Virus record (IMG/VR): IMGVR_UViG_3300028833_003520
Source: a virus
Taxonomy: Duplodnaviria; Caudoviricetes
Strand: one strand, 5' to 3'
DNA: 64,000 bases
Shown: one piece after another, positions 1 through 64,000 of the stretch
Layout of the letters: each line of letters opens with the position of its first letter
How positions within the stretch are numbered: position 1 is the stretch's first letter
Translations under genes and position numbers: made by a program
The notes under the pieces: generated by a model
The model's database searches: none
The model's input: only the letters and a program-made list of their open reading frames with translations
What the model was told of the DNA's origin: nothing

Positions 1-2
1 AA

Positions 3-1784
3 GAAGCCAAGAAAAAAGCCGAAGAGGAAGAGAAGAAAGAAAAGAAGAGTCTAAATAAGGTGGCTCGTAAAGCAGGTTCTTCTGCGGCGGCATACGGTGC
101 TAAGAGTTTTATTGCTATGCAGATAGCAAATGCTCTTAAGGTTCTCTTGATGATGCTTATGCAGTTAATGAATGCTATTGCGTCTGCAATTAGTACGGTT
201 GTAGCAGGAGTAGTTCATTTTATTGCTTCAGTTGCCGTAGCGTTTGGTGTAACTATGCTTACGGCTACTTTAGGTCTCGTAGGCTTTTTCGTAGGCGGTG
301 TTATTTTAGTCGGTGGTACAGTAGCATCAAATTCTCAACAGACCACAGAAATTAAGACTGACGCAGTTCTTCCTGATGACCCTTGTGAGGGGCGTGAAGA
401 TACTCAATATACGGCAGTCGGTGATGATACAAGCCAAGAAGAACGAGCAAGAATGGTTTACAATTTCTTTGGAAACTATTATAAGACCAATACGAAGGAG
501 AAGGTCGCAGGTATTCTTGGCAACTGGTCTGTAGAGTCAGGTATTACTTTCTTCAAGATGGAAGGAAGTCCGTCATCAGATAAGATGATACTGTATGGTA
601 ATGACGAGAAGGCGTTGGATAACTATACGTCAGGATGGTTATTCCCGACTTATTACAGAGGATGGGGAGCATCCGCTTGTTCTACATCATATTCAAGTTT
701 TCCTGGTCAGACGAGGACGCATTCTAATACTCATCATAATTTAGCAACATCAGCCTATGTTGCTCATAATAACGGTAAATCAATGTTTGTACCTGGTATT
801 GGTATTGGACAGTGGACAGGACAAAGAGGTAAGGACCTTCTCAACCTTGCGGCAAATACCGACGGTTACGATTGGTATGATGCCGAAATTCAGTTGGCGT
901 ATATGGTATCTATTGATAGCAGAGCAAATTGGGTTCAGAATTGGGCAAATACTGCAACAGGAAATCCCGAAGAAGGTGCTAAACAATTCGGATATGGTTG
1001 GGAAGGCGATATTAGTGGTTCTGAAAATGCTCGTGTAAATGCGGCAAAAGAATGGTTTATTAAGATAGCGGCTTGGGATGCTGATATCAATTATTACAAT
1101 ACTGTTGTAACGATTGCAGGTGACGCATTTAGGGCAGCCGCAGGTGCAAATAATGCACAGAATCACGAAGATGAATGTACTGAGGAAGAGTTAACTTACG
1201 GTACAACAGTTGCAGAGAGAATGTCTGCATATTGTTGGGATAGTCACTCTCAGTCTTGTGATGATTTTATTCAGGCTTGGACTGCAAGAGGAAAGCCAAT
1301 GGGTACTTATAATAATCATCCGATTAAGGAGCCTTGGGGTACTGTCTGTGGTACAGACCTGTATATTCAAGTTCATCAAGCCGTATTCCCTGGCGATGGC
1401 TTGTATGCATCTTGTGACCGAAGCGTAGCGTGTGCGGTTAGATGGGCAGGACTTGATGATAACTTCCCTGCAGGTGGTTGTGGTACATTGATTAACTGGA
1501 TGTCTGCCAGTAGCAAGTGGAAGAATGTTAAGAGTGATATTCATAGCGAGTCGGATTTAATGCCTGGCGATATTCTTATTAGAAGTACGCACGTTATTAT
1601 GTATCTTGGTTCGGATGCGGTATTGAAGTATCACCCTAATGCTGAAGCAAGTTGGGTTTATGGTTCGGGTTCGTATGGTGATAGACCACCGAATGTTCAA
1701 GGTGATAACTGGTCTGGTTACGATTATGTTTTCAGAAATGTTCAGCCAGAATCGAATTCGAAGTGGTTTAATATAATCGAATAA
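3..1784 (+). CDS. VirB1-like cell wall hydrolase (phage-tail lysozyme domain plus C-terminal CHAP/NlpC-P60-like amidase), 5' truncated by the window
   Basis: AGILGNWSVESG and GIGIGQWTGQR lysozyme motifs; SCDRSV...PGDIL...HVIMY Cys/His amidase motifs; N-terminal hydrophobic segment; frame open from base 3. Confidence 0.8.
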   Translation, partial: EAKKKAEEEEKKEKKSLNKVARKAGSSAAAYGAKSFIAMQIANALKVLLMMLMQLMNAIASAISTVVAGVVHFIASVAVAFGVTMLTATLGLVGFFVGGVILVGGTVASNSQQTTEIKTDAVLPDDPCEGREDTQYTAVGDDTSQEERARMVYNFFGNYYKTNTKEKVAGILGNWSVESGITFFKMEGSPSSDKMILYGNDEKALDNYTSGWLFPTYYRGWGASACSTSYSSFPGQTRTHSNTHHNLATSAYVAHNNGKSMFVPGIGIGQWTGQRGKDLLNLAANTDGYDWYDAEIQLAYMVSIDSRANWVQNWANTATGNPEEGAKQFGYGWEGDISGSENARVNAAKEWFIKIAAWDADINYYNTVVTIAGDAFRAAAGANNAQNHEDECTEEELTYGTTVAERMSAYCWDSHSQSCDDFIQAWTARGKPMGTYNNHPIKEPWGTVCGTDLYIQVHQAVFPGDGLYASCDRSVACAVRWAGLDDNFPAGGCGTLINWMSASSKWKNVKSDIHSESDLMPGDILIRSTHVIMYLGSDAVLKYHPNAEASWVYGSGSYGDRPPNVQGDNWSGYDYVFRNVQPESNSKWFNIIE

Positions 1785-1798
1785 ACAATGCTGAAAAT

Positions 1799-1857
1799 GC
1801 TCATAAATGTGTTGATTTTGTAATGCGAGAGTGTTATAATTCATTCATAAATGAGCA
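1799..1857 (+). promoter_or_regulatory. Sigma-A promoter (TTGATT-17-TATAAT) flanked by two CATAAATG(A/T)G boxes (class C operator)
   Basis: -35 1812-1817, -10 1835-1840; the -10 plus downstream box differs by 1 nt from 48865-48890. Confidence 0.7.
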
Positions 1858-1889
1858 TTTTCTTAATTATCACAAGGAGATAAAAGGAT

Positions 1890-2987
1890 ATGAACAGAGA
1901 GGAAAGAAGAAGGCAGAACAAAGCAGAAGCCGACAGACTTGCTCAAGAGACGCTTGACAATATGAAAGCCAAGCGAGAGGCTCGTAAAGAATCAATTCAA
2001 ACAAAATGGGAAAATGCAGATAAAGGTAAGGTTATCAAGATTGGGATTATTGTTGTTTCAGCAGTTCTCAGTCTTATTGGTATTCTTGCAATTATATCTG
2101 CGAATAACCGTGTAGATGTTCTCAATGGTCAGATTGCAGAAATGCAGACTCAGATTGCTACGAAGCAGAGTGAGATTGATGCAATTGATTTGACACCTAT
2201 TGAGCAACAGTTAATTCAAGACACAATGAATACTTGCTTACAGCAAGGTTCAGAGGTGGCTGATTTACAGAATCAGTATTATAACGTACTGGATATGCAG
2301 AAATACGGTTTTAGTGAGAACAATGTCAATGAAATCGAAAGAATTTCAGGTGAGTTGTCCAAGTATTTCGGTGGTAGTAATGAAGATGCAACAGCATATT
2401 GGTTCACGACTCAGGAGTCAGACCATACAAAGTTTACTTGGCAGTTTGAAACAACATACGGTTTTCACGGTGACACTATAGATGTTATGTGGACTTGTTA
2501 CAAAAATGCCGATTCCTCTGGTGCATTAAGTGATGAACTTTTGGCGTATGCCGTTGGTGTTTATAATGTAGCGACGGGTAAGTTTACGAATGTTAACTTT
2601 ACTGTAACTAACTGTGGTAAGGCTTTACAGGGTTATTCTACAGACACAGATTGTGACGAGCAGCCGAAGGTTGATATGACAATCGACGCTGACGGAGATG
2701 GAAAGACTGACCTCAATGTCGATACAGATGGTGACGGTGTACCTGATACAAATATTGACGCAGACGGCAATGGTGTTATCGACGTTATGGAAGGCACAGA
2801 TGCTCAGTATGAGCGTGATGAAGATAGAGGAGAGGAAACTGCTCCAACCGAAACGACTACGCCTACTGATGCGACTACAACGACTTCTGCAACTGTAGAT
2901 GACGATGATGAAGATGACGACGATGAGCCGACAACAACAACTGCATTCGATTCTTATGAGCAGGATGCAGATAGGGGAGAGGAGTAA
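1890..2987 (+). CDS. Bitopic membrane protein with coiled coil and DxDxDG Ca-binding-like repeats, putative T4SS component
   Basis: One TM segment; DADGDG/DTDGDG/DADGNG repeats; acidic Thr-rich tail; SD AAGGA; transfer-gene context. Confidence 0.55.
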   Translation: MNREERRRQNKAEADRLAQETLDNMKAKREARKESIQTKWENADKGKVIKIGIIVVSAVLSLIGILAIISANNRVDVLNGQIAEMQTQIATKQSEIDAIDLTPIEQQLIQDTMNTCLQQGSEVADLQNQYYNVLDMQKYGFSENNVNEIERISGELSKYFGGSNEDATAYWFTTQESDHTKFTWQFETTYGFHGDTIDVMWTCYKNADSSGALSDELLAYAVGVYNVATGKFTNVNFTVTNCGKALQGYSTDTDCDEQPKVDMTIDADGDGKTDLNVDTDGDGVPDTNIDADGNGVIDVMEGTDAQYERDEDRGEETAPTETTTPTDATTTTSATVDDDDEDDDDEPTTTTAFDSYEQDADRGEE

Positions 2988-2991
2988 GAGT

Positions 2992-3615
2992 ATGAAAGAA
3001 GTTCTTAGGGATTTATTCAATATTAAGACGTTTATTCCGTTGATTATAGCCATCGGCATTATCGTAGTTGGTAATTTTTATTCCAAGCAGAATGTCGGTG
3101 CAGCAGAAGCACAGTTAACACAACTTCAAGGACAGTATGCTGAACTTGAAAATCAGTATGCACAGAAGAAATCTTCGCAAACGCAGGCAAATCAGCAGGC
3201 AATTAAACTTGCTACTGGTGTCGAAGAGGAGCGTAAGAACACTGATGACAGCAAGATAACTACTCTTATGTCTGATGTTGTTACTTGGAGTTCTTATGCC
3301 GAGTATTGCACGAAGAGACAGAATTTTATTGACACCTATGGTGGCAATGAGGATTTTCTGAATATGTTTTTCCCTGAAATAGCAGTCGCAGTATCAGCCG
3401 ATGGTACAGAATATAACACTATTGATACTTTAGGTTTGAAACTCCAGTTTTCAAGTATGAAGAGTTATATTATCAATATTTCGGGTACGACATATTCATA
3501 TTTCGCACTCGTAAATGTTACACGAGATGGCGATACGGCTTCAACACAGCAGTTTGCGATAACGTATAGTACAGATGCAAGCGGCAATGTATTGAATTTG
3601 AAGGGAATTATGTAA
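2992..3615 (+). CDS. Membrane-anchored protein, possibly VirB8/TcpC-like
   Basis: ATG 2992 after GGAG; N-terminal TM, coiled coil, then alpha/beta domain; family inferred from context. Confidence 0.4.
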   Translation: MKEVLRDLFNIKTFIPLIIAIGIIVVGNFYSKQNVGAAEAQLTQLQGQYAELENQYAQKKSSQTQANQQAIKLATGVEEERKNTDDSKITTLMSDVVTWSSYAEYCTKRQNFIDTYGGNEDFLNMFFPEIAVAVSADGTEYNTIDTLGLKLQFSSMKSYIINISGTTYSYFALVNVTRDGDTASTQQFAITYSTDASGNVLNLKGIM

Positions 3616-4062
3616 ATGAATAGAAAAACCGTCAGAAGTGAAAATAGTGAAAGGAGCAGTAAGAATATGGGTACTATGTCCAAAACGAAGTCTTATGCAA
3701 AAGTGAAGGAGACCAAGTTGAAACTTCAGAAAGATGCTACTTGGCAGACAACAAAGACTGGAATTTTCAAGGCTTTGATGTTTGTTGGTCGTTGGATAGC
3801 AACAACCTTCTGTATCTATTTAGTTTCAATGATTTCAATCACAGGTCTTATTCCTTTTACAGTTGCGTATCTTGCAGGTCAGTCGGGTATGTCCGTTGGA
3901 ACTGATGCTGTAACAAGTGTAACGACTTGGGTATGCCCGTCAGTAGGAGCGACGATTATTATTTCAATCGTAACAGCAGTTATTGATGTGCAGATTTATA
4001 AGTTCTTTAAGAAGCAGTTCTCGTATCAGAGACTTGAGGATAAGAAGAACGACAAAAAGTGA
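3616..4062 (+). CDS. Two-TM membrane protein
   Basis: Two hydrophobic segments; abuts the upstream gene. Confidence 0.6.
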   Translation: MNRKTVRSENSERSSKNMGTMSKTKSYAKVKETKLKLQKDATWQTTKTGIFKALMFVGRWIATTFCIYLVSMISITGLIPFTVAYLAGQSGMSVGTDAVTSVTTWVCPSVGATIIISIVTAVIDVQIYKFFKKQFSYQRLEDKKNDKK

Positions 4063-4155
4063 TAGGTTTATTGCTTTTTAAGGCAGTTTAATCTATAATC
4101 AGTAATGTCTGATATATGAGTAGATTATGATAATTTTTCAGAAAGGAGTTAGAGA

Positions 4156-5175
4156 ATGAAAGTCATAGGGCACAGTTTGAACCATACGTATTCTCGTCAG
4201 GCAAGTACATTCCTTCCCGAAAGTGAACTTATTCACCAGACTGGTGTGGAATGTAATGCAAACTTTCGTATCTCAAAAGCATTCTTAGCATATCACGGTG
4301 AAGAGGCTTGCTATAGACCTTATTTCCTTCTTATCGGAAGATTAGAGAATGTACGAGCACAGTTCCCCGAAGGTATCACAGAGGTTGAGTACGAAGATAG
4401 CGATACGCCTGAAGTTCAGGTCAACTATGAGTTGGAAAATGAACAGTTGGAGCATATGTATCGAAAAGGTGTATTTCCTAATCTCGACCAGTTACAGGAA
4501 TTTCTGTCAAGAAGGAATGATAAGTTAGGGGTCAGACCTGAGACAGTTGTTACACCGTCAATTATGAATGACAATAGGTATGATGATATTCCTGTTACTT
4601 GTTCTGTACTTGTGATAAAGCGTCAATCTCAGAATGATGCACCTATCATATTCGTACAGCCTGAGAAGCCATTTGATATCGTCATTACGAAGGAAACTTC
4701 GGGATATGACCTTGTAGATTATATGGAACCGTTTGAGCAGGATGAACTCAATATTGAAGATAGGTCTTATGCTAAACTCGACGAAGACATTAAGTATTTC
4801 GAGCCTCAGAAGGAAGAAGAGCCTGTCGAAGTTATCGAGAAGTCTGAAGATGAGAAGATGGTTGATAAGATTTTCGGTGTTACAAAACCTCGTGTTGATA
4901 AACACATCGAAGATGATAAGGAGTTGCTCGCTCGTGCAAACGAGGCTGCAGAAGCAGTTGAAAACGAGAATACTTCTTATGAGTCCACCTTTGAACAGTT
5001 GATGCTTGAAGAGTCCGATGAGCCAACGGCAAATGAAGTATCGACGAAGACAGAAGAAACAAGACGTGGACCTCTTTCTATGGATGAGATTATGTCTCGT
5101 CAGCAGAAGGCTCAGAGCCTTGCAGACAAGGTTAAAGAGTCAGACGAAGACGGAATCCAGTCTTCAAAGGAGTAA
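4156..5175 (+). CDS. Hypothetical acidic protein
   Basis: 339 aa ORF; SD GAAAGGAG; own promoter TTGCTT-17-TATAAT (4071-4099). Confidence 0.7.
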   Translation: MKVIGHSLNHTYSRQASTFLPESELIHQTGVECNANFRISKAFLAYHGEEACYRPYFLLIGRLENVRAQFPEGITEVEYEDSDTPEVQVNYELENEQLEHMYRKGVFPNLDQLQEFLSRRNDKLGVRPETVVTPSIMNDNRYDDIPVTCSVLVIKRQSQNDAPIIFVQPEKPFDIVITKETSGYDLVDYMEPFEQDELNIEDRSYAKLDEDIKYFEPQKEEEPVEVIEKSEDEKMVDKIFGVTKPRVDKHIEDDKELLARANEAAEAVENENTSYESTFEQLMLEESDEPTANEVSTKTEETRRGPLSMDEIMSRQQKAQSLADKVKESDEDGIQSSKE

Positions 5176-5217
5176 TCCGCTATTAAAGTGCGACGGCACT
5201 TATAAAATAGATAAGGA

Positions 5218-5260
5218 ATGGCTATTGCGTTCACCCCTGGGCACAGTAGCCGTTTTTTAT
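5218..5260 (+). terminator. Rho-independent terminator
   Basis: ATGGCTATTG...CAGTAGCCGT stem followed by a T run. Confidence 0.6.
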
Positions 5261-5354
5261 TGCTATTAAAAAGAATGGTTGAAAAATTTAATTGAGACCA
5301 CGATTTCCGTGAATAATTAAAGCCTGCTTTAATTACGTTTGTAGCACTATTTTG

Positions 5355-5383
5355 TTGACTTTCTCCATATATGGTGTTATAGT
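5355..5383 (+). promoter_or_regulatory. Class A promoter TTGACT-ttctCCATATATGGtgt-TATAGT
   Basis: 17-bp spacer containing a perfect 10-bp palindrome; five copies in the window. Confidence 0.8.
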
Positions 5384-5427
5384 GTTTTTATAGTATAAAC
5401 ACAACAGTAAGTTGGGAGGAAATAAAT

Positions 5428-6183
5428 ATGGTCGAGATAATTGATAAGAACGATGCACCTGAAGCAGTCAAGAATGCGAAGGTAGTAGGTGGTTCAACAT
5501 TTTTCGATGCCGACACTTCGGAAAGATTTGAGGCTGAGCCTAAATCTGTAAAATCGACTGGTAAGACGATTTCGAAGGTCGTAACAAGAGAGAATATCGA
5601 AGAGGCATACGCATCTGCACAGCAGATTGCGGTTGATGCTCAGACTCCCGAAGATGTGAATAAGGGACCTCTCAAGGCTTATGAAGGTAAGTATGATTAC
5701 AAATACTTATCTCGTGAGACTGTCGATATTATGCATAAGAATGCAAGTACAGGAGCAATTTCTGCAAAGGAGTCGCTTAACTCCGTACCGTATGCAATTA
5801 AGTTAGGTACTGCTATTAGTTCGGAGAACTATGGTACAGCAGTTCTTACAGGTATTCAGATGTTACCTGGCGTTATTCGTCAGAAGACCGCACAGTATAA
5901 GAATATGATTGGTTCGGTTGAAGGTTATCAGTCTTATAAAAAGGATATCGAGGGTCTTTCGAAAGAAGAGAGAAAGTTGGCTCGTAAAGAACTGGCAGAA
6001 TGTCAGGTTAAGGCTTTAGAGCATCTCGATTCTGCTGATAAGCAACTCTTCAAGGAGAAAGCGGCTCAAGGTATCGACAAGGGCGTTGAGGCTCTTGCAA
6101 GCAGAGCAGACCGTGTAAAGAGGGCAGAATCCATCGCTCCGTCTGGTGCGTCAGCAGATTATGGCGTAGAACTCGGAGGCTAA
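5428..6183 (+). CDS. Hypothetical protein, first gene after a class A promoter
   Basis: SD GGGAGG; ends RADRVKRAES...YGVELGG. Confidence 0.7.
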   Translation: MVEIIDKNDAPEAVKNAKVVGGSTFFDADTSERFEAEPKSVKSTGKTISKVVTRENIEEAYASAQQIAVDAQTPEDVNKGPLKAYEGKYDYKYLSRETVDIMHKNASTGAISAKESLNSVPYAIKLGTAISSENYGTAVLTGIQMLPGVIRQKTAQYKNMIGSVEGYQSYKKDIEGLSKEERKLARKELAECQVKALEHLDSADKQLFKEKAAQGIDKGVEALASRADRVKRAESIAPSGASADYGVELGG

Positions 6184-6184
6184 T

Positions 6185-7213
6185 ATGATTAAACACCATA
6201 AAGGACCTCTTGGGGAGTTCGATTACGATAATTCGATTTGGGAAATTAAATCGACGAGGAATGATTTTGACCCTGCTAATCCCATAATGACTATGGAATA
6301 TAAGTTGAAGGGCAATATCAATGGCTCGGAGATAGAAATACCTTATGGTCTTGTAAAAGCAGATAATCTTTTCAAAGATTGTTCCATACAGACACCACCT
6401 TCAATACCTGCAACTGTTAAAAGTTGTAGAAGTATGTTTGAAGGTTGTTCAGGACTGCGTAAGGCTCCCATTATCCCGAAAGGGGTTAAGGATTGTCATA
6501 GTATGTTTAACGGTTGTATATCGTTAAGAGAGGCTCCTCCGAAAATTCCTGACACTGTTCGGGATTGTCGTTTTATGTTTAACCTCTGTGAGAGTCTGAA
6601 GTCAGGTTCGCCGATGGAAGATACTTTACCGAATGAGCCTGTTCATTGTGACGCAATGTACTATGGCTGTACGCATCTGACAGAGGCTCCGAGAATGGGT
6701 CTGTATGTAGATTCTATGGCTTTTACTTTCAACGATTGCAAGAAGTTGAAATATCCACCTGTTCTTCCTAAAAAGGTTGAGACATTAGCAGGTTGTTTCA
6801 AGGGTTGTGAAAGACTTGAAATGGCACCAAGTATTGGTGAAGGCTGCGTTAAAATGGGTCAGACTTTTAGCGGTTGTAAGAAGTTGGTTTATCCGCCTAC
6901 AATCCCTTATACGACGAGATATATGGAAGGATGTTTTGAGGGTTGTAAGAGTTTAACAACCGTTCCTGCTATTCCACCGTCTGTGGAAACAAGTTCTTCT
7001 CTTACGGTGTTTAGCGGATGTTCGCAGAATGTTCAAGACAAAGGCGAATGGGCATTCAAGAACAGAGGTTGTGATTTTGAGCAGTATGGCGTTGTTTCGA
7101 AGCCCAGTCACCGTATCAGAGGTGATGGTAAGAGGAAACTTCCTTCGGTTGATACGAAGGACTCAGATGAGCCAAATAAGAACCCGAATGATGGCGATTT
7201 TGGTAATTCATAA
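6185..7213 (+). CDS. BspA/DUF285-like leucine-rich repeat protein without signal peptide
   Basis: Repeats MFxGCxxLxxAPxIPxxV; C-terminal KRKLPSV tail. Confidence 0.8.
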   Translation: MIKHHKGPLGEFDYDNSIWEIKSTRNDFDPANPIMTMEYKLKGNINGSEIEIPYGLVKADNLFKDCSIQTPPSIPATVKSCRSMFEGCSGLRKAPIIPKGVKDCHSMFNGCISLREAPPKIPDTVRDCRFMFNLCESLKSGSPMEDTLPNEPVHCDAMYYGCTHLTEAPRMGLYVDSMAFTFNDCKKLKYPPVLPKKVETLAGCFKGCERLEMAPSIGEGCVKMGQTFSGCKKLVYPPTIPYTTRYMEGCFEGCKSLTTVPAIPPSVETSSSLTVFSGCSQNVQDKGEWAFKNRGCDFEQYGVVSKPSHRIRGDGKRKLPSVDTKDSDEPNKNPNDGDFGNS

Positions 7214-7238
7214 TATAGAAAGGAACTGGTAACGTAGT

Positions 7239-7625
7239 ATGGATAAGAAAGAAGTCAAAAAGAAGATGGCTCAGATGAGCAAGGCAGAGCAACAGCAGGC
7301 TGAAGCCGAGGCAAAGAAGGCTGAAAAGAAGCGTAAAGAAGCCGAAGCACGAAGGAATGCCGAAGTCAAAAAGAGACGCATTGCAGAGCAACAGGCTCGT
7401 GAAGAGGCAGAACGCAGACAGAGAGCCGAAAGGTTTGCCGAAAGTCAGGGCAAGACTGTCGATAGCAAGCCTGCCCGTATAAGAGGCGAAAAACCTGAGG
7501 CGAATGTTCGTAATCGTCGTACAGAGGCGGCTAATGAGCGTCTCAAGATTGCAAAGATTGAGAATAATAAAGCCGAGCAGGAAGCCGAAGGCGAGCGTGT
7601 AAAGATAGGCAAGCGATACGTTTAA
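7239..7625 (+). CDS. Charged coiled-coil hypothetical protein
   Basis: K/E/R/A-rich ORF with SD GAAAGGAA. Confidence 0.6.
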   Translation: MDKKEVKKKMAQMSKAEQQQAEAEAKKAEKKRKEAEARRNAEVKKRRIAEQQAREEAERRQRAERFAESQGKTVDSKPARIRGEKPEANVRNRRTEAANERLKIAKIENNKAEQEAEGERVKIGKRYV

Positions 7626-7671
7626 GTAGAGTTTGATATATAACTCACTGGTGGGTTTTACATATATGGGG

Positions 7672-7703
7672 AAAGTGGTGGTACTCTGTATCGCCACTTT
7701 TTC
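7672..7703 (+). terminator. Inverted repeat / terminator
   Basis: AAAGTGGTGGTAC-tct-GTATCGCCACTTT followed by T residues. Confidence 0.6.
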
Positions 7704-7732
7704 TTGATATATGAGAGTATGTGTACTATAAT
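7704..7732 (+). promoter_or_regulatory. Class B promoter TTGATA-TATGAG-N11-TATAAT
   Basis: 17-bp spacer; same -35 extension at 13679, 28269, 31905 and 39351. Confidence 0.7.
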
Positions 7733-7786
7733 GGGAAACAGATAGTATAAGACAAAATAGCACACTTGTGCATTTAGGAGCAAAAT

Positions 7787-8110
7787 ATGGTACAACCACG
7801 ATGGGGCAATGAGAATCAAACTAATATGTCTTCAATGGTAGATTTTCAACGAAATCTCGAACTTACCAGAATGACACAAGCAACTCAAGCATTAAATGAG
7901 ATTGAAGAAGAGAGACTAATGTTGGAAAAGGCTCAGGCTATGAATGATATGTCTATCTATGAAGACTATATTAGACGGAGAAATGAACGGAAAGCAACAG
8001 AGCAAAACCGTTTGGCAAAAGCAAATAAAGTAATAATTATGATTGGGATTACAGTAGGAATTGTTGGCATTATACTTTTGCTTATAATGTGGGCTTTGTT
8101 TGCATATTAA
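7787..8110 (+). CDS. Small protein with a C-terminal TM segment
   Basis: SD AGGAG; hydrophobic C-terminus. Confidence 0.6.
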   Translation: MVQPRWGNENQTNMSSMVDFQRNLELTRMTQATQALNEIEEERLMLEKAQAMNDMSIYEDYIRRRNERKATEQNRLAKANKVIIMIGITVGIVGIILLLIMWALFAY

Positions 8111-8121
8111 GGAGTGGTTTA

Positions 8122-10365
8122 ATGGGTTTGAAACAATCCGTTGTAATAGTCAACGAGTTTTCTATAAAGAATAAATCGGGTAAGGGTGGTTCACGAGGTG
8201 GAACACCTGGCGACTATGTAACACGATATATGGCTCGTCCTAAAGCAACCGAGGATTTGACACCTGTAAGGTTACAGGACACAGACAAGTTCATTACGAG
8301 ATATATGGCTCGTAAGGAAGCGTCTGAGCAGTGCATTTCAGTCGAAGACGAAAAGGAGCGTATGCGTGAGGCTCAGAAGTTCGGCGGCATAGCCTTTGGT
8401 TATGGCGACGTTTCTTTGTCTGACAGTAAACTTCGTTACGCCAGTAAGGATATACAGAAGGAATTCGAAAGGGGAAAGACGGTCTTAAAGACAGTCTTGT
8501 CTTTTGACGAAGAATACCTCAAATCTAACGGAATCGTTGACGAAGACTTCGAGTTCAAGGAACGAGGAGACTATCGTGGTAACATCGACCAAATGAAACT
8601 CCGTATGGCTATAATGAATGGCTTGGATAAAATGAGCAAAGACTATGATGACTTACGTTATGTAGGCGTTATACAGGTCGATACGGCTCATATACATTGC
8701 CATTTGGCTATGGTGGATGCAGGTCGAGGTAACATTATGCCTGACGGCACGCAAAGAGGGAAACTGTCTGAAAAGAACAAGCGTGATTTGAGGAGAGGAA
8801 TTGATAATTTCCTTGACGAGAAGAAGAAAGTCTTAATGATGACGAGTAATGTCTCAAGAGACAAGAGGAATGCCTTGTGCTATATCAAAAAGTTTACTCA
8901 TAAGACGATGGATGAACACGGTACTCCGCAACTTCTTATGGCTTGTCTTCCTGAAGACAAGAATCTGTGGCGTGCATCGACTAATCGCAAGGAGATGAGA
9001 AAGGCTAATGCAATAGTCAGAGATTATGTAGAAGAGGTATTGAAACAGCCCGATTCAGGTTATGAAGAGGCTATGGAGTCCATACTTCAGTATGCAGATG
9101 AGCGTCGTAGCCGTGAAGACTTGGACAACAAAGAGTATCGTATGTTGTGCAAAAATGGTCGAGAGCAGTTGGTCGAAGACTGTATGAACGGTGTTTATGC
9201 AGTATTGAAGCAAATTCCTGATGAAGAGCGTACTGTTAAGACACCTCTGCTTGATACGATGAGTATGGATTACGAAGAACTGAGCACGAAGGCACAAAGT
9301 GACGAGATGTCGATGTTCGGTTTCAGACTTCGTTCATATAATAACCGTCTGGAATATCATAAGAAGGAAATGAATAAATACCACGAGTATGTACGAATGT
9401 ACGAAGATACTCCTGATGCGGCACGTTCTTCTAAAGTGCTGTATGACTTCTTCAAGGAAGAAGAGGAGTATAATCAGAAACTCGTCGGTAAATATAGGCA
9501 TTTCCTTTCTTTCGCAATCCCTGATGAGAAATATGAGGACGATTTTACAGAACTAATGCAGTATCGTGGAAGGATGACCAATTTAAGACGATTAAAGGAC
9601 GATAAGTCCTTAAAGCGTATGAATCCTGACCGTGCTGAAGAAGAAGGACGTAAAATCTACGGACAAGCAGGCGGTAGATATGCTGCGACAAATCCAAATA
9701 TTCTTGAAACCCGACTCATCAATATGAGATTGAGATACAATCGAATGGAAGAGGATTTTAAGATGAAACTGTCCGAATACGGAATGGTAATGGGTATTAA
9801 GGACGGTAAGATGGTTGTTGAAAGGGGAGAACAGTTCCCATTTGATGATGTTAAGGCTTTAGACTTACATCACCTCGGTTACGATTGGCAGGAAGATATT
9901 ATTATTGCAAAACGAAATGTTGATAACTTCATTGAGGCGACAGACAATCGTTATGAGAAGTATCAGGCTGCAGTACAGTATCTTAAAGATTCTGACCAGG
10001 AGTTGATGATAGACCAGTTGCCTACTAAGGATATTCAGGCTATGAAGGAACTCGCAGACAGTTTGAGAACAAACCCTGTCTTGCCGAAGAGTGATGTCTA
10101 TGAAGGATATAAGCACGACGGTCGTACTGTAAGCCTTGATTTCGATTACGGCGAGGATATGCAACGAGCAGTTAAGATGACCGTTAGAAGCGTCGCAAAT
10201 GCTCCAGATTTCGACGAGAGGCGTTCTACGAGGTCTGTACCTGTTATTCCTGCTGAAGCACCTATAGAGCCTTCTGGAAGGCGTACAGGACGTAATGTAC
10301 CTGATGTTGGTAATAAAAGCCCTGATAACGATTTGGATTCTGTCAGAAGACAGAGAGGCGAATGA
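8122..10365 (+). CDS. mobL: MobL-family conjugative relaxase
   Basis: N-terminal YVTRYMAR Tyr motif, KTVLSFD, RGNIDQMKLR, YVGVIQVDTAHIHCHL (HUH); ATG 8122 after AAGGAG. Confidence 0.8.
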   Translation: MGLKQSVVIVNEFSIKNKSGKGGSRGGTPGDYVTRYMARPKATEDLTPVRLQDTDKFITRYMARKEASEQCISVEDEKERMREAQKFGGIAFGYGDVSLSDSKLRYASKDIQKEFERGKTVLKTVLSFDEEYLKSNGIVDEDFEFKERGDYRGNIDQMKLRMAIMNGLDKMSKDYDDLRYVGVIQVDTAHIHCHLAMVDAGRGNIMPDGTQRGKLSEKNKRDLRRGIDNFLDEKKKVLMMTSNVSRDKRNALCYIKKFTHKTMDEHGTPQLLMACLPEDKNLWRASTNRKEMRKANAIVRDYVEEVLKQPDSGYEEAMESILQYADERRSREDLDNKEYRMLCKNGREQLVEDCMNGVYAVLKQIPDEERTVKTPLLDTMSMDYEELSTKAQSDEMSMFGFRLRSYNNRLEYHKKEMNKYHEYVRMYEDTPDAARSSKVLYDFFKEEEEYNQKLVGKYRHFLSFAIPDEKYEDDFTELMQYRGRMTNLRRLKDDKSLKRMNPDRAEEEGRKIYGQAGGRYAATNPNILETRLINMRLRYNRMEEDFKMKLSEYGMVMGIKDGKMVVERGEQFPFDDVKALDLHHLGYDWQEDIIIAKRNVDNFIEATDNRYEKYQAAVQYLKDSDQELMIDQLPTKDIQAMKELADSLRTNPVLPKSDVYEGYKHDGRTVSLDFDYGEDMQRAVKMTVRSVANAPDFDERRSTRSVPVIPAEAPIEPSGRRTGRNVPDVGNKSPDNDLDSVRRQRGE

Positions 10366-10679
10366 TGGAACTGACCAAGGATGCCGCAAAGATTTGTGCC
10401 ATAATTACGGGAGTGATGCTGACCGCAGTTACTTTTGCTTTTGTTATTTTTGTGTTCCGTTTTCAAACTGATAATCAGTATGTAGAACAGTTGGTTCGGG
10501 CAGGAGCACAAATAAGCGACGATATGACATATATAGACGCTCGTGAACAATTAGACAAATCGTCTTCTATTCTTATGGGGTTCGGTGTGTTAGAGTTGTT
10601 ATTGACATCTATTTTTGGTATTTGCTTAAGAGCAGGATTTGTACCTAAGAAGGAGACGAAAAAAGAATGCGAGCGTTAG
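10362..10679 (+). CDS. Two-TM hypothetical protein
   Basis: ATGA overlap with the relaxase; two hydrophobic segments. Confidence 0.55.
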   Translation: MMELTKDAAKICAIITGVMLTAVTFAFVIFVFRFQTDNQYVEQLVRAGAQISDDMTYIDAREQLDKSSSILMGFGVLELLLTSIFGICLRAGFVPKKETKKECER

Positions 10680-11011
10680 TTAATTATGTGGACGCAAATG
10701 ACGGTTTGACAGAAGCAAGGGTTGTAAATGTGTTGACCGTAGGTCGTAACAACATAGGACCGAAAGGTTCTGCATTTACAATCCGCATATCAGACGGATT
10801 ATTGATTTTTAATCATAATGAAAGTCTGATACACAATGATACTTATAAGAAAGTTCTTCAGGAACTTCTTAATAAGGGATATGTTGATTTGACAGCGTAT
10901 GGCGAGTTTGTTGATAAACATACAGCAAGGCGTGAATACGAGGCAGATGGCATATCAGTATTTATACCTAATAGGGAGGACTTCAAAAATGAGCAGAATG
11001 ACCGAGAATGA
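10667..11011 (+). CDS. Hypothetical protein
   Basis: SD AAGGAG; overlapping operon arrangement. Confidence 0.55.
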   Translation: MRALVNYVDANDGLTEARVVNVLTVGRNNIGPKGSAFTIRISDGLLIFNHNESLIHNDTYKKVLQELLNKGYVDLTAYGEFVDKHTARREYEADGISVFIPNREDFKNEQNDRE

Positions 11012-11213
11012 GAAAGTGCTTGATTCGTTGAAAATGAATCCTAATCAGGATGAATGGGAATTAACAACGGATGTTAACACAGCAAAATGTATGCTTTTAG
11101 CAGACATTTCGAAGAGTCTTGCAATCCTGGCAGACAAGGTTGAAGAAGAGCGACGCAACAGAGACGGTGCTTCGGCATTTATGAATGACAAGCGTTATGG
11201 AAACGGACAGTAA
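10989..11213 (+). CDS. Hypothetical protein
   Basis: ATG 10989 after GGGAGG. Confidence 0.5.
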   Translation: MSRMTENEKVLDSLKMNPNQDEWELTTDVNTAKCMLLADISKSLAILADKVEEERRNRDGASAFMNDKRYGNGQ

Positions 11214-11226
11214 GGAGTGATTATGT

Positions 11227-11784
11227 ATGCCAAAGAAGCGATTGAATAGTCCTGTATATACTTTAGGACGAATGGTTCGCTGCAGAATGACAGAGGATAG
11301 TACCTCTGGAACTCTGTATTCTTATGGACGATACAAAACCAAAATAAAGGTCGAAGATTTGCCTGAAGACTATATCAAATGTCACGCTCGTGTATTTTGG
11401 TATTTATTTGGTTTTGTTAAAACATCAGGTGTTAAAAGCGTTGCTTTTACTTATTGTAAGGAAAATCACGTTTTTAAGGATGACTATCTTTATATCGGCT
11501 ATCAGGGTCCCTTGGTTCCTGTATATTCGGAATATTTAGAGGGGTATATATGCGATTATAAAGATGGTGAACATAGCAGTCTTTGTGTCGATGGAAGCGA
11601 CATAGTAAGATTGGTATTGGCTATCGAGAAGTATTCTCCTGATGTAGATACATCTGAGGTTAGAAGACTTATTGACGAGAAGATAGAATATCTTCGTACA
11701 AAAGAGACGGATTACTATAAGAGTTGCTTCAACACAACAGAAAAGATAGATATCTTTGAGTTGTGGGGAAAGGATGGTTATTGA
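11227..11784 (+). CDS. Hypothetical protein
   Basis: SD AAGGAG; 185 aa. Confidence 0.6.
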   Translation: MPKKRLNSPVYTLGRMVRCRMTEDSTSGTLYSYGRYKTKIKVEDLPEDYIKCHARVFWYLFGFVKTSGVKSVAFTYCKENHVFKDDYLYIGYQGPLVPVYSEYLEGYICDYKDGEHSSLCVDGSDIVRLVLAIEKYSPDVDTSEVRRLIDEKIEYLRTKETDYYKSCFNTTEKIDIFELWGKDGY

Positions 11785-11785
11785 T

Positions 11786-11998
11786 ATGTTTGGATATTGG
11801 ATTCAGATTATTGCCCTGGTAGCGTTTGCAGTTGGATATCTTATCTTCATAGGTTGCGGAGTGATGAACGCAGCAAGCGAGAAGATTAAGTTTGTTCCCA
11901 ATGATGGTGTTTACGATGTGTCAGCCTGCATTGGTGGACTCAGCGTAATAATGTTTCTGATTGGCGTAGTTGTTAATCACGGATTGTTCTTTATGTGA
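11786..11998 (+). CDS. Small two-TM protein
   Basis: Hydrophobic ORF coupled to the upstream stop. Confidence 0.5.
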   Translation: MFGYWIQIIALVAFAVGYLIFIGCGVMNAASEKIKFVPNDGVYDVSACIGGLSVIMFLIGVVVNHGLFFM

Positions 11999-12005
11999 GG
12001 TGAAT

Positions 12006-12353
12006 ATGGATAACTGGATGCGAAACCTTCGAAATACTATTACTGTGTGGGGTCCAAGTCTTATCTGGACAATAATCTGTTTGGTGATTGTTTTAACACT
12101 CATTATTTTGTGTATTATTACACTTGTTCGTTTGTGTAAAGTTTTAGGAAAAATTCAAGGATTTTTTGAAGAACTTGAAGCAAATGGAGCCACGCTTGCA
12201 CAAGTAACTTATGCAAAAGCCGTAAGTCTTAAAACGATTGCAGAAACAACCGATGATATTGCAGATGAAACTGAAGGTTTGAAAGTTGTTACTGAGGCAA
12301 TTGGTTATGAAGATATGAGTGTTTATGAAAATTATAAGAAAGGGCGTGACTGA
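12006..12353 (+). CDS. Membrane-anchored hypothetical protein
   Basis: SD GAGGTG; one TM segment. Confidence 0.5.
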   Translation: MDNWMRNLRNTITVWGPSLIWTIICLVIVLTLIILCIITLVRLCKVLGKIQGFFEELEANGATLAQVTYAKAVSLKTIAETTDDIADETEGLKVVTEAIGYEDMSVYENYKKGRD

Positions 12354-12354
12354 T

Positions 12355-12639
12355 ATGAGCAGGCAAAGGCGGAGCATAAAAGCCACACCAAATTGGATAA
12401 TACCTGATACTGTTGAAAGAGATAAAACTTTAGTTATAAGAATTGTAATTATTGTTGTTTTATTAAGTATTCTCATCCCTATATTAACTATGTGTGGTTT
12501 TGAATATAATATGAATATTGCTCAAGGCGGTAAGCAGACAATTGAAGACCTTATGGGTTCTGGTAAGACAGATACAAGTGCAACAGGTGTACAACCTTGG
12601 GAAACAGTTCAAGGAGCAACTGGTCAAACAATTAAGTAA
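12355..12639 (+). CDS. Membrane-anchored hypothetical protein
   Basis: One TM segment; coupled start. Confidence 0.5.
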   Translation: MSRQRRSIKATPNWIIPDTVERDKTLVIRIVIIVVLLSILIPILTMCGFEYNMNIAQGGKQTIEDLMGSGKTDTSATGVQPWETVQGATGQTIK

Positions 12640-12660
12640 TTTAGATTATAATAAAACAAT

Positions 12661-13533
12661 ATGGATGCAGTTAAGAAACAATTAAAAATTTGGAGAATTG
12701 ATAATATTATAATTGCATTTGTAATGTCGGTTACAGTTAGTGCTTTTTGGGAAGTCAGAATGCACGGTTTTAGTCTATTTATAGGATTTTTCTTTTTAAT
12801 TGCAGTGTTAATCACTTTATGCAAAGCATATAAGTTTAATCCTTTCGTATCATTTGAACCTATTGTATTCATAATTGATATTACGAATAAGCGAAATGTT
12901 GATTATGATGAATACATAAATAACTGGGTTTTTAATAATGAAAATTACGATTTTAAGATTGAAAGAGAATCACATTTATCAACTTGGGAGAGTAATTGTA
13001 AGGATATAATTGACAGAGAAATATTCTTTAAGAAACATAGATTAAACCAGTATGCGATTGTGAAGCAGCAGGTGACCGATTATCATTATCCAATATTTCA
13101 ATGGAATTTTGTTCGTTATCATACTCGATATCGACAAGTTAATTATCAACGATATTCTTATGCTGTTGATGATTTGGATTATATTGTACAAAAATCGTAT
13201 ATTGATACTTGGGAATTAGATGCTATATGTGAAGAAAGAATACGCCAAAATGAAGAAAGTTTCGAAAGAACGCAACGCTTTTTAGAAAATAATAAGTATT
13301 GGCTTCGTTCTCGTTCTCGTTCGGTAGGACCTAAACAGCGTCAGCGTATTTTGAGAAGAGATAACTTTACTTGTCAATTATGTGGTGCAAAAGGTCCTGG
13401 TGCTGGTGGTAGTGCTGAATTAGAAGTTGACCACAAATTACCTTTTAGTTTAGGTGGAAGCGATAAAGATAGTAATTTGTGGACATTATGTAAAGATTGT
13501 AATAGAGGGAAGAGTAATGATTATATAGATTGA
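12661..13533 (+). CDS. Membrane-anchored HNH endonuclease
   Basis: Two N-terminal TMs; RDNFTCQLCG...EVDH...GG...NLWTLCKDCNRGK. Confidence 0.85.
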   Translation: MDAVKKQLKIWRIDNIIIAFVMSVTVSAFWEVRMHGFSLFIGFFFLIAVLITLCKAYKFNPFVSFEPIVFIIDITNKRNVDYDEYINNWVFNNENYDFKIERESHLSTWESNCKDIIDREIFFKKHRLNQYAIVKQQVTDYHYPIFQWNFVRYHTRYRQVNYQRYSYAVDDLDYIVQKSYIDTWELDAICEERIRQNEESFERTQRFLENNKYWLRSRSRSVGPKQRQRILRRDNFTCQLCGAKGPGAGGSAELEVDHKLPFSLGGSDKDSNLWTLCKDCNRGKSNDYID

Positions 13534-13636
13534 CGCTTAAGAAGCGATATACTATAATAATTACAATTCTTTTCGTCATTAGTTCGCTGGTCAAGATAGT
13601 TAAACAGAATCACGTTTCGTGGTTCTGTTTTTCTTT
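13530..13636 (+). ncRNA. Putative stand-alone small RNA (promoter, about 70 nt, terminator)
   Basis: TTGACG 13530-35, 17 bp, TATAAT 13553-58; 13-bp hairpin 13602-13630 plus T run; no ORF. Confidence 0.55.
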
Positions 13637-13678
13637 GTTCAGATATATTTATCGTACCATTAAAAGTACATAAATCTC

Positions 13679-13707
13679 TTGATATATGAGGAGATTCGTG
13701 CTATAAT
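13679..13707 (+). promoter_or_regulatory. Class B promoter
   Basis: TTGATA-TATGAGgagattcgtgc-TATAAT. Confidence 0.7.
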
Positions 13708-13747
13708 ACGAATGTACTTAACCTATTGGCAAATGGAGAATATATCA

Positions 13748-16132
13748 ATGAGTGAGTTAGTAGAAATCACTGGAACAATAACGAAATTTTTTAAGGACTG
13801 TCCGAAGGATAATGGATGGTTTGGTTGTTATTTTAAGTTGGAAAACGGTCTTCAAGTGAAGATGACTGGGGTATGCAAGAATATCGAACTTGACACAGGT
13901 AAGGTTTACGATGTACTTGCAGATAAAGAATCCAGTCCGAAATATGGCGACCAGTACACAGTAAAGCATATCTCTAATTCGACGAAGAGTATGAGTTCGA
14001 AAGAAATCATACGCTATTTCTCTTCATCGTTATTTGACGGAATTGGTAAAGCCACAGCGATTAAGTTATACAAAGAGTTCGGTAGAGACATCTATGATGT
14101 TATCGAGAACGAGCCAGATAAGTTAAGAGCAATTGGTATTTCAGAGAAGAAGATAGTTATTTTACAGAATGGTGTGCAGAGCAATACGACCTATGGGCGT
14201 ATATTGCGAGTAGCACCTATGCTTTCCGATAAAGTAGTAGATAACCTTATCTCGTCTTTTGGTAGGAAAGCAGCAGACTATCTCACGGACAATCCGTATG
14301 ACATACTTTATATGGAACCGAAGGTTGTAGGATATACATTCAAGTTAGCAGACCAAATAGCGTTGGGAAACGGTATGGATAAGTCTGATGCTCGTAGAGT
14401 AAAAGAATGTATGAAGTATGCTTGTCACGAGTTCTGTACGGATTATGCGTGTTCTTATCTGAATCTGTCTGATATGACTGAATATCAGCAGTATCTTAAG
14501 GCTTCTATGGAACTCATAGACAGTACGCAGGTTCACGCAAGGAATGTCGAAGATTATATTACAGAGTTCCTTAAAAAGCCCGTCAAAGGACTTATCGTCG
14601 AAGAATGTGATACACAGTATCATATGTATGTTGAAGATAAACACGAAGTCGAAAAGCAGTTAGCATTCTCGCTCGCTATGATGATTAAATCTGAAGGAAA
14701 GTTTAAGAACAATCATAAGGAACTTAATAGGCTTCTTGATGAATATTGTACTAACTTGCCGAAAGATAGAAGATTAGACCAAGAGCAGATTGCGGCTATT
14801 AAGATGGCTCTGACTAATAAGATTTCTGTTATAACAGGCGGTCCTGGAAGGGGTAAAACAACTGTTTTAGAGGCTGTTATCAGAATATGGGAACAGTTGA
14901 CGCATAAAGAGCCTGTGCTTTTAGCACCGACAGGAAAAGCAGTTTGTAGATTGAATGAGGCAACAGGAAAGACCAACGGTATGACAGTTGCTCGAATGAT
15001 TTTCCGTTCTATGATGCCGTCAACGGCTGCTCAGGATGAGCGTCTGTTCGCAAATAACCTCGTTATTGTGGATGAATGCTCAATGATAGGAATGAGAACG
15101 GCATTGGATATGATTCACTTGTTCAACGATAGTTTCGTTGTACTTGTCGGAGACGTTGACCAGTTGCCTTCGATTGAGTATGGGCAGTTTTTCAAGGATG
15201 TCTGTAAGACACCCTCTATGCCCAAGACAAGACTTCTTGTAAACCATCGTGGTACAGGTCTTATCGTACCGAATGCTGATAAAATCAACAGAGGTATGAT
15301 TGCAGAGAAGTTGGATTGGGATTATATCAATCAGTCTTTCGTACTGTATCAGTATAACGAAGATAACACGAAGTTTACTGACCATATCGTTAGTGAGTAT
15401 ATGGAGAAGATTACAAAGAACGGTAAGGTCGATTACAAGGCTATGAAGGATGTATGTATCTTGTGTCCTTCACAGAAGTACACGACAGGCTCAAGGTTCA
15501 TTAACTATATCCTTCAGGAGAAATTAAATCCTGAAAAACCGAGTGCAGGTATGAAAGACAGAGGATATATGATTCCTGGCACGGTGTATAAGATTAACGA
15601 TGTTACTTTAACGAATTTACGAGTTGGAGACAGAGTAATCTATACTAAAAATCATCCTGATTTCGTATATCGAAAGAAGGAAAGTGACGGCACCGTGATT
15701 AAGGATTGTGGTATTGCAAATGGCGATTGTGGACTCATTACGGGCGTTAAGAAAGAATTGATTACGGTCGATGGTTTCACAGATTTCGATTACATTATTC
15801 AGTTCTATACTGATGATGGAAGAGAATTCGAAATTGAGTCTCAGTATTTCGAGGAGTTTGAGTTGGCTTATGCGATAACAATTCATAAGTCGCAAGGTAG
15901 TGAGTATAAAACAGTTATCATTTCTGCAATGTGTGTGCTCACAAATTGGGGAAACTTTTCGAATCGAAATTTGATGTACACAGCCGTTACAAGAGCGAAA
16001 TTAAATCTCATTATTGTAGGTTCGGTTGATGCATTTAACAAGTGTATTTTGACCGTAGCAATGGAACGAAATTCAGCGTTATCTGATAAGATAGAAGCGT
16101 TCGCAAATATTATACTCGAAGAGGAGAATTAA
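13748..16132 (+). CDS. recD2: RecD2/TraA-like SF1B DNA helicase
   Basis: HhH GIGKATA, GGPGRGKTT, LAPTGKA, VDECSM, VGDVDQLPS, AYAITIHKSQGSEY, YTAVTRAK; ATG 13748 after GGAG. Confidence 0.9.
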   Translation: MSELVEITGTITKFFKDCPKDNGWFGCYFKLENGLQVKMTGVCKNIELDTGKVYDVLADKESSPKYGDQYTVKHISNSTKSMSSKEIIRYFSSSLFDGIGKATAIKLYKEFGRDIYDVIENEPDKLRAIGISEKKIVILQNGVQSNTTYGRILRVAPMLSDKVVDNLISSFGRKAADYLTDNPYDILYMEPKVVGYTFKLADQIALGNGMDKSDARRVKECMKYACHEFCTDYACSYLNLSDMTEYQQYLKASMELIDSTQVHARNVEDYITEFLKKPVKGLIVEECDTQYHMYVEDKHEVEKQLAFSLAMMIKSEGKFKNNHKELNRLLDEYCTNLPKDRRLDQEQIAAIKMALTNKISVITGGPGRGKTTVLEAVIRIWEQLTHKEPVLLAPTGKAVCRLNEATGKTNGMTVARMIFRSMMPSTAAQDERLFANNLVIVDECSMIGMRTALDMIHLFNDSFVVLVGDVDQLPSIEYGQFFKDVCKTPSMPKTRLLVNHRGTGLIVPNADKINRGMIAEKLDWDYINQSFVLYQYNEDNTKFTDHIVSEYMEKITKNGKVDYKAMKDVCILCPSQKYTTGSRFINYILQEKLNPEKPSAGMKDRGYMIPGTVYKINDVTLTNLRVGDRVIYTKNHPDFVYRKKESDGTVIKDCGIANGDCGLITGVKKELITVDGFTDFDYIIQFYTDDGREFEIESQYFEEFELAYAITIHKSQGSEYKTVIISAMCVLTNWGNFSNRNLMYTAVTRAKLNLIIVGSVDAFNKCILTVAMERNSALSDKIEAFANIILEEEN

Positions 16133-16136
16133 CAAG

Positions 16137-16382
16137 ATGGAACCGATTAGTGGTATTGTAACAAGACCTATACCTGATTATTCGAAGCGAATAGAGGAAG
16201 AAAGAGCAAAAAATAGACCTGAAAGCGAACTTTTTGTTAACTGTCCACAGTGGATGCGTGAGACATATTTAAGGGACAGAGCAGAGTTGTTAAAAACAGG
16301 CACATTGTGCATCTATGACCCAACGGGTACGTTTACACCTGAACTTTTTGATAGACTGATTAACCGCTTATTGAACGGCTAA
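16137..16382 (+). CDS. Hypothetical protein
   Basis: SD GAGGAG; operon position. Confidence 0.5.
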   Translation: MEPISGIVTRPIPDYSKRIEEERAKNRPESELFVNCPQWMRETYLRDRAELLKTGTLCIYDPTGTFTPELFDRLINRLLNG

Positions 16383-16399
16383 AAGAAAGGAGCAAGAAT

Positions 16400-16789
16400 A
16401 TGGCTTTTATAGAAGGTGATAATTTAGTTATTATTGTAACCCCTTTGATAAAAGAGGTTGCAGAAGTATTGAGGAAAAAGATGCCTGAAATCTCTGAAAT
16501 CGAAAGTTATGTTAGAGCATATCGGTTTATCGAATTGGACGATTATCATAGTGATTATTTTCATCATCGTGCCAATGAAGAGTGTTGCTTGGAAGCGTTT
16601 GATATGAAGGAAGACTATGGTGATGAGCCATTTAAGTTTAATGAATACAGCACCCCTATTGCAATCAATGAGCCTTATTTTTCTGAATATCTTGGCGATA
16701 TTATTAAAAATATGAGTTATCGTGTAGGTGTTTGTTATGATTATCAAAAGCATCTTGATAATGGTACGGTGATAATCAGAGAGGAGTAA
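16400..16789 (+). CDS. Hypothetical protein
   Basis: SD AAAGGAG. Confidence 0.55.
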   Translation: MAFIEGDNLVIIVTPLIKEVAEVLRKKMPEISEIESYVRAYRFIELDDYHSDYFHHRANEECCLEAFDMKEDYGDEPFKFNEYSTPIAINEPYFSEYLGDIIKNMSYRVGVCYDYQKHLDNGTVIIREE

Positions 16790-17004
16790 TGCTTATGAAA
16801 AAGATGTTTAGAGTTACTGTGAGGTTCCCTCATCAAAAGTATGCGAAGAAAGACCATTATCACTATTATATTGTACTTGCTAAAAGTGAAGATGATGCAA
16901 TAGCAAAAGTACAAAAAGAATTTCGCCACGATATATCAGATTATAGTTTTCACGCTTGGGAATGCGATGAGGATGTTGTATTTGTGAATGGTGAAGACCA
17001 TTGA
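16789..17004 (+). CDS. Hypothetical protein
   Basis: SD GAGGAG; stop/start overlap. Confidence 0.5.
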   Translation: MLMKKMFRVTVRFPHQKYAKKDHYHYYIVLAKSEDDAIAKVQKEFRHDISDYSFHAWECDEDVVFVNGEDH

Positions 17005-17192
17005 GAGAAGGAGTAAAGGAAATGACTTATCGAAATTATCTGCAGACGACAACGGATGATGAATTTGTCAAGACAAGAGTGATAGCCGAAGTCGCAAGAC
17101 AATATCCAGAGTATGATAAGTTACCTCGTCATAAGCAGTTGGAACTTTGCCGTAAAATACTTGATACAGAAATGGAAGGAACAAATAAATGA
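17001..17192 (+). CDS. Hypothetical protein
   Basis: Coupled small ORF; start uncertain. Confidence 0.4.
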   Translation: MREGVKEMTYRNYLQTTTDDEFVKTRVIAEVARQYPEYDKLPRHKQLELCRKILDTEMEGTNK

Positions 17193-17497
17193 CTTGTATC
17201 TTACTGATGTTTTCATTTATCAATCTCTTGTTTGATTCAGTGAACAAGAATAGACGTGCTTTTATGAGTGTCTTTTGCGATATGACGCTTTTCGCTATTA
17301 CATTTGTGCATTGCGTTAATGCGTTGAAAGCGTGTGATTGGAGTGCAGGGTGTATTTTTGCAATAGCAACAATAAACTTTGGAGTTATCGTGTATCACGA
17401 TTACTACTACAATTATATTTTCAAAGACACGAAGAAAGATAAAGCAAATGAAATAGAAGAAGATAAGCAAAGTGAAAACGATACAGGAGAGGACTAA
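17189..17497 (+). CDS. Small membrane protein
   Basis: Hydrophobic segments; ATGA overlap. Confidence 0.45.
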   Translation: MTCILLMFSFINLLFDSVNKNRRAFMSVFCDMTLFAITFVHCVNALKACDWSAGCIFAIATINFGVIVYHDYYYNYIFKDTKKDKANEIEEDKQSENDTGED

Positions 17498-17700
17498 TGG
17501 GTTACGAAACACCAGGTTTCAAAGACCGATGGGAACAATTAAGGACTTGTCCTTGCTGCGGAAAAACTTATAAGCAAATCTGTTCGGAGCAGGCGGCAGG
17601 TTTTCGAGAAAAGGATTTTGATGTATGCCCTTATTGCAGTTTTACTGTGAGGTCGAGTACAAAATTTGAGTTTAATAATTATGAGTTAGAAAAGGAGTGA
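17497..17700 (+). CDS. Small zinc-ribbon protein
   Basis: CPCC...CPYC. Confidence 0.55.
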   Translation: MGYETPGFKDRWEQLRTCPCCGKTYKQICSEQAAGFREKDFDVCPYCSFTVRSSTKFEFNNYELEKE

Positions 17701-18053
17701 TAAAAATGTCAATCGAAGAATTGTATGAGCAGGTATTTGATGAACAGGGGAATGTTAAACCTTGCGGTCGTAAGATTTGTCAGGAACTTATGACGGCTTG
17801 TGAACAGATTATTCACGAACCTTGTGGCGATAAGGAAAATGGCTTTATGAATGTTGAAAAAGTCAAGGAAGCCTATCGTAAGTATTTAATAACGAAAGCA
17901 CAAATTGAACCTGAATTTCCGACACCTCAGATGGAGAAGACTGCGGCAGAATTCTGTAAGGAATTTGACGAAAAAGTTATGGCTCCCTTGAGAGAATGTC
18001 AGGAAACGAATTATCAGACTATTACTCAGGTTAATAAGCCTATCAATGAATAA
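17697..18053 (+). CDS. Hypothetical protein
   Basis: SD AAGGAG. Confidence 0.55.
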   Translation: MIKMSIEELYEQVFDEQGNVKPCGRKICQELMTACEQIIHEPCGDKENGFMNVEKVKEAYRKYLITKAQIEPEFPTPQMEKTAAEFCKEFDEKVMAPLRECQETNYQTITQVNKPINE

Positions 18054-18065
18054 AGGTGAATTGTT

Positions 18066-19259
18066 ATGGGAATTTTGGTGACTGAAGATTTGATGTATAA
18101 CAATTGTGAAAATATGTATTCTCGTTTAGTTGAAACTGGTGAGTGGAACATTATTCGTGAGTGGGATTTTGAAGCCAATGGTTTTTCTTTGAAGGATTTA
18201 GAAAGCGTTTGTTTTAGACACGATTTCTATTTTAGATGTCCGAATGGGCATTTGTTTAAGGATAGTTTTTGGCATACTGGTTGTCCTGAATGTAAGACTT
18301 ATTTTGATATGAGATTTGGTCGTAGAAATAAGTTAACAATGGAGTTTGATGCATTGAAAAAGCGGTATGGCGAAGAGTCATTAAATCCTTTGATTTATAC
18401 GAATGAATCTGCTTATAATGAGTATATTGCTTTGATTGAAAAATATCCACAGTGGGCGTGCAAATATATATTGCCAACAGCCCCTTTTTCAGAAATGAAA
18501 AAGGTATATCCTGTTGCTGATGAGTTTATTACTCAACTTATAATGAGCGATGATGGTCATTCTGTTACGAATTCAGGCATTGGTACATACTTAATTGGCG
18601 GAAATAGCAGAAAGTATGATACATATATGAGGCAGTATGTGCGTATTTTATATCAAGATGAAATAAAATTACCTTTCAAAATTGCTCGTCGGTTGTTAAG
18701 TCATAATACACAGTGTTATGGTGATGACTATGAAGCCGAAGCAAATTCTGCTGCTCTTGAAGAATGTGATAAAAGTTGTTCTGTAAAAGAGCACGTTATT
18801 GAGTTTTCATCTATTTTCTTAAATCGTTTGGAAAATCTTATAGTGTCAAGTGATAAAATACAGTCTAATGTGCCATTATGTGATGCATTACAGGAATTGT
18901 ATGATACGATGAACGATAGTTCTATGAAGCCGAATAAAAAGTGGCTTGAGTTGGATAATCTTGAGTTCATTAAGAAGTGTAATAAATATGAACACAATAT
19001 TCGTAAGGCTGTAGAATTTTTGAATGAAAATCCTAAGAAATCGTCAAAGCCGTTTCGTGTAGTAGATTTGAAATTACGTCAAAAGATACTCAGACGTGAC
19101 AACTTTACGTGTCAACTTTGTGGTGCTAAAGCACCTGATGTCAGGGTAGAGGTTGACCATAAAGTTCCTTATAGTAAAGGCGGTGAGACAGTAGAGAGTA
19201 ATCTTTGGACACTATGCTGGGAATGTAATCACGGAAAGAGTAATAATTATATAGATTGA
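18066..19259 (+). CDS. Zinc-ribbon plus C-terminal HNH endonuclease
   Basis: CPNGH...GCPEC; RDNFTCQLCG...EVDH...NLWTLCWECNHGK. Confidence 0.85.
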   Translation: MGILVTEDLMYNNCENMYSRLVETGEWNIIREWDFEANGFSLKDLESVCFRHDFYFRCPNGHLFKDSFWHTGCPECKTYFDMRFGRRNKLTMEFDALKKRYGEESLNPLIYTNESAYNEYIALIEKYPQWACKYILPTAPFSEMKKVYPVADEFITQLIMSDDGHSVTNSGIGTYLIGGNSRKYDTYMRQYVRILYQDEIKLPFKIARRLLSHNTQCYGDDYEAEANSAALEECDKSCSVKEHVIEFSSIFLNRLENLIVSSDKIQSNVPLCDALQELYDTMNDSSMKPNKKWLELDNLEFIKKCNKYEHNIRKAVEFLNENPKKSSKPFRVVDLKLRQKILRRDNFTCQLCGAKAPDVRVEVDHKVPYSKGGETVESNLWTLCWECNHGKSNNYID

Positions 19260-19267
19260 GGTGTAAT

Positions 19268-19543
19268 ATGACACAGACAATTGAGGAAATCAGAAAGCAA
19301 TACGGTAAAGATAAGAACGCTCTTCTTGAGGCTTATGTTAATAAGATAAAAGAGCGTTTGAAAGAAATTCATCTTGACGGTCTCGTTAGACGTAAAGAAG
19401 ATGGAAGAATCGGTTGGTTGGAAACCGATTATTATGGAGCGTTGTGTTTTTATCCGAGAACAAAGGAAGGCAAGAAGAGTATTAACCAAAATGGAACTAC
19501 GTATCACGTAGAAACGTCCTTTGAGCCTTATGTCGAAGAATAA
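19268..19543 (+). CDS. Hypothetical protein
   Basis: ATG 19268 after GAGGTG. Confidence 0.5.
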   Translation: MTQTIEEIRKQYGKDKNALLEAYVNKIKERLKEIHLDGLVRRKEDGRIGWLETDYYGALCFYPRTKEGKKSINQNGTTYHVETSFEPYVEE

Positions 19544-19576
19544 AAATGTAGTTGTTTTGTCAAAGCACCAAAACAC

Positions 19577-19916
19577 GATACATAACTTGATGTTAATTGA
19601 TTCTCCGATTTTATCGGGTGAATGACGCAGAAGGGGAATGGGCGAAGCAAGGTACACAAGTGGAGTGAAGCGACAACGCAGGGTCCGTAGCGTTGCCATT
19701 ATGGTTCCTTCAAGGAATGGCTTGCTTGTAGTAGCGGTGCGACGGAAAATAGGCTCTTTCCGAGCAAACTTCTGGGTCGGTACGACTTAGAAGTTAGGCG
19801 TAGAGTTATTAAGTAACACAGTGACATCAGCGTGTTACGAAGAAAGTATCGTGACGAATAGTCAATTATCAAACACATAAGCGTGATTGATGAGAAGAAA
19901 ATAGTTGGTATGTATC
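19577..19916 (+). ncRNA. Putative large structured non-coding RNA of unknown family (strand assumed)
   Basis: Intergenic; closing stem GATACATA/TATGTATC and at least 7 internal helices. Confidence 0.5.
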
Positions 19917-20009
19917 TCGGTTTATGCGAGAGACAATTAGAGCATATTGTCGAATGTTAATGAGAGTGATAAAATATGCTCATAAACGAGGAGAAAGGAG
20001 CACTAACAA

Positions 20010-20171
20010 ATGGCACGCCAAAAACCTATTAAGAATGAACTTGAGAGAATAATAGAGGAAGAAGGATATCGCCCTTGTTTATTTAATCACGAGTGTTTTG
20101 GGTTTGCGTGTTCTAAATATCGTGACTGTGAGTTGCGAGGTGTTACAGTGCGAGGTAATAAGAAAGAATGA
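20010..20171 (+). CDS. Small Cys-rich protein (53 aa, not in the ORF track)
   Basis: SD AAAGGAG; MARQKPIK...CLFNHECFGFACSKYRDC; stop overlaps the next ATG. Confidence 0.45.
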   Translation: MARQKPIKNELERIIEEEGYRPCLFNHECFGFACSKYRDCELRGVTVRGNKKE

Positions 20172-20527
20172 TAATGTTTTGTATATGCAATGATTGTGGT
20201 TCACAAACAGAGTTGGATTGCAATGTTCACATAGGTTTTTTGAGAGGTACACAATTTGAGTACCTCTTATCTAATCCGAATTTCACGGAAGAACGCTTTC
20301 AAAATTGGTGGAAAGTGATGTGGGATAATCATCAGATTGCTTGGTGCGAAGACCAAGACGTAATTAACCGTTTCGGCGGTGATGTTGCTGCTTACGGCGG
20401 TACATACGATGAGGAAACTATGAGAATGAAAAATCCGACGGATTTATTCTTGGATGAAGTTGATAGATACACTCAGAATGGGTGTGTCTGTCCAGTATGT
20501 GGTTCGAAAAATAACCGATTGCGTTGA
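20168..20527 (+). CDS. Zinc-binding hypothetical protein
   Basis: CNDC...CPVC. Confidence 0.55.
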   Translation: MIMFCICNDCGSQTELDCNVHIGFLRGTQFEYLLSNPNFTEERFQNWWKVMWDNHQIAWCEDQDVINRFGGDVAAYGGTYDEETMRMKNPTDLFLDEVDRYTQNGCVCPVCGSKNNRLR

Positions 20528-21180
20528 AAGGGGCGTTTACAGTGAAGAGTCTTGACAAAGTTTTTTATCGAAACAAAACAAAAAGAACACCAAATACTAT
20601 GCTTGATAGGTTCTTTTGGCTTAATCCAAATCTGTCAGGTGAAAAGGCTTGGGGTGATAGTTCAAATGTCACCTACGAGAATATCTATAAGATAGCGACT
20701 TTTGTAAACGATTTTCACGGGCAGGCTTGGGGAACATCACTTCATAGAAGTGTATTCAAGATTGCAGGGTATAGGTGTCTTTGCCAAATCGAAACACCAT
20801 ATCTTTTGACGTGGAAAGAGTCCTTAAATATACATAAACCCGAAGATGTAGAAATGCGTATTCGGTTTATTTTTAATGATGACCATTATGCAAGTCTGCT
20901 TGATTTTGGTCGTAGTTATTTGATTGCTCATATAGGTGAACTGCCACAGGAAACGGAAGCCTTGCGAGAGTTTCTTGACGAGCGTATTGCAGAATGTGCT
21001 CGTCAGTTCTGTAAAGAACTTCTGTGGATTCTCGGTAATATTACCGAGGAGAAGACTGGATATCGTTCACCTGAAGAGTTAGACGAAATCAAATGCAGCG
21101 AAGAGTCGATTACAGAAGAATATGTTCGCTTATTTGGTCAGAGAGTTAAGGACGATGGGAGAGTAACAGACGATGCCTGA
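20524..21180 (+). CDS. Hypothetical protein
   Basis: 218 aa coupled ORF; start uncertain. Confidence 0.55.
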   Translation: MKGAFTVKSLDKVFYRNKTKRTPNTMLDRFFWLNPNLSGEKAWGDSSNVTYENIYKIATFVNDFHGQAWGTSLHRSVFKIAGYRCLCQIETPYLLTWKESLNIHKPEDVEMRIRFIFNDDHYASLLDFGRSYLIAHIGELPQETEALREFLDERIAECARQFCKELLWILGNITEEKTGYRSPEELDEIKCSEESITEEYVRLFGQRVKDDGRVTDDA

Positions 21181-22054
21181 TTATACATATGAGATATGGG
21201 GTGGTAAAAAGATTTATGCGAGGAGCCATAGTCTTGAAATAATTACTGAAAGGTTGCAGGAATTATGGAACACTCCTGTTGGAAGTAGGCAAGAAGCCTT
21301 TACAATAAAGCGAGTGGAAAAACAACACCCACATATGCCAGGGCATTCTTTAGAGAAAAATAGTTTAGCCAAGAGGTTTCCGAAGGTTGCTAAACTGTGG
21401 CATCCAACAAAGAACGATTGCCTAACACCGTCTGATGTTTTTCCTTATAGTAAAACAAAGGTATGGTGGCAATGTAAAAAAGGACACGAGTATTTTATGG
21501 CTATCGACAGTATGGTAAGTGGTGCGAAATGTCCTTGCTGTACTCTTAGGCAAGCGGTGCCAGGAGAGACTGATTTGGCTACAACGCATCCTGATGTTGC
21601 CAAACTATGGCATCCAACAAAGAATGGCGATTTAACACCATTACTTGTGACCGAGAGGTCTGCAGAGAAAGTTTGGTGGCAGTGTGAAAAAGGTCACGAA
21701 TGGGAAGAGCGTATAAATGTTCGTGTTTCAAGAAAGTCCAGTTGCCCTTATTGTAGCGGTACGAGGCTTATAAAGGGCGAGAATGATATTGAAACGCTTT
21801 ATCCCGAAATCGCAAAAGAATGGAAAGATACGAGGCTGAACGGTGGTCTGAAACCCTCAGAATGCACGGAACGTACATTTAAGAATGTATGGTGGCAGTG
21901 CAGCAAGTGTGGAACAACTTATCAGGCTTCGGTCTTTAGACGAGTGAAGGGGTGGCAGAAGTGTCCGACTTGTTATCCTAATGAAGATAATATAATTTCT
22001 CCGAAACGAGCGTATGATGGTTATACGACAATAAGGAGAAAATCAAATAAATAG
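21173..22054 (+). CDS. Repeated zinc-ribbon domain protein (DUF4379-like)
   Basis: Three repeats of WHPTKN..LTP....S..KVWWQC..GH...CPxC. Confidence 0.8.
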   Translation: MPDYTYEIWGGKKIYARSHSLEIITERLQELWNTPVGSRQEAFTIKRVEKQHPHMPGHSLEKNSLAKRFPKVAKLWHPTKNDCLTPSDVFPYSKTKVWWQCKKGHEYFMAIDSMVSGAKCPCCTLRQAVPGETDLATTHPDVAKLWHPTKNGDLTPLLVTERSAEKVWWQCEKGHEWEERINVRVSRKSSCPYCSGTRLIKGENDIETLYPEIAKEWKDTRLNGGLKPSECTERTFKNVWWQCSKCGTTYQASVFRRVKGWQKCPTCYPNEDNIISPKRAYDGYTTIRRKSNK

Positions 22055-22068
22055 TTAAAAAGTTAAAT

Positions 22069-22106
22069 GAAAACCTCAAATGTTAAAATTTGGGGTTTTT
22101 CTTTTT
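22069..22106 (+). terminator. Rho-independent terminator
   Basis: AAAACCTCAAAT...ATTTGGGGTTTT plus T run. Confidence 0.6.
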
Positions 22107-22113
22107 GATTTAA

Positions 22114-22142
22114 TTGACAATCTCCATATATGGTGTTATAGT
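22114..22142 (+). promoter_or_regulatory. Class A promoter
   Basis: TTGACA-atctCCATATATGGtgt-TATAGT. Confidence 0.8.
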
Positions 22143-22182
22143 GTTTTTAGATTGCAAAACTATGCATAGAAGGAGATTTGCT

Positions 22183-23127
22183 ATGTTAATTGGTCCTGAT
22201 TTCAAATCGTCTAATACGCCTGACGCAATAGTGCGTTGGTACGATAAAGCCGATGTATTTCGTGTAAATAAAGAGGGCGATATTCTTCAGGTTGATTCTG
22301 ATGCGAATGCAAAGCAGCCTGGTTATTTTATACGTATGTGCATATCTGATATGACAGAGAATAGTGAGCGTTCTTATTTAAGATTTGGATTGTTTCATAC
22401 GGATGCTCCTGATGAGCCTTTGTTTATGGGTGCTCCGTTGACAGGATTGCCTGCTAATGCAATGAAGGAATTGTTAGTGACGGAAGGCAAAATCAACGAC
22501 AACGGTAAACAGTTTCTTAAGTATTTCAAGGCAGACTGTGATAACAATCAATCTGTTATTAAGGGACAGTATAAGACTGCAAAAGCCTATCACGATTTTG
22601 TTACTAAGCGTGAAGGCGAGGGTGTTTATGATTATGGTTGTTATGATATGTCAGATGAACTCGGACAGTTTTCAGACGTAGTTGAGAAGAATAAACATAA
22701 ACATCCATTTGAGTATGGATTTATCAATCTTTCAGATAAGGAAGCAGACCAATTAGGTATTCCTCATAATGAAGTATCATCTGCAGAACTTCTTTATGAG
22801 ATACCATACAATAGGAAAGATAGGGTTCGTTTGTTTGCGTCTATGAAGGCTCCTTTAGAGGGAGAGTATGAGAGAGATAGACAGTTTGTTCCTGTATCTG
22901 AATTAGGCAAGGATAAAGAGTTATTAGCGTGGCAGATGGCAGTGGATTATTATCAGATTTATTGTTCAAAGATGTCTCATCGAGTTTGTAATACATCTAA
23001 TTTTAGCCTTATGCCTGATTCTGTAAAGAATGAAATTCAAGAGCAAGAACACGCTGAATCAAAAGAAAGACGGTTGCCAAATGTTCCTGAATCACAGGAA
23101 GATAATCAAACACAGTTAGGAGAATAA
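22183..23127 (+). CDS. Hypothetical protein with RRLP tail; shares a domain with 23989-25263
   Basis: ATG 22183 after AGGAG; ends ERRLPNVPESQEDNQTQLGE. Confidence 0.7.
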   Translation: MLIGPDFKSSNTPDAIVRWYDKADVFRVNKEGDILQVDSDANAKQPGYFIRMCISDMTENSERSYLRFGLFHTDAPDEPLFMGAPLTGLPANAMKELLVTEGKINDNGKQFLKYFKADCDNNQSVIKGQYKTAKAYHDFVTKREGEGVYDYGCYDMSDELGQFSDVVEKNKHKHPFEYGFINLSDKEADQLGIPHNEVSSAELLYEIPYNRKDRVRLFASMKAPLEGEYERDRQFVPVSELGKDKELLAWQMAVDYYQIYCSKMSHRVCNTSNFSLMPDSVKNEIQEQEHAESKERRLPNVPESQEDNQTQLGE

Positions 23128-23129
23128 AA

Positions 23130-23231
23130 ATGATTATTGTTTTTGAAGAATTACAAGTTAGTTCAAGTGATGGTGATTATGTTCCCACTGATGAGGAATT
23201 AGCAGAGTTATATAATGATGTAGGAGAATAG
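23130..23231 (+). CDS. Small acidic peptide (33 aa, not in the ORF track)
   Basis: SD AGGAG; MIIVFEELQVSSSDGDYVPTDEELAELYNDVGE fills the gap between operon genes. Confidence 0.45.
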   Translation: MIIVFEELQVSSSDGDYVPTDEELAELYNDVGE

Positions 23232-23235
23232 TATT

Positions 23236-23985
23236 ATGGGTATTGGAACACCTTATGGTTACAATGGTGAGATAAAACGGCTTTATGATAAAGACGATAA
23301 GACTCCATCATATATAACACCAACTTTTATGCAGAATAAAACATTGGGTGATATTCAGACGTTTGTTCAAGATGATACAAGTAATATAAGGAGTGATAAG
23401 ACAATGGCTAATAACAAGAAGAAAGCACTGAAGAAGCAGACAGTTATCGTTGATAAGAACGATAAGAAGACAATCGAGATACTTAAAGAACAAAATATCA
23501 ATGTGGTCGAAGCATCACATTCGGATTTTGTTAGAATGAAGAAAGAGGCTCAGATGTCGCCTTTGAAGAAGGCAGGCGAGGTAGCGAAAACGGTTCTTGA
23601 ACCGAAGCCTATTTCGGCTAAATCCATTTCGGTTGCTTCAACGCAAGATAAGCCTGCACAGTTCAAGACGGGTAATGCTGTTATTGATACGATACTTGAT
23701 AAAGACGCAGGCGTTAGCAAGGATGGTCCTACACCGTCTCTTCAGATTGGTGTCGTTAAGAAGGATGGTGCTACACCTTCTGTTGCAGAGCAACTGAAGG
23801 ATAGAGTTCCTATGCTTCACGGTCGTGAGAGAGTGAAGTCTCCTACGGAGAGAATGATTGTTCCTGCTGGGCAGTATGCTGGACCTGATGGTGATTTCGA
23901 TGGTACAACTGTGGATGTTAAGAAGCGTAAGTTACCGAATGTGCCGACGGCAAATGATGGTACACAGCAGCAGTTAGGAGAATAA
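23236..23985 (+). CDS. Hypothetical protein with an RNAP-like DGDFDG segment and KRKLP tail
   Basis: RVPMLH...DGDFDGT; ends KRKLPNVPTANDGTQQQLGE. Confidence 0.7.
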   Translation: MGIGTPYGYNGEIKRLYDKDDKTPSYITPTFMQNKTLGDIQTFVQDDTSNIRSDKTMANNKKKALKKQTVIVDKNDKKTIEILKEQNINVVEASHSDFVRMKKEAQMSPLKKAGEVAKTVLEPKPISAKSISVASTQDKPAQFKTGNAVIDTILDKDAGVSKDGPTPSLQIGVVKKDGATPSVAEQLKDRVPMLHGRERVKSPTERMIVPAGQYAGPDGDFDGTTVDVKKRKLPNVPTANDGTQQQLGE

Positions 23986-23988
23986 TCT

Positions 23989-25263
23989 ATGGCTATTCAG
24001 AAGTACAATGGAGAGTTAGGTAAATTTGAGTATGATGATACTCAATTTGAAATATGCAATGGTGTAGTTAATGGAGACATTTATCTACATTACATCGGTA
24101 AGGAAACGGATGGCTCGAAGATTACAATTCCTTATGGCATCGAAGATGCTAATAAAATGTTTAAGGACACGGCTATCAAGACTGCTCCAACAATCCCCGA
24201 TAGCGTTAAGGTATGTAATGAAATGTTTTGCGGTTGCAATAAGTTGGTAGAGGCATCAGAAATACCGACAAATGTACGGTCTTGTTACCATATGTTTTAT
24301 GGTTGCAAATCGTTAAAAGAGCCGCCTTATATTCACGATGGACCTGAAGACTGTCGTGGAATGTTTCAGAACTGTAGCCATCTTGAAGTTGGTGCAGAAT
24401 TACCAAATACTGCAACAAAAGTTTCAATGGTTTTTTGCGGTTGTGGTTCTATGAAGAGTGCTCCTGATATGCCAAACATTATGCGTATCAAGTCTATGGA
24501 TAGTGCGTTTATGGGATGTAAATCTTTGGAAAGAGCATTTATCCCTGATGGTGTGGAAGATTGTAGTTTTATGTTTAACGGATGTACTTCTCTTAAAGAA
24601 GCACCTGCAGTACCATCGTCTGTTATTAAGACAAGTTATATGTTTGACAGATGTACTGATGAGATACAGGGTCAAGGCAAGTGGAATATTGAACATAGAA
24701 ATAGACGTGCTTCTCAGGATGAGCCGAAGGCTTTGAGAGATGCAAGGCAGGCTATGATTATGAAAAAGCAGCAGGATAAAATGCAGAGATATGTTTATGC
24801 AGAAGGTAAGACCTGTAACGGTCACGACTTGGCATTTGCTTTCGATATGTATCACGATAATGTTGTACGTTTTAGAAAGGGTAGGTTATTTCAAGAGAGA
24901 AGAGATATGAACGATAAGGGTAATTACTTTGCTCGTATAATGCAGGTCACTAACGGTGACCCGTATGCAAGAGATTCTCTTATCGTAATGTTCCACGATG
25001 ATATGCCTTCAACGCCACTTTATGCAGAGCATTTTGGCTTGTGCGATGGTACTCTTAAAAAGCATCTGTACGACCAGAATGGTTCGTTCACGAATCTTGG
25101 CAATGATATGATGCTTGATTTCTTAAATGGTGATTTTAAGAAGAATGTACCAGAGGTGGTCAAGTATAAGGATAAGTTGATGAAGAATCCGAAACTCAAC
25201 GAGCGTAGATTACCTGATTATCCTAAGGAGAATGAAGGTAATGATAAACAGTATGGAGAGTGA
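23989..25263 (+). CDS. BspA/DUF285-like LRR protein with an extra C-terminal domain and RRLP tail
   Basis: MFxGCxxL repeats; ends ERRLPDYPKENEGNDKQYGE. Confidence 0.8.
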   Translation: MAIQKYNGELGKFEYDDTQFEICNGVVNGDIYLHYIGKETDGSKITIPYGIEDANKMFKDTAIKTAPTIPDSVKVCNEMFCGCNKLVEASEIPTNVRSCYHMFYGCKSLKEPPYIHDGPEDCRGMFQNCSHLEVGAELPNTATKVSMVFCGCGSMKSAPDMPNIMRIKSMDSAFMGCKSLERAFIPDGVEDCSFMFNGCTSLKEAPAVPSSVIKTSYMFDRCTDEIQGQGKWNIEHRNRRASQDEPKALRDARQAMIMKKQQDKMQRYVYAEGKTCNGHDLAFAFDMYHDNVVRFRKGRLFQERRDMNDKGNYFARIMQVTNGDPYARDSLIVMFHDDMPSTPLYAEHFGLCDGTLKKHLYDQNGSFTNLGNDMMLDFLNGDFKKNVPEVVKYKDKLMKNPKLNERRLPDYPKENEGNDKQYGE

Positions 25264-25961
25264 CAATCCAAATGATTAAATGGCGAAGACAAGAAGTTGA
25301 TTGCCACGAGCAACGAAGTAATTCGGTCACAACAACTATTTATAAGTTTCACTTAGGTTCAACGGCTGCTAAAGCCGTTGGTGCTTATTGTGACGAAGAA
25401 AATCATCAGTATGGTGATTTGACTTATATTACTTCGAATAGTCCTGAGATACAGTCCAACATATTCGTAGATATGTCTGTAAACGATATTCTGGATAATT
25501 TTAGCGATAATGAGAAAATGATAGATACTATCATTTACGACCAGAATAACGATTACTGTATTAGTAAGGAAACGAAGACAGGCGATAGAATGATAAAAGT
25601 GCCGTTTTCTTATTTACCTTCTGACCAATGTTATTTGGCTCATAATATCGTTTTAGCAAATATGCGTGTTTGCTTTGGCGATAGTTTTAAGTTAGATGAT
25701 AGAGTACATAACATTGCAGTTGAAAGAAGCAGTGACAAGGATTGTAGTAAAATGAATATCTCTACAAACGGTTACTGTTGGATTTCAGGTTCTCCCAGTG
25801 ATGGTAATAATTATCATAGGTATGTTGACGCATATCGTGATAACGATGAAGGAAGACATAACCTACGAGACTTTTATGATAATACACCGTCAAAGTTTAG
25901 GCGTATGCCAAGTGTTCCGATAGATAACTCGAATGTATTCCAGGCACAGGTTGGTGGTTGA
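25260..25961 (+). CDS. Hypothetical protein with RRMP tail
   Basis: Ends FRRMPSVPIDNSNVFQAQVGG; start may be ATG near 25272. Confidence 0.65.
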   Translation: MTIQMIKWRRQEVDCHEQRSNSVTTTIYKFHLGSTAAKAVGAYCDEENHQYGDLTYITSNSPEIQSNIFVDMSVNDILDNFSDNEKMIDTIIYDQNNDYCISKETKTGDRMIKVPFSYLPSDQCYLAHNIVLANMRVCFGDSFKLDDRVHNIAVERSSDKDCSKMNISTNGYCWISGSPSDGNNYHRYVDAYRDNDEGRHNLRDFYDNTPSKFRRMPSVPIDNSNVFQAQVGG

Positions 25962-25962
25962 T

Positions 25963-26589
25963 ATGGCTATTAAACAGTATGATGGTCAGTTAGGTAAGTT
26001 TGAGTACGATGATACAGAGTTTAAGCATCTTATTTTCAGAGACGGACGTAAGGAGTGCCTGATGTATATCGGCAATGAGTCAGACGGCTCGAAAATTAAA
26101 ATACCACAAGGAATCAAGGATTGTTCCTTTATGTTTGATAGGTGTGAATCGTTAGAGACACCACCTGTGATTCCTGAAGGTGTAGAAGATTGCAGTGTTA
26201 TGTTTTCTGATTGCAGAAACTTAGAAGTTCCACCGATTATACCTTCATCAGTAAAGAAATGCGATGCAATGTTTTACTATGCAAGGTGTATGCGTGAATC
26301 ACCTGTAATTCCTGAAGGTGTAGAAGATTGTACCTTGATGTTTCAGGGTTGTTATAATATGCGTTCGGCTCCCGTAATACCTCATAGCGTTAAGGACACG
26401 ACTTGTATGTTTTGCGTATGCTCACGTAAGGTAAGCGAAGCAGGGGAGTGGAATATTGAGCACAGAGGTCAGTCTTATGAGAGCGTTCAGAAACGCCATA
26501 GGGATGCCGAAAACAAACTCAAAGAGTTTGAGGAAAAAGAAGAATCAAGCACGAAATCTCGCCGAGGTTTTCATCTCCCATTCTTTTGA
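25963..26589 (+). CDS. BspA/DUF285-like LRR protein
   Basis: PVIPEGVEDCxxMF repeats; N-terminus shared with the other two LRR paralogues. Confidence 0.8.
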   Translation: MAIKQYDGQLGKFEYDDTEFKHLIFRDGRKECLMYIGNESDGSKIKIPQGIKDCSFMFDRCESLETPPVIPEGVEDCSVMFSDCRNLEVPPIIPSSVKKCDAMFYYARCMRESPVIPEGVEDCTLMFQGCYNMRSAPVIPHSVKDTTCMFCVCSRKVSEAGEWNIEHRGQSYESVQKRHRDAENKLKEFEEKEESSTKSRRGFHLPFF

Positions 26590-26592
26590 GAA

Positions 26593-26621
26593 TTGACTTT
26601 CTCCATATATGGAGTTAGAAT
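26593..26621 (+). promoter_or_regulatory. Class A promoter
   Basis: TTGACT-ttctCCATATATGGagt-TAGAAT. Confidence 0.8.
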
Positions 26622-26657
26622 AACTTTAGATATTGATAGAAAGGAAAGTAGTGGGTT

Positions 26658-28163
26658 ATGGCAGATATAGATGAAAAGAATTATCAACAGCATCATTATG
26701 ATGATTATGCCAAGTTAAATGGGTTCTACAATGATGAGGAGTACAATAATTCTTACATTAACGGACTTTCTACGAAGTATGTTAAGGATTATAAGAATTA
26801 TAAATCAGCCCTTATTTCAGTTCCTACTGAAGTATCGTCTAATGGTAGAGCCTTAATTACATTCAAGAATTATAATGAGGCGGTCAAAGGCAAAGGTTAT
26901 GTCAATCTGAGGTTCCCTCAGAATTACGAGATTAAGACCATCTGTAAGGATGCCGATAATAAAGATGTCATTTATCATATGACGGCAGACCAGTTGAACG
27001 AGTGTCGTTCGGCTGCGAAGAATAAGACAGATGAAGTCTTAAAGTCAGTTACGTTTGACTTTGCTGATGAGAGCAAGATTAAGTGTCGATTTGATTTTGA
27101 TGATTATAGTCGTCAGTATGACCTTAAAGACCTTAATAGTGCTCTTGAGTATCTGCAGATTAGAAATTCTGCAAAGAATCTTATCACTGACGATACGATG
27201 ATTTACGCAAGAGTTAATAAAGCGTATTGCACGAAGGATTTCCAAGACAAGATGTCCTACTACTCTGGCGACAATTATTGCTTCGAATTAGGTATGCTTA
27301 AAGACACATACAATAAGGGATGTGGCTTGAATGTCAACATTCCTTTTGATGAGAAGTATAATCATTTCAATAGCGTATTAGGAACTGCGACAGACTCGCT
27401 TACATTGTCCCTGACAAATCATTATGAGAGGAGTTTACCTCGTGATGATAAGGAAGGAGATTGGACTATTACAGAGTCTCACAGCGACGTAGCCGCAGCA
27501 TACAGAATACCGTCGGTGCTGGCAACGGCTGGTGTGGGTATGCGTTTTGAAACTCGTGAAGATGCAGATATGCAGGCACGGTCTTCAATGAGTGATTTAG
27601 TGTTAGCGATGAACGATAAGGAAAAGGTAGAGCCTACCGAAACAAGTAGGTACGGAAAGATGCCTATCGAGTATTTCCTTGTTCATATCTCTGATAGAGA
27701 TAGTTATGTCTTATGTGCAGGTCCGAAGGGTGCTTCTGAAGGACTTGACGGAAGACGTTTACCGAGTGTAGGCGGAGTACCTATGTACGAAGGATTCGTT
27801 GGTATGACGAAGCGTCATTTCGGAGGTTTTGGATTAGGCGACACAGTATGTATCGCAAAGGAGAACAAAAACGGAGAAACGGCATTGGAGCCTATTGACG
27901 CAGTACCTTTGGTACAGCAGTCAGTTGTCAAAGATGAAGGTAAGTTCTTGGAATTAGAGCATTCACTTTTACAGAAATTACCGTTAGAAGTCAGACAAGC
28001 AGAGGTTGAGAATAAAAAGAAGAATGCTCCAGATACTAAACCTTGGATAAGGGAATTAAGTGTAGGAGTAGATTCTGATGTTAAATCACCAAAGCCAAAG
28101 AAGAGGCGACTGCCTGATAGAACGTATGAACCTGGTGTTGAAACACCTGAACTTGAGTTGTAA
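26658..28163 (+). CDS. Hypothetical protein with RRLP tail
   Basis: SD GAAAGGA; ends KRRLPDRTYEPGVETPELEL; internal GRRLPSV. Confidence 0.7.
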   Translation: MADIDEKNYQQHHYDDYAKLNGFYNDEEYNNSYINGLSTKYVKDYKNYKSALISVPTEVSSNGRALITFKNYNEAVKGKGYVNLRFPQNYEIKTICKDADNKDVIYHMTADQLNECRSAAKNKTDEVLKSVTFDFADESKIKCRFDFDDYSRQYDLKDLNSALEYLQIRNSAKNLITDDTMIYARVNKAYCTKDFQDKMSYYSGDNYCFELGMLKDTYNKGCGLNVNIPFDEKYNHFNSVLGTATDSLTLSLTNHYERSLPRDDKEGDWTITESHSDVAAAYRIPSVLATAGVGMRFETREDADMQARSSMSDLVLAMNDKEKVEPTETSRYGKMPIEYFLVHISDRDSYVLCAGPKGASEGLDGRRLPSVGGVPMYEGFVGMTKRHFGGFGLGDTVCIAKENKNGETALEPIDAVPLVQQSVVKDEGKFLELEHSLLQKLPLEVRQAEVENKKKNAPDTKPWIRELSVGVDSDVKSPKPKKRRLPDRTYEPGVETPELEL

Positions 28164-28189
28164 TCGACATCTGAAATGAAAACATTATT

Positions 28190-28228
28190 ATCCGAGTCAC
28201 GGCGTATTTGTGGCTCGGATTTCTTTTA
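28190..28228 (+). terminator. Rho-independent terminator
   Basis: ATCCGAGTCAC...GTGGCTCGGAT plus T run. Confidence 0.65.
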
Positions 28229-28268
28229 TGCTGTTTTCAGTAAAAGATGAGAGATTAAGGGTTTTTCG

Positions 28269-28297
28269 TTGATATATGAGTGAATTTATAGTAAAAT
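28269..28297 (+). promoter_or_regulatory. Class B promoter
   Basis: TTGATA-TATGAG-N11-TAAAAT. Confidence 0.65.
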
Positions 28298-28333
28298 AAT
28301 ACGAAAGTATTCTATAAAGAAAGGCATATATCA

Positions 28334-28906
28334 ATGGCAAATTTATTAAGTTTCACACGCCCAATTAGCGAGATAACTAATATAACAGATTTCAGGTGGT
28401 TGATGTCGGGAAACTGTATAATGTTCGGTAATGGTAGGTTCGACGGATTCTGTGCTTGGTACGGTAGATTTGATGGTATGCAAGGTGATACAGAGATTAT
28501 GTGCTGTGCTCCGCAGGATATGTATTATTTTAATATCGTAGAGTATCTTGGAAGAACTGTTGGCTATCAGAAGGTCTATGAAGATATTAAGCATTTCTAT
28601 GAGCATACAAATAATAAAGTGAATGACAAGGTGGTTGATACGATTCGAAAAATTGCGGCTGAATACGGTCGTAATATGGATTTTGCGTATAATGCATTTA
28701 TGCAGATTTATTACGGTATGATAGCCGAAGAGAATAAGGAAAACCGCATACTTGGTAAAGCAATCAAACTCAATGGTTTGCATAGAGTTTTGATTGAGAA
28801 AGTTCCAATAGAGATAGCGGTAAAGGAATGTTGCGGTCAGCCTTATACCGAAATACAGAAACAATGTCAGGCTAATGGTATTAGACGGTTTGTTTCGTAT
28901 GAGTAA
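28334..28906 (+). CDS. Hypothetical protein
   Basis: 190 aa ORF with SD. Confidence 0.65.
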   Translation: MANLLSFTRPISEITNITDFRWLMSGNCIMFGNGRFDGFCAWYGRFDGMQGDTEIMCCAPQDMYYFNIVEYLGRTVGYQKVYEDIKHFYEHTNNKVNDKVVDTIRKIAAEYGRNMDFAYNAFMQIYYGMIAEENKENRILGKAIKLNGLHRVLIEKVPIEIAVKECCGQPYTEIQKQCQANGIRRFVSYE

Positions 28907-28927
28907 AAGGAAGGAGTGTCGTAAATT

Positions 28928-29731
28928 ATGAATATGACAGAGTTTAAGGCAGTGCAGAATATGACATATCTTGAATATTGTGATTATCTGCAAGGCAAAT
29001 ATGGTATAGGTTTGGCTGATTATATGACAAAATCATATAATCCTAATCCGAAGTGTAAGAGGACGAAAGAGGGTCTTATTGCTCATCATAAGATGGAAGA
29101 TAGGGCAATTATGATAGCCGACAAGAATCAGGCTCAATTGTACCCTTTTGAATATCAGAGAAAGGAGAATATTGTTTACTGCGATTATCTTGAGCATTTA
29201 TGGCTTCATATACTAATTTGTAATTATCCTGAAATTCCTATATATGAGTTATCAGAAGAAAAATGCAAGGCATTCGTAAATCAGGATGATTGGGATTCTT
29301 TGTCAAAAGAACAGCAAGCAGAACTACGAACCGAGTTAAGTCGTAAATTGACACTTGAGAGAACTACTATGATTGAACTTGGAGAAAAACCTAATTTAGT
29401 AGGTGTAGGTGGTGTAGTTAACTTTATTGTTCCTGAGTTAAATGATTTATATTCTGGATGGCAGACAAACCAAGAATGGCGTAAAAAATGTCACGACAAG
29501 ATTATACAAGATAAGGATGTGTATCTTCAGTTAATTAGAGAGTTCATTAGTACGGCGTTGGAATATCAAAAGTCTTACTTTGTTGAAGGAAAGAATAAGG
29601 CTTATGACGTACCTAATGTTTTGTTTACAAGTTATAACAATGAGTTCGGACTTTGGGACATAAGCCGCAATGAACCACTATTTAAGGAAATTCAGTCAAT
29701 ATTTGATGAAGTTAAAAAATTATACGACTGA
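28928..29731 (+). CDS. Divergent HNH-like protein
   Basis: IAHH...ENIVYCDYLEHLWLH pattern. Confidence 0.45.
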   Translation: MNMTEFKAVQNMTYLEYCDYLQGKYGIGLADYMTKSYNPNPKCKRTKEGLIAHHKMEDRAIMIADKNQAQLYPFEYQRKENIVYCDYLEHLWLHILICNYPEIPIYELSEEKCKAFVNQDDWDSLSKEQQAELRTELSRKLTLERTTMIELGEKPNLVGVGGVVNFIVPELNDLYSGWQTNQEWRKKCHDKIIQDKDVYLQLIREFISTALEYQKSYFVEGKNKAYDVPNVLFTSYNNEFGLWDISRNEPLFKEIQSIFDEVKKLYD

Positions 29732-29733
29732 AT

Positions 29734-30420
29734 ATGCGAAAAGGCGGAATAAATATGGATGAATATAAGTATTGTGGCGTAGAGTTGGTTCCTGAGATTT
29801 TTTGTGAATTGATGATGCAATTATATGTAGGAGAGATTTTTAGTCGTCAAGAGTGCGTGGATAAAATAGTTAATTATCATAAGGCACACGGTGGGTTATG
29901 CAATAGAAAAAGTTATATAGATACGTTCAAGCGTTCGACACTTTTATTGCGAAGAAAAGGATATGATGTATCGAATGTTTCGTATGGTATGTGGAAAATA
30001 GGGAAGTCAGACGCTTTTATTTCGTATCGTAGTTTGCTTCGTAGCAATAGTATGAGTGAAAATGATTTTGAGGATGAAAAGTGTACAGAGATTGGTTCTG
30101 GTAATGAGACAATATATGTATATTATTATGTGACATATCGTAAATATGCTCTATTACAAGGTAAATCGGAGTGGTGCTGTAAGATTGGAATGACAACTAA
30201 AAATATTTGGGATAGGATATATTCTCAATCGGCTACTTGTTTTCCTGAAGAACCATATGTTGCTTTAATAATAAGATGCAATGATGCACGTAAGTTAGAA
30301 CAAACTATTCATAATATACTTAAAATGAAAAATAAGCAGATAGAAACGGCTCCTGGCAAGGAATGGTTTATAACATCTCCCTCAGAAGTAAAATCTATAT
30401 ATGAGAGTATTATAATGTAA
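29734..30420 (+). CDS. T5orf172/GIY-YIG-like nuclease domain protein with a putative N-terminal HTH
   Basis: IYVY...KIGMT...RI...LEQTIH...GKEWF. Confidence 0.75.
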   Translation: MRKGGINMDEYKYCGVELVPEIFCELMMQLYVGEIFSRQECVDKIVNYHKAHGGLCNRKSYIDTFKRSTLLLRRKGYDVSNVSYGMWKIGKSDAFISYRSLLRSNSMSENDFEDEKCTEIGSGNETIYVYYYVTYRKYALLQGKSEWCCKIGMTTKNIWDRIYSQSATCFPEEPYVALIIRCNDARKLEQTIHNILKMKNKQIETAPGKEWFITSPSEVKSIYESIIM

Positions 30421-30442
30421 TCGAGAAATGACAAAGCAATAA

Positions 30443-30480
30443 AAGAAAAAGCCCTCAACTTATGGTTGAGGGTTTCTTCT
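30443..30480. terminator. Bidirectional terminator
   Basis: A run-GCCCTCAAC-ttatg-GTTGAGGGT-T-rich, between convergent genes. Confidence 0.65.
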
Positions 30481-30509
30481 GTGTATATTGGAAGTTAGCC
30501 TGGATGGGT

Positions 30510-31139
30510 TTACTTACGATTAGCGGAAGCAATAGCCTCACGCTCCATAGCAGTAGCCATTCTTGCGGCGTTTGCTTCTTTATATTCTTGCATCTTCTTG
30601 TTGTTTGCTGCTGAAGTCGTTTTTGCAGCCTTCATAGGCTGAACGTGAGCAGGTACTATGATGTCCACATTATCCTCTACTACATCAAGCGGTTCGGATT
30701 CCTTCTGACTTGCGGAGTTTGAGTCAGGACCATTTGTAATTGTGCTTGACTGTTCATTTGTCGGTATTTCTGTAACGTCTGCCTGTTCTTTTGTTGCTGT
30801 TTCTCCGCCGTTGCGAAATCGGTGAATAGCACCTGTGATGAAATCGTTAGTGAGTTTGCACTCGTTTTCAGGATAGTGCTCAACGATGTTCTTTGCGATG
30901 CCAGGCAGGTCTTCTTCTGATGTGCAGTAGCCAAGAATAGTTGCGAGAAGGTCATACCTTGAAACTTCTTGCTGTCCACACCAGAAACTCTTAATCTCTT
31001 CAAGGTATTCTTCCTCTTCAGTGTCACCAGTGGAAACAGGCATTGGTATCATATCTTTGCCGTGTCCTGCAATGATGTCAAGCAGAAGTGTTTCAACAAT
31101 TACGGAAGTAATGTCCTTGATAGTGCTGTACTTGCTCAT
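30510..31139 (-). CDS. Hypothetical protein
   Basis: SD GAAAGGAG on the minus strand; 209 aa. Confidence 0.65.
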   Translation of the reverse strand: MSKYSTIKDITSVIVETLLLDIIAGHGKDMIPMPVSTGDTEEEEYLEEIKSFWCGQQEVSRYDLLATILGYCTSEEDLPGIAKNIVEHYPENECKLTNDFITGAIHRFRNGGETATKEQADVTEIPTNEQSSTITNGPDSNSASQKESEPLDVVEDNVDIIVPAHVQPMKAAKTTSAANNKKMQEYKEANAARMATAMEREAIASANRK

Positions 31140-31252
31140 AGTGAGAGACTCCTTTCGATTTAATAAACTTGTTTTATATTCTATAAAAAGTTTGGTACGA
31201 AATCAATGAGATTTTTCTTGATATACAAGGGATTTTATAATAAACTTATCTT

Positions 31253-31393
31253 ATGAAAAAGATGTTCATAAATCAACTTAAATATATCAAAGAAAACCCA
31301 GAAATTGCTCTCCTTTACGTCTTTTGCGTAGGAGGTTTAGCATTTTGCGGTTGGTTTTTCGTGATGTTGATTCGAGAGGGAGTGCTGTTATGA
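31253..31393 (+). CDS. Putative leaderless small membrane protein (46 aa, not in the ORF track)
   Basis: ATG 7 nt after a class B-like -10 (31241-46); one TM; stop overlaps ATG 31390. Confidence 0.35.
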   Translation: MKKMFINQLKYIKENPEIALLYVFCVGGLAFCGWFFVMLIREGVLL

Positions 31394-31737
31394 CTGACCA
31401 AGAAAAAGAACAGATGTTATTGGAAGAGCGATATGCGACTATAAGGAGTCAGGTAAGAGATGCCTATGTCAGTTATAATGTTTGGAAAAGGGAAAGAGCA
31501 AATAATAGTCAGTATATCGAGGAATTAAGTCATAAGAAGAATCTTTTTAATTTCATTTCCATCAATAAGCAGATAAAAGAGGCTTTGAAATGGAATGAGG
31601 AATTGGATAAAAAGATACAAGAGATTGAGGATAAGTTGAAGCCTTACGACGATGAGATGAAAGAAATTGAATCAAAGTTAGGTGGTCGGCTCGAAGCCTT
31701 ATACGGAAGAGAACAAGGCTGGTGGATTAAGAAGTAA
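31390..31737 (+). CDS. Coiled-coil hypothetical protein
   Basis: ATG after GGGAG. Confidence 0.55.
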   Translation: MTDQEKEQMLLEERYATIRSQVRDAYVSYNVWKRERANNSQYIEELSHKKNLFNFISINKQIKEALKWNEELDKKIQEIEDKLKPYDDEMKEIESKLGGRLEALYGREQGWWIKK

Positions 31738-31904
31738 TCACTTATCAGAAATGTGCATTAGAAAAAGCGTGTAACCTATTGAAACTGTTAAGGCAAATAG
31801 GATAGCGATTAGTTTCATAATGTACCTCTTGAAAAAATCGAATTTGATATATAGATAGTACCATTATTGGATAGCGATATCAATAAAAGATGTCGCTATT
31901 TTGC

Positions 31905-31933
31905 TTGATATATGAGGATTTTTGTTGTAAAAT
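31905..31933 (+). promoter_or_regulatory. Class B promoter
   Basis: TTGATA-TATGAG-N11-TAAAAT. Confidence 0.65.
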
Positions 31934-31965
31934 TAGTTATACTCTTGAAAGGGGTTTATGCATTT

Positions 31966-32109
31966 ATGAGTAAGACAGAAAAATCATTTCTAACGAGGTT
32001 CTTCGAGAAAAAATCCGAAGATATTAAAATACCAAAGATTAGTGGCGACAAGATGCTTGAGCAGATTAAAGCCCGACAGGAGAAAGAAGGTAAATCAGAT
32101 GATAACTGA
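31966..32109 (+). CDS. Small hypothetical protein
   Basis: ATG after AAAGGGG. Confidence 0.4.
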   Translation: MSKTEKSFLTRFFEKKSEDIKIPKISGDKMLEQIKARQEKEGKSDDN

Positions 32110-32407
32110 CGCAATAAATCCTGTAGAGACAGGAGTTTGTATGAATTATGCAGTGCAGGACTTTGCATACGGTGTTACCGTTGCTCAAACCGAAACGGAT
32201 AATCATACATCAAGACAGTTTGTAGGAGAGGATAATCACAAAATAACCTGTAAGGTTGGTGAGAAAGTGATTATCACTAATAAGGACGCTACTGGAGAGC
32301 ATTTATGCGTTGGCGTGATTACTAACTTTGAAGATGATTTCATAGAAGTTGATGGAGCCATTATCGTAAAGTTTGAAGGTATTAGGTATATAGGTAGAAT
32401 AGGATAA
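32099..32407 (+). CDS. Small beta-barrel-like protein, paralogue of 34048-34344
   Basis: Shared KVG(E/D)KV...NK...GxITxF...YIG. Confidence 0.5.
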   Translation: MITDAINPVETGVCMNYAVQDFAYGVTVAQTETDNHTSRQFVGEDNHKITCKVGEKVIITNKDATGEHLCVGVITNFEDDFIEVDGAIIVKFEGIRYIGRIG

Positions 32408-32408
32408 T

Positions 32409-33320
32409 ATGAAGAAAACAACTTGTGGTTTTTGTGGTTCGTGGATGGACGCAACCGATGAAAAGTGTCCTTCTTGCGGTGCTACTAATACGAGTTATGT
32501 CAGAACGGCTGAAGATACTCCGAAGACTATCGAGGAGTTAAAGAAGTGGTGTTCTGATAATCATTTAGACCTTGCCAATATGCATATTCATATTGGAGAG
32601 GACTATAAAGGACCAAAAGCCTTTGGTATCTATAAGGACGGTTCCAATTTTGTTGTTTATAAAAACAAAGATGCAGGCAGTAGGTCTGTTCGCTATGAAG
32701 GACCTGACGAGGAGTATGCAGTAAATGAACTTCTTTTGAAGATTAAGAATATGATTCTTACGGCAAAAGAAGCAACATTAAATCCTGATAGCCCAAATCG
32801 AAAATATGTCAAAAGTGAAGCAAAAAAGCCAGAGCCTTTGTCTGAGCCAGAGCCTCAGATATATCGTCAAACTAAAAGGTCCGGCTTTGATTGGAACTTT
32901 TTAGTTTCGTTAATTCCTGTTGTTCTTCTGATTGCTTTTGTCATCTTTATGGTTGGCAGTTGTAATAGAACAATAGCCATAGGTCTTGAGAATGGTTATT
33001 ATGAGACACAGCCTTCTTATGGTCAGTTTTTCGTTGGTAATTTTAGTTACGAAAATCCAAGCCATTCATATTCGAATGATGACAGTAATACAAATCATAC
33101 TATCCAGTGGAATAACGATGATGATGATAACGATAGTGGTTGGAATTATAGTTATGATGATGATGATGACGATGATTGGGATTATGGTGGTTATGATTAC
33201 GACGACTACGATTACGACGACTACGATTGGGATGGCGGATGGGACTCCGATGATTGGGATGGCGGCTATGATAGTGGCTACGATTACGACAGTGGTTATG
33301 ACTGGGGAAGTGACTGGTAA
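32409..33320 (+). CDS. Zinc-ribbon membrane protein with a D/Y/G/W low-complexity tail
   Basis: CGFC...CPSC, TM segment, DDDW/DYDD/DSGY/DWGSDW tail. Confidence 0.7.
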   Translation: MKKTTCGFCGSWMDATDEKCPSCGATNTSYVRTAEDTPKTIEELKKWCSDNHLDLANMHIHIGEDYKGPKAFGIYKDGSNFVVYKNKDAGSRSVRYEGPDEEYAVNELLLKIKNMILTAKEATLNPDSPNRKYVKSEAKKPEPLSEPEPQIYRQTKRSGFDWNFLVSLIPVVLLIAFVIFMVGSCNRTIAIGLENGYYETQPSYGQFFVGNFSYENPSHSYSNDDSNTNHTIQWNNDDDDNDSGWNYSYDDDDDDDWDYGGYDYDDYDYDDYDWDGGWDSDDWDGGYDSGYDYDSGYDWGSDW

Positions 33321-33354
33321 GGAAGGCAATGTTATTAAGTTAAGGAATTTAGAG

Positions 33355-33795
33355 ATGATAAATTTGAGATTAGACGAAAACAATATAGATGAACTTCTTG
33401 ATTTTTGCGAAGGAAAATATCCGTTAACAAAGGAAATCGCCTGCAATATCTGTGTAGGAACACACCCTGTTAATCCTTGCACGCAGGTATATGGTGCATT
33501 TTGTAATGAAGATGGCAAAAGTGAACTTGTAGCGATAATGACTGCAACATACAGTATTGTATTTCCGCATAGAGATGGTACTCGAATGGTCCATATTAGC
33601 GGAGCATATACAAAAGATAATTTCAGGCATCAAGGATATGCATCGACTTTGCTAAAGGCTATTGAAAGAGATGCAAGGGATTGTTTTCAGGCAGATTACA
33701 TCTGTTGCGATTCTACAGCAAATAGCCTGTACAAGAAAAATGGCTTTCGAGAAGCACCAACTGATGAAACACGATTGTGGAAACAATTGTCTTAA
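33355..33795 (+). CDS. GNAT-family N-acetyltransferase
   Basis: YTKDNFRHQGYASTLL (motif A) and LYKKNGF. Confidence 0.8.
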   Translation: MINLRLDENNIDELLDFCEGKYPLTKEIACNICVGTHPVNPCTQVYGAFCNEDGKSELVAIMTATYSIVFPHRDGTRMVHISGAYTKDNFRHQGYASTLLKAIERDARDCFQADYICCDSTANSLYKKNGFREAPTDETRLWKQLS

Positions 33796-33827
33796 CTTAA
33801 AACATTGGTAAGAAAGGAGATTTTTTT

Positions 33828-34034
33828 ATGGGTAAACGCTCGGCAAGAAAGAAAGCAAAGAAACGCTACTCTTATTATGCCAATAGGGGTCGGGAAATGC
33901 CCCAAAAGCCTGTAAGGTATCATTATACGGAGCATACAAGTAGCAGTTCTTATACAGGTGGTAGTGATGATTTCAATCGCAGACAACAGCAAATTAACGA
34001 TGCTGCGGCTTGCATACCGTTTATGATGATGTAA
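33828..34034 (+). CDS. Small basic hypothetical protein
   Basis: SD GAAAGGAG. Confidence 0.5.
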   Translation: MGKRSARKKAKKRYSYYANRGREMPQKPVRYHYTEHTSSSSYTGGSDDFNRRQQQINDAAACIPFMMM

Positions 34035-34047
34035 AGAGGAGTAAAAT

Positions 34048-34344
34048 ATGACTATTGATGTAAGAGATTGTGTTTATGGCGATATTCGCATTATTAACAT
34101 AAACGATTCAGATGAGAGGATTTTATCGGATAACCATAACAACAATATCCTTATCAAAGTAGGTGATAAAGTTGTTTATGCGAATAAGAGTATGTTTTAT
34201 AAGATTATTCGCACAGGTACAATCACTGGATTTGATAAGGAAGACCCGTCAAGGGTACACATTGGTGGTATATCCGTAAGTGTGCCTGGAGAGGCATATA
34301 TAGGTGTTCTAAATCCGACAGATGTAACGGTAAATCTTGAGTGA
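34048..34344 (+). CDS. Small beta-barrel-like protein, paralogue of 32099-32407
   Basis: SD GAGGAG; shared motifs. Confidence 0.5.
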   Translation: MTIDVRDCVYGDIRIININDSDERILSDNHNNNILIKVGDKVVYANKSMFYKIIRTGTITGFDKEDPSRVHIGGISVSVPGEAYIGVLNPTDVTVNLE

Positions 34345-34345
34345 T

Positions 34346-34888
34346 ATGAAGTTGCCAAAAGAATACAACAAGTCATTAAGACAATGGGCAAGAAATGTTG
34401 AAGAAGGCGATTACATTTTAGGTATCGCAGGCGTTTTGTTATCATCATTTATTGCACTTCCTTTCACCGTTAAAATCGTTTTAACGATAATGAAGGATTG
34501 TTGGATTTCAATATGGATTGGTGGCATCTGGTTAGCACTTGTGGTATTGGCAACGATTTCGGCAGTATTTGCGTCCGTTGCGAAAAACGGTATGAAAAAT
34601 GCCGAGAAGATTGTTGAAGAATATGATTGCGAAATAGCCACAGTACAAGATGTGTTATATAGTGGTTCGTCAACAAATCACTATCAGTTTATCTTTAATC
34701 TTAAAGATAAAAAGGATGCCAAAGTTCTCGCTGATATAGTTGATTGGGACGATATAACAGTACATCAAAAGGTTGGCAAAGAGGAATTTTATGTAGTTCA
34801 TATAGGACGATATTACTATGCGATTAAGAGGTCGGCAGACCCGTCATCGTATAGGTTGTTGGGCTTAGGTGAAGATATATTTTCTTGA
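34346..34888 (+). CDS. Two-TM membrane protein, tandem paralogue 1
   Basis: Starts MKLPKEYN; EYDC after TM2. Confidence 0.65.
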   Translation: MKLPKEYNKSLRQWARNVEEGDYILGIAGVLLSSFIALPFTVKIVLTIMKDCWISIWIGGIWLALVVLATISAVFASVAKNGMKNAEKIVEEYDCEIATVQDVLYSGSSTNHYQFIFNLKDKKDAKVLADIVDWDDITVHQKVGKEEFYVVHIGRYYYAIKRSADPSSYRLLGLGEDIFS

Positions 34889-34901
34889 GAGGAGAAGTCT
34901 T

Positions 34902-35423
34902 ATGAATTTACCGTCAGAATACAACGAAAGATTGCGTTATGTAATCAAGAATGAAGCAGGAACTTATGCAGTAATCGTAGGAGTAGCGATGCTTTTGGTA
35001 AGTTATCCTTTTGCTAAACTTGTAGAAGACCTTTTCACAGAGTCGTTTACATCAGTACCAGAGTATGTGATTGTAGCAATTTCCATACTTTTCGTAGGAG
35101 CCGTAGTTGCTCTCTTCATAACGCAGTTGGTATCGCTTTCTTTCTTAAAGAAAGAGGAATATGATTGTCAATTGTGTACTATTAAGAATAAATTCTACAT
35201 TAAGAGCAATCCTGAAGGTGAGAAAGTGTCTTCTTATATATTGGTATTTGAAGAACCAAAAGTTCCAAACGCATTGGTTTCAAAAGAAGTATGGAAGTCA
35301 TCTTTTCAAGGAGACAAATGTTATGTAATCCGTTGTGGTATGTGGACATTTGCTTTCGAGACAGTAGAACGGTCTTCTGATGTGCGTAGATATATTGAGA
35401 ACGGTAAAGAGGTATGGGACTAA
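34902..35423 (+). CDS. Two-TM membrane protein, tandem paralogue 2
   Basis: Starts MNLPSEYN; EYDC after TM2. Confidence 0.65.
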   Translation: MNLPSEYNERLRYVIKNEAGTYAVIVGVAMLLVSYPFAKLVEDLFTESFTSVPEYVIVAISILFVGAVVALFITQLVSLSFLKKEEYDCQLCTIKNKFYIKSNPEGEKVSSYILVFEEPKVPNALVSKEVWKSSFQGDKCYVIRCGMWTFAFETVERSSDVRRYIENGKEVWD

Positions 35424-35435
35424 AGGAGTGATAAA

Positions 35436-35930
35436 GTGATATTACCGAAAGAATATAACGCTCATCTTAAGCGTTGTGTTAAGCATAAAGATACAGCATT
35501 ATTACTGGTTGGTTCTTTAGGGATAATAGTGGCTACAGGCTTGCTTGTGGTCACTATACCAGTTATGCGTGATAAAAATAGCGATGGTATCTTGAAGTTA
35601 TCTGATATTGGTGCGATAGCGATATTTGCGTGTATGTTGCTCATAACGGTTACAATGGTGATTGTGGCAATAATGTCGCTTATTGCGATTCGAAAAAGTA
35701 AAACGGAATATAAATGTCAATGCTTTGCGTTAAAAAGCAAGGAACTACTCCGTAGTGCTGATGATGGAAATATAAGCGGATATATTCTTTACTTTGAGAA
35801 CAATAAAGGTAAAGAAATAAAGGCTGAACCCTATTCAGGTAGTGTTTGGTATTGGGCGAAGCCTAATGACAAGTTTTACATAGTTACAATAGGGTTCATT
35901 AACTATGCATTCGAGGTGAAAGATATATGA
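35436..35930 (+). CDS. Two-TM membrane protein, tandem paralogue 3
   Basis: Starts MILPKEYN; EYKC after TM2. Confidence 0.65.
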   Translation: MILPKEYNAHLKRCVKHKDTALLLVGSLGIIVATGLLVVTIPVMRDKNSDGILKLSDIGAIAIFACMLLITVTMVIVAIMSLIAIRKSKTEYKCQCFALKSKELLRSADDGNISGYILYFENNKGKEIKAEPYSGSVWYWAKPNDKFYIVTIGFINYAFEVKDI

Positions 35931-36065
35931 ATACAACTGAAGGCATCATTTTCTTGATAATTCTTGTCGTGATATTAGGAATAATAGTGACAAGCATAAT
36001 TCGTGCCATATTTGAACCATCTTCAACCGAGGACTCTCGGTGCAGAGGTGGACACGATTTTTGAG

Positions 36066-36105
36066 AAAAAAAAGAGGGGCATTCCTGTTAAGGAATACCC
36101 CTTTT
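36066..36105. terminator. Bidirectional terminator
   Basis: A run-GAGGGGCATTCCT...AGGAATACCCCTT-TT. Confidence 0.65.
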
Positions 36106-36129
36106 CATTAGCAATCAATGATGAATTGT

Positions 36130-36507
36130 TTAGACTACTTTCTTGATGGGAGCAGGGCGTACCTGTGCGTTAGACACAGTGCCGTGCTTTTCCATCTGCT
36201 TGAGTGCTCTACGATGCTCGTAACGACGCTGTGCGATTGCTTTCGCAACCTGTTCCTCATTCTTCATTGTTGCACCTGCTATACCGCCTGAAATGGCGAA
36301 TATAGCACAAGATACCCATACTCCTGTCCAAGTAGCAGATTCTTCTGCCTTGGTCATAGGAGTGTGCGTCTCATCAGCATAGTCGAAGTGTCCGACATAG
36401 CCTATCATAGCGAAAAAGGCGAGTGTAGCGATGAGTGCTGCAGGTATCATAACGATTCTTAACTTTGTTCTTTCCTTACGTAATCTTGCAAGACTTACAC
36501 GTTTCAT
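36130..36507 (-). CDS. Two-TM membrane protein
   Basis: ATG 36507 after AAGGAG; two hydrophobic segments. Confidence 0.6.
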   Translation of the reverse strand: MKRVSLARLRKERTKLRIVMIPAALIATLAFFAMIGYVGHFDYADETHTPMTKAEESATWTGVWVSCAIFAISGGIAGATMKNEEQVAKAIAQRRYEHRRALKQMEKHGTVSNAQVRPAPIKKVV

Positions 36508-36650
36508 AGCGAGTTTCTCCTTCAAAGATAAGAATGAAGTTCAATAAGAACTAAGCCTTTTATGAAAATACGTGCAGTATTTGAATTGATTAAAGGGAGT
36601 AGTTAGATTAGAAATCCCAAACAAAAAGAACGGCTAATCAAAGCCGTTCC

Positions 36651-38387
36651 TTATATTCTGATAAGACCATTTATTGTCTGTCTCTGAAGGGGTACACAGA
36701 CCTTATCTTGGTCAGGTCCGTGATAACCTGGATTCATCCAATCCTTCAGGTCATAAACGAGGATTAAAGGCTCAGGTTTGAGCATTTTATCACCTGTCCT
36801 TATAGCCTTTGTCCTGCCAGGACAAATCCAACCGCAATCGGTTGTCTCAATTACTGCAAGAAGGTCAGTGATAAATGTGTTTTTACCTTGAAGCGAGCCG
36901 TTAGGCGAGTTCTTCTTAAACCACGCCTTATATCCATCGTAAAGGAATGCAAACGGCAGGACATCCCATACACAGCAAGGTAAGAATTCGTCAACGAATT
37001 GCTTGATAGGGTCGTTGAACATTTTGTAATCGTCCAATGCCGTGACGCATACATCAGGTTCAGAAAGTTCGTAATAGTTCATATTGAGAACTTTCCACAA
37101 AACATATTCGAGAACTTCTGTTCTACCAAGATAGTCATCTTTGATGTATCTTCTTTCGTGACCTGTGAAACACTTGTCAAAGGGCACGAATAATTGTCTT
37201 CTGTAGAATGAGTCGGATTTATCTTTAATTCGAGGCATCTCGTTGATACACTGAACCATAAATCCGTAGAACTGATAGGCGATAGGTGTCTTAAATTTTC
37301 TGTTCAACTGAATGACATCATTCGTGATGATGGCTTTCAGATTGGCAGCCTTGTCGATAAATTCACCGACGTTATTCTCGTCAACGATAATAGCGGTAGC
37401 CTGAAGCAGAGGTTCGAGCATAAAGTCTTTGCTGAAATCCGACAGAGGAATTGAAGCATAACTTTCTTTTCCACAAAGTTGTCTCATCAATTCGCAGAGC
37501 GTACCCTTACCGTTGTTACCTTTGTTGGAATAGAACCAAGCACTCTTGTTCCAACTAACGTGCGGTCTGATAATAGCACCTAAGATTTCCCAAAGGAGAT
37601 TTACGACCTGAGGGTTATCAGACAGTTCGTTCATCCAAGACTCGACATCCCAATCCGTATTATCAATAGGATTGTGGATAACAATGTTCGTGGCGTTAGG
37701 ATTGTAGTTGACACGAGATTTAGCGATGAAAACATACTTTGGGTCAAAATCATAGAGTTGTTTATCGGCATAATTAAAGATGCCGTTATTGACCGCAATC
37801 AAGTCTCTATCGGTGCATCTGACTTTTCTCTCTGCAAGGTCTTTCATTGCCATCTTAACTTCACTTATACCTTTAGAAGTGATGTTGTACTTAAATTGCC
37901 GAATGAGTTCGTTGAAGACATTATCTTTAGTTACATAGATACCCTTGTCGTGACCTTTATCTTGATAGATAGCAAGAAGGTCATACTCAACATCAGCGTT
38001 GGCTCCTGCACAAGCGATACGACAAATAGGGTACATAAACAGCAAAATATCCGCTATCTGCGATTCAGACAGGGAAGAGGGAAGTTGCCATTTTTCGCCT
38101 TTTTCAGCGTTAGCGTTATGTGCCTGGAAACAATCTATTGTAAGACGCAGTAAATCCTGTTGGATTTCTGACGGTGTTTTGCTTTTGTTGAAGAGGTTGC
38201 TCTCAAGATAATGTTTAGTGATGAGTTTCATATAGTCGTCTTTGGAACACAGTTCTGCAGAATTGGATAAATCAGCAAGAACTCTTGTATATTCAAGACC
38301 ATATGTAGCATCAGCATCAACGGTAGTGGCAGTATCAGTTTCAGATTCTAAAATTTCATCAGATACGATATTCTCGTCCTTAGGCAT
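36651..38387 (-). CDS. Phage/plasmid P4-family (D5-like) primase-helicase, SF3 helicase portion
   Basis: D5_N LIAVNNGIF, Walker A GNNGKGT, Walker B IIVDEN, RIKDKSDSFYRR, C-terminal wHTH-like DPIKQF...LYDGYKAW. Confidence 0.85.
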   Translation of the reverse strand: MPKDENIVSDEILESETDTATTVDADATYGLEYTRVLADLSNSAELCSKDDYMKLITKHYLESNLFNKSKTPSEIQQDLLRLTIDCFQAHNANAEKGEKWQLPSSLSESQIADILLFMYPICRIACAGANADVEYDLLAIYQDKGHDKGIYVTKDNVFNELIRQFKYNITSKGISEVKMAMKDLAERKVRCTDRDLIAVNNGIFNYADKQLYDFDPKYVFIAKSRVNYNPNATNIVIHNPIDNTDWDVESWMNELSDNPQVVNLLWEILGAIIRPHVSWNKSAWFYSNKGNNGKGTLCELMRQLCGKESYASIPLSDFSKDFMLEPLLQATAIIVDENNVGEFIDKAANLKAIITNDVIQLNRKFKTPIAYQFYGFMVQCINEMPRIKDKSDSFYRRQLFVPFDKCFTGHERRYIKDDYLGRTEVLEYVLWKVLNMNYYELSEPDVCVTALDDYKMFNDPIKQFVDEFLPCCVWDVLPFAFLYDGYKAWFKKNSPNGSLQGKNTFITDLLAVIETTDCGWICPGRTKAIRTGDKMLKPEPLILVYDLKDWMNPGYHGPDQDKVCVPLQRQTINGLIRI

Positions 38388-38449
38388 TGTCTATTCTCCT
38401 TTCTCAAGATTTACGCTTTTAAGCAGAGTGCGTAAAACTGCGGTGGTCA

Positions 38450-38647
38450 TCAGGTTTCGACGGAATTATTGTTTATAATCGCATCTACCTGCTCAGAAGA
38501 ATAGATTCTTTGACCGCTTGGGAGAATGTGATGAGGCTTGACTTTACCTTCTTTGTCCCAACGCCTAACTGTTTGCGTAGATGCTCCAATCGCATCTGCA
38601 AACTCGCCTACGGTGTACCAGCGTTTCTTAGTTTCGTTCTGGTCCAT
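38450..38647 (-). CDS. MerR/excisionase-like helix-turn-helix protein
   Basis: YTVGEFADAIGASTQTVRRWDKEG...GQRIY. Confidence 0.85.
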   Translation of the reverse strand: MDQNETKKRWYTVGEFADAIGASTQTVRRWDKEGKVKPHHILPSGQRIYSSEQVDAIINNNSVET

Positions 38648-39350
38648 ACGCTTCTCCTTTCATAGAATTTGGCTCTTATATAGAGCCGAAAAGCACTTGA
38701 AAAGTGTGATGTTTAGTTACTTAAAGGTATATAAAGTATATCAACCTTTATCAAACGTAACCAAACTATATCATACTTACATATATTCGTCAACATAAAA
38801 TCCTTCAATTTTTAATTGATAAATGAGTAAATTTCGCAGATATAAGTTAATAAAAGAACAAAAAAAAAAAGAGCAAGTGCTCGTGTTCATACCGATAGGG
38901 TCCCTGTCCAAAAGATTGCTATCAGAACGGACTCGAATGAGGAAGTCTGATAAGAAAGTGATAAATGGAGTCAGGGTGGTAAGACGTTATCGAGAAATTT
39001 ACCATTAAATCTGTTGTTCAATGATTCTACGATTTTATCGTGTAAAAACTGGAAAATTTATGAAAAGGTTGGAATTTGGAACAAATTGCAAGCCGAAGGG
39101 TACTTTTTATGACATTTTTCAGTTTTAAGAAAAAGACTATGTGTTCTGAAAGAATCCAGAACATAAATGTGACGGATTTCTTTGGCGAAACGTAAGCGAA
39201 GCCTTTTCAAAATAGAAAAGAAAGAAATGTTATTTTCCGTGTTTATGGAGAGTTTTATTTGTTTCAAAGTTTATCTTATGAAACCAAAAGTAAAAGGATT
39301 TTGATAAAAGGAAAGGATTTTTGATTCTATGTTACAATTTGCAGAATTGC

Positions 39351-39379
39351 TTGATATATGAGCAAATTGGTGGTAAGGT
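39351..39379 (+). promoter_or_regulatory. Class B promoter (weaker -10)
   Basis: TTGATA-TATGAG-N11-TAAGGT. Confidence 0.5.
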
Positions 39380-39410
39380 GAGCATACATATATTGAAAGG
39401 AGAACTGAAG

Positions 39411-39860
39411 ATGAAGAAGTTCAAGTTTATCGTAGCCACAGCACTCATTGGAACAATGATGTTTGGTATGTGTGCGTGTGGGGGTGACAAGACCGATTCT
39501 GATAAGTCAGAGAAGGAAACAGAGGTTGAGGTTACTGTCGAAGAGTCCGAAGTATCTGAAGAGACAGAGGAGACGAAGGGTACTGAAGAGACTGAAGTAC
39601 CTGAGGAAACAGAGCACACCAAGATTGATGAGCACGGTATTCCTGATGATACCAAGCCTGATACAAATAAGCCCGATGGTGCACCTGACTCAACTCACCA
39701 CAGTCTTGAGTATGACGAAGACGGTAGAGTTCTTAAGGATGATGAAGATGATGCAACGCATTACGAAGAAGATGGAGCAAAAGATACTGCTACAACAGCA
39801 TCTATTATCTTTCATCTTGTAGATGGCGATTCAAAGCCTATGCCTCCGAGAAAACTTTAA
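39411..39860 (+). CDS. Acidic lipoprotein
   Basis: MKKFKF, hydrophobic stretch, then MCAC lipobox-like motif; SD AAAGGAG. Confidence 0.65.
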   Translation: MKKFKFIVATALIGTMMFGMCACGGDKTDSDKSEKETEVEVTVEESEVSEETEETKGTEETEVPEETEHTKIDEHGIPDDTKPDTNKPDGAPDSTHHSLEYDEDGRVLKDDEDDATHYEEDGAKDTATTASIIFHLVDGDSKPMPPRKL

Positions 39861-39884
39861 TCTTGATATGAGGGTGATTAAGGA

Positions 39885-39922
39885 CAAAATAAAAGGTCGT
39901 TACATAATGTAGCGACCTTTTT
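39885..39922. terminator. Bidirectional terminator
   Basis: AAAAGGTCGTTACAT-a-ATGTAGCGACCTTTT. Confidence 0.7.
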
Positions 39923-39928
39923 CAATGA

Positions 39929-40711
39929 TTAAACTTTGATGAATTTCGTTGCATTCTTGTCGAAGTTATAAGCGGAATCTTTGCTCTTATCTTCGATTTT
40001 AGATTGCTGATTTAATATTTCTAACATCTGATGGATGTGACCTGTTTTGAGGTCGGCATCACTAAGTAGTTTGACGAGTTTATTGTTCTTCTTCTTAATT
40101 TCTTTCTGGATGTCTTTGAGCGATTTATCATCAGGTTTCTCGTTAGGTAAAGCAATCTTTATGGTTGCAAGTGAGTTAGTCAAGTCCTGTATCTCTTTAG
40201 CAAGCGAATTAGCCTCTCCAACAATTTTGCCCACTTCTTCAAGTTTATCGCTCATTCGATGTATGGTGGCTTTTCTTTCGGCTTCTTTGCCGAAGTTCCA
40301 AAATACATAAGCAAAGAGACGCTCGAAGAATAAGAAGAAATTCATTTTAGATTCAACCTTATCTTTGCTGAAAGGTATTACATATTCTTTTGCATCTCTG
40401 CCTATTTCTCTCTTTTCAGAGACAATATAGATGGGTACATAAGCAGGAGAGAGACCTTCTTCTTCAGGTTGAAACATTGATGCAAGCATTGTGATTGAAT
40501 GCATAATGTAGTCATATTCGGTATCACTTAACTCGTCAAGTTTTCCACTTTTGGCAGTATCTAAAAACTCTTTCACAGGATTGTCAATTTCGAGTTTTTG
40601 ACCGATAGCCACATACTCTTTGGCATCTTTCAACTCATCTTCTGTGAGTTGAATACTGGGAATGGGATATTTACCTTCGATAGCATTGTCGGAGTCAAAA
40701 CGTATATACAT
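39929..40711 (-). CDS. Coiled-coil hypothetical protein
   Basis: 260 aa; downstream of the AAA+ gene. Confidence 0.65.
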   Translation of the reverse strand: MYIRFDSDNAIEGKYPIPSIQLTEDELKDAKEYVAIGQKLEIDNPVKEFLDTAKSGKLDELSDTEYDYIMHSITMLASMFQPEEEGLSPAYVPIYIVSEKREIGRDAKEYVIPFSKDKVESKMNFFLFFERLFAYVFWNFGKEAERKATIHRMSDKLEEVGKIVGEANSLAKEIQDLTNSLATIKIALPNEKPDDKSLKDIQKEIKKKNNKLVKLLSDADLKTGHIHQMLEILNQQSKIEDKSKDSAYNFDKNATKFIKV

Positions 40712-40721
40712 AATCTTTACC

Positions 40722-41762
40722 TCATTTTAGTTTAATCGTTTTGATATTAGGGTTGTCGAATATCTTATTATTCACTTCCCTCATAACAGCCGTAGTAAGT
40801 GACCTGACACCTGTGCCTTCGTCGAAAGCAGCATTAGCGACTTGTTCGATATATGCGTCGGTGGCAGTAATTTTAATGCCGAATTCTGAGCCGATACGGA
40901 TAAGAGGGGAGTAGGTTTGATTACGCATAATATTAGCGAAATCATTTGCATCAAATTCGTCAATGAAGATAATATCTTCGATACGACCTCTGAGTTCAGG
41001 CGGAAGAATTTTGTTAACCTCGTCTAATGTGGGAACTTTAGCATTCTTTCGGTGTGTTATATCACAATTGGAAAATCCAATACCACTTATACTCGATTGT
41101 GCGTATTGGGCAAAAGAACCTGCAAAGATACAAACAACATCAGTACAGTCTATGGTTTCAATAGTACCATTTTTAGTAGGTCGATAAGGAAAACTCATAC
41201 CCTCAATCATTCGATAAAGTTCAGGCAAAGCAGATGCATTATGTGTATCTTGGAAGTTATTAGTAAGATATTTGTCAAACTCGTCTATTACTAATATAGG
41301 AACCATATTAGGATAATCTTGACTCTTATTTTTAAGAATATAGAGGTTGGCTTGAATATTGTTTTCTCCTGTGTAACTGGAGTTGATACAATTTGCACCG
41401 TCAATGATTTGCATACAAGGGTATATCTTCTCAAGAATACGGAGAAGTTCGGTTTTTCCGCAGCCAGATTGACCTACGGTAAGTAAAGCACCTTTAGGAC
41501 GATATCCGTTAAGGATTCGCCATAAAAAGATGCTGATAGTCTTTTTATAAGTTTCGTTACCGTATAATTGAGCATCAAGGACATCATAAATTTGTTTTGG
41601 TGTCCAGGAAGCGGAAATCTGTGGAATGGGTGTAACAGATTTACGTGCCGAAGTTTTCTTCGATGAGGTTCGGTAGAACGAATCGCCGAGAACTTTGTAC
41701 GGCGTTTTATCTTTCAAAATACTGCTCTTATAAAAAGACACCTGAACCGAAGGTTCTGCCAT
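40722..41762 (-). CDS. ClpX/HslU-like AAA+ ATPase without a Zn finger
   Basis: GQSGCGKT, VIDEFDK, IFAGSF, PPELRGRI, TGVRSL. Confidence 0.8.
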   Translation of the reverse strand: MAEPSVQVSFYKSSILKDKTPYKVLGDSFYRTSSKKTSARKSVTPIPQISASWTPKQIYDVLDAQLYGNETYKKTISIFLWRILNGYRPKGALLTVGQSGCGKTELLRILEKIYPCMQIIDGANCINSSYTGENNIQANLYILKNKSQDYPNMVPILVIDEFDKYLTNNFQDTHNASALPELYRMIEGMSFPYRPTKNGTIETIDCTDVVCIFAGSFAQYAQSSISGIGFSNCDITHRKNAKVPTLDEVNKILPPELRGRIEDIIFIDEFDANDFANIMRNQTYSPLIRIGSEFGIKITATDAYIEQVANAAFDEGTGVRSLTTAVMREVNNKIFDNPNIKTIKLK

Positions 41763-41989
41763 AATTTATAATTCTCCTTTGTTATGGAAACTGTTCGTTT
41801 ATGAAAGAATTTTACAATATTTTCGGTGATAAATCAAATGTAGAGATATGCAGATTTATAGCACGATATGTAATAATTTATAACGATAATTATTACTTTA
41901 ATTATTACTTTGTCAGAACAAAGAGAAAATAAAATGTGTGGCAAAATTGAGTGAAAGCAATGACAGGTCTGTGTCAAATGTCAGGTGGG

Positions 41990-43060
41990 TGTTATCATCG
42001 TAATGTAACTTATGCAAAAGGCATTTTACTCCTTAAGAAAGAAAAGGGCAGGGATGTGTGTTACCCCGTCCTTTTCTTTTTGTTAGGCGTGTATTCCAAT
42101 TTTTCCATCGAATGATATAATAGGAGAATCAAAGTCCAAGTTACCTCGCAAGACATTGATAAAAGTGGTATGTTTATTCTTACCAAGTTAGGTTATGAGA
42201 TAGAAGAGTCAAGTCAGCCGCTTGGCTCTTTTATTTTATCAAAGACTGTGGTAGATTAGTTGTTATAGTAGTAGTTTAACTGACGGTAAATATGGACTAC
42301 TTACTGGTTTCCTTTCTATGCAAAGAGCAGTCCGAAGAGGGCTGTTCTTTTAAGTTAGAAGGTGATACAATAGCAATGTAATTAGTTATGCTAACTAACT
42401 TTTTACAATTCAGATACAGATGTATTCTTCATCGAGCATTAAGGACAGAAGGCACTCTGTCCTTTTTGTTTGGTGTATGCTATAATCGGTTCAAGGCTTA
42501 TGATATTAACTCATTCGCCACCTTTCAAAAAAGATGCAAAGAGGACGGTTATTTACCGCCCTTTTTGTTTAGAAGATGTCATTTATTTGATAGAATTGAT
42601 GTTATAATGAATGTATAATTAGAGTAGTCAGGAAAGCCATAAGACTATCTCTTTGGGATTTTGCAGTAAGGGTGGGTATATCCCACCTTTATTGTTTATG
42701 ATATAATCAGTCTGTTGCCATTGCCATTGGTGACGAGAATAAACTTGAGGCACACATATGACGCAAGATAGGCAGAGGTTTTCCTCTGCTTATTTCGTTT
42801 TTACAGATTTGTCCAGGATAAGAAGTAACGCAATTGTAATGCACAAGTGTTATAGTTGTGCTATAATACGATTACTGATTATCTATTCACGACCTTAGGT
42901 ATTTCAGTTTTCAAGATTCGAGATAAAGCAGTCATTAGCAGTCCTTGTGGCTGCTTTTTCTTTTTGGTATAATGATTGTAGAAAGGTGATTACATCATCT
43001 TTTTGTTTCTCATTAACGGCAGGGAAGGACAGGAGCAACATCGCCTGTCCTTTTCTTCGT
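41990..43060 (+). ncRNA. Tandem array of nine putative small RNA genes
   Basis: Extended -10 (TGnTA(T/C)(A/C)(A/G)T) hexamers at 41993, 42116, 42264, 42366, 42481, 42603, 42702, 42862 and 42968, each followed within about 90-110 nt by a GC hairpin plus T run. Confidence 0.65.
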
Positions 43061-43183
43061 TTTACAGTATGAGATTTTATTCTAATACTGGTTTCAATCT
43101 CTTTTACAAGAAAAGAACTCGGCTATCAAAACAATAAGCGACGGTTGTTTCGGAGCATTATTAGTTTTGGGTAGGGAAGAATC

Positions 43184-43378
43184 GGGGACAAAGTAGGGAA
43201 TAGGTGGGGACAAATCGGGGACATTTCAGGGACAATGTGAAGATAGGTGGCTTGAATGTGATTGATTAACATCTCAATGTGAATATCAAAGGCTATTATG
43301 TGAAGAAATGTGATTGAAGCAGCAGATTGATGTGAAGATTTGAGCATCAAATGTGATTAAATAGACGACTGATGTGAA
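43184..43378 (+). repeat. Helically phased GGGACA (x4) and ATGTGA (x8) repeats
   Basis: ATGTGA starts at 43235, 43256, 43277, 43298, 43308, 43330, 43351, 43372; GGGACA at 43185, 43207, 43218, 43229. Confidence 0.7.
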
Positions 43379-43930
43379 TTTCACGCAGTTTTACACAGAA
43401 AAACTGGTTAAAATTTAGTGATAGGTGCTTTTCTGAGAGGTTATCTCTAAAAAAGTCGCCTATTTTTTCGTGATAACGGTTTGCGAATGGAAATATTCCA
43501 AAAGGAATAATATTATTCTTATAGGAATATTTTTATGACTGACAGGAATATCGTTATTCCTAATAGCATATCCGAACGGCATATTTCGAAGCGTAATTTC
43601 GTCCCAATGTTTTACAGGGAAGGGGATGAGAGTGCTCGTATTGGTATCAGGCGGCGGAATTTTGAAAATTCTCGGCGAGTTTTTGAAATCAGAGAGGTTG
43701 TTTTCGAAATTTACCTCAAAATTTGCACCGAAATTTTTCATAATGAGAAGTGGTTCGGACAGCAAATTATGTATAGAAATGTATGGGCAAAATATGTTTT
43801 ATGTAGATTAAACAGAGTTTTGCAGCGTAATTTTACATCAGAAAGAGGAGCCAAAAAGTGTGTCACGCTCTTGAGCGACTCCAAAAATGTTAAGTTTAAT
43901 GTAGATTAAACCCTTGTTTTTGAGAAAATT

Positions 43931-44291
43931 TTCTATACATTCTATACGTTTCTATACCCCTTTTCTATACATTCTATACACAAGAATCCTTAAATTTAGG
44001 GCTTTATAGCCATTTGTATAGATTGTATAGAAAATATTTAAGTCAATTATAGAGCCTTTTTATTTTTTCGTGTAGCACACTTCCCATTTTTCTCAGTGTA
44101 AATCAAAAGACAATTTTTAAGATAATAAATGACTTGTAAAAATTCTATACTTTCTATACAAAGTACCGCAAACCCTTATAAAATAAGGCTTTGAGGCGTA
44201 TAGAAATGAAATAGCGTTTCTATACATTCTATACACGAACCTCTGAAACGCCTATGAAATAAGGGTTTTGGGCGTATAGAATTTTCTATAC
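43931..44291. repeat. TTCTATAC octamer cluster (direct and inverted), putative replication origin
   Basis: 10 forward and 3 reverse perfect copies, separated by imperfect palindromes such as AAACCCTTATAAAATAAGGCTTT. Confidence 0.7.
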
Positions 44292-44364
44292 ACGCTTTTA
44301 GCAGGTATTTTCCAGTGTAAAATACCGCAGTTTGATAAGATTCAAATTTTTTTGTGTAATACTA

Positions 44365-44393
44365 TTGACATTATCCATATATGGGATTATAGT
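44365..44393 (+). promoter_or_regulatory. Class A promoter
   Basis: TTGACA-ttatCCATATATGGgat-TATAGT; second promoter TTGACA-17-TAACAT at 44478-44506. Confidence 0.75.
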
Positions 44394-44584
44394 TCGGATT
44401 AGAGATGGTACTAATCTATATTAGTTATATAGTTAATAGTAAGTACAAAAATTACGAAAAAATTTGAACGAAAACTGTTGACAAGGCTAAAATGGCGTGG
44501 TAACATCAAGTTGATGTAATCAATCGTAAGAGAGATTCATCTACGACAAATTTCAATTCTTTATAAGTAAAGGAGAAAACAGTT

Positions 44585-45121
44585 ATGGCAAACGTAAGAA
44601 AAGACGTAATCGGTCCTGACGGCAAGTCTGGTATGAAGGGCAGAGAAATCATCGCAAGAGTAGTTGAGCGTGACGAAAAGAATGGTAAGGGTTATTATAT
44701 GAATGCCCAGTTGAACCAGTCTTTCGGTAAGCCCGTGAACACAACTTCACAGCCTCATCTCGCAAAGGCTCACTCTTTCAAGGGTAATGACGGTACAGAG
44801 AGAAACTCTTATGATATTCGTCTTGGACCTAAGCAGGTAGAGGCACTCAAGGCTAATTCCAAGTCTTGCACACTCGAAGATGGTTCCACAATCTACGGTT
44901 TCACCGCAGACCTTATGAAGACCAAGGACAACGGACTTATGCCCGACTTTGGTACTCTCAAGCCCACTTCCAAGAAGATTGACGACAAGTCTTGGGCAAA
45001 GCAGTCTGCTACAACTCAGAAGGCTTTCAAGGCTGGTGAGGCACAGCGTGCTGCTAAGGCTGCTGAAAAGACTGCAGAGGCTCCTGCAAAGGATGACGCT
45101 CAGGCAGAAATCGGCGGTTAA
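44585..45121 (+). CDS. Basic hypothetical protein, probably highly expressed
   Basis: SD AAAGGAG, strongly biased codons, two promoters, own terminator; ends AEIGG. Confidence 0.75.
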   Translation: MANVRKDVIGPDGKSGMKGREIIARVVERDEKNGKGYYMNAQLNQSFGKPVNTTSQPHLAKAHSFKGNDGTERNSYDIRLGPKQVEALKANSKSCTLEDGSTIYGFTADLMKTKDNGLMPDFGTLKPTSKKIDDKSWAKQSATTQKAFKAGEAQRAAKAAEKTAEAPAKDDAQAEIGG

Positions 45122-45144
45122 TTCGATTACCGATAATTCAACCT

Positions 45145-45181
45145 ATAGCACTCTCACTTCGGTGAGGGTGCTATTTTTTTT
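45145..45181 (+). terminator. Rho-independent terminator
   Basis: ATAGCACTCTCAC-ttcg-GTGAGGGTGCTAT plus T run. Confidence 0.8.
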
Positions 45182-45283
45182 GTCCTGTTTTGGATAATTT
45201 TGTCTTGAAAATTTTAGCCCTTATCGTTAATATCAATTTATGAATATTGTTCATTGAAAATGTTGATAAAGGAGAAGAAAGGC

Positions 45284-45550
45284 GTGGAAAATTTCGCACA
45301 GGAAACGCTTTATGACTTGATGATGGAGCATCCAAATAGACTTGTTAGCAAGTCGTTCATCGAGCAAGGCGTAAATGAGTTATTAGGGGAAATCGAGAAG
45401 ATTGAGGGACGATTAGGAATAACAATGACTGAGGAGCGTAATAGAGTGGATGCCGAACAGAGAACTTGGAAGTATATGACACGCTCTAATGTTTATAATT
45501 CCGTTGAATATTTGAAACGGACCTACTACGACAAATATGGTCGTTTTTAA
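45284..45550 (+). CDS. Hypothetical protein
   Basis: GTG after AAAGGAG. Confidence 0.5.
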   Translation: MENFAQETLYDLMMEHPNRLVSKSFIEQGVNELLGEIEKIEGRLGITMTEERNRVDAEQRTWKYMTRSNVYNSVEYLKRTYYDKYGRF

Positions 45551-45689
45551 TCCTGATAAAAGACATCGAATGGGTATGCAAGGTACGAATTATGGGACAG
45601 AATTCGCTTGCATACAAGTCCATTATGTGTTAAAATATCCTCATAAATGAATCAAAACAGTAGTTTTGAGAATGTGAGGGTAATACATA

Positions 45690-46160
45690 ATGGCGAACCG
45701 ATGTTTCGGAGTAGATGGATTTTGGGATAGAGTTGAGATTGCGTGTCAGCAGTCTGGTTTATCCAAGGCAGAGATAGCAAGAAGAATGGGTTGCGAACGA
45801 AAGTGCCTTTATGAGAAACAGAATGGCTCTTCTGCAAGTTGGCATTCTGGTAGATTGGTTTCTTTTTGTCAGATTACAGGCGTGTCTGCTGATTGGCTTT
45901 TGGGATTATCTCGAAGGAAGAAGTTGAAGGGGAAGACTACTGACCCGATTAACTTCAGAGTGATTGATACCAAGACTGGTAAGGAACCTTTACTTGACCT
46001 AAACCACGTACTCAAAGAGAAGTGGTTTAAGAATAGTAACCTCATTTGGTGCGACCTGGAAGGTTGGATGATAAATGAAGATGGTTATCTGATACTTGCC
46101 GATGAATGTGGAAATTATGTATATCCTCCGCAGGATAGATTCAGAGTGGAATTTGTTTGA
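45690..46160 (+). CDS. XRE/Cro-family HTH protein with an extra C-terminal domain
   Basis: GLSKAEIARRMG...GVSADWLLG. Confidence 0.75.
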   Translation: MANRCFGVDGFWDRVEIACQQSGLSKAEIARRMGCERKCLYEKQNGSSASWHSGRLVSFCQITGVSADWLLGLSRRKKLKGKTTDPINFRVIDTKTGKEPLLDLNHVLKEKWFKNSNLIWCDLEGWMINEDGYLILADECGNYVYPPQDRFRVEFV

Positions 46161-46173
46161 TAGAGGAAGAAAG

Positions 46174-46530
46174 ATGAAGAACGATTCGCAGAACGCAGCA
46201 AATAACGAATTACTCAAGGGTATTTCTGTTAAGGATATTCCTAAGTATAGGCGTGATGCTATTATTTTCTTGCTTCTTTGTGCTCTCGATTCTGCTCTTG
46301 CTGTGTATATGGGCTTTTTAAGTTATAGAGCCTTTCTACGAAGCGAGATGATATGGTCAATGGTGGTTGCTTTATTCTTTATTCTTGATGTAGCCTTTGG
46401 TTATGAAAACTTGCGTAAGTTTTTAACCTGTGTGCGTCTCATCAAGTCTATCAAGTTACTGAAGAAGTATAAAGAAGACCACCCTGAGGAGTACGAAGAA
46501 TATAAGGAAAATCACCCTGAAGATTTTTGA
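46174..46530 (+). CDS. Two-TM membrane protein
   Basis: Two hydrophobic segments; SD GAGGA. Confidence 0.55.
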   Translation: MKNDSQNAANNELLKGISVKDIPKYRRDAIIFLLLCALDSALAVYMGFLSYRAFLRSEMIWSMVVALFFILDVAFGYENLRKFLTCVRLIKSIKLLKKYKEDHPEEYEEYKENHPEDF

Positions 46531-46541
46531 GGATTAACCAA

Positions 46542-46718
46542 ATGAGTCTTGATAAAGCAATACAACACGGTAAGGAGCATAGAAAGCCATACAGACGTGC
46601 TAAGTCTGTTGATAGTCAGTGCAGAAATCACGGTTCTTGTCTTTGGTGTAAAGGCAATAGAACTTATAGGTTTAGGAAAGAAGAAGAGAGGTTAAATCAA
46701 AATGTTGAAGAAGAATGA
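46542..46718 (+). CDS. Small basic Cys/His protein
   Basis: MSLDKAIQHGKEHRKPY...CRNHGSCLWC. Confidence 0.55.
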   Translation: MSLDKAIQHGKEHRKPYRRAKSVDSQCRNHGSCLWCKGNRTYRFRKEEERLNQNVEEE

Positions 46719-48504
46719 TACTTCGTTGTTTGAGTTAGGCAAGGGTTATGACATCTTTCCTGATAGATGTGCAACATCATCAGTAGATGCTACGTCTATC
46801 GTTGGTCACGTTCTTTTTAGCCAGCCTAAAAAGTGCGATAAGATAGACGCAAAATTTGCAAAGACGATTTCGAAGAAAATAGGTTCAAAGAACCTTAATC
46901 CTGTATTTGCACCTGATGCAATTCCGTATAAGTATAGTAAAGACGGCTACAAGACCGTAGGTGATGTAGTTAGAGAAGATTGGCAGGTAAGATATGGAGC
47001 GTTGCCGACAGGTGCTTTTATCGTAGATACAGAACCGTCGCATAATCTTATCATCAATACTTCTGCAGGAATTGCTGACCACTCTATCTTAAAATCTTAT
47101 GTTGATATGTTTGCTCGTAGTAGAAACAATAACAACATAGTTATTTATGACCGTAAAGGTGAGGCACTTCACTTTTATGGTAAGGAGTTAGAAAAGTACG
47201 GATATGATATCCGAATAATAGATACTATCGGTGCAAGGCGTGATGATGGAACAAGAGTATTTGGTACAGATAAGACTTGCATCACATATAATCCTTTGGC
47301 TTTAGCCGTTAAGTATGCTATTAGAGCAAGGAACGATACACGTTCCGATTGGTGGACAAAGGTTGCTATTGTTGTTAATGACGCTGTTGCTGACTTGATG
47401 TGTCGTTACCCAGAGGGTGGCGACCCATTTCATCCGACTGCGGCATACTATTTGGTCTTAGGACTCATATACGCTTTGATATGGAATGCATTGGAAGACC
47501 TGGCGAACGAGCCTATGGTCAGCAATTATGTTAATCCGTTAACGGATAGTAAATGCGTAGAGATTTTTGAGAGAGTTAATCTTGCGAATGTCTATGACAT
47601 TCTTGTCAAGATAAGAGAGGGTGATTTCAATGGTTTGAACAAACTTGGAATCAAGGTAACTGACGAGGACGATATTTATTCTTTGTTTGAGAATACAATA
47701 TCGAGAATATATGAGAGACCTTATATTGACGAGAAGGGCGAGGAGTATGATTTTAATTCCTCTATACGTCAGTTACTTAAGTATTCGTGGGATATTGCCA
47801 GAGTTTCGTTATGTAGTAACGATATATTCTTTGCAATAAATGAGTTAGCACCGATTGCCGAGATGAGGTTTACCTTAACAGGCATTCGTGGTTCTAATGT
47901 CTTCGATACCGAAGAGTTTGTGGCAGATAATGGTGCAAAGAAACAGATTATTTTCTTTGTCTATGGTGGTTATCAGACCAACTATAGTAGGTATTTTAGG
48001 ACATTTATTCATCAGGTGCTTAACAAAGTGTATGCATCTGTAGCAACTCCGAGAGAGCCAATTAAGGTCAAGGGCACACGTTTTGTCATAGACGACCTTT
48101 CTATGATAATAGATGCACAGCAAGAAGGACATTGGGACAATGCGTTGGACCCCTTGCTTGCTGTTGGGCATCAGTATAATCAGTTATTCACAGTAGCCAC
48201 TTCATCAATAGATATGTTCAGAAGCGTATTTGGTCTGACAAAGGACAAGGATTTCGAGGAGTTTGAGAAGACTGCTCATATTGTGTTCATTAAGAGTGCT
48301 GATGATACTCTTATTGATTATTTTCTTGCACGAGAGAAGAAGTGCCATACTGTAATACCTGAAAGGTTTGGCTATAATGACCTTGCATTTATGGATAGAG
48401 GGTGCAGAGTAATACTGTGTCCTGATGGTACAGCCGTTTGGTGTAAGAACTTGTTTCCTTATACGACACGGTTCAATAACGTAATTTTTTTGACAGTCTT
48501 ATGA
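46702..48504 (+). CDS. Degenerate soluble VirD4/TraG coupling-protein paralogue (Walker A lost)
   Basis: Colinear blocks with 53203-57579; AITRAGKG replaced by INTSAGIA; no N-terminal TM. Confidence 0.75.
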   Translation: MLKKNDTSLFELGKGYDIFPDRCATSSVDATSIVGHVLFSQPKKCDKIDAKFAKTISKKIGSKNLNPVFAPDAIPYKYSKDGYKTVGDVVREDWQVRYGALPTGAFIVDTEPSHNLIINTSAGIADHSILKSYVDMFARSRNNNNIVIYDRKGEALHFYGKELEKYGYDIRIIDTIGARRDDGTRVFGTDKTCITYNPLALAVKYAIRARNDTRSDWWTKVAIVVNDAVADLMCRYPEGGDPFHPTAAYYLVLGLIYALIWNALEDLANEPMVSNYVNPLTDSKCVEIFERVNLANVYDILVKIREGDFNGLNKLGIKVTDEDDIYSLFENTISRIYERPYIDEKGEEYDFNSSIRQLLKYSWDIARVSLCSNDIFFAINELAPIAEMRFTLTGIRGSNVFDTEEFVADNGAKKQIIFFVYGGYQTNYSRYFRTFIHQVLNKVYASVATPREPIKVKGTRFVIDDLSMIIDAQQEGHWDNALDPLLAVGHQYNQLFTVATSSIDMFRSVFGLTKDKDFEEFEKTAHIVFIKSADDTLIDYFLAREKKCHTVIPERFGYNDLAFMDRGCRVILCPDGTAVWCKNLFPYTTRFNNVIFLTVL

Positions 48505-48637
48505 CAAACAGATTTCAATTTGTTTGCATAATTTTTATCAAAATTATTGAAAATTCATTTTCGATGTGATATTATCCACATTGTGAATTACTGAAACGGC
48601 TTATTTATGAGCCAATTTTTCGAAAGGAAAGTAATAA

Positions 48638-48838
48638 ATGGCGAAGGCAAAAAAGGATGCAAAGTTCTTTACTTGCTACTTAAAGAAAGAACTTGCTGAC
48701 AAAATCGACGTGTATTCAACCGAGAATCATTTGTCAAAAACTGCTATAGTTGAGATTGCTCTCGAAAAATTTTTTGACGAGTCACAATCTACTGCTAATA
48801 ACCTTAATCCTCTCATAAATGAGTCAAAAGTGGACTAA
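48638..48838 (+). CDS. Ribbon-helix-helix (CopG/Arc-like) DNA-binding protein
   Basis: FTCYLKKELADKI...SKTAIVEIALEKFF; class C-like box GGCTTATTTATGAGCC at 48598-48613 upstream. Confidence 0.75.
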   Translation: MAKAKKDAKFFTCYLKKELADKIDVYSTENHLSKTAIVEIALEKFFDESQSTANNLNPLINESKVD

Positions 48839-48890
48839 TTTATGTTGCGGATGCTGTCGCTATATGTTATAATTCTTTCATAAATGAGCA
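48812..48890 (+). promoter_or_regulatory. Promoter (TTGCGG-17-TATAAT) flanked by class C boxes
   Basis: CTCATAAATGAG 48812-23 and TTCATAAATGAGC 48877-89. Confidence 0.7.
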
Positions 48891-48921
48891 GAAACGAAGT
48901 TTTAAGAGGAGATAGAAAGTA

Positions 48922-50742
48922 ATGCTTTTTGCTGAATCTGATAAAAATTATAAGTATGCACAGGAACATTTTCCTTGCTTGAATACTTTTACACAGCAGT
49001 TGAAAGCACCTGGATTTGAAATTCAGAGCCGTGAGAAAGAGATGGACTCCATCGAAGCGGCTCTTAATCGTCCTGAACTTTGTAACGTGTTACTTTTAGG
49101 AGAGCCTGGCTCTGGTAAGACAGCACTTGTGCAGTCTGTAATGATGCACGATACCAAGAGGCTTTATCTTGAAGTTGACCTTTCCAAGATGATTGCAGAT
49201 ACAAATGACGTTAACGAGATGGCTACAAGGCTTAAGTCCTTGTGCGACGAGGTAACGATATTCCGTAAGGAAATGCAGACTGAACTTGTTCTTTTTATGG
49301 ATGAGTTCCATCAGATTATGATGTTGTCTAATGCGGCGGCTGAAGCAATGAAGCCGTTGCTTGCTGATTCAGGCACACGAGGCGTGCGTATCATAGCAGC
49401 CACAACAGAAGCAGAGTTCAGAATGTATATTGCTCCGAACCAGCCGTTGGTGGAGCGTCTGCAGAGAATCAGACTCAAAGAGTTGGATAAGCAGGCAACT
49501 ATCAATGTTCTTAAGAACAGAGCCAAGATATATGGCGTAGAAGACCAAATCACTGAGTATAACAATATATACGGACTTATCTATGAATATACGCAGAGAT
49601 ATATCCCTGCGAACGCTCAGCCTCGTAAATCATTGCTCGTATTCGATGCGATGATTGGTTGGCATAATTCAAAGGCGAGACCTTTGGATAAGGCACTCCT
49701 TGCTGACGTTATTTATGAGTCAGAAGGTGTCAATGTTACTTTTAGAGTAGATGCTACATCAATCAAGAAGGAACTTGACAAGTATGTATTTGCTCAGGAC
49801 TTTGCGACAAGCGTTATTGAGCAAAGGCTTCAGATTTGTGTTGCTGACCTTAATAATAAGTCAAAGCCTATGAGTTCATTCTTATTCACAGGTTCAACTG
49901 GTGTAGGTAAGACTGAGGTTACGAAGCAGTTAGCCCGAATTCTTTTCGGTGATAATGCGAGAACAAGTCTTATCCGTTTTGATATGACAGAATATGCTAC
50001 AGAGGACTCTCTGGAGAGATTCAGAGCAGAACTTACACAGCGTGTTTGGAATAGACCTTATTCTATCGTTCTTTTGGACGAGATTGAGAAGGCGTGTGCT
50101 CCTGTTACACGAGTTCTCTTGCAGGTTTTGGATGATGGCAGACTTATGGATGAGAATAACCGTGAGGTTTCATTCCTTAACTCGTATATTATCCTTACTA
50201 CCAATGCTGGTAATGAGATTTATAAGACCATTGCCCAGTATTCTCCTGATGATACAGGTTCAGGTAAGGAATTCCATAGGTATGAGAAACTCATCAGACA
50301 GTCTATTTCAAGCACGACAGGTGATAATAGATTCCCTCCTGAGTTGCTTGGACGTATCGACTGTATCGTGCCGTTCCAACCTCTTTCAGAGGAAACGAAG
50401 AAGAAGATTGTTAAGCATAAGTTGGAAGAGTTAATCAAGAAGGTTTCTGATATACACAATGTTGCTCTCAATTATGACCAGAGGGTCATACAGTACATTG
50501 TTGAAGATAACCTTGACTCTGACTCTGATGCAGGTGGTGCACGTACTGCAATCGCTAAACTCGAATCTGAGGTTTATACCGAAGTATCAAGAGTTATCAA
50601 CACTTGCCCTGATGCCATCAGATTGAGAATCGTTGTTGACGGTAAGATGATGTGCGAAGACAAGACGCAACTTGAATCGACGGCTTCTATCAGCGTTAAG
50701 GTTGGCAGTGAGACGAGACAAGTTAAGAAGACCTACTATTAA
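48922..50742 (+). CDS. ClpA/ClpB-like double AAA+ ATPase lacking N- and M-domains
   Basis: GEPGSGKT/FMDEFH and GSTGVGKT/LLDEIEKA, RFDMTEY, LLQVLDDGRL, FPPELLGRID. Confidence 0.9.
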   Translation: MLFAESDKNYKYAQEHFPCLNTFTQQLKAPGFEIQSREKEMDSIEAALNRPELCNVLLLGEPGSGKTALVQSVMMHDTKRLYLEVDLSKMIADTNDVNEMATRLKSLCDEVTIFRKEMQTELVLFMDEFHQIMMLSNAAAEAMKPLLADSGTRGVRIIAATTEAEFRMYIAPNQPLVERLQRIRLKELDKQATINVLKNRAKIYGVEDQITEYNNIYGLIYEYTQRYIPANAQPRKSLLVFDAMIGWHNSKARPLDKALLADVIYESEGVNVTFRVDATSIKKELDKYVFAQDFATSVIEQRLQICVADLNNKSKPMSSFLFTGSTGVGKTEVTKQLARILFGDNARTSLIRFDMTEYATEDSLERFRAELTQRVWNRPYSIVLLDEIEKACAPVTRVLLQVLDDGRLMDENNREVSFLNSYIILTTNAGNEIYKTIAQYSPDDTGSGKEFHRYEKLIRQSISSTTGDNRFPPELLGRIDCIVPFQPLSEETKKKIVKHKLEELIKKVSDIHNVALNYDQRVIQYIVEDNLDSDSDAGGARTAIAKLESEVYTEVSRVINTCPDAIRLRIVVDGKMMCEDKTQLESTASISVKVGSETRQVKKTYY

Positions 50743-50811
50743 GTAGGATGAGTGGTATATTATTTGTCGAGATAATATAAAAATTAAAACACAGAAAGGA
50801 AAGAAGAATTT

Positions 50812-53103
50812 ATGGGTTTCAGAAAGAAAAACGGAAAGCCTTCAAACGGAACACCTGAATCCGCAGACAAGCCTGCTGTTGCAGCAACGCCTGCAGAGTC
50901 TCCCAAGAAGGCGAAGAAAAAGGGTGTCGGTATGGCTTCCCTGTTTACGGAAACCGTACCTGAACAAGTTTTGGATGAACTCAATAGCAACACTCCCTTC
51001 ATCCTCGACATAGATGGAGAGAAGAAGTATATTGCAGTTCAGTTCACAGCCGAGGCTATTGGTGGTCTCGATAAAAAGACTTCAGCGAAGGATGAGGCTA
51101 AAGGACAGTTGGTTCAGCAACTTGATTCGGGTGCTATTTCCGCTTACTTTACGGCTCAGACTTTGGAAGACGAGGAAATTACCTTTATCCCTAATTCTAC
51201 TTCACTGATGAATGTAGAGGAGTTTGGTCTTGTAAGAAATCTTCCTTGGACATTTGTTACCATTGATGGTGACGGTACTATTGAGAAGACTTCGATTAAG
51301 ACAGGCTTTGATGAGGTCAAGGAAATTCTCGAAGGCAAGAAGAGTATTGACGATGTATTCGAAGGTGCTTTTGTAGGAAAGGATATTCCGACAGATGAAG
51401 CACCTGCAGATGAAGTCAAAGAGGAGCCTGAACTCACCGATATCGACTCAATTCCTTCAGAGATTGTTGACGATGTACCCGAAGGTGATTCTCCTGAAGA
51501 TGGTGAGGACGATGAGGTTCCTGCATTTGAAGAGGAACTTCCTGACGTTGGCGGAGATATGCCGTTAGTAGAAGTTCCTGAGTATGACGATGTTCCCGAA
51601 ACATCTGATTATGATGACATAGGTGGTCTTGATGAAGGCGAGGCTCCCGAAGAGGTAGAGGAAACAACTGATATTCCTTATGATGAAGACAGACCTTTCG
51701 ATTATGACGCAAAGTCTGTTAATGAGGAGATTATCAGACGTTTCTATTCAGATGAACTTGGTCTTGAGGTTTCAACAGAGCCGTTTGATGGTCATTATGT
51801 TCACGGTAACAAGTATCTTCCTTTCGAAGAAAATAGACCTGAAGGTTGGCTTAATAACTATCTCAACGAGATGTGTAGAAATGCCAATATTGAGATGAGC
51901 AGAATTCACGCTGAAAATCTTAATAAGATTAGGCAGTATTATCTCCAGACAATGGCGAAGCACTGTGAGGACATTACGAAGGAACTTGATGTTCAGAATA
52001 TGTCCACAACGTATGGTCAGTATAAGCAGAATATCGACCGTGAGAAGGAAGAGGCTATTGCTCATATTGATGATAAGGTTGCACAGAGGAAACTTGAACT
52101 CAATCAGGATTGGGATAGAAAGTTGTCTGAAGTAGCAGAGCAGGGTGCTCAGGATGCTCGTAATCGTTATCGTGAGAGATACGGAAGACAGCACGATGAT
52201 GACCTTACTCATATTGGACCTATCATCAGAGAAGAGATTGAGTCTAATTACACTCTCGATGTACGTCATCTTAATGAAGACCGTAAGGCAGAGGCTCTTA
52301 AGAGACTTGACTATGCGGTAAACGAGACGCTTGCCGAAGTAAATGTTCTTTATGAGAAGTTACTTGCTGAGGAAATCAAGCGTTACAGAGAGTGGGAAGG
52401 CGATATTCGTGACTATCTCGATGACAACCGTAAGAACGATGTTGCCCACGACCAGGCACTTGCCGAGGAACTCGCACAGAAGACTAAGGCAGATAAGTTG
52501 AATGAGGAATGGACAGCCAAGACTGCTGCTATGACAGAGGAGTTCGAGGCAAAGAAGGCATCTCTGCACGCCGACCTTGAGCGTATGGAGAAAGAGCACG
52601 CACTTGCTCTTAAGAAGCAGAACGACGATTGGCAGGAGAAGTTGGATTCTGAGAAGTCTATCGTTGCGTCACAGCGTGAGCAGATTGACGGACTTATTGA
52701 TAAGTATGCGGCTCTTGACGAGACCAAGAAGAAGGAATACGCATCATTTATTAACGAGTTGAAGAACGAGAAGGAAGCATCAGATAGCAAGTACAAGGAT
52801 ATGATGGAGTCTAATAAGAGTTCCAATCGTGTTGCTTTATTCGCTACGATTATCGGTGTTATCTGTGCTCTGGCAATCGGATTCCTTGCAGGTTATTTCG
52901 TATATGCAAAGATGTCTGCAAAGACAGCCGAAGAGCAGGTTATTGCTGAATATCAGGCTCGTATTGACGAGTTGGAGAGAAAGTATAATCTGACCACAGG
53001 TCAGAATGCAACAGATTCAACTGTAACTGTTACACCTGCTCCGACTGGTACTACTGAGACAACTACTGAGACATCAGAAGCAACATCAGAAACAACTAAC
53101 TAA
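50812..53103 (+). CDS. Large acidic coiled-coil protein with a C-terminal TM, putative transfer protein
   Basis: Acidic linker, long coiled coil, TM near the C-terminus; lies between the Clp ATPase and VirD4. Confidence 0.7.
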   Translation: MGFRKKNGKPSNGTPESADKPAVAATPAESPKKAKKKGVGMASLFTETVPEQVLDELNSNTPFILDIDGEKKYIAVQFTAEAIGGLDKKTSAKDEAKGQLVQQLDSGAISAYFTAQTLEDEEITFIPNSTSLMNVEEFGLVRNLPWTFVTIDGDGTIEKTSIKTGFDEVKEILEGKKSIDDVFEGAFVGKDIPTDEAPADEVKEEPELTDIDSIPSEIVDDVPEGDSPEDGEDDEVPAFEEELPDVGGDMPLVEVPEYDDVPETSDYDDIGGLDEGEAPEEVEETTDIPYDEDRPFDYDAKSVNEEIIRRFYSDELGLEVSTEPFDGHYVHGNKYLPFEENRPEGWLNNYLNEMCRNANIEMSRIHAENLNKIRQYYLQTMAKHCEDITKELDVQNMSTTYGQYKQNIDREKEEAIAHIDDKVAQRKLELNQDWDRKLSEVAEQGAQDARNRYRERYGRQHDDDLTHIGPIIREEIESNYTLDVRHLNEDRKAEALKRLDYAVNETLAEVNVLYEKLLAEEIKRYREWEGDIRDYLDDNRKNDVAHDQALAEELAQKTKADKLNEEWTAKTAAMTEEFEAKKASLHADLERMEKEHALALKKQNDDWQEKLDSEKSIVASQREQIDGLIDKYAALDETKKKEYASFINELKNEKEASDSKYKDMMESNKSSNRVALFATIIGVICALAIGFLAGYFVYAKMSAKTAEEQVIAEYQARIDELERKYNLTTGQNATDSTVTVTPAPTGTTETTTETSEATSETTN

Positions 53104-53202
53104 TAGTTGGAGAACGGTATATGAACCCATAAGGACATTGGGTGTGGGGCTTTGCATTAAAGTCCCTACACCCTGTTCTTATATACGGAAGGAGAGAAAA
53201 TC

Positions 53203-56200
53203 GTGGCAAAGCGAAATTGGGATTTAGTTCGTAAACAGCAGAACGCTGATAAGTTGCAATATCGTGATGTATATGAAGACCAGCAGATGGAACGAAGCAA
53301 GTTGCCTGCAAAGCAGACAGCGACGGCTCGTACCATATTTGCTATCGTAGTTGCTCTTATGGCTGCAGGTGCAGCGTATGCGATTGCGTGTGTCTTCGGT
53401 TCATTGTTTAGCGGTTTAGGGGATATAGGAAGTACAGATACAGGTTCAGGGGGACAGGGTACTGTCATAGAACAGCCTTCGGAAACCGCTTCATCAACAG
53501 GTGTCAGAATCGAGAGTGGCACTGTTATTAAGGATTCCGTTGTTGTTATCAGTACAACGACAGGTGAGACATTAGATACTTGGGTTTATACGAACCTTGA
53601 TAACGGTGACGTAAGGTATATCTGTGATGCTCATCCTGGTTATTCTTTTGCAACAGAGTATGAAATCGCAGATGGTTACAAAAATGGCGTATGGTATTTA
53701 GATGAAGCCGCACAGCAGAGTGCTACATCAGTTTATTGGGATTACCATACGACGTGGATGACACTTTATCGTGGTGACCCGAACGGGGAACACACGGAAA
53801 TAGATACTTGGGAAAATACAGGTGGTGTTTATGGTGAGCAGTACACTTGCTCTAATCATCCGTCTTTCAGTTTTAGCGACCAAGAATCCGTTGAGGCTCA
53901 TTATGATTCCGAAGGTAATTGGTCAGATACAGTAGTTTCACAAGGTAATGCAGGACAGGAAAGTTCTACAGATAGCGGTGATATGCCGTCTATATCCTTT
54001 GGTGTGGACTGGACTCCTTCATTCGGTAAGATTTTATTTGCAATAGCCGTTGGTGGTATTGTTTTTGCTCTTTTACACACGGCTATGATGCGTAACTTGA
54101 AAGCACAGAATATGCTTTCAGATACCTCTGATATTAACCAATATCAGAACGACCAGCATATTGCTCTCCCTGAAGAAATTCAGGAGAAGTTTGACTGGTT
54201 TCCCGATGTTGGTGCGACCTCGGATGTACAATTCTCGTCAATGATTTCGCATATGGCTCTTTCTAACAAGGGTATTAAGAAAGTCAAGTTCTCGAAGCGT
54301 GCAGATAAGGATATCTACGACGCAGACGGAGATATTGAATACTATAAGGGCGAAGTTCTTCTTGATGATAATGGACAGCCGATTCAAACAGAGGTTCCGA
54401 TGTTTGATGAGCAGTTTATGGAAGACCTTTTTACTGCTTCAGGTGCTCCCCCGAAGGATAAAACGATTCGTAAGTATTACGATGCGACGAAGATTAAGTA
54501 TAATCCTGACGGAAGCAATCGAGATAAACTTGGCAAGTATAACACAGTTGCAGACCTTATCAATGCCGATTGGGAATTGCCTTATTATGAACCTCAAAGA
54601 CCTGCAGGTGCATATATCGTAGATACTGCTCCTGTAAATACGATGGTCTTGGCTATTACCCGTGCAGGTAAAGGTCAGACTGTAATCGAGCCTACGCTCG
54701 ATATGTGGATGCGTGAGAGAAGACCTAACAATATGGTTATAAATGACCCGAAGGGTGAGTTGCTCGTTAAGAACTATGTTAGAGCAACTGTTAGAGGTTT
54801 CCAAGTTGTTCAGTTTAACCTTATCAACGCTATGAAAACCGACATTTATAATCCGTTAGGAATGGCAGCAGAAGCCGCACGAGAAGGAGACTTCACCAAA
54901 TGTGCAATGTACGTCGAGAACATCGCAGATGTATTCTTCCCTCTTGACGGTGGTGATGACCCTGTGTGGCCTAATGCTGCGAACAACGCATTTAAGAGAG
55001 CATCTTATGGTCTTATCGACTATTATCTTGAGGAAGAAAAGGAGTTACGCCTTTTCGCCGAAAGAACGAAGATGGACGAAAAGATACTTGAGGCTAAATT
55101 GGACGAGATGTGGGGTAAAGTTACGCTTTACAACACTTATCAGTTGTTCGTTCAGTTGACTTCGAAGAAGTTAAAGAACCCTTCTGTTGAATTCGCAAAG
55201 AAGGCAAAAGAGGGTGAATATGATAATCTTTCTGATGAGGATTATGATATCGAACTTAATAAGGTTGAGAGACAGTCTTTACTTTGGGAAGACAAGCCTG
55301 AGTGTGACCTGTTGACCTTGTACTTCAATGCAACAGATGCGTTGCCGAGAAACTCAATGAGAACTCTCGTTGCAAACGCAAACAATGCGTTGAAGGCGAT
55401 GGCTGGTGCTGAGAAGATGATGGCATCCGTTTACGGTATTGCTATCACGGCTATGTCGTTCTTCACAGACCCGACGATTTCAACACTGACATCAGGCACA
55501 CCTTCGCAGAATGTTGACCTTGCAGGTCTTTCATTCCCTCGAAGATTAGGCGTAAGATTTAACTCAGACTTCGTGCATAACTATCATCTGATTGGTATGC
55601 AGGCAAAATGGATGAGTTACGAGGACGATAAGTTTACGAAGGAACTCGGTAAAGACTTTTATCACGAAGACCTTATTACAAGAGAAGGTTGGGCAAAGTA
55701 TTACTTCAAGGGCAAGTACCCTAATGATGTTGCTTATGTTAAGTTATCTATCGTTAATCCGAAGACGGAATTGACAATCAGAACATTCTACTTCCAGTTT
55801 AAGAAGAACTATCAGACTTCATTGGACGGACGTAAGTACGTGCTTGACCCTGTACTCAATGAGAAGATAGTTAAGAATGGTATTCTGACAGAGTTGAGAC
55901 CGTTCAGACAGGAGACGAAGGATGGTAAGCAGGTATTAGTACCGCTTGCTATGGGTGAAAAGCCTGATGCGAACACAGTTTATAAGAAAGGTAAGACGAC
56001 TTTTGCTCAGGATAAGATTATCAATATCACTGGCGACTCCACGAGGGGACAGGTTCAGACCAATGCTATTATCAGAACGATGGCTCGTTATGCAGAAAAG
56101 CCGAAGATGGTATTCTTGGTTACACCTCCTCACTTGATGAAGTATGCGAAGTTGATTCTTATTCTTATCAAGCAGTTGGTTGACTTGAACTTCGACCAGT

Positions 56201-57579
56201 CTTATATGACGAAATCCAATCAGAAGCCTCTCTATAAGACGAGATTTATGTTGGATGAGTTAGGTAACCTTCAGTCCGAAGGACACGGTATTTCAGGCTT
56301 TGAAACGATGCTTTCTATCGGTCTTGGTCAGGAACAGCAGTTTACTCTTATCTTGCAGACATTACAGCAGTTGAGAGACGTTTATGGAGACTCTGTTGAT
56401 AAAATCGTTCAGGGTAACACATCTAACATTGTGTTCCTTAAATCAACGGATGACTCAATGCTTGATACTCTGCAGAAAATGTCTGGTACAACGCATAAGT
56501 CTTTTACTGATTCAAAGACAGTAACAAGGGATATGCAGGAGATTTTCCAAGGTATGAGTGCTAACGAAGGTAAGGCATCTTATACGATGACTACTAAGGA
56601 AGTGCCTGTTATTTCGTACAACGATATGGCGTTCATTTCTGAGCGTAATAGTATTGTGTTCCGTGCAGGTGATGCACCGATTTGGAACAGAAACGAGACT
56701 ATCCTTCCGATGTCTTGGAGACTTTTCAAGAATACTATTACACAGCCTGGTAAGGAATATACCTTGCAGACGATACCGACACTTTCTTCGGCTATCGACT
56801 TCGATGTACGTAAGAATCAGCCTGACTTCCAGAAGATGCTTGATAAGCGTATGGCTCAAGCAAATAAGGCTCCTGATGCAAAGAGTTTGTATCAGATGTC
56901 TTATGATTTCACTGATTATCAGATGGAACAGCAGGACCCTGATATTCTCGCAGATGAAATTATGGATATCATTAACACATATATCCGTGAGGCAAATACT
57001 GACGAGGAAGAAGAGGAAGTATTTGACTATGATTTCGGCGAAGACGATATGTGGGGTTTTGCAGAAGATGATAGTTCAACACAGGAAATGGTCAGTGCTA
57101 TCGCTAATGGACAGTCAATCCCTGTTAATGGCGTAGATAAGACCTTTGTAGGTGTTGATAAAACTGCTTCAGAGAAGCGTTTCGCAGGCGGTCTCTTATC
57201 ACCTGATATGCTCGTCAATGCGTCAGGTATAAACCATAGTCTTGATAAAGACATCATTAAGGTTTACACAGATATTAAAGGCGACTTATGGCGTGATACA
57301 GCGTACTTTGTTGTACGCAATGGAGACCTTTATGGTATTAACAATGAGCCTTATATCATTAAGGCAGATAACTCCGAAGCCCTTGAGGTATTGAATAATG
57401 CCGCCAAGGATGAAGATAGTAACGTCTATGGTGACGAGGATATTGATATATCTGAAGTCCATTCATTCGGCACTTATACAGTAACGGATGGTTTCTATCG
57501 CTTCCTTGCAGGGCAGAAGAGGTGGTCTTTCGCAAACGGTAAGTTTGAAGAGGCTATGTATCGACAATTAGATTCGTAA
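53203..57579 (+). CDS. virD4: Type IV coupling protein VirD4/TraG with an enlarged inter-TM loop
   Basis: Two TMs, Walker A AITRAGKG, INDPKGE, YNPL, Walker B FMLDELGN, LQTLQQLRDVYG. Confidence 0.9.
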   Translation: MAKRNWDLVRKQQNADKLQYRDVYEDQQMERSKLPAKQTATARTIFAIVVALMAAGAAYAIACVFGSLFSGLGDIGSTDTGSGGQGTVIEQPSETASSTGVRIESGTVIKDSVVVISTTTGETLDTWVYTNLDNGDVRYICDAHPGYSFATEYEIADGYKNGVWYLDEAAQQSATSVYWDYHTTWMTLYRGDPNGEHTEIDTWENTGGVYGEQYTCSNHPSFSFSDQESVEAHYDSEGNWSDTVVSQGNAGQESSTDSGDMPSISFGVDWTPSFGKILFAIAVGGIVFALLHTAMMRNLKAQNMLSDTSDINQYQNDQHIALPEEIQEKFDWFPDVGATSDVQFSSMISHMALSNKGIKKVKFSKRADKDIYDADGDIEYYKGEVLLDDNGQPIQTEVPMFDEQFMEDLFTASGAPPKDKTIRKYYDATKIKYNPDGSNRDKLGKYNTVADLINADWELPYYEPQRPAGAYIVDTAPVNTMVLAITRAGKGQTVIEPTLDMWMRERRPNNMVINDPKGELLVKNYVRATVRGFQVVQFNLINAMKTDIYNPLGMAAEAAREGDFTKCAMYVENIADVFFPLDGGDDPVWPNAANNAFKRASYGLIDYYLEEEKELRLFAERTKMDEKILEAKLDEMWGKVTLYNTYQLFVQLTSKKLKNPSVEFAKKAKEGEYDNLSDEDYDIELNKVERQSLLWEDKPECDLLTLYFNATDALPRNSMRTLVANANNALKAMAGAEKMMASVYGIAITAMSFFTDPTISTLTSGTPSQNVDLAGLSFPRRLGVRFNSDFVHNYHLIGMQAKWMSYEDDKFTKELGKDFYHEDLITREGWAKYYFKGKYPNDVAYVKLSIVNPKTELTIRTFYFQFKKNYQTSLDGRKYVLDPVLNEKIVKNGILTELRPFRQETKDGKQVLVPLAMGEKPDANTVYKKGKTTFAQDKIINITGDSTRGQVQTNAIIRTMARYAEKPKMVFLVTPPHLMKYAKLILILIKQLVDLNFDQSYMTKSNQKPLYKTRFMLDELGNLQSEGHGISGFETMLSIGLGQEQQFTLILQTLQQLRDVYGDSVDKIVQGNTSNIVFLKSTDDSMLDTLQKMSGTTHKSFTDSKTVTRDMQEIFQGMSANEGKASYTMTTKEVPVISYNDMAFISERNSIVFRAGDAPIWNRNETILPMSWRLFKNTITQPGKEYTLQTIPTLSSAIDFDVRKNQPDFQKMLDKRMAQANKAPDAKSLYQMSYDFTDYQMEQQDPDILADEIMDIINTYIREANTDEEEEEVFDYDFGEDDMWGFAEDDSSTQEMVSAIANGQSIPVNGVDKTFVGVDKTASEKRFAGGLLSPDMLVNASGINHSLDKDIIKVYTDIKGDLWRDTAYFVVRNGDLYGINNEPYIIKADNSEALEVLNNAAKDEDSNVYGDEDIDISEVHSFGTYTVTDGFYRFLAGQKRWSFANGKFEEAMYRQLDS

Positions 57580-57605
57580 GTGTCCATCATAATTCTTCTT
57601 TTCTT

Positions 57606-57645
57606 GAGACAGGTTCAGTTTCGGCTGAGCCTGTTTCTACTTTTT
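57606..57645 (+). terminator. Terminator of the VirD4 operon
   Basis: GAGACAGGTTCAGT-ttcg-GCTGAGCCTGTTTC. Confidence 0.7.
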
Positions 57646-57653
57646 AGAGCAAG

Positions 57654-57772
57654 AAAAAAAAAAATCGCCCTTTCATAGAAAGGACGACTTTTTAAGAAAA
57701 GGAAATATATGAGAATATTGATTACTTCTATCAATATTTGTCATTGTTTTTAACGCTGTATTTATTTTACCA
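57654..57772 (-). ncRNA. Putative minus-strand small RNA with anti-RBS sequence
   Basis: TGGTAAAAT extended -10 (57764-72), CTCATATATTTCCTTTTCTT, then hairpin 57664-57688 plus long T run. Confidence 0.5.
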
Positions 57773-57812
57773 TTCTTTGCCACATCTATTTCTGTAAAAA
57801 GTGCAAAATAGA

Positions 57813-57878
57813 CTAATATGCAAGATATTGCTTGTTAAGGGTGATTTTATCGTCTAATATGCAAGATATTGCATATTA
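57813..57878. repeat. 19-bp direct repeat CTAATATGCAAGATATTGC; the second copy extends into a palindrome
   Basis: Copies at 57813-31 and 57854-72; TAATATGCAA-gata-TTGCATATTA. Confidence 0.75.
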
Positions 57879-58089
57879 ACATTATTGTCAGATGGCTGAA
57901 TCGCATTTTGTAAATCACCATAAAGATTCAGACAGGCTACCGAAACGAGATAAAACCGTTGAGGGAGAAAAGACGCAAATAGAGACGGCATTCGCGTTGC
58001 CGTGATAATTGCAACTGCGAGAGCCAAACGGTTGCGGATAAGTCTGATACTTTATGTATATTCTGACAATGATTCTTAATAAGTATAAC

Positions 58090-58118
58090 TTGACAATCTC
58101 CATATATGGCGTTATACT
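58090..58118 (+). promoter_or_regulatory. Class A promoter upstream of the Lys/Ala-rich gene and the RNAP gene
   Basis: TTGACA-atctCCATATATGGcgt-TATACT. Confidence 0.8.
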
Positions 58119-58185
58119 GACTTCAGTGGGCAAGGCTCACAATTCTGTATGTATTCTTATAATTTTCGAAAGGAGAAATAAGACA

Positions 58186-58812
58186 ATGGCTAAGGAACTT
58201 AAAAAGCAGTCTGGTTCTAAAGAACAGTCTGTGAGCCGTGAGACGAAGAAAGCCCTTGAAAAGCAGGCAGCATTAGTCGAGAAGCAGGCAAAAGACCGTG
58301 AAAAGCAGGTTGCTAAAGAGAAGGCAAAGGGTGTTGGTAAGGCAGGTATTGGTGTACTCAAGATTGCCACAGGTAACCCTATTCTTGCTATAGGCGGTGT
58401 TGCAAATCTCGCAAATGGTGCAGGTAAGACTGCGAAGGCTGAGAAGAATGTCGAGAAGAAGAATGATAAGGCTCTTGCAAAGCAGGAGAAGAAACTTCAG
58501 AAGGCACTCGATAAGGACCTTCAGGGTAAGACTGAAGCAGAGAAGGCTGCAATCAAGGCTGATTTTGAGGCAGAATCTCAGAAGGTTAAGGAAACTCATA
58601 ATCTTGAGCAGTCCACAAATCTCCAGACAACAACTGTTGCTGATATTAAGGCTCAGGAGAAGACGGTCAAGGCGAAGGAAAAGGCTAAAGCCGAGGTTGA
58701 TAAAGCAGAGAAGCGTGACACTCGTGTCAAGAAGGCAGAGAATAAACTCAATGTCAAGCAGATTGAAGCCAATGCTCAGGCACAGGCACAGTCTGACGGT
58801 TACGGTTACTAA
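58186..58812 (+). CDS. Lys/Ala-rich protein with a Gly-rich hydrophobic segment
   Basis: ATG 58186 after AAAGGAG; ends RDTRVKKAENKL...SDGYGY. Confidence 0.7.
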   Translation: MAKELKKQSGSKEQSVSRETKKALEKQAALVEKQAKDREKQVAKEKAKGVGKAGIGVLKIATGNPILAIGGVANLANGAGKTAKAEKNVEKKNDKALAKQEKKLQKALDKDLQGKTEAEKAAIKADFEAESQKVKETHNLEQSTNLQTTTVADIKAQEKTVKAKEKAKAEVDKAEKRDTRVKKAENKLNVKQIEANAQAQAQSDGYGY

Positions 58813-58887
58813 TAACATAACGAAGCGAGGAAGGTGGAGGGAACTTCACCTTCTATCGTATTTCGTTAGATAAGGGGAACAAATTTT

Positions 58888-61800
58888 ATGGCTTATAGCG
58901 TTGCTTATAAAGATTGGTTATTTAACTGCGGTAATCGTAGTGAATATATCATCTATCGTGCAATAGAAGAATTCAGTAGGCAGAGAGAAGAACGGGGCGA
59001 TAGACCCGTTTCTCTTAGTGAGGGAGTCGCTTTGCGTCAGCAGATTCTTAAGAATCTTGAAAGCAATCCCGAAATCAATAGTTATGTTTCTGATGCATAC
59101 GATATAGGTTTGAAGTCACTTTCAAACCGTATTCAGATGAATCCTATCTTGATGTCAATTCAAGCAGAGGGTTCATTTGCGAAGATTTTCGGTGGAAAGT
59201 CTTATGAGAATGTATCGAAGGAACAGTTAGATAGCATTATCGTGACACAGGAAAACAAAGCAAAAGATAGACGAGAATCTTTTATTGAGTCTATCAATGA
59301 GGTTTTGCCTGGCATCGAACTTAATGAAGAAAAGTTCAATAACTTAATTACGACTTATACGAATGCGGTAGTAAGTGTTAGGAACAATGGTTCATATTCT
59401 TATGAGCCTGCGGTGCCTTTGTCACCGTATTGTCCTGCATTTACGACTCGTAGTTTTACTTATAAAAATCCTGCGTTGTCTTTGATGAAGAAGTCAGATA
59501 AGCAAACAGCAGATGGCAATTATGCCGATTTTGTACGCATTTATCATCCGACAAGAGATGATATCGAGGACCAGTACGACGATTTCATTCGTTTCTATAA
59601 GGCGGAGTATGCAACTTTTGGTGAGAATACTAAAGGTCGTGGCGATAGTGCCAAGACCAATATTATTAAGACCGATGTTCCTACTTTCTACACGAATGAA
59701 GATGATTTCTATCTGAATGGTTTGAGAAAATACTTGACAGAAGAAGATGCAGCGAAGGTTATTAAGCATTGTAATCGTTTCGTAGATAGAACAGGCACAC
59801 CTTATAAGCGTGCCAATATGAAGAAAAGTATGGAATTGCTCCAGCGTATCGCTGAGGCTGGTTACGACTATACTATAGTACCGAAAGCAGGCGGTCAGGT
59901 TGATTGCCGTGTTTCCGTGTTGGGTTCTAATTACGATATAAGTATGATACCTCAACCAAACCAGTCCTTTGCGTATAACTTCGGTAGAGTATTTTGTCGT
60001 GAGAGTGGTGTTTCCTATAACCTGAATACACAGAATAAGTCTCCTGAAAAGGGTTACAAATACGAACCCTACGAAGCAAGTGTAACAGATGCTATGAATC
60101 TGTTGAAGTTTGCTATGGGAGAACCTGTTACTGTTGATACAAAGAATAATGTACCTTTAGGTAAGCACCGTTTGATTTCGTTCAACACTCCGAAGGGAAC
60201 AGTATATCGTAATAACGCATATTATAATAAGGGTAATGAGCAGATAAAGAACTTTACTGCTTACTATGGTCGTTCTTCTGACGGTGTAAACGTATTCTTG
60301 AAGGCTAATACTTCTGAGGTTACACCGAAGACGGCTCGTTTTGGTAGGAAAGGCGTTTCAAAGGAAGAAGACGCTGAACTTCATCTTAAAGAGTGGATTG
60401 AGTCTGCAAGACAGACATACACTGACGAGATGGATTTGGAGAATCTTATTCGTGAAGCAAGAGACCATCAGAATGACCCTGATTATGAGTTTAGATTCTC
60501 AGGTGTACCTGAAATCTATGCTATGCAGAAGAATTACTGGAATGTTCTCACAGGCAAAGAGCACGCTCTTGCTAAAGTAGGTCAAGATGACGATGAGTTT
60601 GATGAAGTTGGTGTTGAGAGAGCATATTATGAAGGCTCTCCTGAAGACAAAGTGCGTCAGCATTTTGCAGATTCCATTCATCACGATATCGGCACTTTTG
60701 AGCCTGATGCAAATGGTAAGAGGTATAGCATATATGGTCTTACCAATTATGCTGTAACTGACTTTAACTCAACTCGTTTCAGATTATCTGTTGTAGCAGC
60801 AACTAATCTGTTAGGCTTTAAGCCTGATGAGTTACAAGATACAGATGCTCAAGGCGATAGCGTAAAGAATATGCTTATCCGTTATGATGAAAAGACGGCA
60901 CAGCCTATTTTCCATCACGAGAGCAAATTCGTTCGTAATATGGGTTCCGTTATTAAGGACACTCTTCAGCAGAGTGGTATCGTAATTGAGGATGACGATA
61001 TTACGATTGACGATAACGGTATCGTGCAGTACAAGGGTAAAAAGGTCATTAACGGAGAATTCCGTCGTGACCCGAAGGCTAAGCGATATGGCACAGTTAG
61101 TATCGAAGATGGCTTGGATAAGCCTGAAGAAGTTGTAGGTCATATCGGTCAGATTTTTGCTCCTGAAGGCAAGTACAACACAGTTACAACGAAGTTTGCA
61201 GGCACAAAGAACTATATGTTCGTGCCTGGATATACAGCGAAGATATTGCCACAGAAAGATGGCGAGAATTTGCCTTATGAGGCAAGAACTCGTCTGTTGG
61301 GTTATGAGCAGTTGATGAGTCAGCGAATCAGGTCTCAGTTGCGTAGTGACCTCTTTATGACCATAGATAACTATGATGGTGCAGCATTAGGTATGAACAC
61401 ATCTCTGAATAAGGTTTATACGAACCTTTATGATGTGCGTCATCCTGTGGACTATATCGAGCGTTCAAGGGAAGAGGGAATGGATGACAGTTTCCTTGAG
61501 GCTGTTCTTGCTACAGAGGCACGCAGAGTCAGATATGATAGTGTCTATAAAGAACAGGCGACACTTAATGCTTATTATCAGGCATATACTCATAAGAGTA
61601 CGCTTATTGATGATAGAAATGTCAACCCTCTCACTCTGACAGGCTTTAGAAATATGGCTATTATGACAGAGGAAGGCGATGGGTATTTTGACCCTGATGC
61701 TACTTCCACTGGTATGAACCAAGGTGTTACAAGATACCTTGTCGAGAGTGCAGAAGTATTACCTGACGGTAGTATCAAGCGTGGCGACTTGGATGATAAG

Positions 61801-64000
61801 ACACCTCTGTGTAAGCATCCAGTTATGCATTGGGCAGATTACGTTCCGTTTGACCGTCGCCAGATGGTCTTCAACAACGCAATTAAGGCTCAGTGCATTA
61901 CAGGAAAGGTAAAGACTGCACAGATGACCTTTGGTGGTTGGAACTTTGACGATGGTTTCATCGTTACAAAGCAGTTTGCCGAGACATATAAGGTGCGTAA
62001 TAAAGATGACGTTCTTCGAGATATCGTTGTCGGAGATAAGATTCTCGATAAGAACGGTAACAAGGGTGTTATCTCACTTGTTATCGACCCTGATATGTCT
62101 ATGGAAGAAGCCCGTGAGCAGGGACTTGAAAATGTTCTTGCGATGGTAAAGGCAAACCCTGATATTCAGGTTTATGGTGCTCCATATCCTGCAGTATCTC
62201 GTTTTAACGGTGGTACAGCAAGAGAACTTATGGAGAATCCCTCAGATTTGCATATGCCAGACGGTACTATCAAAGAAGGATGTGTCGGCGAAGCCGAATT
62301 CATCGTTACACATATGGCTGTTGACAAGAAGTCACAGATTTATGACGACCAAGCCTTCGAAGAAGGTAAGGGTAGTAGAGCCTCTGCACAACTTGCTTGG
62401 GCATTGAATGCGAGAGGTGCGGAAGCAATGATGAGAGAGTTCTATTCTGATAATGATAGAGCCTTCACGACAATGCGTGAGTATTTCATCACTTGCGGCT
62501 ATGACTTATCCGAGACAGGTCAGATTATGCGTGGTTATACACCACACCCTGGCGAGGTAAGGAATGTCTTTGCTATGGAAGAAATCGAGAATATGCCGAA
62601 AGAGGGTTTAACTCAGTCGGCTATTCGTTCCAAGGTCTTCGATATGACAAGACAGATTCGTCATTCGGGTGGTTTTATGGAACTTCCGTTCCCGTTGACT
62701 TTCCCGAACGGTACTACTATTCCTCAAGTTCAGATTGAACACGATGTGATAACTGAAGCCGACAAGACTGACGTAAATTACACGAAGGATAGTTGGACAG
62801 TTAACCGTAATGGCAAGGAAATCACATATCATCGTAATCGGGAACTTTTGGATAACGGTGGCTCCAAGTTGGTTGATAGGAAGATTTCTGATGCAAAGAA
62901 GCCTATTTATGCATTGCCTGTAATGAGTTCTCATTTGAGAGTTGACCAGCCTTATCAGGATGGTACAACGATGCTTAACGATTGTACTGAATTCTATCAG
63001 TACATTTACAGAGCAGGTTTGACATATCTTGAAGCAGAGCGTAAAGGTGACAAAGCAGCAATGACAAAGGCTCGTAATGATGCTCAGCGTTTCTTTGATA
63101 GAATCACAGGTGATATTGTCGAGAATAGATTTGAAGACAATAAGCATAACTATTTCAAAGAAGGTTTGATGAGCAACAGAATGCCGAAGTCTTCTAACCC
63201 TGTTTGGACTGCTGACCCTCGACTTGATATTGAGGAAGTCGGTGTTTCGCCAGAAATGGCAGAAAGACTCGAACTTGAAGAGGGTGAAACAGTCTTAACA
63301 TTCCGTAACCCTGTTCTGCGTCCTGAAGGTGTTAGTGCAAAGAAAGTCAAAATCCTTAAGGGTATTGTAGGTATTGCAATTAACCCTGTAATGGATAAGG
63401 GTTATGATGGTGACTTCGATGGTGATACAGTACCTTTGAAGAAATTGCTCACACCTGAAGCAAAGGAAGAGGCTGAAAGACTTTACTCTGTAAAGGCAAC
63501 ACTTTTGGACTATGGTTCAAAAGACGAGGATGGCAACTATGGTCTCTTAATGAATCACGGTCTTGATTTGAAGACTGCTGAATATAATCGTCCTGAACTC
63601 AAAGACCAGTACGATGAGATTACGAAGCGTGTTAATGGATTTGAGAAGGATTATGCAAGCGGAAAACTTTCTTATGAGGAAGTTGATAAGATGCGTGAGC
63701 AGGCTGTTAAGGATTTGAACGATTATGTTCATAAGTGCTTTGAAGGCGGTGTTGGTGAAGCCATTATCAGTTACAAGGATATTTCGTCACACGTTGCTTC
63801 GTGTGAGGAGATTGTTAAATCGGGAGCAAAGGGAAGTTACAGTAAACTTGATGACTATTGTAACTATCTTGGAGCGTCCTACGAATATAATGTGGATGAG
63901 AATGGCGAGAAGACCTCTATTAACCTCGATACTGTTGAAGATTTGGAGACACCTTTTGGTGGCGATAAGGAATCTGCAAGACAGGCATCTATGGCTACGC
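58888..64000 (+). CDS. Single-chain (beta/beta'-fused) two-barrel DNA-dependent RNA polymerase, 3' truncated by the window
   Basis: Frame open from ATG 58888 (SD AAGGGG); beta-like GGWNFDDG, VGDKILDKNGNKGVIS, AVSRFNGG; beta'-like LPVMSSHLR, FRNPVL, NPVMDKGYDGDFDGD (63406-26), SGAKGS. Confidence 0.9.
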   Translation, partial: MAYSVAYKDWLFNCGNRSEYIIYRAIEEFSRQREERGDRPVSLSEGVALRQQILKNLESNPEINSYVSDAYDIGLKSLSNRIQMNPILMSIQAEGSFAKIFGGKSYENVSKEQLDSIIVTQENKAKDRRESFIESINEVLPGIELNEEKFNNLITTYTNAVVSVRNNGSYSYEPAVPLSPYCPAFTTRSFTYKNPALSLMKKSDKQTADGNYADFVRIYHPTRDDIEDQYDDFIRFYKAEYATFGENTKGRGDSAKTNIIKTDVPTFYTNEDDFYLNGLRKYLTEEDAAKVIKHCNRFVDRTGTPYKRANMKKSMELLQRIAEAGYDYTIVPKAGGQVDCRVSVLGSNYDISMIPQPNQSFAYNFGRVFCRESGVSYNLNTQNKSPEKGYKYEPYEASVTDAMNLLKFAMGEPVTVDTKNNVPLGKHRLISFNTPKGTVYRNNAYYNKGNEQIKNFTAYYGRSSDGVNVFLKANTSEVTPKTARFGRKGVSKEEDAELHLKEWIESARQTYTDEMDLENLIREARDHQNDPDYEFRFSGVPEIYAMQKNYWNVLTGKEHALAKVGQDDDEFDEVGVERAYYEGSPEDKVRQHFADSIHHDIGTFEPDANGKRYSIYGLTNYAVTDFNSTRFRLSVVAATNLLGFKPDELQDTDAQGDSVKNMLIRYDEKTAQPIFHHESKFVRNMGSVIKDTLQQSGIVIEDDDITIDDNGIVQYKGKKVINGEFRRDPKAKRYGTVSIEDGLDKPEEVVGHIGQIFAPEGKYNTVTTKFAGTKNYMFVPGYTAKILPQKDGENLPYEARTRLLGYEQLMSQRIRSQLRSDLFMTIDNYDGAALGMNTSLNKVYTNLYDVRHPVDYIERSREEGMDDSFLEAVLATEARRVRYDSVYKEQATLNAYYQAYTHKSTLIDDRNVNPLTLTGFRNMAIMTEEGDGYFDPDATSTGMNQGVTRYLVESAEVLPDGSIKRGDLDDKTPLCKHPVMHWADYVPFDRRQMVFNNAIKAQCITGKVKTAQMTFGGWNFDDGFIVTKQFAETYKVRNKDDVLRDIVVGDKILDKNGNKGVISLVIDPDMSMEEAREQGLENVLAMVKANPDIQVYGAPYPAVSRFNGGTARELMENPSDLHMPDGTIKEGCVGEAEFIVTHMAVDKKSQIYDDQAFEEGKGSRASAQLAWALNARGAEAMMREFYSDNDRAFTTMREYFITCGYDLSETGQIMRGYTPHPGEVRNVFAMEEIENMPKEGLTQSAIRSKVFDMTRQIRHSGGFMELPFPLTFPNGTTIPQVQIEHDVITEADKTDVNYTKDSWTVNRNGKEITYHRNRELLDNGGSKLVDRKISDAKKPIYALPVMSSHLRVDQPYQDGTTMLNDCTEFYQYIYRAGLTYLEAERKGDKAAMTKARNDAQRFFDRITGDIVENRFEDNKHNYFKEGLMSNRMPKSSNPVWTADPRLDIEEVGVSPEMAERLELEEGETVLTFRNPVLRPEGVSAKKVKILKGIVGIAINPVMDKGYDGDFDGDTVPLKKLLTPEAKEEAERLYSVKATLLDYGSKDEDGNYGLLMNHGLDLKTAEYNRPELKDQYDEITKRVNGFEKDYASGKLSYEEVDKMREQAVKDLNDYVHKCFEGGVGEAIISYKDISSHVASCEEIVKSGAKGSYSKLDDYCNYLGASYEYNVDENGEKTSINLDTVEDLETPFGGDKESARQASMAT

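Follow-up and report, generated by a model that had tools for sequence, protein, structure and literature searches.

A co-regulated set of C-terminally tagged proteins and a fused beta-beta' RNA polymerase on a conjugative element of rumen Firmicutes: candidate cargo of a type IV secretion system

Here, we describe a set of short transcription units on a plasmid-like, conjugative replicon of 243 kb from rumen Firmicutes, of which the 64,000-nucleotide stretch of DNA analyzed (the window) is a part. The evidence supports a coherent, co-regulated set, governed by a common operator-promoter and separate from the operons of the relaxase and the coupling protein (T4CP). Mostly unrelated proteins of this set carry a common C-terminal tag that is statistically tied to the operator-controlled units. 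The interpretation that fits these observations best, and to which we give a little less than an even chance, is that the tagged proteins, including a fused beta-beta' RNA polymerase (RNAP), are transferred via a type IV secretion system (T4SS). Proteins are known to be transferred during conjugation, but the signals that mark them are ill defined, above all outside Proteobacteria. In this case a sharp and searchable tag marks a candidate cargo set with its own regulon, beside a T4CP/Hsp100/RNAP module conserved from Firmicutes to Actinobacteria. The literature searched contained no counterpart of the tag.

Promoter-operator modules and their transcription units

The 10-bp perfect palindrome CCATATATGG occurs exactly at positions 5365, 22124, 26603, 44375, and 58100 in a scan of the window, each time inside the 17-nt spacer of a near-consensus, sigma70-type promoter consisting of TTGAC(A/T), the spacer, and TATAGT, TATACT, or TAGAAT. 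With up to three mismatches allowed, the 27-nt module TTGACnnTCTCCATATATGGnGTTATA yields five matches in the window, all on the plus strand, where none is expected by chance. The initial annotation had placed one promoter class before the operons at 5428, 22183, 26658, 44585, and 58186, with the RNAP reading frame following 58186, and the five modules bear this out. They lie at 5355 to 5383 (operator, 5365 to 5374), 22114 to 22142 (operator, 22124 to 22133; directly after a terminator at 22069 to 22100), 26593 to 26621 (operator, 26603 to 26612), 44365 to 44393 (operator, 44375 to 44384), and 58090 to 58118 (operator, 58100 to 58109) and serve those five starts, the fourth from a distance of 210 nt with a second promoter (44478 to 44506) in between. 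A sixth copy follows about 115 nt beyond the RNAP stop codon, at window-equivalent position 65415. A relative with a 67% identical RNAP has this module too, flanking the RNAP unit at the same two positions, and a variant of the operator-promoter is present in a more distant element. In assemblies, the 30-bp modules behave as repeats.

Each unit is delimited by a terminator or by the promoter that follows, and the operons of the relaxase and of the T4CP and Hsp100 are driven from other promoters. The T4CP and ClpB-like genes have no operator promoter upstream, and the relaxase operon is headed by a different strong promoter (plus strand, 7704 to 7732) that has a one-mismatch operator, ACATATATGG (7660 to 7669), 35 nt upstream of it. 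Six near-consensus sigma70 promoters have the palindrome in their spacer, so that an element-encoded dimeric repressor binding it would gate six short units. We can only infer a candidate for this repressor, namely a 66-aa ribbon-helix-helix-like protein (48638 to 48838), whose gene adjoins the ClpB-like gene in the relative too.

All genes of the units lie on the plus strand, as do the relaxase, coupling protein, Hsp100, and RNAP genes described below. Unit 1 encodes a 251-aa protein of no known family (5428 to 6183; loose tail ...RVKRAESIAPSG...VELGG), a 342-aa BspA-type (LRR_5) leucine-rich repeat (LRR) protein (6185 to 7213; tail KRKLPSV...GDFGNS), and, as its final gene, an untagged 128-aa Lys/Glu/Arg-rich protein (7239 to 7625). 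Four successive tagged genes between 22183 and 25961 encode proteins of 314, 249, 424 (LRR_5), and 229 aa, ending in RRLPNVP..QLGE, RKLPNVP..QLGE, RRLPDYP..QYGE, and RRMPSVP..QVGG, respectively, and an untagged 175-aa LRR paralogue lies at 26062 to 26589. Further products are a 501-aa tagged protein (26658 to 28163; tail KKRRLPDRT...ETPELEL; terminator, 28190 to 28220), a 178-aa protein comprising a beta-rich domain, a long helix, and an acidic tail that is disordered and ends in ...AQAEIGG (44585 to 45121; terminator, 45145 to 45174), and a 208-aa Lys/Ala/Glu-rich protein without a clear tag, encoded by a conserved RNAP partner gene (58186 to 58812; 214 aa in the relative). Neither signal peptides nor transmembrane (TM) segments were detected in the unit proteins, and once their tails are stripped no relationship remains except among the LRR proteins.

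In rumen metatranscriptomes, two of the six units were examined and are expressed. RNA depth across the region is very uneven and that of a DNA run is flat, and RNA contigs begin just downstream of the promoters (at 58136 for copy 5 in one sample) and stop at the terminator. The 44585 transcript is by far the most abundant of the region. Its unit and the 58186 unit are roughly 100-fold apart in expression in vivo, a gap from which it follows that regulation is not simply uniform. The abundant 178-aa protein shows weak OB-fold/SSB-like matches and may bind single-stranded DNA.

A bipartite tag at the C-terminus

The tag consists of a core, R-R-[L/T/M]-P-[D/N]-V-P, which begins 19 to 28 residues before the C-terminus, and of an acidic stretch that often ends in hydrophobic-Gly-Glu/Asp. 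Eight matches to [KR][KR][LMT]P are found in 61 proteins, six of them 19 to 26 aa from the C-terminus, compared with an average of 0.14, and at most 2, near the C-terminus in the shuffle control. The core is present in 6/11 genes of the operator-controlled units and in 0/50 other plus-strand genes (p = 8e-6), and if a terminal xG[EG] is accepted in place of the core, these counts become 8/11 and 0/50. From 32 anchored tails we obtain the consensus RR[LTM]P[DN]VP at 19 to 28 aa from the end, with a net charge of -3.3 downstream of the core, and the tail is disordered in the sole structure model covering one. An earlier claim that most products lack signal peptides and share basic-then-acidic tails thus stands in its main part, since the tails are real and "most" is fair; the tag is sharper than that description, and three unit genes (7239, 26062, and 58186) are without a clear tag.

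The tag reaches beyond the window. RNAP orthologues at 40 to 67% identity bear canonical tags, and a basic-Pro core lies within the last 40 aa of 46 of the 118 RNAP homologues, about 60% being without a clear core. The expectation that the RNAP would itself end in such a tail past the window holds for many orthologues; in the studied enzyme the tag at the C-terminus (GRRTIETP...EGKIP) is degenerate. On the studied replicon the gene after the RNAP gene is tagged, as are RNAP-adjacent genes in elements of 42%, 55%, and 65% GC; in the Rhodococcus plasmid no canonical core can be made out close to the module.

This distribution bears on the suggestion that only the regulon is real and that the tails are functionless compositional or inherited leftovers, left by a common ancestry of short C-terminal exons or by recombination at the promoter repeats. 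The repeated 30-bp modules could indeed drive recombination that shuffles gene ends. However, the tag sits at gene 3' ends, away from the promoters, its distance to the stop codon is fixed across proteins, it is kept on RNAP orthologues that are 40 to 45% identical and in elements of 42 to 65% GC, and the enrichment statistics oppose chance, so that we consider this explanation very improbable.

In being short, disordered, extreme C-terminal, charge biased, and borne by unrelated proteins without signal peptides, the tag has the traits of T4SS signals. The single certain T4SS substrate is the relaxase, a 747-aa MobL protein (8122 to 10365; MobL domain at residues 16 to 425, E = 1.7e-62) that exceeds its orthologues by about 50 aa. 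It carries a variant tail, GRNVPDV...RQRGE, as the initial annotation had recognized. Relaxase orthologues end in a basic, then an amphipathic stretch, followed by Q[FL]G[ED] in 38/120; only this end is common to them and the tag, and the basic/amphipathic stretch differs.

A further potential function is export without Sec, to the surface of the donor or into the medium, via the T4SS or another route, for example of LRR adhesins for mating-pair formation, with the RNAP tail coincidental or vestigial. LRR proteins of the BspA type are as a rule surface proteins, which runs counter to export into recipients; the tagged proteins lack signal peptides, and the RNAP tail of the studied element is degenerate. 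Yet a purely extracellular destination is unlikely, given that dozens of RNAP orthologues bear a canonical tag and the relaxase a variant, and the weak OB-fold/SSB-like matches of the 178-aa protein may also speak against it. We therefore regard surface export as quite improbable.

The coupling protein, Hsp100, and RNA polymerase module

A giant VirD4/TraG-type coupling protein of 1458 aa (53203 to 57579; terminator, 57606 to 57637) matches the profiles T4SS-DNA_transf (3.8e-20) and TraG-D_C (3.1e-12) and contains the Walker A/B motifs TRAGKGQT and FMLDELGN. Its layout comprises two TM segments with an outside loop of about 210 aa, the nucleotide-binding domain (NBD), an insert of about 370 aa, an acidic stretch, and a family-specific C-terminal domain that is conserved across phyla. 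A 600-aa paralogue (46702 to 48504) has no Walker A motif. The Hsp100 gene (48922 to 50742) lies two genes upstream of that of the T4CP, in agreement with the earlier placement of a ClpB-like unfoldase in the VirD4 gene cluster. Between them is encoded a conserved 763-aa protein of no assigned function (50812 to 53103), with one TM segment at about aa 670 to 688 and a Thr/Glu-rich end. Both a relative from a bovine metagenome and Rhodococcus fascians pGS01 keep the order Hsp100, unknown protein, giant T4CP, and fused beta-beta' RNAP, and the Hsp100/T4CP/RNAP synteny spans phyla, from rumen Firmicutes to Rhodococcus plasmids. The lysozyme-to-MobL layout is also common to pGS01, where a lysozyme gene occupies the same place as the cell-wall hydrolase gene of the window (117 to 1784; Phage_lysozyme2, E = 9.2e-16).

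With two complete AAA+ modules containing Walker A/B motifs and a ClpB_D2-small domain, the 606-aa protein is a minimal class-I Hsp100 (ClpB/ClpC/ClpA-like). It is not a ClpB/Hsp104 disaggregase proper, being without an N-domain or a long M-domain (NBD1 begins at about residue 36), nor a Clp protease ATPase (ClpA/C/X), as the protein contains no [LIV]-G-[FL] ClpP-docking tripeptide. Its alignment with ClpA is a single stretch (181-697), and those with ClpB, Hsp104, and ClpC fall into two; its top solved relatives are PTEX HSP101 (the first sequence match), ClpC, and ClpB.

Could the tag instead be a degron or handling signal for the AAA+ machines of the element, keeping the products of the regulon transient or remodelled, be it in the donor or in a new transconjugant? 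ClpX and ClpA recognize many substrates by disordered C-terminal tags, a repressor-gated regulon would suit burst-and-clear kinetics, and a second, ClpX-sized AAA+ ATPase, encoded on the minus strand (40722 to 41762), carries a GIGF (IGF-type) loop with which it could dock host ClpP. On the other hand, the ClpB-like protein next to the T4CP has no ClpP loop, known Clp degrons end in hydrophobic residues or Ala rather than Gly-Glu, and the extreme abundance of the 44585 mRNA would be odd for a protein destined for destruction. In addition, the tag is conserved with the T4CP/RNAP module across phyla, and no ClpX-sized gene lies in the portions of the relatives that were read. A degron function appears improbable on this evidence.

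The RNAP gene (58888 to 64000, continuing to about 65297 past the window) encodes 2136 aa in full. The beta' Mg-binding motif DFDGD at aa 1509 is kept in 118/118 homologues, and the beta hallmark GDKILDKNGNKGVIS at aa 1049, which we take to resemble the GDK...GNKG motif of Escherichia coli beta, in 116/118. Profile matches are to Rpb1_2 (1.2e-8) and, weakly, to Rpb2_6 (1042 to 1067), and in a model with a pLDDT of 85.6 all top Foldseek matches are bacterial beta' subunits (prob 1.00). By both barrel hallmarks this is a two-barrel (multisubunit-type) polymerase, whose template-dependent RNA synthesis is predicted. Its approximately 900 N-terminal residues belong to no recognizable family, and its core is about 14 to 20% similar to cellular enzymes. 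At 90% identity the family falls into more than 550 clusters, of which almost all lack a name, and the homologues retrieved are, nearly without exception, unnamed or "hypothetical protein." Relatives are found in plasmid records, and tblastn against 50,697 phage records returned none.

Between the 58186 gene and the RNAP gene, a strong hairpin with a poor U-tract (plus strand, 58829 to 58854; -28.2 kcal/mol, z = -6.2) is present where the initial annotation had reported one and had, for this reason, left co-transcription in doubt. RNA contigs from two studies cross it into the RNAP gene, which addresses that doubt. RNA depth drops about 7-fold at the hairpin in one run, and the hairpin is at most a leaky attenuator.

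Proposed export with the DNA and comparison with known systems

In the export reading, the repressor would gate the production of soluble, mostly tagged, unrelated proteins (two BspA-type LRR proteins, a small beta-rich protein, orphans, and the RNAP with its partner). The tag would most likely recruit them to the family-specific giant coupling protein, and the adjoining ClpP-independent Hsp100 would unfold them. Unfolded cargo would then leave via the conjugation channel into the recipient, alongside the relaxase-led DNA, and could act there before plasmid gene expression is possible, with the RNAP transcribing or priming the incoming strand. Several elements of this scheme have precedents: F-type T4SSs carry at least 16 plasmid proteins across (PMC8406263, PMC11288057), T4SS substrates are required to unfold (PMC5826034), and primases move with DNA in conjugation (reviewed in PMC5512222). 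The broader proposition, that cross-phylum Gram-positive conjugative elements inject a 2000-aa RNAP and a score of effectors via a T4SS, with the tag read by the giant coupling protein, a dedicated Hsp100 unfolding the cargo, and the RNAP transcribing or priming the entering single strand, is more speculative, and we put it forward tentatively.

The export route itself is only presumed, because no VirB4-type channel ATPase or other channel protein was recognized in the window or the 10 kb upstream, where the only VirB4-type trace is a weak TraC_F_IV match (E = 0.16). A VirB4-type ATPase was not recognized in pGS01 with PF12846 either. These results would suit a docking motif for donor-side assembly, by which the tagged proteins, RNAP and relaxase among them, would be brought together on a membrane hub to build or maintain the transfer apparatus or to link transcription with transfer, with no transfer of their own. 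RRLPxVP fits the class-I polyproline ligand pattern (+xPhiPxPhiP), typical of scaffold docking, in 11/32 tails, and several conserved module proteins could act as the hub (the T4CP, the Walker-A-less paralogue, or the 763-aa protein with its unassigned function). A single membrane hub for LRR proteins, orphan proteins, and a polymerase is nevertheless hard to explain, while the fixed distance from a free C-terminus and the disordered acidic end are features of an export or threading signal, and an Hsp100 without a ClpP loop adjoins the translocation motor. We judge donor-side docking to be unlikely, if less so than the other alternatives to export.

Should the tag be an export signal, it would provide a rule to predict conjugative effectors in Gram-positive elements and a portable tag for bacterium-to-bacterium protein delivery, the Hsp100 would be the first T4SS-dedicated unfoldase identified, and plasmids, like some phages, could import their own transcription enzyme, RNAP injection being the conjugative counterpart to phage virion RNAPs. 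Whether or not transfer is refuted, essentially no description exists of the fused beta-beta' RNAPs as a family or of the giant T4CP as their constant partner.

The Arg-rich tails of Agrobacterium VirB/D4 substrates and the Glu-rich "E-block" of Legionella Dot/Icm effectors illustrate that charge pattern matters and that recognition takes place at the coupling-protein complex. These effector signals are likewise short, disordered, and C-terminal on unrelated proteins, whereas the tag described here is bipartite (RRxPxVP plus an acidic stretch with a hydrophobic-Gly-acidic end), near-fixed in spacing, far sharper in sequence, and found in Gram-positive-type elements. The F-type "conjutome" of pED208 (SSB, ParA/B, PsiA/B, and others; PMC8406263, PMC11288057) offers a parallel in early-acting plasmid proteins exported with DNA via the coupling protein, and primase transfer (Sog of ColIb-P9 and TraC1 of RP4; reviewed in PMC5512222) one in a nucleic-acid polymerase among the cargo, both with signals in C-terminal regions. 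In contrast, those systems are Gram negative and have no sharp consensus tag, cargo regulon, T4CP-adjacent Hsp100, or RNAP, and transfer in our case is predicted.

Virion RNAPs (N4 vRNAP, crAss-like, phiKZ-type, and the tape-measure-fused enzyme of P23-45; PMC5512222, PMC7598289, bioRxiv 10.1101/2022.12.01.518664) are also very large and element encoded and could free entry from host transcription; the P23-45 and phiKZ-type enzymes are two-barrel too, whereas N4 vRNAP has a T7-like fold. They are carried in capsids or tails, unlike the present RNAP, with its MobL/VirD4 conjugation context and no phage-record match. Single-chain beta::beta' RNAPs (the Helicobacter rpoBC fusion and yeast killer-plasmid pGKL2 Orf6; PMC2919709) and YonO share the beta-then-beta' order in one polypeptide and both catalytic hallmarks, but the RNAP here is far longer than YonO and resides on conjugative elements of Firmicutes and Actinobacteria. 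Plasmodium PTEX HSP101 and T6SS ClpV are comparable as ClpB-family double-ring ATPases without a protease partner that are encoded or assembled with a translocation apparatus; the Hsp100 described here differs in having neither an N-domain nor a long M-domain, and its T4CP association is known from gene order alone. Finally, plasmid global regulons such as those of KorA/KorB of RP4 and ArtA of pSK41 also rely on a small element-encoded repressor (putative in our case) and on an operator repeated in several promoters, but here the operator is a 10-bp perfect palindrome within the promoter spacer and governs the units of the tagged proteins, not the operons of the relaxase and the T4CP.

Promoter-operator module and transcription units

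The palindrome CCATATATGG is present in five exact copies in the window, and the whole promoter-operator module around it (TTGACnnTCTCCATATATGGnGTTATA) is matched five times at ≤3 mismatches, always on the plus strand, versus zero matches by chance. In all five copies the palindromic operator lies within a 17-nt spacer, flanked by a near-consensus −35 hexamer (TTGACA or TTGACT) and a −10 hexamer (TATAGT, TATACT, or TAGAAT). A sixth copy is located approximately 115 nt beyond the stop codon of the RNA polymerase (RNAP) gene, and the module flanks the RNAP unit at the same two sites in a bovine-metagenome element whose RNAP is 67% identical (here, the bovine relative). The shared promoter class proposed in the initial annotation is thus real. 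A more distant element carries TTGACA...CCCATATATGC...TAGAAT upstream of an HU gene. A perfect palindrome between strong core hexamers is the classic arrangement of a repressor-occluded promoter, and we infer that the module is of this type. One candidate regulator of the operator is a 66-aa ribbon-helix-helix-like protein encoded at 48638, which is conserved beside the ClpB-like gene in the bovine relative with a similar beta-strand. The 30-bp module (58090-58119 and the other copies) also behaves as a repeat dispersed over the sequence, at which short-read assemblies break or branch, and several public contigs start or stop near its copies.

Based on terminator and promoter scans, the units behind the operator promoters are short. 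The promoter at 5355 precedes a unit at 5428-7625, ended by the next promoter at 7704, and that at 22114 precedes a unit at 22183-26589, ended by the next operator promoter at 26593, which in turn precedes 26658-28163 and the terminator at 28190. The promoter at 44365 is followed by the unit 44585-45121 and a terminator at 45145, and the promoter at 58090 by the 58186 gene and RNAP, up to the next operator promoter at approximately 65415, behind which four genes (338, 752, 182, and 659 aa) run to a terminator. The operon of the MobL relaxase (8122-10365; E = 1.7e-62) has its own strong promoter at 7704-7732, where the sole operator-like sequence, 35 nt upstream, deviates at one position, and the operon encoding the VirD4/TraG-type coupling protein (T4CP) and the ClpB-like Hsp100 sits downstream of the 45145 terminator. 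Since both operons use other starts, the promoter class marks a particular gene set and not the transfer genes generally.

The window has a GC content of approximately 40%, carries nearly all of its genes on the plus strand, and was detected across 14 studies of rumen/gut metagenomes (sheep and bovine). Its T4CP has an exact match on a 243,497-bp contig, which identifies that contig as the source replicon. No near-identical DNA was found in plasmid or phage collections, and an Rfam search of the window returned no matches. Also encoded are a cell-wall lysozyme (117-1784), a RecD2-like helicase (13679-16132), a minus-strand D5-type primase-helicase, and two paralogous HNH endonucleases (12760-13533 and 18354-19259) whose genes lie within plus-strand operons. 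We further observe a 303-aa protein (32409-33320) with a long C-terminal low-complexity tail rich in Asp, Tyr, Gly, and Trp (...YDYDDYDWDGGWDSDDWDGGYDSGYDYDSGYDWGSDW), and three tandem paralogues of approximately 165 to 180 aa each without family assignment (34346-35930). On the minus strand, 39929-41762 encodes a ClpX-sized AAA+ protein (346 aa; AAA_2 and ClpB_D2-small) whose GIGF loop is of the ClpP-docking type. The element thus has a second Clp-type ATPase, separate from the Hsp100; it is followed by a 260-aa unknown protein. Between this pair and the fourth promoter copy lie approximately 2.5 kb (41800-44360) with hardly any credible ORF and no Rfam match.

Expression in rumen metatranscriptomes

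RNA contigs from three rumen metatranscriptome runs, representing two samples and two studies, were placed on 44-64 kb, a stretch covering two of the six units. RNA depth is extremely uneven here: about 800-6400 over the 44585 unit, mostly 25-50 (two deeper runs) or about 0.2-8 (third run) over the T4CP operon, about 0.6-4 in the spacer at 57.3-58.0 kb, and 18-178 over the 58186 gene. Since a DNA run is flat at approximately 15, the signal in the RNA runs is transcription. Contigs at the 44585 unit start at 44409 or 44530 and stop at the predicted terminator (45133-45143). The transcript of its 178-aa product (44585-45121) lies approximately 100-fold above the neighboring T4CP operon. This protein belongs to a small family (12 representatives) and is modeled as a beta-rich domain, a long helix, and a disordered acidic tail. 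Its fold has no Foldseek match at E ≤ 0.001 (best VIA Z, 4.2), and the weak structural matches (Z ≤ 4.2) over-represent OB-fold single-stranded DNA (ssDNA) binders, namely, Pf3 SSB, PrgE of pCF10, PriB, and RPA; a putative role as an OB-fold ssDNA binder is thus a lead only.

In one sample, RNA contigs start at 58136, 18 nt beyond the −10 hexamer of the RNAP unit. Within this unit, a hairpin at 58829-58854 (−28.2 kcal/mol, z = −6.2, U-tract poor) had been raised in the initial annotation as a caveat to cotranscription of the 58186 gene with RNAP. Two studies provide contigs (58136-60618 and 58180-58980) that cross the hairpin and continue past the start codon of RNAP, and in a third run the depth at the hairpin falls from 177.6 to 25.6. 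The hairpin therefore seems to be a leaky attenuator or stabilizer and not a full stop. The caveat is eased by these bridging contigs but stands in part, as contig assemblies cannot prove one transcript across the 58186 gene and RNAP. In the bovine relative, only 26 nt separate a 214-aa gene from the RNAP gene.

A C-terminal tag on the regulon proteins

The tails of the operator-unit proteins had been described as basic and then acidic, and their mean net charge bears this out (+1.5 between residues −30 and −16, −1.9 in the final 15 residues; other proteins, −0.6 in both stretches). The feature behind this charge pattern is more specific, consisting of an RR-x-P core followed by an acidic stretch. 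The pattern [KR][KR][LMT]P has eight matches in the 61 plus-strand proteins, six of them 19 to 26 residues from the C terminus, whereas 500 shuffles gave 0.14 on average and never more than 2. A C-terminal xG[EG] is found in six window proteins. Of the 11 operator-unit genes, 6 carry the core, versus 0 of 50 others (Fisher P = 8e-6), and 8 carry the core or terminal xG[EG], versus 0 of 50 (P = 6e-8). Once the last 30 residues are cut off, relatedness is seen only among the LRR_5 proteins 6185 and 23989 and the tail-less LRR paralogue 26062, with no mutual similarity among the remaining tag bearers. Usable assignments of the tagged proteins were not obtained from NCBIfam, PHROGs, or the protein atlas. 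No signal peptides or transmembrane segments occur among the tag bearers. One rival explanation, which is unlikely, is that the tag is a signal for surface export.

Across 32 anchored tails from the window and other elements, the consensus is R-R-[L/T/M]-P-[D/N]-V-P, starting 19 to 28 (mostly 19 to 23) residues from the end, with a net charge of −3.3 after the core and a hydrophobic-Gly-[E/D] terminus in half of them. A looser second flavor, in which an amphipathic Ala/Lys/Gln stretch precedes a similar acidic end, is carried by the first genes of several units (5428 and 44585), by relaxase orthologues, and by a metagenome locus (L010). This locus is one of only three short loci recovered in a metagenome scan for the promoter module; its four genes downstream of the module have relaxase-like acidic ends without the RR-x-P core, which is suggestive, but on too small a sample to carry weight. 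Genes adjoining RNAP are also tagged in elements of 42, 55, and 65% GC, and on the replicon of the window the tag recurs past the RNAP gene, in the first unit outside the window. A further rival reading, very unlikely, is that the tails are leftovers without function.

Several other readings of the tag were dropped: an AT-hook requires RGRP, Tat signals are N-terminal, a sortase LPXTG signal requires a transmembrane anchor, shell genes for an encapsulin or microcompartment targeting peptide are missing, and the capsid/terminase genes of phage packaging were not seen.

RNA polymerase, coupling protein, and unfoldase

The very long ORF that starts at 58888 and extends beyond the window end encodes an RNAP of 2136 aa in full, with profile matches in beta-then-beta' order (Rpb2_6 weak, Rpb1_2 significant). 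The beta hallmark GDKILDKNGNKGVIS at aa 1049 is conserved in 116 of 118 homologues and the beta' DFDGD at aa 1509 in 118 of 118, and a model of residues 950-1750 (pLDDT 85.6) has bacterial beta' subunits as all of its top Foldseek matches (probability 1.00). The family comprises more than 550 clusters at 90% identity, of 1.8 to 2.5 kaa and nearly all unnamed, with matches on plasmids of Actinobacteria, Staphylococcus, and Lactococcus and none in phage records; a scan of genome contigs with the RNAP gave no matches. The initial annotation had proposed inspecting the RNAP C terminus for the tail, and the outcome is divided: its own end, GRRTIETPDETP(N/T)KDVEGKIP, is a degenerate tag, while many orthologues of 40 to 67% identity have textbook ones (...ARRMPNVPES...DDFGD, ...ARRVPNVPEAG...GGLGE, ...KRRTPSQP...GDLGE, and, of the Arthrobacter type, ...RRTPRVVP...GGPELG). 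Canonical tags on RNAP orthologues and RNAP neighbors indicate that the tag is an old, system-level feature, with RNAP among its regular bearers.

The giant T4CP (1458 aa; 53203-57579) has two transmembrane helices flanking an external loop of approximately 210 aa (residues 58-270), an extracytoplasmic loop size that is unusual among VirD4-type proteins. It further contains a VirD4-type nucleotide-binding domain, an insert of approximately 370 aa at the place of the all-alpha domain, a very acidic stretch, and a C-terminal domain that is conserved from Firmicutes through Arthrobacter and Amycolatopsis. Some homologues contain inteins (PF14528, PF05204). A 600-aa T4CP paralogue (46702-48504; 27% identity over two stretches) is devoid of the Walker A motif and the large insert and may be a degenerate T4CP acting as an adaptor. 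A predicted complex of a canonical tail (the last 60 aa of the 22183 product) with the T4CP insert (residues 620-985) and C-terminal region (1210-1458) scored 0.06 (mark, 0.32), speaking neither for nor against an interaction. A less likely rival to recruitment for transfer is that the tag serves as a docking motif on the donor side.

The ClpB-like unfoldase reported in the VirD4 gene cluster is confirmed as a 606-aa Hsp100 (48922-50742) with two complete AAA+ modules and a D2-small domain, whose best solved relatives are PTEX HSP101, ClpC, and ClpB. The N-domain, long M-domain, and ClpP-docking loop are all absent from this protein. A degron function of the tag, read by the AAA+ proteins of the element, is another rival explanation and an unlikely one.

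The order Hsp100, unknown protein (approximately 630 to 770 aa), T4CP, and RNAP is also found in the bovine relative, where the 214-aa gene preceding RNAP stands in the position of the 208-aa gene of the window, and in Rhodococcus fascians plasmid pGS01, in which no gene is called between T4CP and RNAP. In addition, pGS01 and the window are arranged alike upstream, where large unknown proteins come first and are followed by lysozyme, small genes, and MobL. A PF12846 search found no VirB4 in pGS01, and neither Pfam nor PDB sequence searches with the large proteins upstream produced a significant match to VirB4 or a channel protein. Upstream of its conserved transfer genes, at 62-73 kb, the minus strand of pGS01 has a block that resembles a leading region and includes ssb and a cytosine methyltransferase gene.

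Taken together, the data show a regulon of the repressor type, whose soluble products have in common a disordered C-terminal tag at a fixed position. Its genes lie around a conserved module that combines a coupling ATPase, a protease-free unfoldase, and RNAP; the replicon is conjugative, and its relaxase ends in a variant of the tag. The most economical explanation, which we put forward tentatively as plausible but short of probable, is that the tag would recruit the regulon proteins to the T4CP, where Hsp100 would unfold them as cargo for translocation via the T4CP. For the RNAP itself, transfer is less certain and appears rather doubtful, because its own tail is degenerate and many homologues are without the core.

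According to a review, virion-type RNAPs are confined to phages, with primases named as the conjugative counterpart (PMC5512222). The literature searched describes no beta-beta' RNAP of a conjugative element, no Hsp100 attached to a T4CP, and no RR-x-P...acidic C-terminal tag. Recruitment of tagged cargo by T4CP and Hsp100 is nevertheless consistent with known systems, in that many plasmid proteins are exported in F-type systems (PMC8406263, PMC11288057), unfolding is required of type IV secretion substrates (PMC5826034), and primases accompany DNA in transfer (PMC5512222).

Follow-up and report, generated by a model that had tools for sequence, protein, structure and literature searches.

A shared C-terminal tail on unrelated soluble proteins of a rumen conjugative megaplasmid, a plausible type IV secretion signal

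Why should proteins with unrelated bodies, encoded on one mobile element, end in the same short peptide? The question arises from a 64,000-nucleotide stretch of DNA (hereafter the window) belonging to a conjugative element. The window encodes a MobL relaxase, a VirD4-type coupling protein, a ClpB-like ATPase and a lysozyme (cell-wall hydrolase). An earlier reading of the letters alone, hereafter the original prediction, had proposed that the endings form a candidate secretion signal for a type IV secretion system (T4SS).

Two tail types and their statistics

Six soluble proteins of this rumen conjugative megaplasmid, belonging to five unrelated families, end in a common tail of about 20 residues (type 1). 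All six tails listed in the original prediction were present, with gene ends at 7213, 23127, 23985, 25263, 25961 and 28163:

7130 to 7210, plus strand: tail of the LRR protein 6185-7213 (LRR_5 domain); its K-R-K-L-P-S-V-D 27 residues before the C-terminus, terminus Phe-Gly-Asn-Ser, 25.2 bits
23068 to 23124, plus strand: tail on the orphan 22183-23127, its R-R-L-P-N-V-P 19 residues before the C-terminus, 37.1 bits
23923 to 23982, plus strand: tail on the orphan 23236-23985, its K-R-K-L-P-N-V-P 20 residues before the C-terminus, 38.7 bits
25204 to 25260, plus strand: tail on the LRR carrier 23989-25263, its R-R-L-P-D-Y-P 19 residues before the C-terminus, 35.5 bits, homologous tail in P0004
25899 to 25958, plus strand: tail on the orphan 25272-25961, its R-R-M-P-S-V-P 20 residues before the C-terminus, 32.8 bits
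28101 to 28160, plus strand: tail on the orphan 26658-28163, its K-R-R-L-P-D 20 residues before the C-terminus, terminus Leu-Glu-Leu with no abutting gene, 30.1 bits

The layout is fixed, running from a basic pair through Leu/Met-Pro-x-(Val/Tyr) and some 13 residues of polar or acidic character to a hydrophobic residue at -3. Distances of the core to the C-terminus are 19, 20, 19, 20, 20 and 27 residues, position -3 is Leu, Tyr or Val in five tails (Phe stands at -4 in one), and net charge downstream of the basic pair ranges from -1 to -4. A comparison with shuffled controls had been suggested in the original prediction, and C-terminal enrichment was indeed found. Among 60 window proteins (16,792 residues), the core [KR]R[KR]?[LM]P was counted at 7 distinct places, shuffles giving 0.42; 6 of the 7 fall in the last 30 residues, where 0.035 were expected, and none of 2000 shuffles equalled this number. 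The C-terminal position of the type-1 tail is thus far beyond chance (binomial P 9e-6, or 7e-5 with paralogs merged). A profile built from the six tails scored its own members at 25-39 bits, with the next-best site in the window at 2.9 bits.

At the DNA level the type-1 tails share just 48% column identity, with the same residues written in different codons. The peptide is kept while its coding DNA is not, which indicates that selection acts on the tail peptide. The original prediction had cautioned that the final Gly-Glu or Gly-Gly residues partly reflect the SD of the next gene. This caveat is correct for 4 of the 6 ends, which overlap that site, but leaves the hydrophobic residue at -3 unaccounted for, and the R-R-(L/M)-P motif lies upstream of the SD-encoded residues. 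In the structural model of an LRR carrier the tail has no secondary structure (pLDDT about 34), within a C-terminal stretch of 160 residues that is of low confidence throughout and was modelled from a 7-row alignment.

A second tail type had also been proposed, for three proteins:

6103 to 6180, plus strand: type-2 tail of 5428-6183; R-x-x-R-V-K-R-A-E followed by Ile-Ala-Pro-Ser, terminus Leu-Gly-Gly
45047 to 45118, plus strand: weaker type-2 tail of 44585-45121; terminus Ile-Gly-Gly, 132-nt gap before the next gene
58714 to 58809, plus strand: type-2 tail of 58186-58812; R-x-x-R-V-K-K-A-E, terminus Tyr-Gly-Tyr

The bodies of the three proteins are mutually unrelated. The products of 5428 and 58186 do share R-x-x-R-V-K-(K/R)-A-E, set 26 and 32 residues before their C-termini (chance expectation 0.04), but that of 44585 fits less well. 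The type-2 core is identical at 11 of 11 positions in the syntenic ortholog of 5428-6183 in the relative L097, where hydrophobic-plus-small or acidic ends are kept without SD overlap. Orthologs of 44585-45121 with similar Ala/Lys/Glu-rich tails occur in L007, L009, L010 and L096, and in Actinobacteria.

Carrier genes and their counterparts in relatives

The carriers had been described as otherwise unrelated. This stands for four of them, which match nothing else in the window by BLAST, but not for the products of 6185 and 23989, which are LRR paralogs, as is the tail-less product of 25963 (BLAST within the window). These two BspA-type LRR proteins are the sole paralog pair among the carriers, hence the five body families. 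No signal peptides or membrane segments were found in any of the six. Pfam, PHROGs and NCBIfam gave no DNA- or RNA-related domains for the bodies, and PHROGs, NCBIfam and the ESM Atlas returned nothing usable on their function. For the orphan 22183-23127, domain scans, PHROGs and NCBIfam found no family, and its single-sequence AlphaFold model reached a pLDDT of 50, too low for a search by fold. A metagenome scan yielded no relative of protein 25272, and protein 23236 had no homologue outside its own contig family. Overlap with the promoter, together with the genes called on identical contigs, moved the gene starts to 22183 (not 22114), 25272 (not 25260) and 25963 (not 25933), with the relaxase starting at 8122.

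The carrier genes lie mostly within a 6-kb accessory island, five of the six being adjacent, and every tail operon is headed by the one repeated promoter:

22114 to 22142, plus strand: shared promoter copy with palindromic spacer, heading the operon 22183-26589
22069 to 28220, plus strand: cargo island, consisting of a terminator, promoter, five-gene operon, second promoter, gene 26658-28163 and terminator

Further promoter copies are found at 5355, 26593, 44365 and 58090 (5 matches in total, 0 expected). The island sits between DUF4379 and DUF7004 genes that abut in the relative L095; by this comparison of gene order it is an insertion relative to L095. Megablast found no match to the region in collections of plasmids and phages.

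Whether the same tail recurs in related elements was also asked in the original prediction, and the answer is divided. LRR homologues in other elements keep a recognisable tail, which is better preserved than the flanking sequence: the tails of 23989 and P0004 can be aligned position by position, whereas the ~150 residues ahead of them cannot, and the P0006 homologue retains R-R-M-P. On the other hand, around the relaxases of 80 more distant elements the core shows no C-terminal enrichment (3 of 46 occurrences C-terminal, 3.5 expected), and the tail profile found nothing in ten other loci. Contig C28 of G002, which encodes a homolog of the element's single-chain RNA polymerase (E 2e-73), carries two proteins with unrelated bodies whose sole common feature is R-E-I-P-x-V, at 19 and 20 residues from their C-termini. 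This pair forms an independent replicate, with the same geometry and different residues.

The relaxase extension, candidate readers and a proposed mechanism

Several components of the conjugation machinery bear on how such a tail might be read:

10198 to 10362, plus strand: element-specific extension of 55 residues on the MobL relaxase (gene 8122-10365); its two R-R-x-x-R-(S/N)-V-P motifs lie 48 and 28 residues before the C-terminus
46702 to 48504, plus strand: soluble paralog of the coupling protein, rare and found in close relatives only
48922 to 50742, plus strand: ClpB-like double-AAA+ ATPase, adjoining the coupling protein in all relatives; candidate alternative reader or unfoldase
53203 to 57579, plus strand: giant VirD4-type coupling protein with two membrane segments and a cytoplasmic domain from about residue 298; candidate reader

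The conserved C-terminal module of the relaxase family ends near residue 703, and the extension that follows it is absent from most homologues, including those of about 700 residues. Despite the resemblance, the type-1 profile does not match the extension. We also considered the cargo tails as copies of the relaxase family's C-terminal module (R-T-V-S-L-D plus a helix) and rejected this for want of a profile match: a profile of 105 relaxase tails matched the window relaxase alone (37 bits), the cargo tails scoring at most 1.4 bits. Likewise, a by-eye likeness to a shortened tail of the pre-relaxase protein (4156-5175 family), whose own tail is conserved across phyla, had no profile support. 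Two relatives, L095 and L096, have the soluble coupling-protein paralog but lack a type-1 tail within the 13-21 kb covered, and a joint occurrence of paralog and tail is therefore not supported. We also asked whether the long ClpB-like proteins in L009 and L011 are fusions with that paralog; they proved to be ClpB-like proteins with two large insertions.

In our estimate the chances are even that the tail is a short, probably disordered recognition tag on unrelated soluble accessory proteins, read by one candidate reader for the type IV channel. One reader encoded by the element would bind the tag and deliver the tagged proteins to the channel; the likeliest candidate is the coupling protein, through its cytoplasmic domain or in complex with the ClpB-like ATPase. 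The tagged proteins would pass unfolded into the recipient alongside the relaxase-DNA complex and may act there early, ahead of expression of the incoming genes. The relaxase extension, with its two look-alike motifs, would use the same reader.

The T4SS-substrate signal of the original prediction is, on sequence grounds, plausible. The conjugative setting, the soluble carriers, the C-terminal Arg-containing acidic tail with its hydrophobic residue at -3 and the look-alike on the relaxase speak for it. Against it stands the lack of the exact motif in distant relatives with similar coupling proteins (54-62% identical): a conserved pocket on the coupling protein would predict a more conserved tag. 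The missing profile match to the relaxase extension, the absence of that extension from most homologues and the negative net charge after the basic pair, which sets the tail apart from classical VirB/D4 signals, also weigh against it.

Alternative explanations and known signals

AAA+ machines commonly recognise short terminal tags, and the tail could mark proteins for an AAA+ unfoldase or protease (ClpB-like, ClpX-like or host Clp), controlling the stability or remodelling of co-regulated proteins in the donor with no export involved. It is terminal and of low confidence in the model, as would suit such a tag, and a ClpX-like protein at 40722-41762 is the second Clp-type ATPase in the window. 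However, the ClpB-like gene adjoins the coupling-protein gene in every relative, a fixed neighbourhood that ties the ATPase to transfer rather than turnover; no protease partner was seen, and the look-alike motif is also on the relaxase. We regard this explanation as unlikely.

Equally improbable in our judgement is docking on some other hub, be it the single-chain RNA polymerase, the relaxosome or replisome, an LRR protein or a host factor. Short linear motifs at a fixed distance from the C-terminus are typical of hub-binding peptides; LRR domains bind peptides, and the carrier genes are co-regulated. Yet two LRR proteins are themselves tailed, the bodies lack DNA- or RNA-related domains and no hub candidate stands out.

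That the tail is functionless, spread by 3'-end recombination or common descent with its last residues set by the ribosome-binding site of the next gene, would suit the adjacency of five of the six genes, the two paralogous carriers and the SD overlap at four Gly-Glu or Gly-Gly ends, but is very improbable given that the peptide and not its DNA is conserved, that its distance to the end is fixed, that it outlasts its flanks in homologues from other elements, that the C28 pair repeats its geometry with different residues and that the motif lies upstream of the SD-encoded residues. We give just as little credence to a signal for another export route (sortase-like, type VII or ABC exporter): Leu-Pro-x-x-(Pro/Asp/Thr) is superficially like a sortase motif, but the carriers lack an N-terminal signal peptide or any hydrophobic segment, as LPXTG-type substrates would not, the stretch after the motif is acidic with no hydrophobic segment or basic anchor, and Pfam scans of 30 window proteins found no sortase, T7SS or exporter genes.

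How does the recognition tag that we favour compare with known signals? To our knowledge, Gram-negative T4SS signals are known only as loose biases in charge or hydrophobicity, and no T4SS signal for Gram-positive-type conjugation was found described in the literature searched. Dot/Icm signals of the E-block kind have a hydrophobic residue near -3, and all six type-1 tails combine an acidic block with a hydrophobic residue at -3 or -4. In general, published T4SS signals form charged, unstructured C-termini, which often have a Glu-rich block or, at -3/-4, Pro or a hydrophobic residue (PMC10025392, PMC5536186), and conjugative T4SSs also ship plasmid proteins (PMC8406263, PMC11288057).

Agrobacterium VirF, VirE2 and VirE3 carry C-terminal Arg-containing VirB/VirD4 translocation signals (Vergunst et al. 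2005, summarised in PMC10025392). The tail resembles these in its position at the extreme C-terminus of unrelated bodies, its probable lack of structure, its spaced Arg and its proposed reading by a VirD4 coupling protein. It differs in being net acidic after the basic pair, in its sharply conserved Pro-containing core and in belonging to a Gram-positive/actinobacterial type of conjugation. The Glu-rich E-block of Legionella Dot/Icm substrates, bound by DotM (PMC5802825; PMC10025392), similarly puts acidic or polar residues some 5-15 positions before the C-terminus, there on hundreds of unrelated proteins. Dot/Icm is however a type IVB system with DotL/M/N adaptors, whereas a Pfam search of 30 window proteins found no DotL/DotM/DotN-type complex and no DotM-like protein, only a VirD4/TraG-type coupling protein; the tail here also has the added upstream R-R-(L/M)-P core.

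Within the Helicobacter pylori tfs3 ICE, CtkA, PZ39 and Fic share a C-terminal K-R-R-R tail (PMC5536186). As here, unrelated proteins of one conjugative element have a short C-terminus in common, in that case read as an acquired secretion signal missing from homologues elsewhere; the tfs3 tail, from a Gram-negative host, consists of just the last four residues, all basic, as opposed to some 20 residues in two parts. Protein co-transfer by the F/pED208 'conjutome', pKM101 and RP4 (PMC8406263, PMC11288057) involves accessory plasmid proteins that travel with the DNA, their C-terminal residues aiding recognition, as is proposed here; no common motif was found among them, in contrast to the sharp consensus that marks the candidate set in this element. 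Finally, Xanthomonas T4SS effectors carry the XVIPCD, which the all-alpha domain of VirD4 binds (PMC8740702). It is likewise a conserved C-terminal module on diverse bodies, in its case read by the coupling protein, but it is a folded domain of about 120 residues and not a 20-residue linear tail.

More tentatively, and as something we think somewhat less probable than the tag itself, the tail may be the first sequence-defined protein-export signal of Gram-positive/actinobacterial-type conjugation. It would mark co-regulated effectors (the LRR proteins and four orphans) that the ClpB-like ATPase unfolds for injection alongside the DNA, so as to prepare the recipient, with relatives carrying private tags of the same geometry. 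Read as a tag, the tail would help explain why elements of two phyla conserve a ClpB-like unfoldase paired with the coupling protein. Its sharp consensus, fixed geometry and defined gene set would make conjugative protein co-transfer directly testable, and the consensus may offer a means of listing the proteins that a plasmid sends ahead of its own DNA.

Gene content of the element

The window is part of a large conjugative element, and rumen metagenomes contain the same gene sets, identical, on contigs as long as 243 kb. No plasmid or phage record similar to it was found in the collections searched. Its main features are as follows.

8122-10365, MobL relaxase
12661-13533 and 18066-19259, two HNH endonuclease genes
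22069-28220, accessory island (terminator, promoter, five genes, second promoter, one gene, terminator)
48922-50742, ClpB-like double-AAA+ ATPase
53203-57579, VirD4/TraG-type coupling protein of 1458 residues
58888-64000, giant protein with an RNA-polymerase catalytic domain
5355-5383, 22114-22142, 26593-26621, 44365-44389 and 58090-58114, near-identical copies of a strong shared promoter
elsewhere in the window, RecD2-type helicase, D5-type primase and membrane-anchored cell-wall hydrolase

The HNH endonucleases resemble one another in their C-terminal ~100 residues, and both genes are missing from a contig (L001) otherwise identical to the window, a pattern suggesting that homing-type insertions are polymorphic here. 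The product of 32409-33320 combines an N-terminal zinc-ribbon-like Cys pattern with a long C-terminal repeat made almost entirely of Asp, Tyr, Trp, Gly and Ser, and 34337-35930 holds three tandem paralogs of 164-184 residues belonging to no known family.

Two types of C-terminal tail

All six basic-acidic tails of the original prediction (type 1) are present, on the products of 6185-7213, 22183-23127, 23236-23985, 23989-25263, 25272-25961 and 26658-28163. Their core, [KR]R[KR]?[LM]P, is found at 7 sites across 60 proteins (16,792 residues) versus 0.42 in residue shuffles. The enrichment at C-termini over shuffled controls was likewise borne out, with 6 core sites near the C-terminus (0.035 expected; reached in 0 of 2000 shuffles), lying 19, 20, 19, 20, 20 and 27 residues from the end (binomial P = 9e-6, or 7e-5 when two paralogs are counted once). 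A profile of the six tails scores its own members at 25-39 bits and nothing else in the window above 2.9. The consensus opens with a basic pair and Leu/Met-Pro-(Asn/Ser/Asp)-(Val/Tyr)-(Pro). A polar or acidic stretch of about a dozen residues comes next, its net charge -1 to -4, and a hydrophobic residue at -3 then precedes a final Gly-Glu, Gly-Gly or Glu-Leu. Since the tail-coding DNA is not conserved (mean column identity 48%, the same residues being written in differing codons), the likeness is maintained in the protein and does not come from a repeated DNA cassette.

Window genes that carry the next gene's Shine-Dalgarno (SD) sequence often end in Gly/Glu/Asp-rich residues, and the caveat that such overlap shapes the tail ends holds for the last two residues, 4 of 6 ends overlapping the ribosome-binding site of an abutting gene. 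It does not account for the hydrophobic residue at -3. The ends at 7213, 28163 and 45121 have no abutting gene, so SD overlap is no explanation there, and in a related locus (L097), where the SD lies beyond the stop, the last residues of the orthologous proteins are Tyr-Glu and Phe-Gly. Between the first two genes of the island, 23130-23231 encodes a very acidic 33-residue product with its own SD; it ends in Val-Gly-Glu and lacks the basic core.

A second tail type had been proposed for three proteins. The products of the genes starting at 5428 and 58186, whose bodies are unrelated, do share R-x-x-R-V-K-(K/R)-A-E near their ends (0.04 expected), and the product of the gene starting at 44585 fits only loosely. 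A looser pattern has 6 matches in the window, 6/6 inside the last 40 residues, and is only suggestive because it was written after four of these matches were known.

Carriers, operons and the relaxase

The carriers had been described as otherwise unrelated. All-against-all BLAST agreed for four of them, which matched nothing in the window and belong to no Pfam, PHROG or NCBIfam family. It disagreed for 6185-7213 and 23989-25263, which together with the tailless 25963-26589 are mutual paralogs of the BspA-type leucine-rich repeat (LRR) kind. The tail therefore sits on five independent bodies. Neither membrane segments nor signal peptides were found in any carrier. In an AlphaFold model of an LRR carrier, residues 1-240 are confident and the tail has a pLDDT of ~34, weak evidence that it may be disordered.

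Every operon with a tail gene is headed by a copy of the shared promoter (5 matches in the window, none expected), which has near-consensus -35 and -10 elements and a 17-nt spacer containing a 10-nt palindrome that may be an operator; together these operons look like a regulon. The block 22069-28220 is flanked by genes for DUF4379 and DUF7004 proteins, and we regard it as an accessory island because these two genes abut in a relative (L095).

Among 150 representatives of the relaxase family, most are ~700 residues long. Their C-terminus is a conserved module in which a basic stretch leads into Thr-Val-Ser-Leu-Asp and then a helix; ends of the hydrophobic-plus-Glu type are found in 46% of the family versus 1.8% of control ORFs. 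In the window relaxase the module ends near residue 703 and is followed by a 55-residue extension, peculiar to this element, with two R-R-x-x-R-(S/N)-V-P motifs. This extension resembles the cargo tail, yet the tail profile gives it no score. Nor are the cargo tails copies of the family module, whose profile did not match them. Just upstream, the product of 4156-5175 has a ~40-residue tail conserved in Actinobacteria (L031:8476-9906 and about 70 other loci), comprising a basic cluster, Pro-x-Pro-Ser-Leu-Asp-Glu, a basic helix and a final Leu-Gly-Ser. By eye it seemed to combine type-1, type-2 and terminal parts, which profile search did not support.

Relatives and possible function

Occurrence of the tail in related elements was confirmed in part. 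The LRR homologue P0004 aligns residue for residue with the 23989 tail, while no alignment is possible over the ~150 residues before it, and P0006 has R-R-M-P. P0007 and a homologue from a Lachnospiraceae metagenome-assembled genome (G002) carry a type-2-like R-(R/K)-(V/A) motif instead, so that within this one family of bodies the two tail types take each other's place. No tail of this sort is present on LRR homologues from other kinds of low-GC contig. L097 is syntenic with 5428-7625 and keeps the type-2 core of its first gene in 11/11 positions. The giant RNA polymerase has a homologue on contig C28 of G002 (30% identity, E 2e-73). Two proteins of that contig are alike only in their tails, where R-E-I-P-x-V stands 19 and 20 residues before the C-terminus, the same geometry as type 1 in different residues. 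The polymerase homologue itself (C28:31736-39223, 2495 residues) ends in a type-2-like Arg-Lys-Ala-Asp tail.

The exact motif is not enriched in distant elements: in 80 loci around relaxase relatives, from Bacillota and, mostly, Actinomycetota genomes, 3/46 core occurrences were C-terminal versus 3.5 expected. Their coupling proteins are nevertheless 54-62% identical to that of the window. The type-1 tag thus seems confined to a small group of elements. The 44585 tail is kept among orthologs that adjoin a relaxase or ClpB-like gene in both phyla. The coupling-protein identity extends over about 1200 residues (L018, L037, L038 and others) and holds between the low-GC rumen element of the window and Streptomyces, Arthrobacter and Plantibacter elements, an unusually high conservation across phyla. 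In the ClpB-like ATPases of L009:3295-6828 and L011:13134-17153 (1177-1339 residues), the sequence is interrupted twice, near query residues 67 and 331 and close to each AAA+ domain, by insertions of about 360 residues apiece that look like inteins. On an unrelated metagenome contig (L112:1-13400), more than 10 small proteins end in Glu-rich E-x-E-(K/R)-E runs, apparently a private C-terminal tail of another kind.

The shared tail is best read as a recognition tag. It might be a Clp-type recognition tag with no part in export, which we consider improbable, and a docking peptide for another hub seems just as doubtful; a functionless relic or a signal for another export route is much less likely. 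Published type IV secretion system (T4SS) signals are charged, unstructured stretches at the C-terminus that often feature either a Glu-rich block or a hydrophobic residue or Pro at -3/-4 (PMC10025392, PMC5536186, PMC5802825), and conjugative systems do carry plasmid proteins across (PMC8406263, PMC11288057). By analogy, the most likely use of the tag would be recruitment of the tagged proteins to the coupling protein, followed by their transfer into the recipient cell. Because T4SS substrates must be unfolded (PMC5826034), the ClpB-like ATPase could plausibly unfold them for transfer.

Follow-up and report, generated by a model that had tools for sequence, protein, structure and literature searches.

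Nine tandem promoter-to-terminator cassettes on a conjugative megaplasmid-like element as a candidate battery of small regulatory RNAs

We describe a tandem array of nine co-oriented transcription units (U1 to U9, positions 41990-43062, + strand), found by reading positions 41500-43600 of a 64,000-nucleotide stretch of DNA, hereafter the window. The array is probably a battery of regulatory small RNAs (sRNAs) that would be transcribed by the host polymerase and carried as shuffleable cassettes. A battery of independently promoted small RNAs had been proposed in a preliminary description of this DNA, and at the level of sequence four observations support it: selection on promoters and terminators, frame-breaking indels, the lack of open reading frames (ORFs) led by a Shine-Dalgarno (SD) sequence and a syntenic array in a related plasmid.

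The DNA that carries the array is, judged by its gene content, a 243-kb conjugative megaplasmid-like element and not a phage. Among the products encoded in the window are a MobL relaxase (8089-10365), a 1458-aa coupling protein of the VirD4/TraG type (53203-57579), a protein with a lysozyme domain, a D5-type primase-helicase, a RecD-like helicase, ClpX- and ClpB-like ATPases and a very long RNA-polymerase-like ORF, and no phage structural gene was recognised in its 64 kb. An initial reading as a jumbo phage was dropped in view of the matches to a MobL relaxase, a type IV secretion coupling protein and lysozyme, and no relatives were found in the viral collection. The AAA+ protein encoded beside the array has an identical copy on a 243.5-kb JGI contig (Ga0310694_10000022) and on seven other contigs, and the closest homologues of its gene in isolate genomes, at 38% identity, are from Butyrivibrio. 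The runs bearing the stretch, from 14 studies, are all sheep or cattle rumen or gut metagenomes, and the host is predicted to be a rumen Butyrivibrio-like bacterium.

An AT-rich polymorphic duplication of a 12-mer (41887-41910) lies between the divergent operon on the left and the array. The array had been described as lying next to an origin-like region, and this holds for a block of short repeats that adjoins it on the right; the TCTATACA iterons, which are shared with relatives and are the probable replication origin, lie further away, past a 124-aa ORF that separates them from the array. The gene of a 178-aa protein follows downstream (44585-45121). No other relatives of the 124-aa neighbour were found, and no RNA chaperone gene, nor any lead to a family of them, was recognised among the neighbouring ORFs.

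All nine units follow one design, in which an extended -10 element (TGnTATAAT-like) is followed by an unrelated body of 33-73 nt and a strong intrinsic terminator (Table 1). TG is found one base 5' of the -10 hexamer in 9/9 units, and a hairpin with a T-tract lies 40-110 nt past each of the nine promoters; the preliminary description had placed all of these hexamers and terminators correctly. Folding of whole units, from about +1 to the T-tract, gave energies of -23 to -33 kcal/mol, with the 3' hairpin as the main contribution. Exact copies of TGNTATAAT number 11 over the 64 kb, compared with a mean of 4.35 in shuffled sequences (0/100 shuffles reach 11), and six of the 11 matches are clustered in 860 bp of the array, all of them on the + strand. 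Each unit is predicted to have its own promoter and its own Rho-independent terminator around a transcript without a translated ORF, with a length inside the 50-300 nt range expected of independent bacterial sRNA genes.

Table 1. Coordinates of the array, its candidate seeds and the flanking features in the window (L109 is the related plasmid described in the text).
Feature	Position	Strand	Description
ClpX-like AAA+ ATPase gene, 346 aa (left flank, divergent)	40722-41762	-	missing from corresponding L109 interval
U1	41990-42085	+	TGtTATCAT, -10 at 41993; body ~33 nt; terminator 42038-42079 + T-tract
U2	42113-42240	+	TGaTATAAT, -10 at 42116; body ~73 nt; terminator 42201-42230
U3	42261-42356	+	TGtTATAGT, -10 at 42264; body ~46 nt; terminator 42322-42350
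U3 conserved island (candidate seed)	42302-42318	+	TACTGGTTTCCTTTCTA; 17/17 = L109:6730-6746
U4	42363-42472	+	TGaTACAAT, -10 at 42366; body ~63 nt; terminator 42441-42464
U5	42478-42574	+	TGcTATAAT, -10 at 42481; body ~45 nt; terminator 42538-42566
U6	42588-42699	+	tandem -10s TAGAAT 42591, TGtTATAAT 42603; body ~52 nt; terminator 42667-42690
U7	42699-42803	+	TGaTATAAT, -10 at 42702, overlaps U6 T-tract; body ~51 nt; terminator 42765-42794
U8	42848-42964	+	tandem -10s TATAGT 42851, TGcTATAAT 42862; body ~51 nt, ORF-free; terminator 42925-42957
U8 conserved island (candidate seed)	42905-42920	+	CAGTTTTCAAGATTCG; 15/16 = L109:6208-6223
U9	42965-43062	+	TGgTATAAT, -10 at 42968, overlaps U8 T-tract; body ~41 nt; terminator 43021-43053
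U9 conserved island (candidate seed)	43002-43013	+	TTTGTTTCTCAT; 12/12 = L109:6300-6311
Right-flank repeats	43170-43390		GGGGACA at 11-bp spacing, then about ten ATGTGAA/ATGTGATT
TCTATACA iterons	43920-44300		common to related elements; 860 bp 3' of array

The combination of the two signals is confined to the array on its own strand. A detector for TGn and a hexamer matching TATAAT at 5/6 positions or more, with a hairpin (-8 kcal/mol or better) and a T-tract 40-190 nt further on, gave 11 matches on the + strand of the 64 kb. All 11 are in the array, where they represent the nine units, two of which (U6 and U8) contain a second -10. By this detector, no unit was present in the remaining 63 kb of the + strand, and four scattered matches were obtained on the - strand. 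A scan with stricter sigma-70 and terminator consensus sequences called only 2-3 of each, because most units are without a -35 element and several stems have one mismatch. The position of the -35 is taken in most units by the preceding T-tract.

The shared architecture is not accompanied by shared sequence. No motif or k-mer common to the nine bodies was found above the level of shuffled sequences, and repeat finding on the array detected only short similarities between terminators or T-tracts and no repeat family among the bodies, in agreement with the earlier observation that the architecture recurs in the absence of repeated sequence. ARAGORN found no tRNA. An Rfam search, as had been suggested, matched no family at gathering thresholds, the best matches having E-values of 0.19-5, far below the cut-offs. 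Comparison of the array DNA with collections of 50,697 phage and 72,556 plasmid records gave no similarity, even at E-values up to 10. Folding of the bodies alone ranged from z +0.6 to -2.4 against shuffled sequences, and their stability is not above that of the shuffles.

The preliminary description had also raised the possibility of a variable guide library, in which the bodies would be spacers against competing phages or plasmids and would serve an RNA-guided effector, either CRISPR-like or another nuclease or silencer. Unique bodies in a repeated architecture speak for such a library, and in a weak sense the word variable stands, as the content and order of cassettes differ between related plasmids. 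On the other hand, the five strain variants, which come from several studies, all retain the nine cassettes, the array lacks a constant scaffold or repeat that a guide-binding protein could hold, and the neighbouring ORFs that were scanned include no cas-like or other known effector family. Protospacer-like matches were also sought in the window, in the phage and plasmid records and in genomes of the host family, and none was found. We consider a guide library hardly credible.

The units are, on the evidence of their reading frames, non-coding. No ORF led by an SD sequence at the proper distance was found on the + strand of any unit, and nearly all + strand ORFs enter or cross the terminators. 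Strain variants carry frame-breaking indels, which include a 4-nt deletion at 42173 in U2 (three variants), changes of 1, 2 and 17 nt in U4 and of 1 nt in U7; U4 is hypervariable in the 3' half of its body, with a 17-nt deletion, 3-nt deletions and +2/-1 indels. A coding function is ruled out by the lengths of 1, 4 and 17 nt among these indels. The array might instead encode micro-peptides, or pairs of the type I toxin-antitoxin kind with small ORFs on the opposite strand, since mechanical ORFs of 20-76 aa are present on both strands. The best case is a 45-aa ORF at 42904-43041 (-), which has AAGGA 6-7 nt before its ATG, lies in a segment invariant among strains and is called as a gene on two JGI contigs; yet it is uncalled on two other identical contigs, its peptide is hydrophilic, no promoter matches it and its SD-like AAGGA is no more than a terminator stem read on the other strand. 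Neither strand of the array has a hydrophobic, SD-led toxin ORF, U8 has no + strand ORF at all, and the related array described below has no counterparts of these ORFs. A micro-peptide or toxin-antitoxin function is therefore very improbable in our estimate.

Selection on the array was investigated using strain variants, of which L099, L100 and L098+L108 (95-97% identical) were aligned in full and contigs of runs X4 and X5 were represented by partial difference tables. The five variants, about 96% identical, contain the nine cassettes in the same order and without joints. When they are pooled, 42 sites in the 1073-nt array are variable, all of them outside the nine -10 hexamers, the nine TG motifs and the stems of the terminators. 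A binomial test on the first 38 sites, against 346 constrained nucleotides, gives p = 6e-7, with a comparable outcome when only the three strains aligned in full are used; of the four sites added later, one is in a terminator, in its loop (43036 C>T), and is the sole variant of U9. The free middle base of TGN varies in 2/9 units, as would be anticipated at an unconstrained position. These patterns indicate that promoters and terminators are, by the distribution of their variants, under purifying selection.

Within the predicted transcripts, substitutions were found at 6/472 paired and 12/320 unpaired positions (Fisher p 0.03, pairing being predicted), and five of the six changes at paired sites retain the pair in a way that can be read only, or also, as + strand RNA. 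A pair of the 5' hairpin of U5 is retained as G-U by 42503 A>G, and in the variable body of U7 a G-U pair becomes A-U by 42717 G>A. Variation among the bodies is uneven, with U1, U3, U8 and U9 invariant and U4 and U7 hot; U1 has no variable site in four strain variants, and the whole of U8 is unchanged among strains. Taken alone, the strain pattern fits RNAs with short functional parts as well as a function that lies in transcription itself.

In order to compare the orthologous locus in a related element, as the preliminary description had advised, we searched with the 178-aa protein and identified a homologue, 71% identical, on a 235.6-kb contig (ERZ28600097 scaffold_4, here L109); a contig from another sample (L110) is identical to L109 in this region. 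The two plasmids are syntenic over the primase, a MerR-like gene, a 174/179-aa gene, the iterons and the 178-aa gene, with 71-76% nucleotide identity. Between the same flanking genes and iterons, L109:5920-6806 contains about seven cassettes of extended -10 and terminator, none of which has an ORF. The two arrays are unalignable except for four pieces. Three of these are short islands in the bodies of U3, U8 and U9, which correspond to the last (score 34), the second (score 27) and the third (score 24, marginal by itself) cassettes of L109, respectively; in 945 shuffled comparisons the maximum score was 22 and none reached 24. The fourth comprises the U4 terminator and the U5 promoter, which are 81% identical to L109:6240-6282, the junction of the second and third cassettes, and so join different cassettes in the two plasmids. 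Content and order thus differ between the arrays, as nine cassettes in the window compare with about seven in L109 and three are shared; U3 lies ahead of U8-U9 in the window but behind them in L109, with the adjacency of U8 and U9 retained (Vb-Vc in L109).

The three islands are predicted to be accessible in both plasmids. The probability of being unpaired is 0.64 in the window and 0.76 in L109 for the U3 island, 0.71 and 0.67 for the U8 island and 0.77 and 0.71 for the U9 island, so that the islands (0.64-0.77) stand above the whole RNAs (0.31-0.49) in both. Their scaffolds differ, the U3 island being part of a linker in the window but of a hairpin loop of 12 nt in L109. The cassettes that bear the islands are among those with bodies invariant among strains. 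A conserved and accessible candidate seed in an otherwise diverged RNA is seen for U3, U8 and U9 only, and direct evidence for a function at the sequence level, as far as alignment and predicted pairing can tell, is thus available for these three cassettes and not for the other six. In its 3' part (UCCUUUCUA), the U3 island is similar to the 3' tail of 16S rRNA, and we take this part to be an anti-SD-like feature that would pair with strong SD regions. Over all bodies, the anti-SD content is marginal, three bodies having a 6-mer where 0.8 are expected (p 0.03) and 5-mers not being significant.

More distant relatives of the element lack the array. Relatives obtained through the AAA+ neighbour are either of the same lineage or at most 51% identical, the latter all being array-free, and the array is likewise absent from relatives with a 55% identical 178-aa protein, though the iterons are kept. 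This bears on a role at the level of DNA or transcription, in which a dense block of promoters and terminators by the replication region would serve to load RNA polymerase, to fix local supercoiling, to shield the origin from the divergent AAA+ operon or to provide transcripts for R-loops or primers, the bodies being spacers. Such a role would account for the strongest constraint being in promoters and terminators, for a mean divergence over the nine bodies (4.8%) that is near that of the spacers (5.7%) and for body structure not beyond chance, and it fits the position of the array between the divergent operon with its 12-mer duplication and the blocks of repeats and iterons, a position on the iteron side that is preserved in L109. 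It leaves unexplained, however, the islands of 17/17, 15/16 and 12/12 identity, their accessibility in differing scaffolds and the four invariant bodies. Furthermore, the iterons of the family are 860 bp off and past the 124-aa ORF, distant relatives have iterons without an array, and an insulator would need terminators only, most of which score here on one strand only. Such a role at the level of DNA or transcription is in our view unlikely.

The junctions between units raise a further alternative. At eight junctions, the T-tract of the terminator overlaps the next promoter or the gap to it is at most 45 nt, an arrangement that recalls the PeSL (promoter-early stem-loop) cassettes of T4-type phages, which are transcriptionally isolated, shuffling linkers (PMC2839356, PMC4122927). 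In both systems terminator-then-promoter composites isolate small modules, and the modules have apparently been shuffled at the junctions between relatives. The array could then be a pile-up of such linkers whose protein cargo was lost or has shrunk, the bodies being relics, and the reuse of the U4/U5 junction between different cassettes in L109 and the unlike order of cassettes in the two plasmids would agree with this. PeSLs, however, belong to a conserved family of repeats and flank protein genes in the hyperplastic regions of phages, whereas the junctions of the plasmid-borne array form no conserved family (mean column identity 40%, no invariant column), its modules are ORF-free in both plasmids and composites of terminator and promoter are scarce in the rest of the window (only two further cases). 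In addition, relics should show neither fully conserved promoters and terminators nor islands in their bodies. We regard a pile-up of linkers as quite improbable.

Conserved accessible islands in otherwise free sequence, together with conserved promoters and terminators, thus point to trans-acting, base-pairing sRNAs with seeds; the term trans-acting, which the preliminary description had used, is one that we infer from this island pattern. In principle, the islands might instead serve as binding sites on DNA. According to the sRNA model, each of the nine cassettes would be a gene in its own right for a non-coding RNA of about 75-110 nt, transcribed by the housekeeping RNA polymerase of the host from the extended -10 and ended by its own intrinsic terminator. 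The RNAs would most likely act in trans via base-pairing, each carrying a short and weakly structured stretch, and U3, U8 and U9 at least would expose a conserved seed of 12-17 nt to target mRNAs. The anti-SD-like seed of U3 would be expected to occlude ribosome-binding sites. As modules, the cassettes would be gained, lost, reordered and recombined at terminator/promoter junctions between related plasmids. The discrete RNA species, their pairing action and their targets are what we infer from these features.

Metatranscriptome assemblies and searches for complementary sites were also inspected. Contigs of two metatranscriptome runs of one sample (X12, X18) cover parts of the array at a depth of 2-7 and bridge terminators, the flanking genes having similar depth, and these RNA-library contigs may be DNA carry-over or read-through. 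The left ends of 4/6 such contigs lie 9-18 nt past predicted starts, but the ends of RNAs cannot be read from contigs. Complementarity of the bodies to the 64 kb, whether exact or tolerant of G-U pairs, is not above that of shuffled sequences. One antisense match (21/22) links U2 to a Butyrivibrio replicon; it is located within an ORF, does not exceed chance and was rejected. No near-perfect complements of the islands (up to 2 mismatches) were found in the window, L109, L111 or the Butyrivibrio loci, and 201 genomes of the host family show no enrichment of sites complementary to the islands relative to reversed-pattern controls.

Several known systems resemble the array in part. Antisense RNAs control copy number or conjugation of plasmids, such as RNA I, CopA, RNAIII of pIP501 and Anti-Q of pCF10. 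Like the predicted RNAs of the array, they are small, constitutive, ended by terminators and encoded beside the replication region, but they act in cis as antisense to an overlapping rep or control transcript, whereas the units of the array are all on one strand, have no overlapping gene or leader and show no complementarity in the window. Sibling sRNA clusters of Firmicutes, LhrC1-5 of Listeria and the csRNAs (ccn) of streptococci (PMC4211561, PMC8186281, PMC4507080), are closer in organization, as adjacent small RNA genes each have their own promoter and intrinsic terminator, and their short accessible CU-rich motifs, a kind to which the U3 island belongs, pair with ribosome-binding sites. 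The siblings are paralogues that share sequence, seed and regulator site, in contrast to the nine bodies of the array, which share nothing beyond chance; its promoters look constitutive, with an extended -10 and no shared upstream box, and it is located on a conjugative megaplasmid. The sRNAs of the giant phages 201phi2-1 and phiKZ, mapped by ONT-cappable-seq (PMC11512511), are also short units from promoter to terminator without coding sequence; the mobile genomes that bear them are very large, and one of the sRNAs is conserved in relatives. They are, however, scattered single loci, mostly derived from 5'UTRs and driven by phage promoters, whereas the array is a tandem of nine with host-type promoters. 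Tandem sRNA genes are thus known as paralogous siblings and plasmid sRNAs mostly as single cis-antisense controllers, and nine unrelated genes on a conjugative megaplasmid, with turnover of cassettes and conserved candidate seeds, would differ from each of these.

A more far-reaching and speculative proposal, which we think unlikely, is a modular sRNA toolkit next to the origin of giant conjugative plasmids in rumen Lachnospiraceae. Self-contained promoter-seed-terminator cassettes would be collected, exchanged and reshuffled there in the manner of an integron, each with a different seed to reprogram the translation of mRNAs of the host or of rival elements once the host RNA polymerase meets the incoming plasmid.

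The nine compact pairs of promoter and terminator are possible parts for Lachnospiraceae genetics, and the candidate seeds of U3, U8 and U9 provide three handles on the functions that uncultured rumen megaplasmids may manipulate. If the sRNA interpretation is true, RNA cassettes that run from promoter to terminator can evolve as exchangeable modules, and large conjugative elements can carry batteries of trans-acting regulators.

The ClpX-like AAA+ gene, which lies to the left of the array of nine putative sRNA units (U1-U9), is accompanied by a gene for a 260-aa partner, and in the more distant elements related through the AAA+ gene (L004-L006) this pair adjoins TCTATACA iterons. The syntenic interval of L109, the 235-kb related plasmid with a cassette row of its own, lacks both genes. 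L109 carries, 2.3 kb downstream of its putative sRNA array, a gene for an enzyme of the poly(A) polymerase/CCA-adding type (L109:9074-10462; PolyA_pol, PolyA_pol_RNAbd and a weak HD match), and this enzyme may have a bearing on RNA 3'-end metabolism.

The stretch between the AAA+ gene and U1 is AT-rich and contains a 12-nt tandem duplication, TAATTATTACTT (41887-41910), that is polymorphic, with L098, L099, L100 and X4, strain variants of the same lineage, each lacking one copy. The U1 body opens with 16 nt (42005-42020) that recur exactly and in the same sense at 12204-12219, within an ORF at 12007-12353, with a probability by chance of ~0.01. Antisense to U8 and U9 runs a probably spurious 45-aa ORF, annotated as a gene on two JGI contigs and left without a gene call on two further, identical ones.

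Immediately 3' of the array there are two more repeat sets (43170-43390), both of which are lacking at the corresponding place in L109. They are followed by palindromes of the GGAATATT type (43480-43570) that look like operator sites and overlap the start of a 124-aa ORF, for which no relatives were found outside the window lineage and the atlas model is of low confidence.

Features of the window element, with iteron positions in two relatives
Feature	Window	Relatives	Strand or orientation	Remarks
MobL relaxase ORF	8089-10365
ClpX-like AAA+ gene and 260-aa partner	39929-41762
45-aa ORF	42904-43041		-	antisense to U8/U9
GGGGACA repeats	within 43170-43390			first set; x4, ~11-bp spacing
ATGTGAA/ATGTGATT repeats	within 43170-43390			after GGGGACA set; ~ten copies
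124-aa ORF	43535-43909
TCTATACA iterons	43920-44300	L005:2900-3800; L109:7180-7540	both	~12 copies
ORF with weak CD1115-like VirD4 match	46702-48504
VirD4/TraG coupling protein ORF	53203-57579			1458 aa
ORF with Rpb1 domain-2 match	58888-63999			>1704 aa

The window element is conjugative, with relaxase and coupling protein ORFs, and it appears to carry a gene for an RNA polymerase of its own. In the other compared loci L111-L113, GGTATAGAA iterons are found in place of TCTATACA. The TCTATACA iterons are common to the window element, L109 and the distant AAA+-linked relatives, and they probably mark the replication origin of the family.

Follow-up and report, generated by a model that had tools for sequence, protein, structure and literature searches.

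Nine unrelated predicted small-RNA genes, biased toward anti-ribosome-site sequence, lie head to tail beside the presumed origin of a conjugative element

The window that we analyzed is a 64-kb stretch of DNA belonging to a 243.5-kb contig that is present in several rumen-type metagenomes; the window and ~11 kb to its left make up the part of the 243.5 kb that our analysis covers. Judged from its gene content, the contig is a conjugative element of Firmicute type, an assignment confirmed by a MobL relaxase (8122-10365), a VirD4/TraG-type coupling protein of 1458 aa (53203-57579), ClpB-like ATPases, including a two-domain protein at 48922-50742, and a 666-aa protein with a phage-lysozyme domain (7895-9895 of contig L007). 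Most of the remaining genes of the element have no Pfam match. A P4/D5-family primase-helicase gene, the likely replication initiator, occupies 36651-38387 on the minus strand, and an AAA ATPase gene lies at 40722-41762, also on the minus strand. Between the ATPase gene and two iteron fields (43170-43400 and 43930-44300) is a 1.1-kb stretch free of genes, and we presume that the two iteron fields are the replication origin. In the field at 43170-43400, which differs from that at 43930-44300, units built on a GGGGACA core recur every 11 nt and give way to units with an ATGTGA core.

The gene-free stretch is filled by nine consecutive, non-homologous, protein-free units, U1 to U9, which occupy 41990-43066 on the plus strand directly upstream of the iteron fields. 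The layout is the same throughout: a body of 33-67 nt follows an extended -10 box (TGnTAnAAT type) and leads into a strong intrinsic terminator made up of a stable hairpin and a U tract. With transcription starts placed from the -10 boxes, the predicted RNAs are 78-114 nt long. U1 (41990-42086) carries its extended -10 box at 41990-41998, and its predicted RNA of ~82 nt would start at ~42005 and run through a terminator hairpin at 42038-42079. Extended -10 boxes likewise open U2 (42113-42241; ~114-nt RNA, terminator 42198-42236 with four G.U pairs), U3 (42261-42353; ~78-nt RNA, terminator 42322-42350), U4 (42363-42473; ~96-nt RNA, terminator 42434-42471), U5 (42478-42571; ~79-nt RNA, terminator 42536-42568), U6 (42600-42697; ~83-nt RNA, terminator 42663-42695) and U7 (42699-42806; ~93-nt RNA, terminator 42760-42799). 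U8 (42859-42964) has a -35/extended -10 promoter that matches the consensus at 10 of 12 positions, a predicted RNA of ~91 nt (42874-42964) and a terminator at 42920-42962, and U9 (42965-43066) closes the array with an extended -10 box, a predicted ~87-nt RNA and a terminator at 43015-43061.

This nine-unit array is a real feature. Nine of the 31 extended -10 boxes on the plus strand of the 64-kb window fall inside a single kilobase (P ~1e-10), all nine promoters are on the plus strand in register with hairpin-plus-U-tract terminators, and the next -10 box follows each terminator at a distance of 6-57 nt. The hairpins are also asymmetric with respect to strand: taken together, they contain 24 G.U pairs when read as plus-strand RNA versus 4 when read as minus-strand RNA, and their summed minimum free energy is -171 versus -119 kcal/mol, which indicates that they have been shaped for the plus-strand RNA. 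Neither strand of the array holds an open reading frame with a Shine-Dalgarno (SD) sequence, except for minus-strand mini-ORFs of 2 and 4 codons, and we could thus rule out coding mini-genes as the content of the array. We also rejected several noncoding identities. CRISPR, solitary repeats of RNA anti-CRISPRs, and guide-RNA arrays would involve identical repeats or a common scaffold, which the array does not have; type I and type III toxin-antitoxin RNA loci do not fit a locus with no small toxin ORF and no repeated antitoxin unit; and a reading of the units as tRNA or tmRNA was likewise discarded.

A repeat search found no direct-repeat family or tandem repeat within 41990-43066, and the only likeness between units that it returned consisted of short similarities in U tracts and -10 boxes. 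The nine terminator hairpins differ from one another in sequence. At the terminator ends, U1, U4, and U5 (42071-42090, 42457-42476, and 42560-42575) share a similar 3' arm and U tract, in which a C-rich arm is followed by five T, a G, and three T, and the terminator ends of U1 and U9 are alike at 17 of 21 positions. This likeness suggests either the common descent of some of the cassettes or a shared design constraint.

We found no homologous array in any of the Rfam, plasmid, phage, viral-contig, or metagenome collections that we searched, and there is therefore no conservation or covariation signal to draw on. More specifically, Rfam 15 gave no match in the window at gathering score, and at E <= 10 it gave only chance-level matches, all far below gathering scores; a blastn search with the array found no match among PLSDB plasmids or INPHARED phages, nor did a search with a 28-mer of U3 find one in JGI metagenome contigs or IMG/VR. 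Two identical contigs (L001 and L002) differ from ours by 0 and 1 SNP, and the single SNP lies outside the array.

The flanking genes and iterons were more informative about relatives. The ATPase beside the array has no relatives in GTDB genomes or IMG/VR, and in the protein database its identical copies are followed only by relatives at <=50% identity. The contigs of these relatives (L003-L006, with ATPases 46-50% identical) carry the same short iteron and have an 85-aa gene in the place of the array. When GTDB genomes were scanned for the iteron, the replicon module proved to have one real relative there, in a Lachnospiraceae metagenome-assembled genome (MAG): a contig of 199 kb that bears the iteron six times at its end and encodes a primase 58% identical to ours. 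The 17-mer core of the iteron occurs in several copies and in both orientations (43930-44300 of the window, 3150-3720 of L005, and 6300-7198 of L076), and, on this sequence evidence, the shared core defines a replicon family. The shared iteron and the 58% identical primase suggest a Lachnospiraceae-type host for this family. On the 199-kb MAG contig, we found neither an sRNA array nor a strong antisense partner for the start of the primase encoded there; at its other end, the contig has an analogous but unrelated repeat field (L114, 540-1000). Given that relatives with the same replicon parts do without the array, we regard the array as a lineage-specific insertion beside the origin.

Several of the units carry stretches complementary to ribosome-binding sites. 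The first-pass annotation had described U1 and U5 as carrying complements of an SD plus ATG and had pointed to a U3 string whose complement lies at the ribosome-binding site of the gene at 26658, and we recovered each of its quoted strings in place (42020-42037, 42512-42526, 42308-42319, and 26636-26647). The U1 seed (42020-42037) complements an SD, a 4-nt spacer, and ATG; its anti-SD part is unpaired, and its anti-start part sits inside the stem of a 5' hairpin. The U5 seed (42512-42526) likewise complements SD, spacer, and ATG, with the anti-SD part in a single-stranded linker, and the anti-SD seed of U3 (42308-42319) includes an 8-mer identical to the 16S 3' tail. The complement of this U3 12-mer at 26636-26647 is 11 nt upstream of the ATG at 26658, and the caution with which it had been reported, that it may be due to chance, is warranted: by our own estimate for 128 kb, ~5 matches of at least 12 nt are expected in the window and 8 are present, so a lone 12-mer is at chance level. 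We also agree that the window contains no long perfect target, the longest antisense match to mRNA-sense sequence being 13 nt.

Two isolated units elsewhere in the window have the same design as those of the array. U10 (13530-13640, plus strand) combines a consensus -35/-10 promoter with a predicted ~78-nt RNA, a pyrimidine-rich single-stranded 5' end, and a terminator. U11 (57772 to 57650, minus strand) has an extended -10 box at 57772-57764, a terminator, and an anti-(SD plus spacer plus AUG) seed at 57711-57694 in an accessible linker. Just upstream of the U11 promoter, at 57876-57813 on the minus strand, are two copies of a palindrome of ~19 nt, and these operator-like sequences suggest that the U11 sRNA may be separately regulated. 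In ensemble folding, the seeds of U1, U3, U5, U9, U10, and U11 are unpaired, and the pyrimidine-rich tract lies in an accessible linker between the 5' stem-loop and the terminator in U1, U3, U5, and U11 and at the free 5' end in U10. Anti-SD motifs are clear in U1, U3, U5, and U11, weaker in U6, U9, and U10, and absent from U2, U4, U7, and U8. U7 carries a tandem anti-start motif in its 5' hairpin loop. The predicted U1 RNA opens with 16 nt that match the sense strand exactly at 12204-12219, inside the gene at 12006-12353, and 12 of these 16 nt recur at 3692-3703, inside the gene at 3667-4062, with no flanking similarity; by our own estimate ~0.03 such cases are expected, and we consider this sharing mildly, though not clearly, beyond chance.

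We compared the array bodies with the 64 translation-initiation regions (TIRs) of the window, each taken from -35 to +25, and found a statistical bias toward start regions by several measures. A stretch of at least 6 nt from the 16S 3' tail is present in three of the nine bodies, where dinucleotide shuffles give 0.74 (p ~0.03). Complementary 9-mers land in the 64 TIRs 43 times versus 14.2 +/- 5.2 for shuffled bodies, a count that none of 500 shuffles reached, and versus 9 for the same bodies in sense orientation, which is an exact control for composition. The excess persists at K=10, with 17 antisense matches versus 3.7 in shuffles and 3 in sense, and K=8 behaves alike. Unit-TIR pairs with an unbroken run of at least 11 bp that includes at most one G.U pair number 10 against 2.5 +/- 1.7. 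The composite motif CAT-N3-8-antiSD, for which the expectation was taken from the non-TIR background of the window, occurs on the antisense side of 26 of the 64 real TIRs, and it is found at three sites in 541 nt, in U1, U5, and U11, where 0.34 would be expected (P=0.005); when only the nine bodies of the array are counted, there are two sites versus ~0.26 expected (P ~0.03 by our own arithmetic). In cofolds of full-length RNAs with TIRs, the mean ddG is -6.4 kcal/mol versus -4.5 for coding-region controls; plain duplexfold energies are too noisy for this comparison, with interior coding sites scoring equal to TIRs.

The bias is unevenly distributed, being due chiefly to U3, then to U1, U5, and U11, and more weakly to U6, U9, and U10; about half of the units show it. 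U3 is the broadest binder, with a cofold ddG of -8 or lower for 64% of TIRs versus 20% of coding controls. The bias is also largely indifferent to whose TIRs are used. Against 40 foreign TIRs with equally strong SDs, drawn from unrelated contigs, the bodies gave 0.75 matches per TIR of at least 9 bp versus 0.91 for the element's own TIRs, 0.30 versus 0.44 at 10 bp or more, and 0.07 versus 0.17 at 11 bp or more. That foreign TIRs are matched nearly as often suggests that the seeds recognize strong ribosome-binding sites in general, and any specificity must then come from flanking pairing. We conclude that the set as a whole carries anti-ribosome-site sequence, and that this is mostly generic anti-SD sequence. 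The earlier proposal that the array RNAs silence translation, of host genes, competing elements, or distant element genes, is borne out in part. Enrichment at ribosome-binding sites and start codons relative to shuffled units is present among the window's TIRs, and complementarity exceeds that of both shuffled and sense bodies; however, it is mostly generic and confined to about half of the units. A further remark, that CAT occurs in several units, proved uninformative, with 11 CAT in the bodies versus 7.6 expected (P=0.14).

Among individual pairings, that between U8 and the primase start region is the best specific candidate and the only one with some statistical support. Two blocks of U8, 42893-42903 and 42908-42918 on the plus strand, are complementary to the primase TIR at 38378-38411 on the minus strand, where they would pair with primase mRNA positions -24 to -14 and -1 to +9. 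The two 11-bp blocks are colinear, include one G.U pair each, lie on both sides of the SD, and take in the AUG. Family-wise, over every unit and TIR, 3 of 400 shuffle sets reached the two-block score of this pairing, and the primase TIR is the unique best two-block site for U8 in 128 kb, that is, on both strands of the window. The cofold ddG of the pair is -20.3 kcal/mol, whereas the next TIR reaches -10.3 and the best among 70 coding controls -9.9. Other comparisons are less favorable. When the body of U8 is shuffled, the minimum cofold ddG over the 64 TIRs averages -16.3 +/- 2.6 and reaches -23.2, so that, family-wise, -20.3 is an outlier by only ~1.5 standard deviations. In the cofold measure, the primase TIR tends to be sticky toward any RNA, and this generic stickiness accounts for its low mean rank across units. 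In addition, U2, U3, and U4 have two-block scores equal to that of U8 at places that are not TIRs, so that only one of the nine top hits is at a TIR. The predicted U8-primase pairing is therefore suggestive, and on balance we hold it to be doubtful rather than probable.

Other candidate pairings within the element are weaker than that of U8 with the primase. U3 has a perfect 12-mer on codons 2 to 5 of gene 34902, together with anti-SD pairing, and U1 could form 12 bp with gene 34048, from the SD to position -1. Candidate pairings are also predicted between U1 and the ClpB-like gene 48922 and between U4 and the RecD2-like gene 13748. For both U2 and U4, the longest perfectly complementary run (13 nt in each case) maps within the coding sequence of a single gene of unassigned function (22183-23127), at 22687-22728 and 22892-22923, and each run is accompanied by a second block of 9-10 bp; this co-occurrence could be due to chance (p ~0.25) or could reflect targeting of the coding region.

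The account that we somewhat favor, and to which we attach slightly better than even confidence, is that the units are small RNAs transcribed by the host and that about half of them act by occluding ribosome-binding sites, with genes of the element as the likeliest targets and U8 as a possible brake on the primase. The transcription, in vivo pairing, repression, and target identities that we infer would run as follows. The host's primary-sigma RNA polymerase would transcribe nine independent genes rightward from the extended -10 promoters, and each RNA would end at its own intrinsic terminator. U1, U3, and U5 clearly, U6 and U9 more weakly, and the orphans U10 and U11 would each expose a pyrimidine-rich stretch complementary to the SD, a complementarity that in U1, U5, and U11 would continue across the spacer and the start codon. 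Most likely, the RNAs would act in trans in the manner of LhrC, RsaE, RNAIII, and SprD, pairing with mRNAs at their ribosome-binding regions and so keeping the 30S subunit from binding; the element's own genes are the likeliest targets. From 4.5 kb away, U8 may clamp onto the start of the primase-helicase gene, which would amount to a trans version of the antisense control of a plasmid replication gene and would fit the position of the array beside an iteron origin.

Several other explanations deserve consideration. The RNAs might be genuine base-pairing regulators with true targets outside the element, in host mRNAs, phages, or competing plasmids, in which case the matches to the element's own TIRs would be a generic consequence of anti-SD seeds. 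The near-equal matching of TIRs from unrelated contigs is what this explanation would predict, and it sits well both with the ceiling of 13 nt on perfect mRNA-sense matches in the 64-kb window and with the 15-19-nt anti-(SD-spacer-AUG) stretches of U1, U5, and U11, which have no cognate there. When we searched outside the element, however, exact seed complements in IMG/VR numbered 0, 3, and 4, which is the level expected by chance, and none extended past the seed; near-matches with up to three mismatches in the Lachnospiraceae MAG, our proxy host, were equal to a reversed-pattern control. In these searches, nothing singled out host defence genes or competing elements as targets. We consider outside targets unlikely, if still a serious contender. 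A further reading, in which the array is a modular antisense battery and each cassette is an independently acquired, exchangeable silencer of one gene's translation start, whether of host, phage, rival plasmid, or the element itself, strikes us as improbable.

Alternatively, what matters might be transcription as such, or the promoter and terminator modules in the DNA, and not RNA pairing: the array could activate or insulate the origin, titrate RNA polymerase, or be a set of swappable promoter-terminator cassettes, with the anti-SD tracts being incidental. All nine units point toward the iteron fields that the array abuts, the units are very tightly packed (6-57 nt from each terminator to the -10 box that follows), four units lack any anti-SD tract, and relatives with the same iterons do without the array. 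Yet this explanation accounts neither for the orientation-specific excess at start regions (43 versus 9) nor for the placement of the tracts in accessible linkers, and it is at odds with the design shared by U10 and U11 far from the origin and with the lack of a conserved module across units beyond the -10 box and the U tract; we think it rather unlikely. Finally, the SD-plus-ATG strings could be a by-product of the minus strand, as the starts of mini-ORFs or of decayed genes, leaving the plus-strand RNAs without a seed function. Strong SDs do precede an ATG at 42024 and at 42514 on that strand, and their frames stop after 4 codons (to 42010) and 2 codons (to 42506), respectively. These mini-ORFs, opposite U1 and U5, mirror the seeds, though, have no promoter, and at 2-4 codons encode no plausible product; there are no systematic minus-strand promoters, nine plus-strand promoters stand in register with terminators, and the G.U asymmetry indicates hairpins selected on the plus strand. 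We regard such an origin of the strings as highly improbable.

Returning to the reading of the units as host-transcribed small RNAs, several known systems offer points of comparison. Judged by sequence, all nine units look like self-contained noncoding genes with a promoter, a short RNA, and a terminator, and none has sequence or structure homology to an RNA family described in Rfam 15. In T4-type phages, small ORFs are flanked by PeSL (promoter-early stem-loop) cassettes, a conserved module that occurs repeatedly. These cassettes resemble the array in having tandem terminator-like stem-loops, each with a promoter immediately after, on a mobile genome; unlike them, the array has neither a conserved repeated module nor small ORFs. 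Antisense control of plasmid replication genes is exemplified by CopA/CopT of R1, RNAI of IncB/I plasmids, and RNAII of pMV158. In these systems, a small RNA from the replication region pairs with the start of the rep mRNA and limits its translation, which the predicted U8-primase pairing would match. However, RNAs of the CopA/RNAI/RNAII type are cis-encoded, arising from the strand opposite the rep leader with full complementarity, whereas 4.5 kb separate U8 from the start of the primase gene (38387, minus strand), and the predicted pairing of U8 is of 11 plus 11 bp.

Trans-acting sRNAs are also carried on mobile elements of other Firmicutes. The Spr RNAs of S. aureus islands are island-borne sRNAs that act in trans. 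Plasmid-borne examples are XrrA and XrrB of pXO1 (PMC7843513); like the Spr RNAs, these are mobile-element noncoding RNAs that pair in trans, as we propose for the array. They are single genes or pairs with defined regulators and host targets, and not a nine-gene heterologous array at an origin.

The closest parallels are with LhrC1-5 of Listeria monocytogenes and other anti-SD sRNAs of low-GC Gram-positive bacteria, which likewise have their own promoter and terminator and yield a short RNA (PMC4132741). LhrC blocks the lapB SD by means of the single-stranded segment that joins its two stem-loops, and a C/U-rich anti-SD motif is also used by RNAIII, RsaE, SprD, and FsrA (PMC4132741). The seed layout of U1, U3, U5, and U11, with the tract just 5' of the terminator, is that of known SD-blocking sRNAs, and several LhrC genes lie side by side, as do the units of the array (PMC4132741). 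The LhrC copies are homologous siblings, however, which are under the control of one regulator and carry UCCC motifs, whereas the array comprises nine unrelated units with CUCC/UCCUU-type motifs. It also differs from LhrC in its location on a conjugative element beside an origin, in having no Rfam match, and in that its targets are predicted only.

By analogy with these known Gram-positive small RNAs, the RNAs of the array probably block translation starts, for which that of the primase gene is one candidate. Since anti-SD seeds are a textbook feature of Gram-positive sRNAs, such a mechanism would not surprise a specialist. We view the array as regulators of a known kind in a new arrangement; what is unusual is that nine unrelated sRNA genes lie head to tail at an origin. 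Provided that its RNAs are expressed and functional, the array would, to our knowledge, be the densest heterologous set of trans-acting small-RNA genes reported on a conjugative element. The pairing of U8 with the primase, if true, would mean that antisense control of plasmid replication can be exerted by trans-encoded RNAs as well as by cis-encoded ones. Were the units instead a battery of exchangeable silencers, a giant conjugative element with its own RNA polymerase would reprogram translation after entry or fight competitors, by means of a layer of RNA-based control that has no described counterpart among conjugative elements. More broadly, if our reading is correct, large elements of gut Firmicutes would carry their own post-transcriptional regulators.
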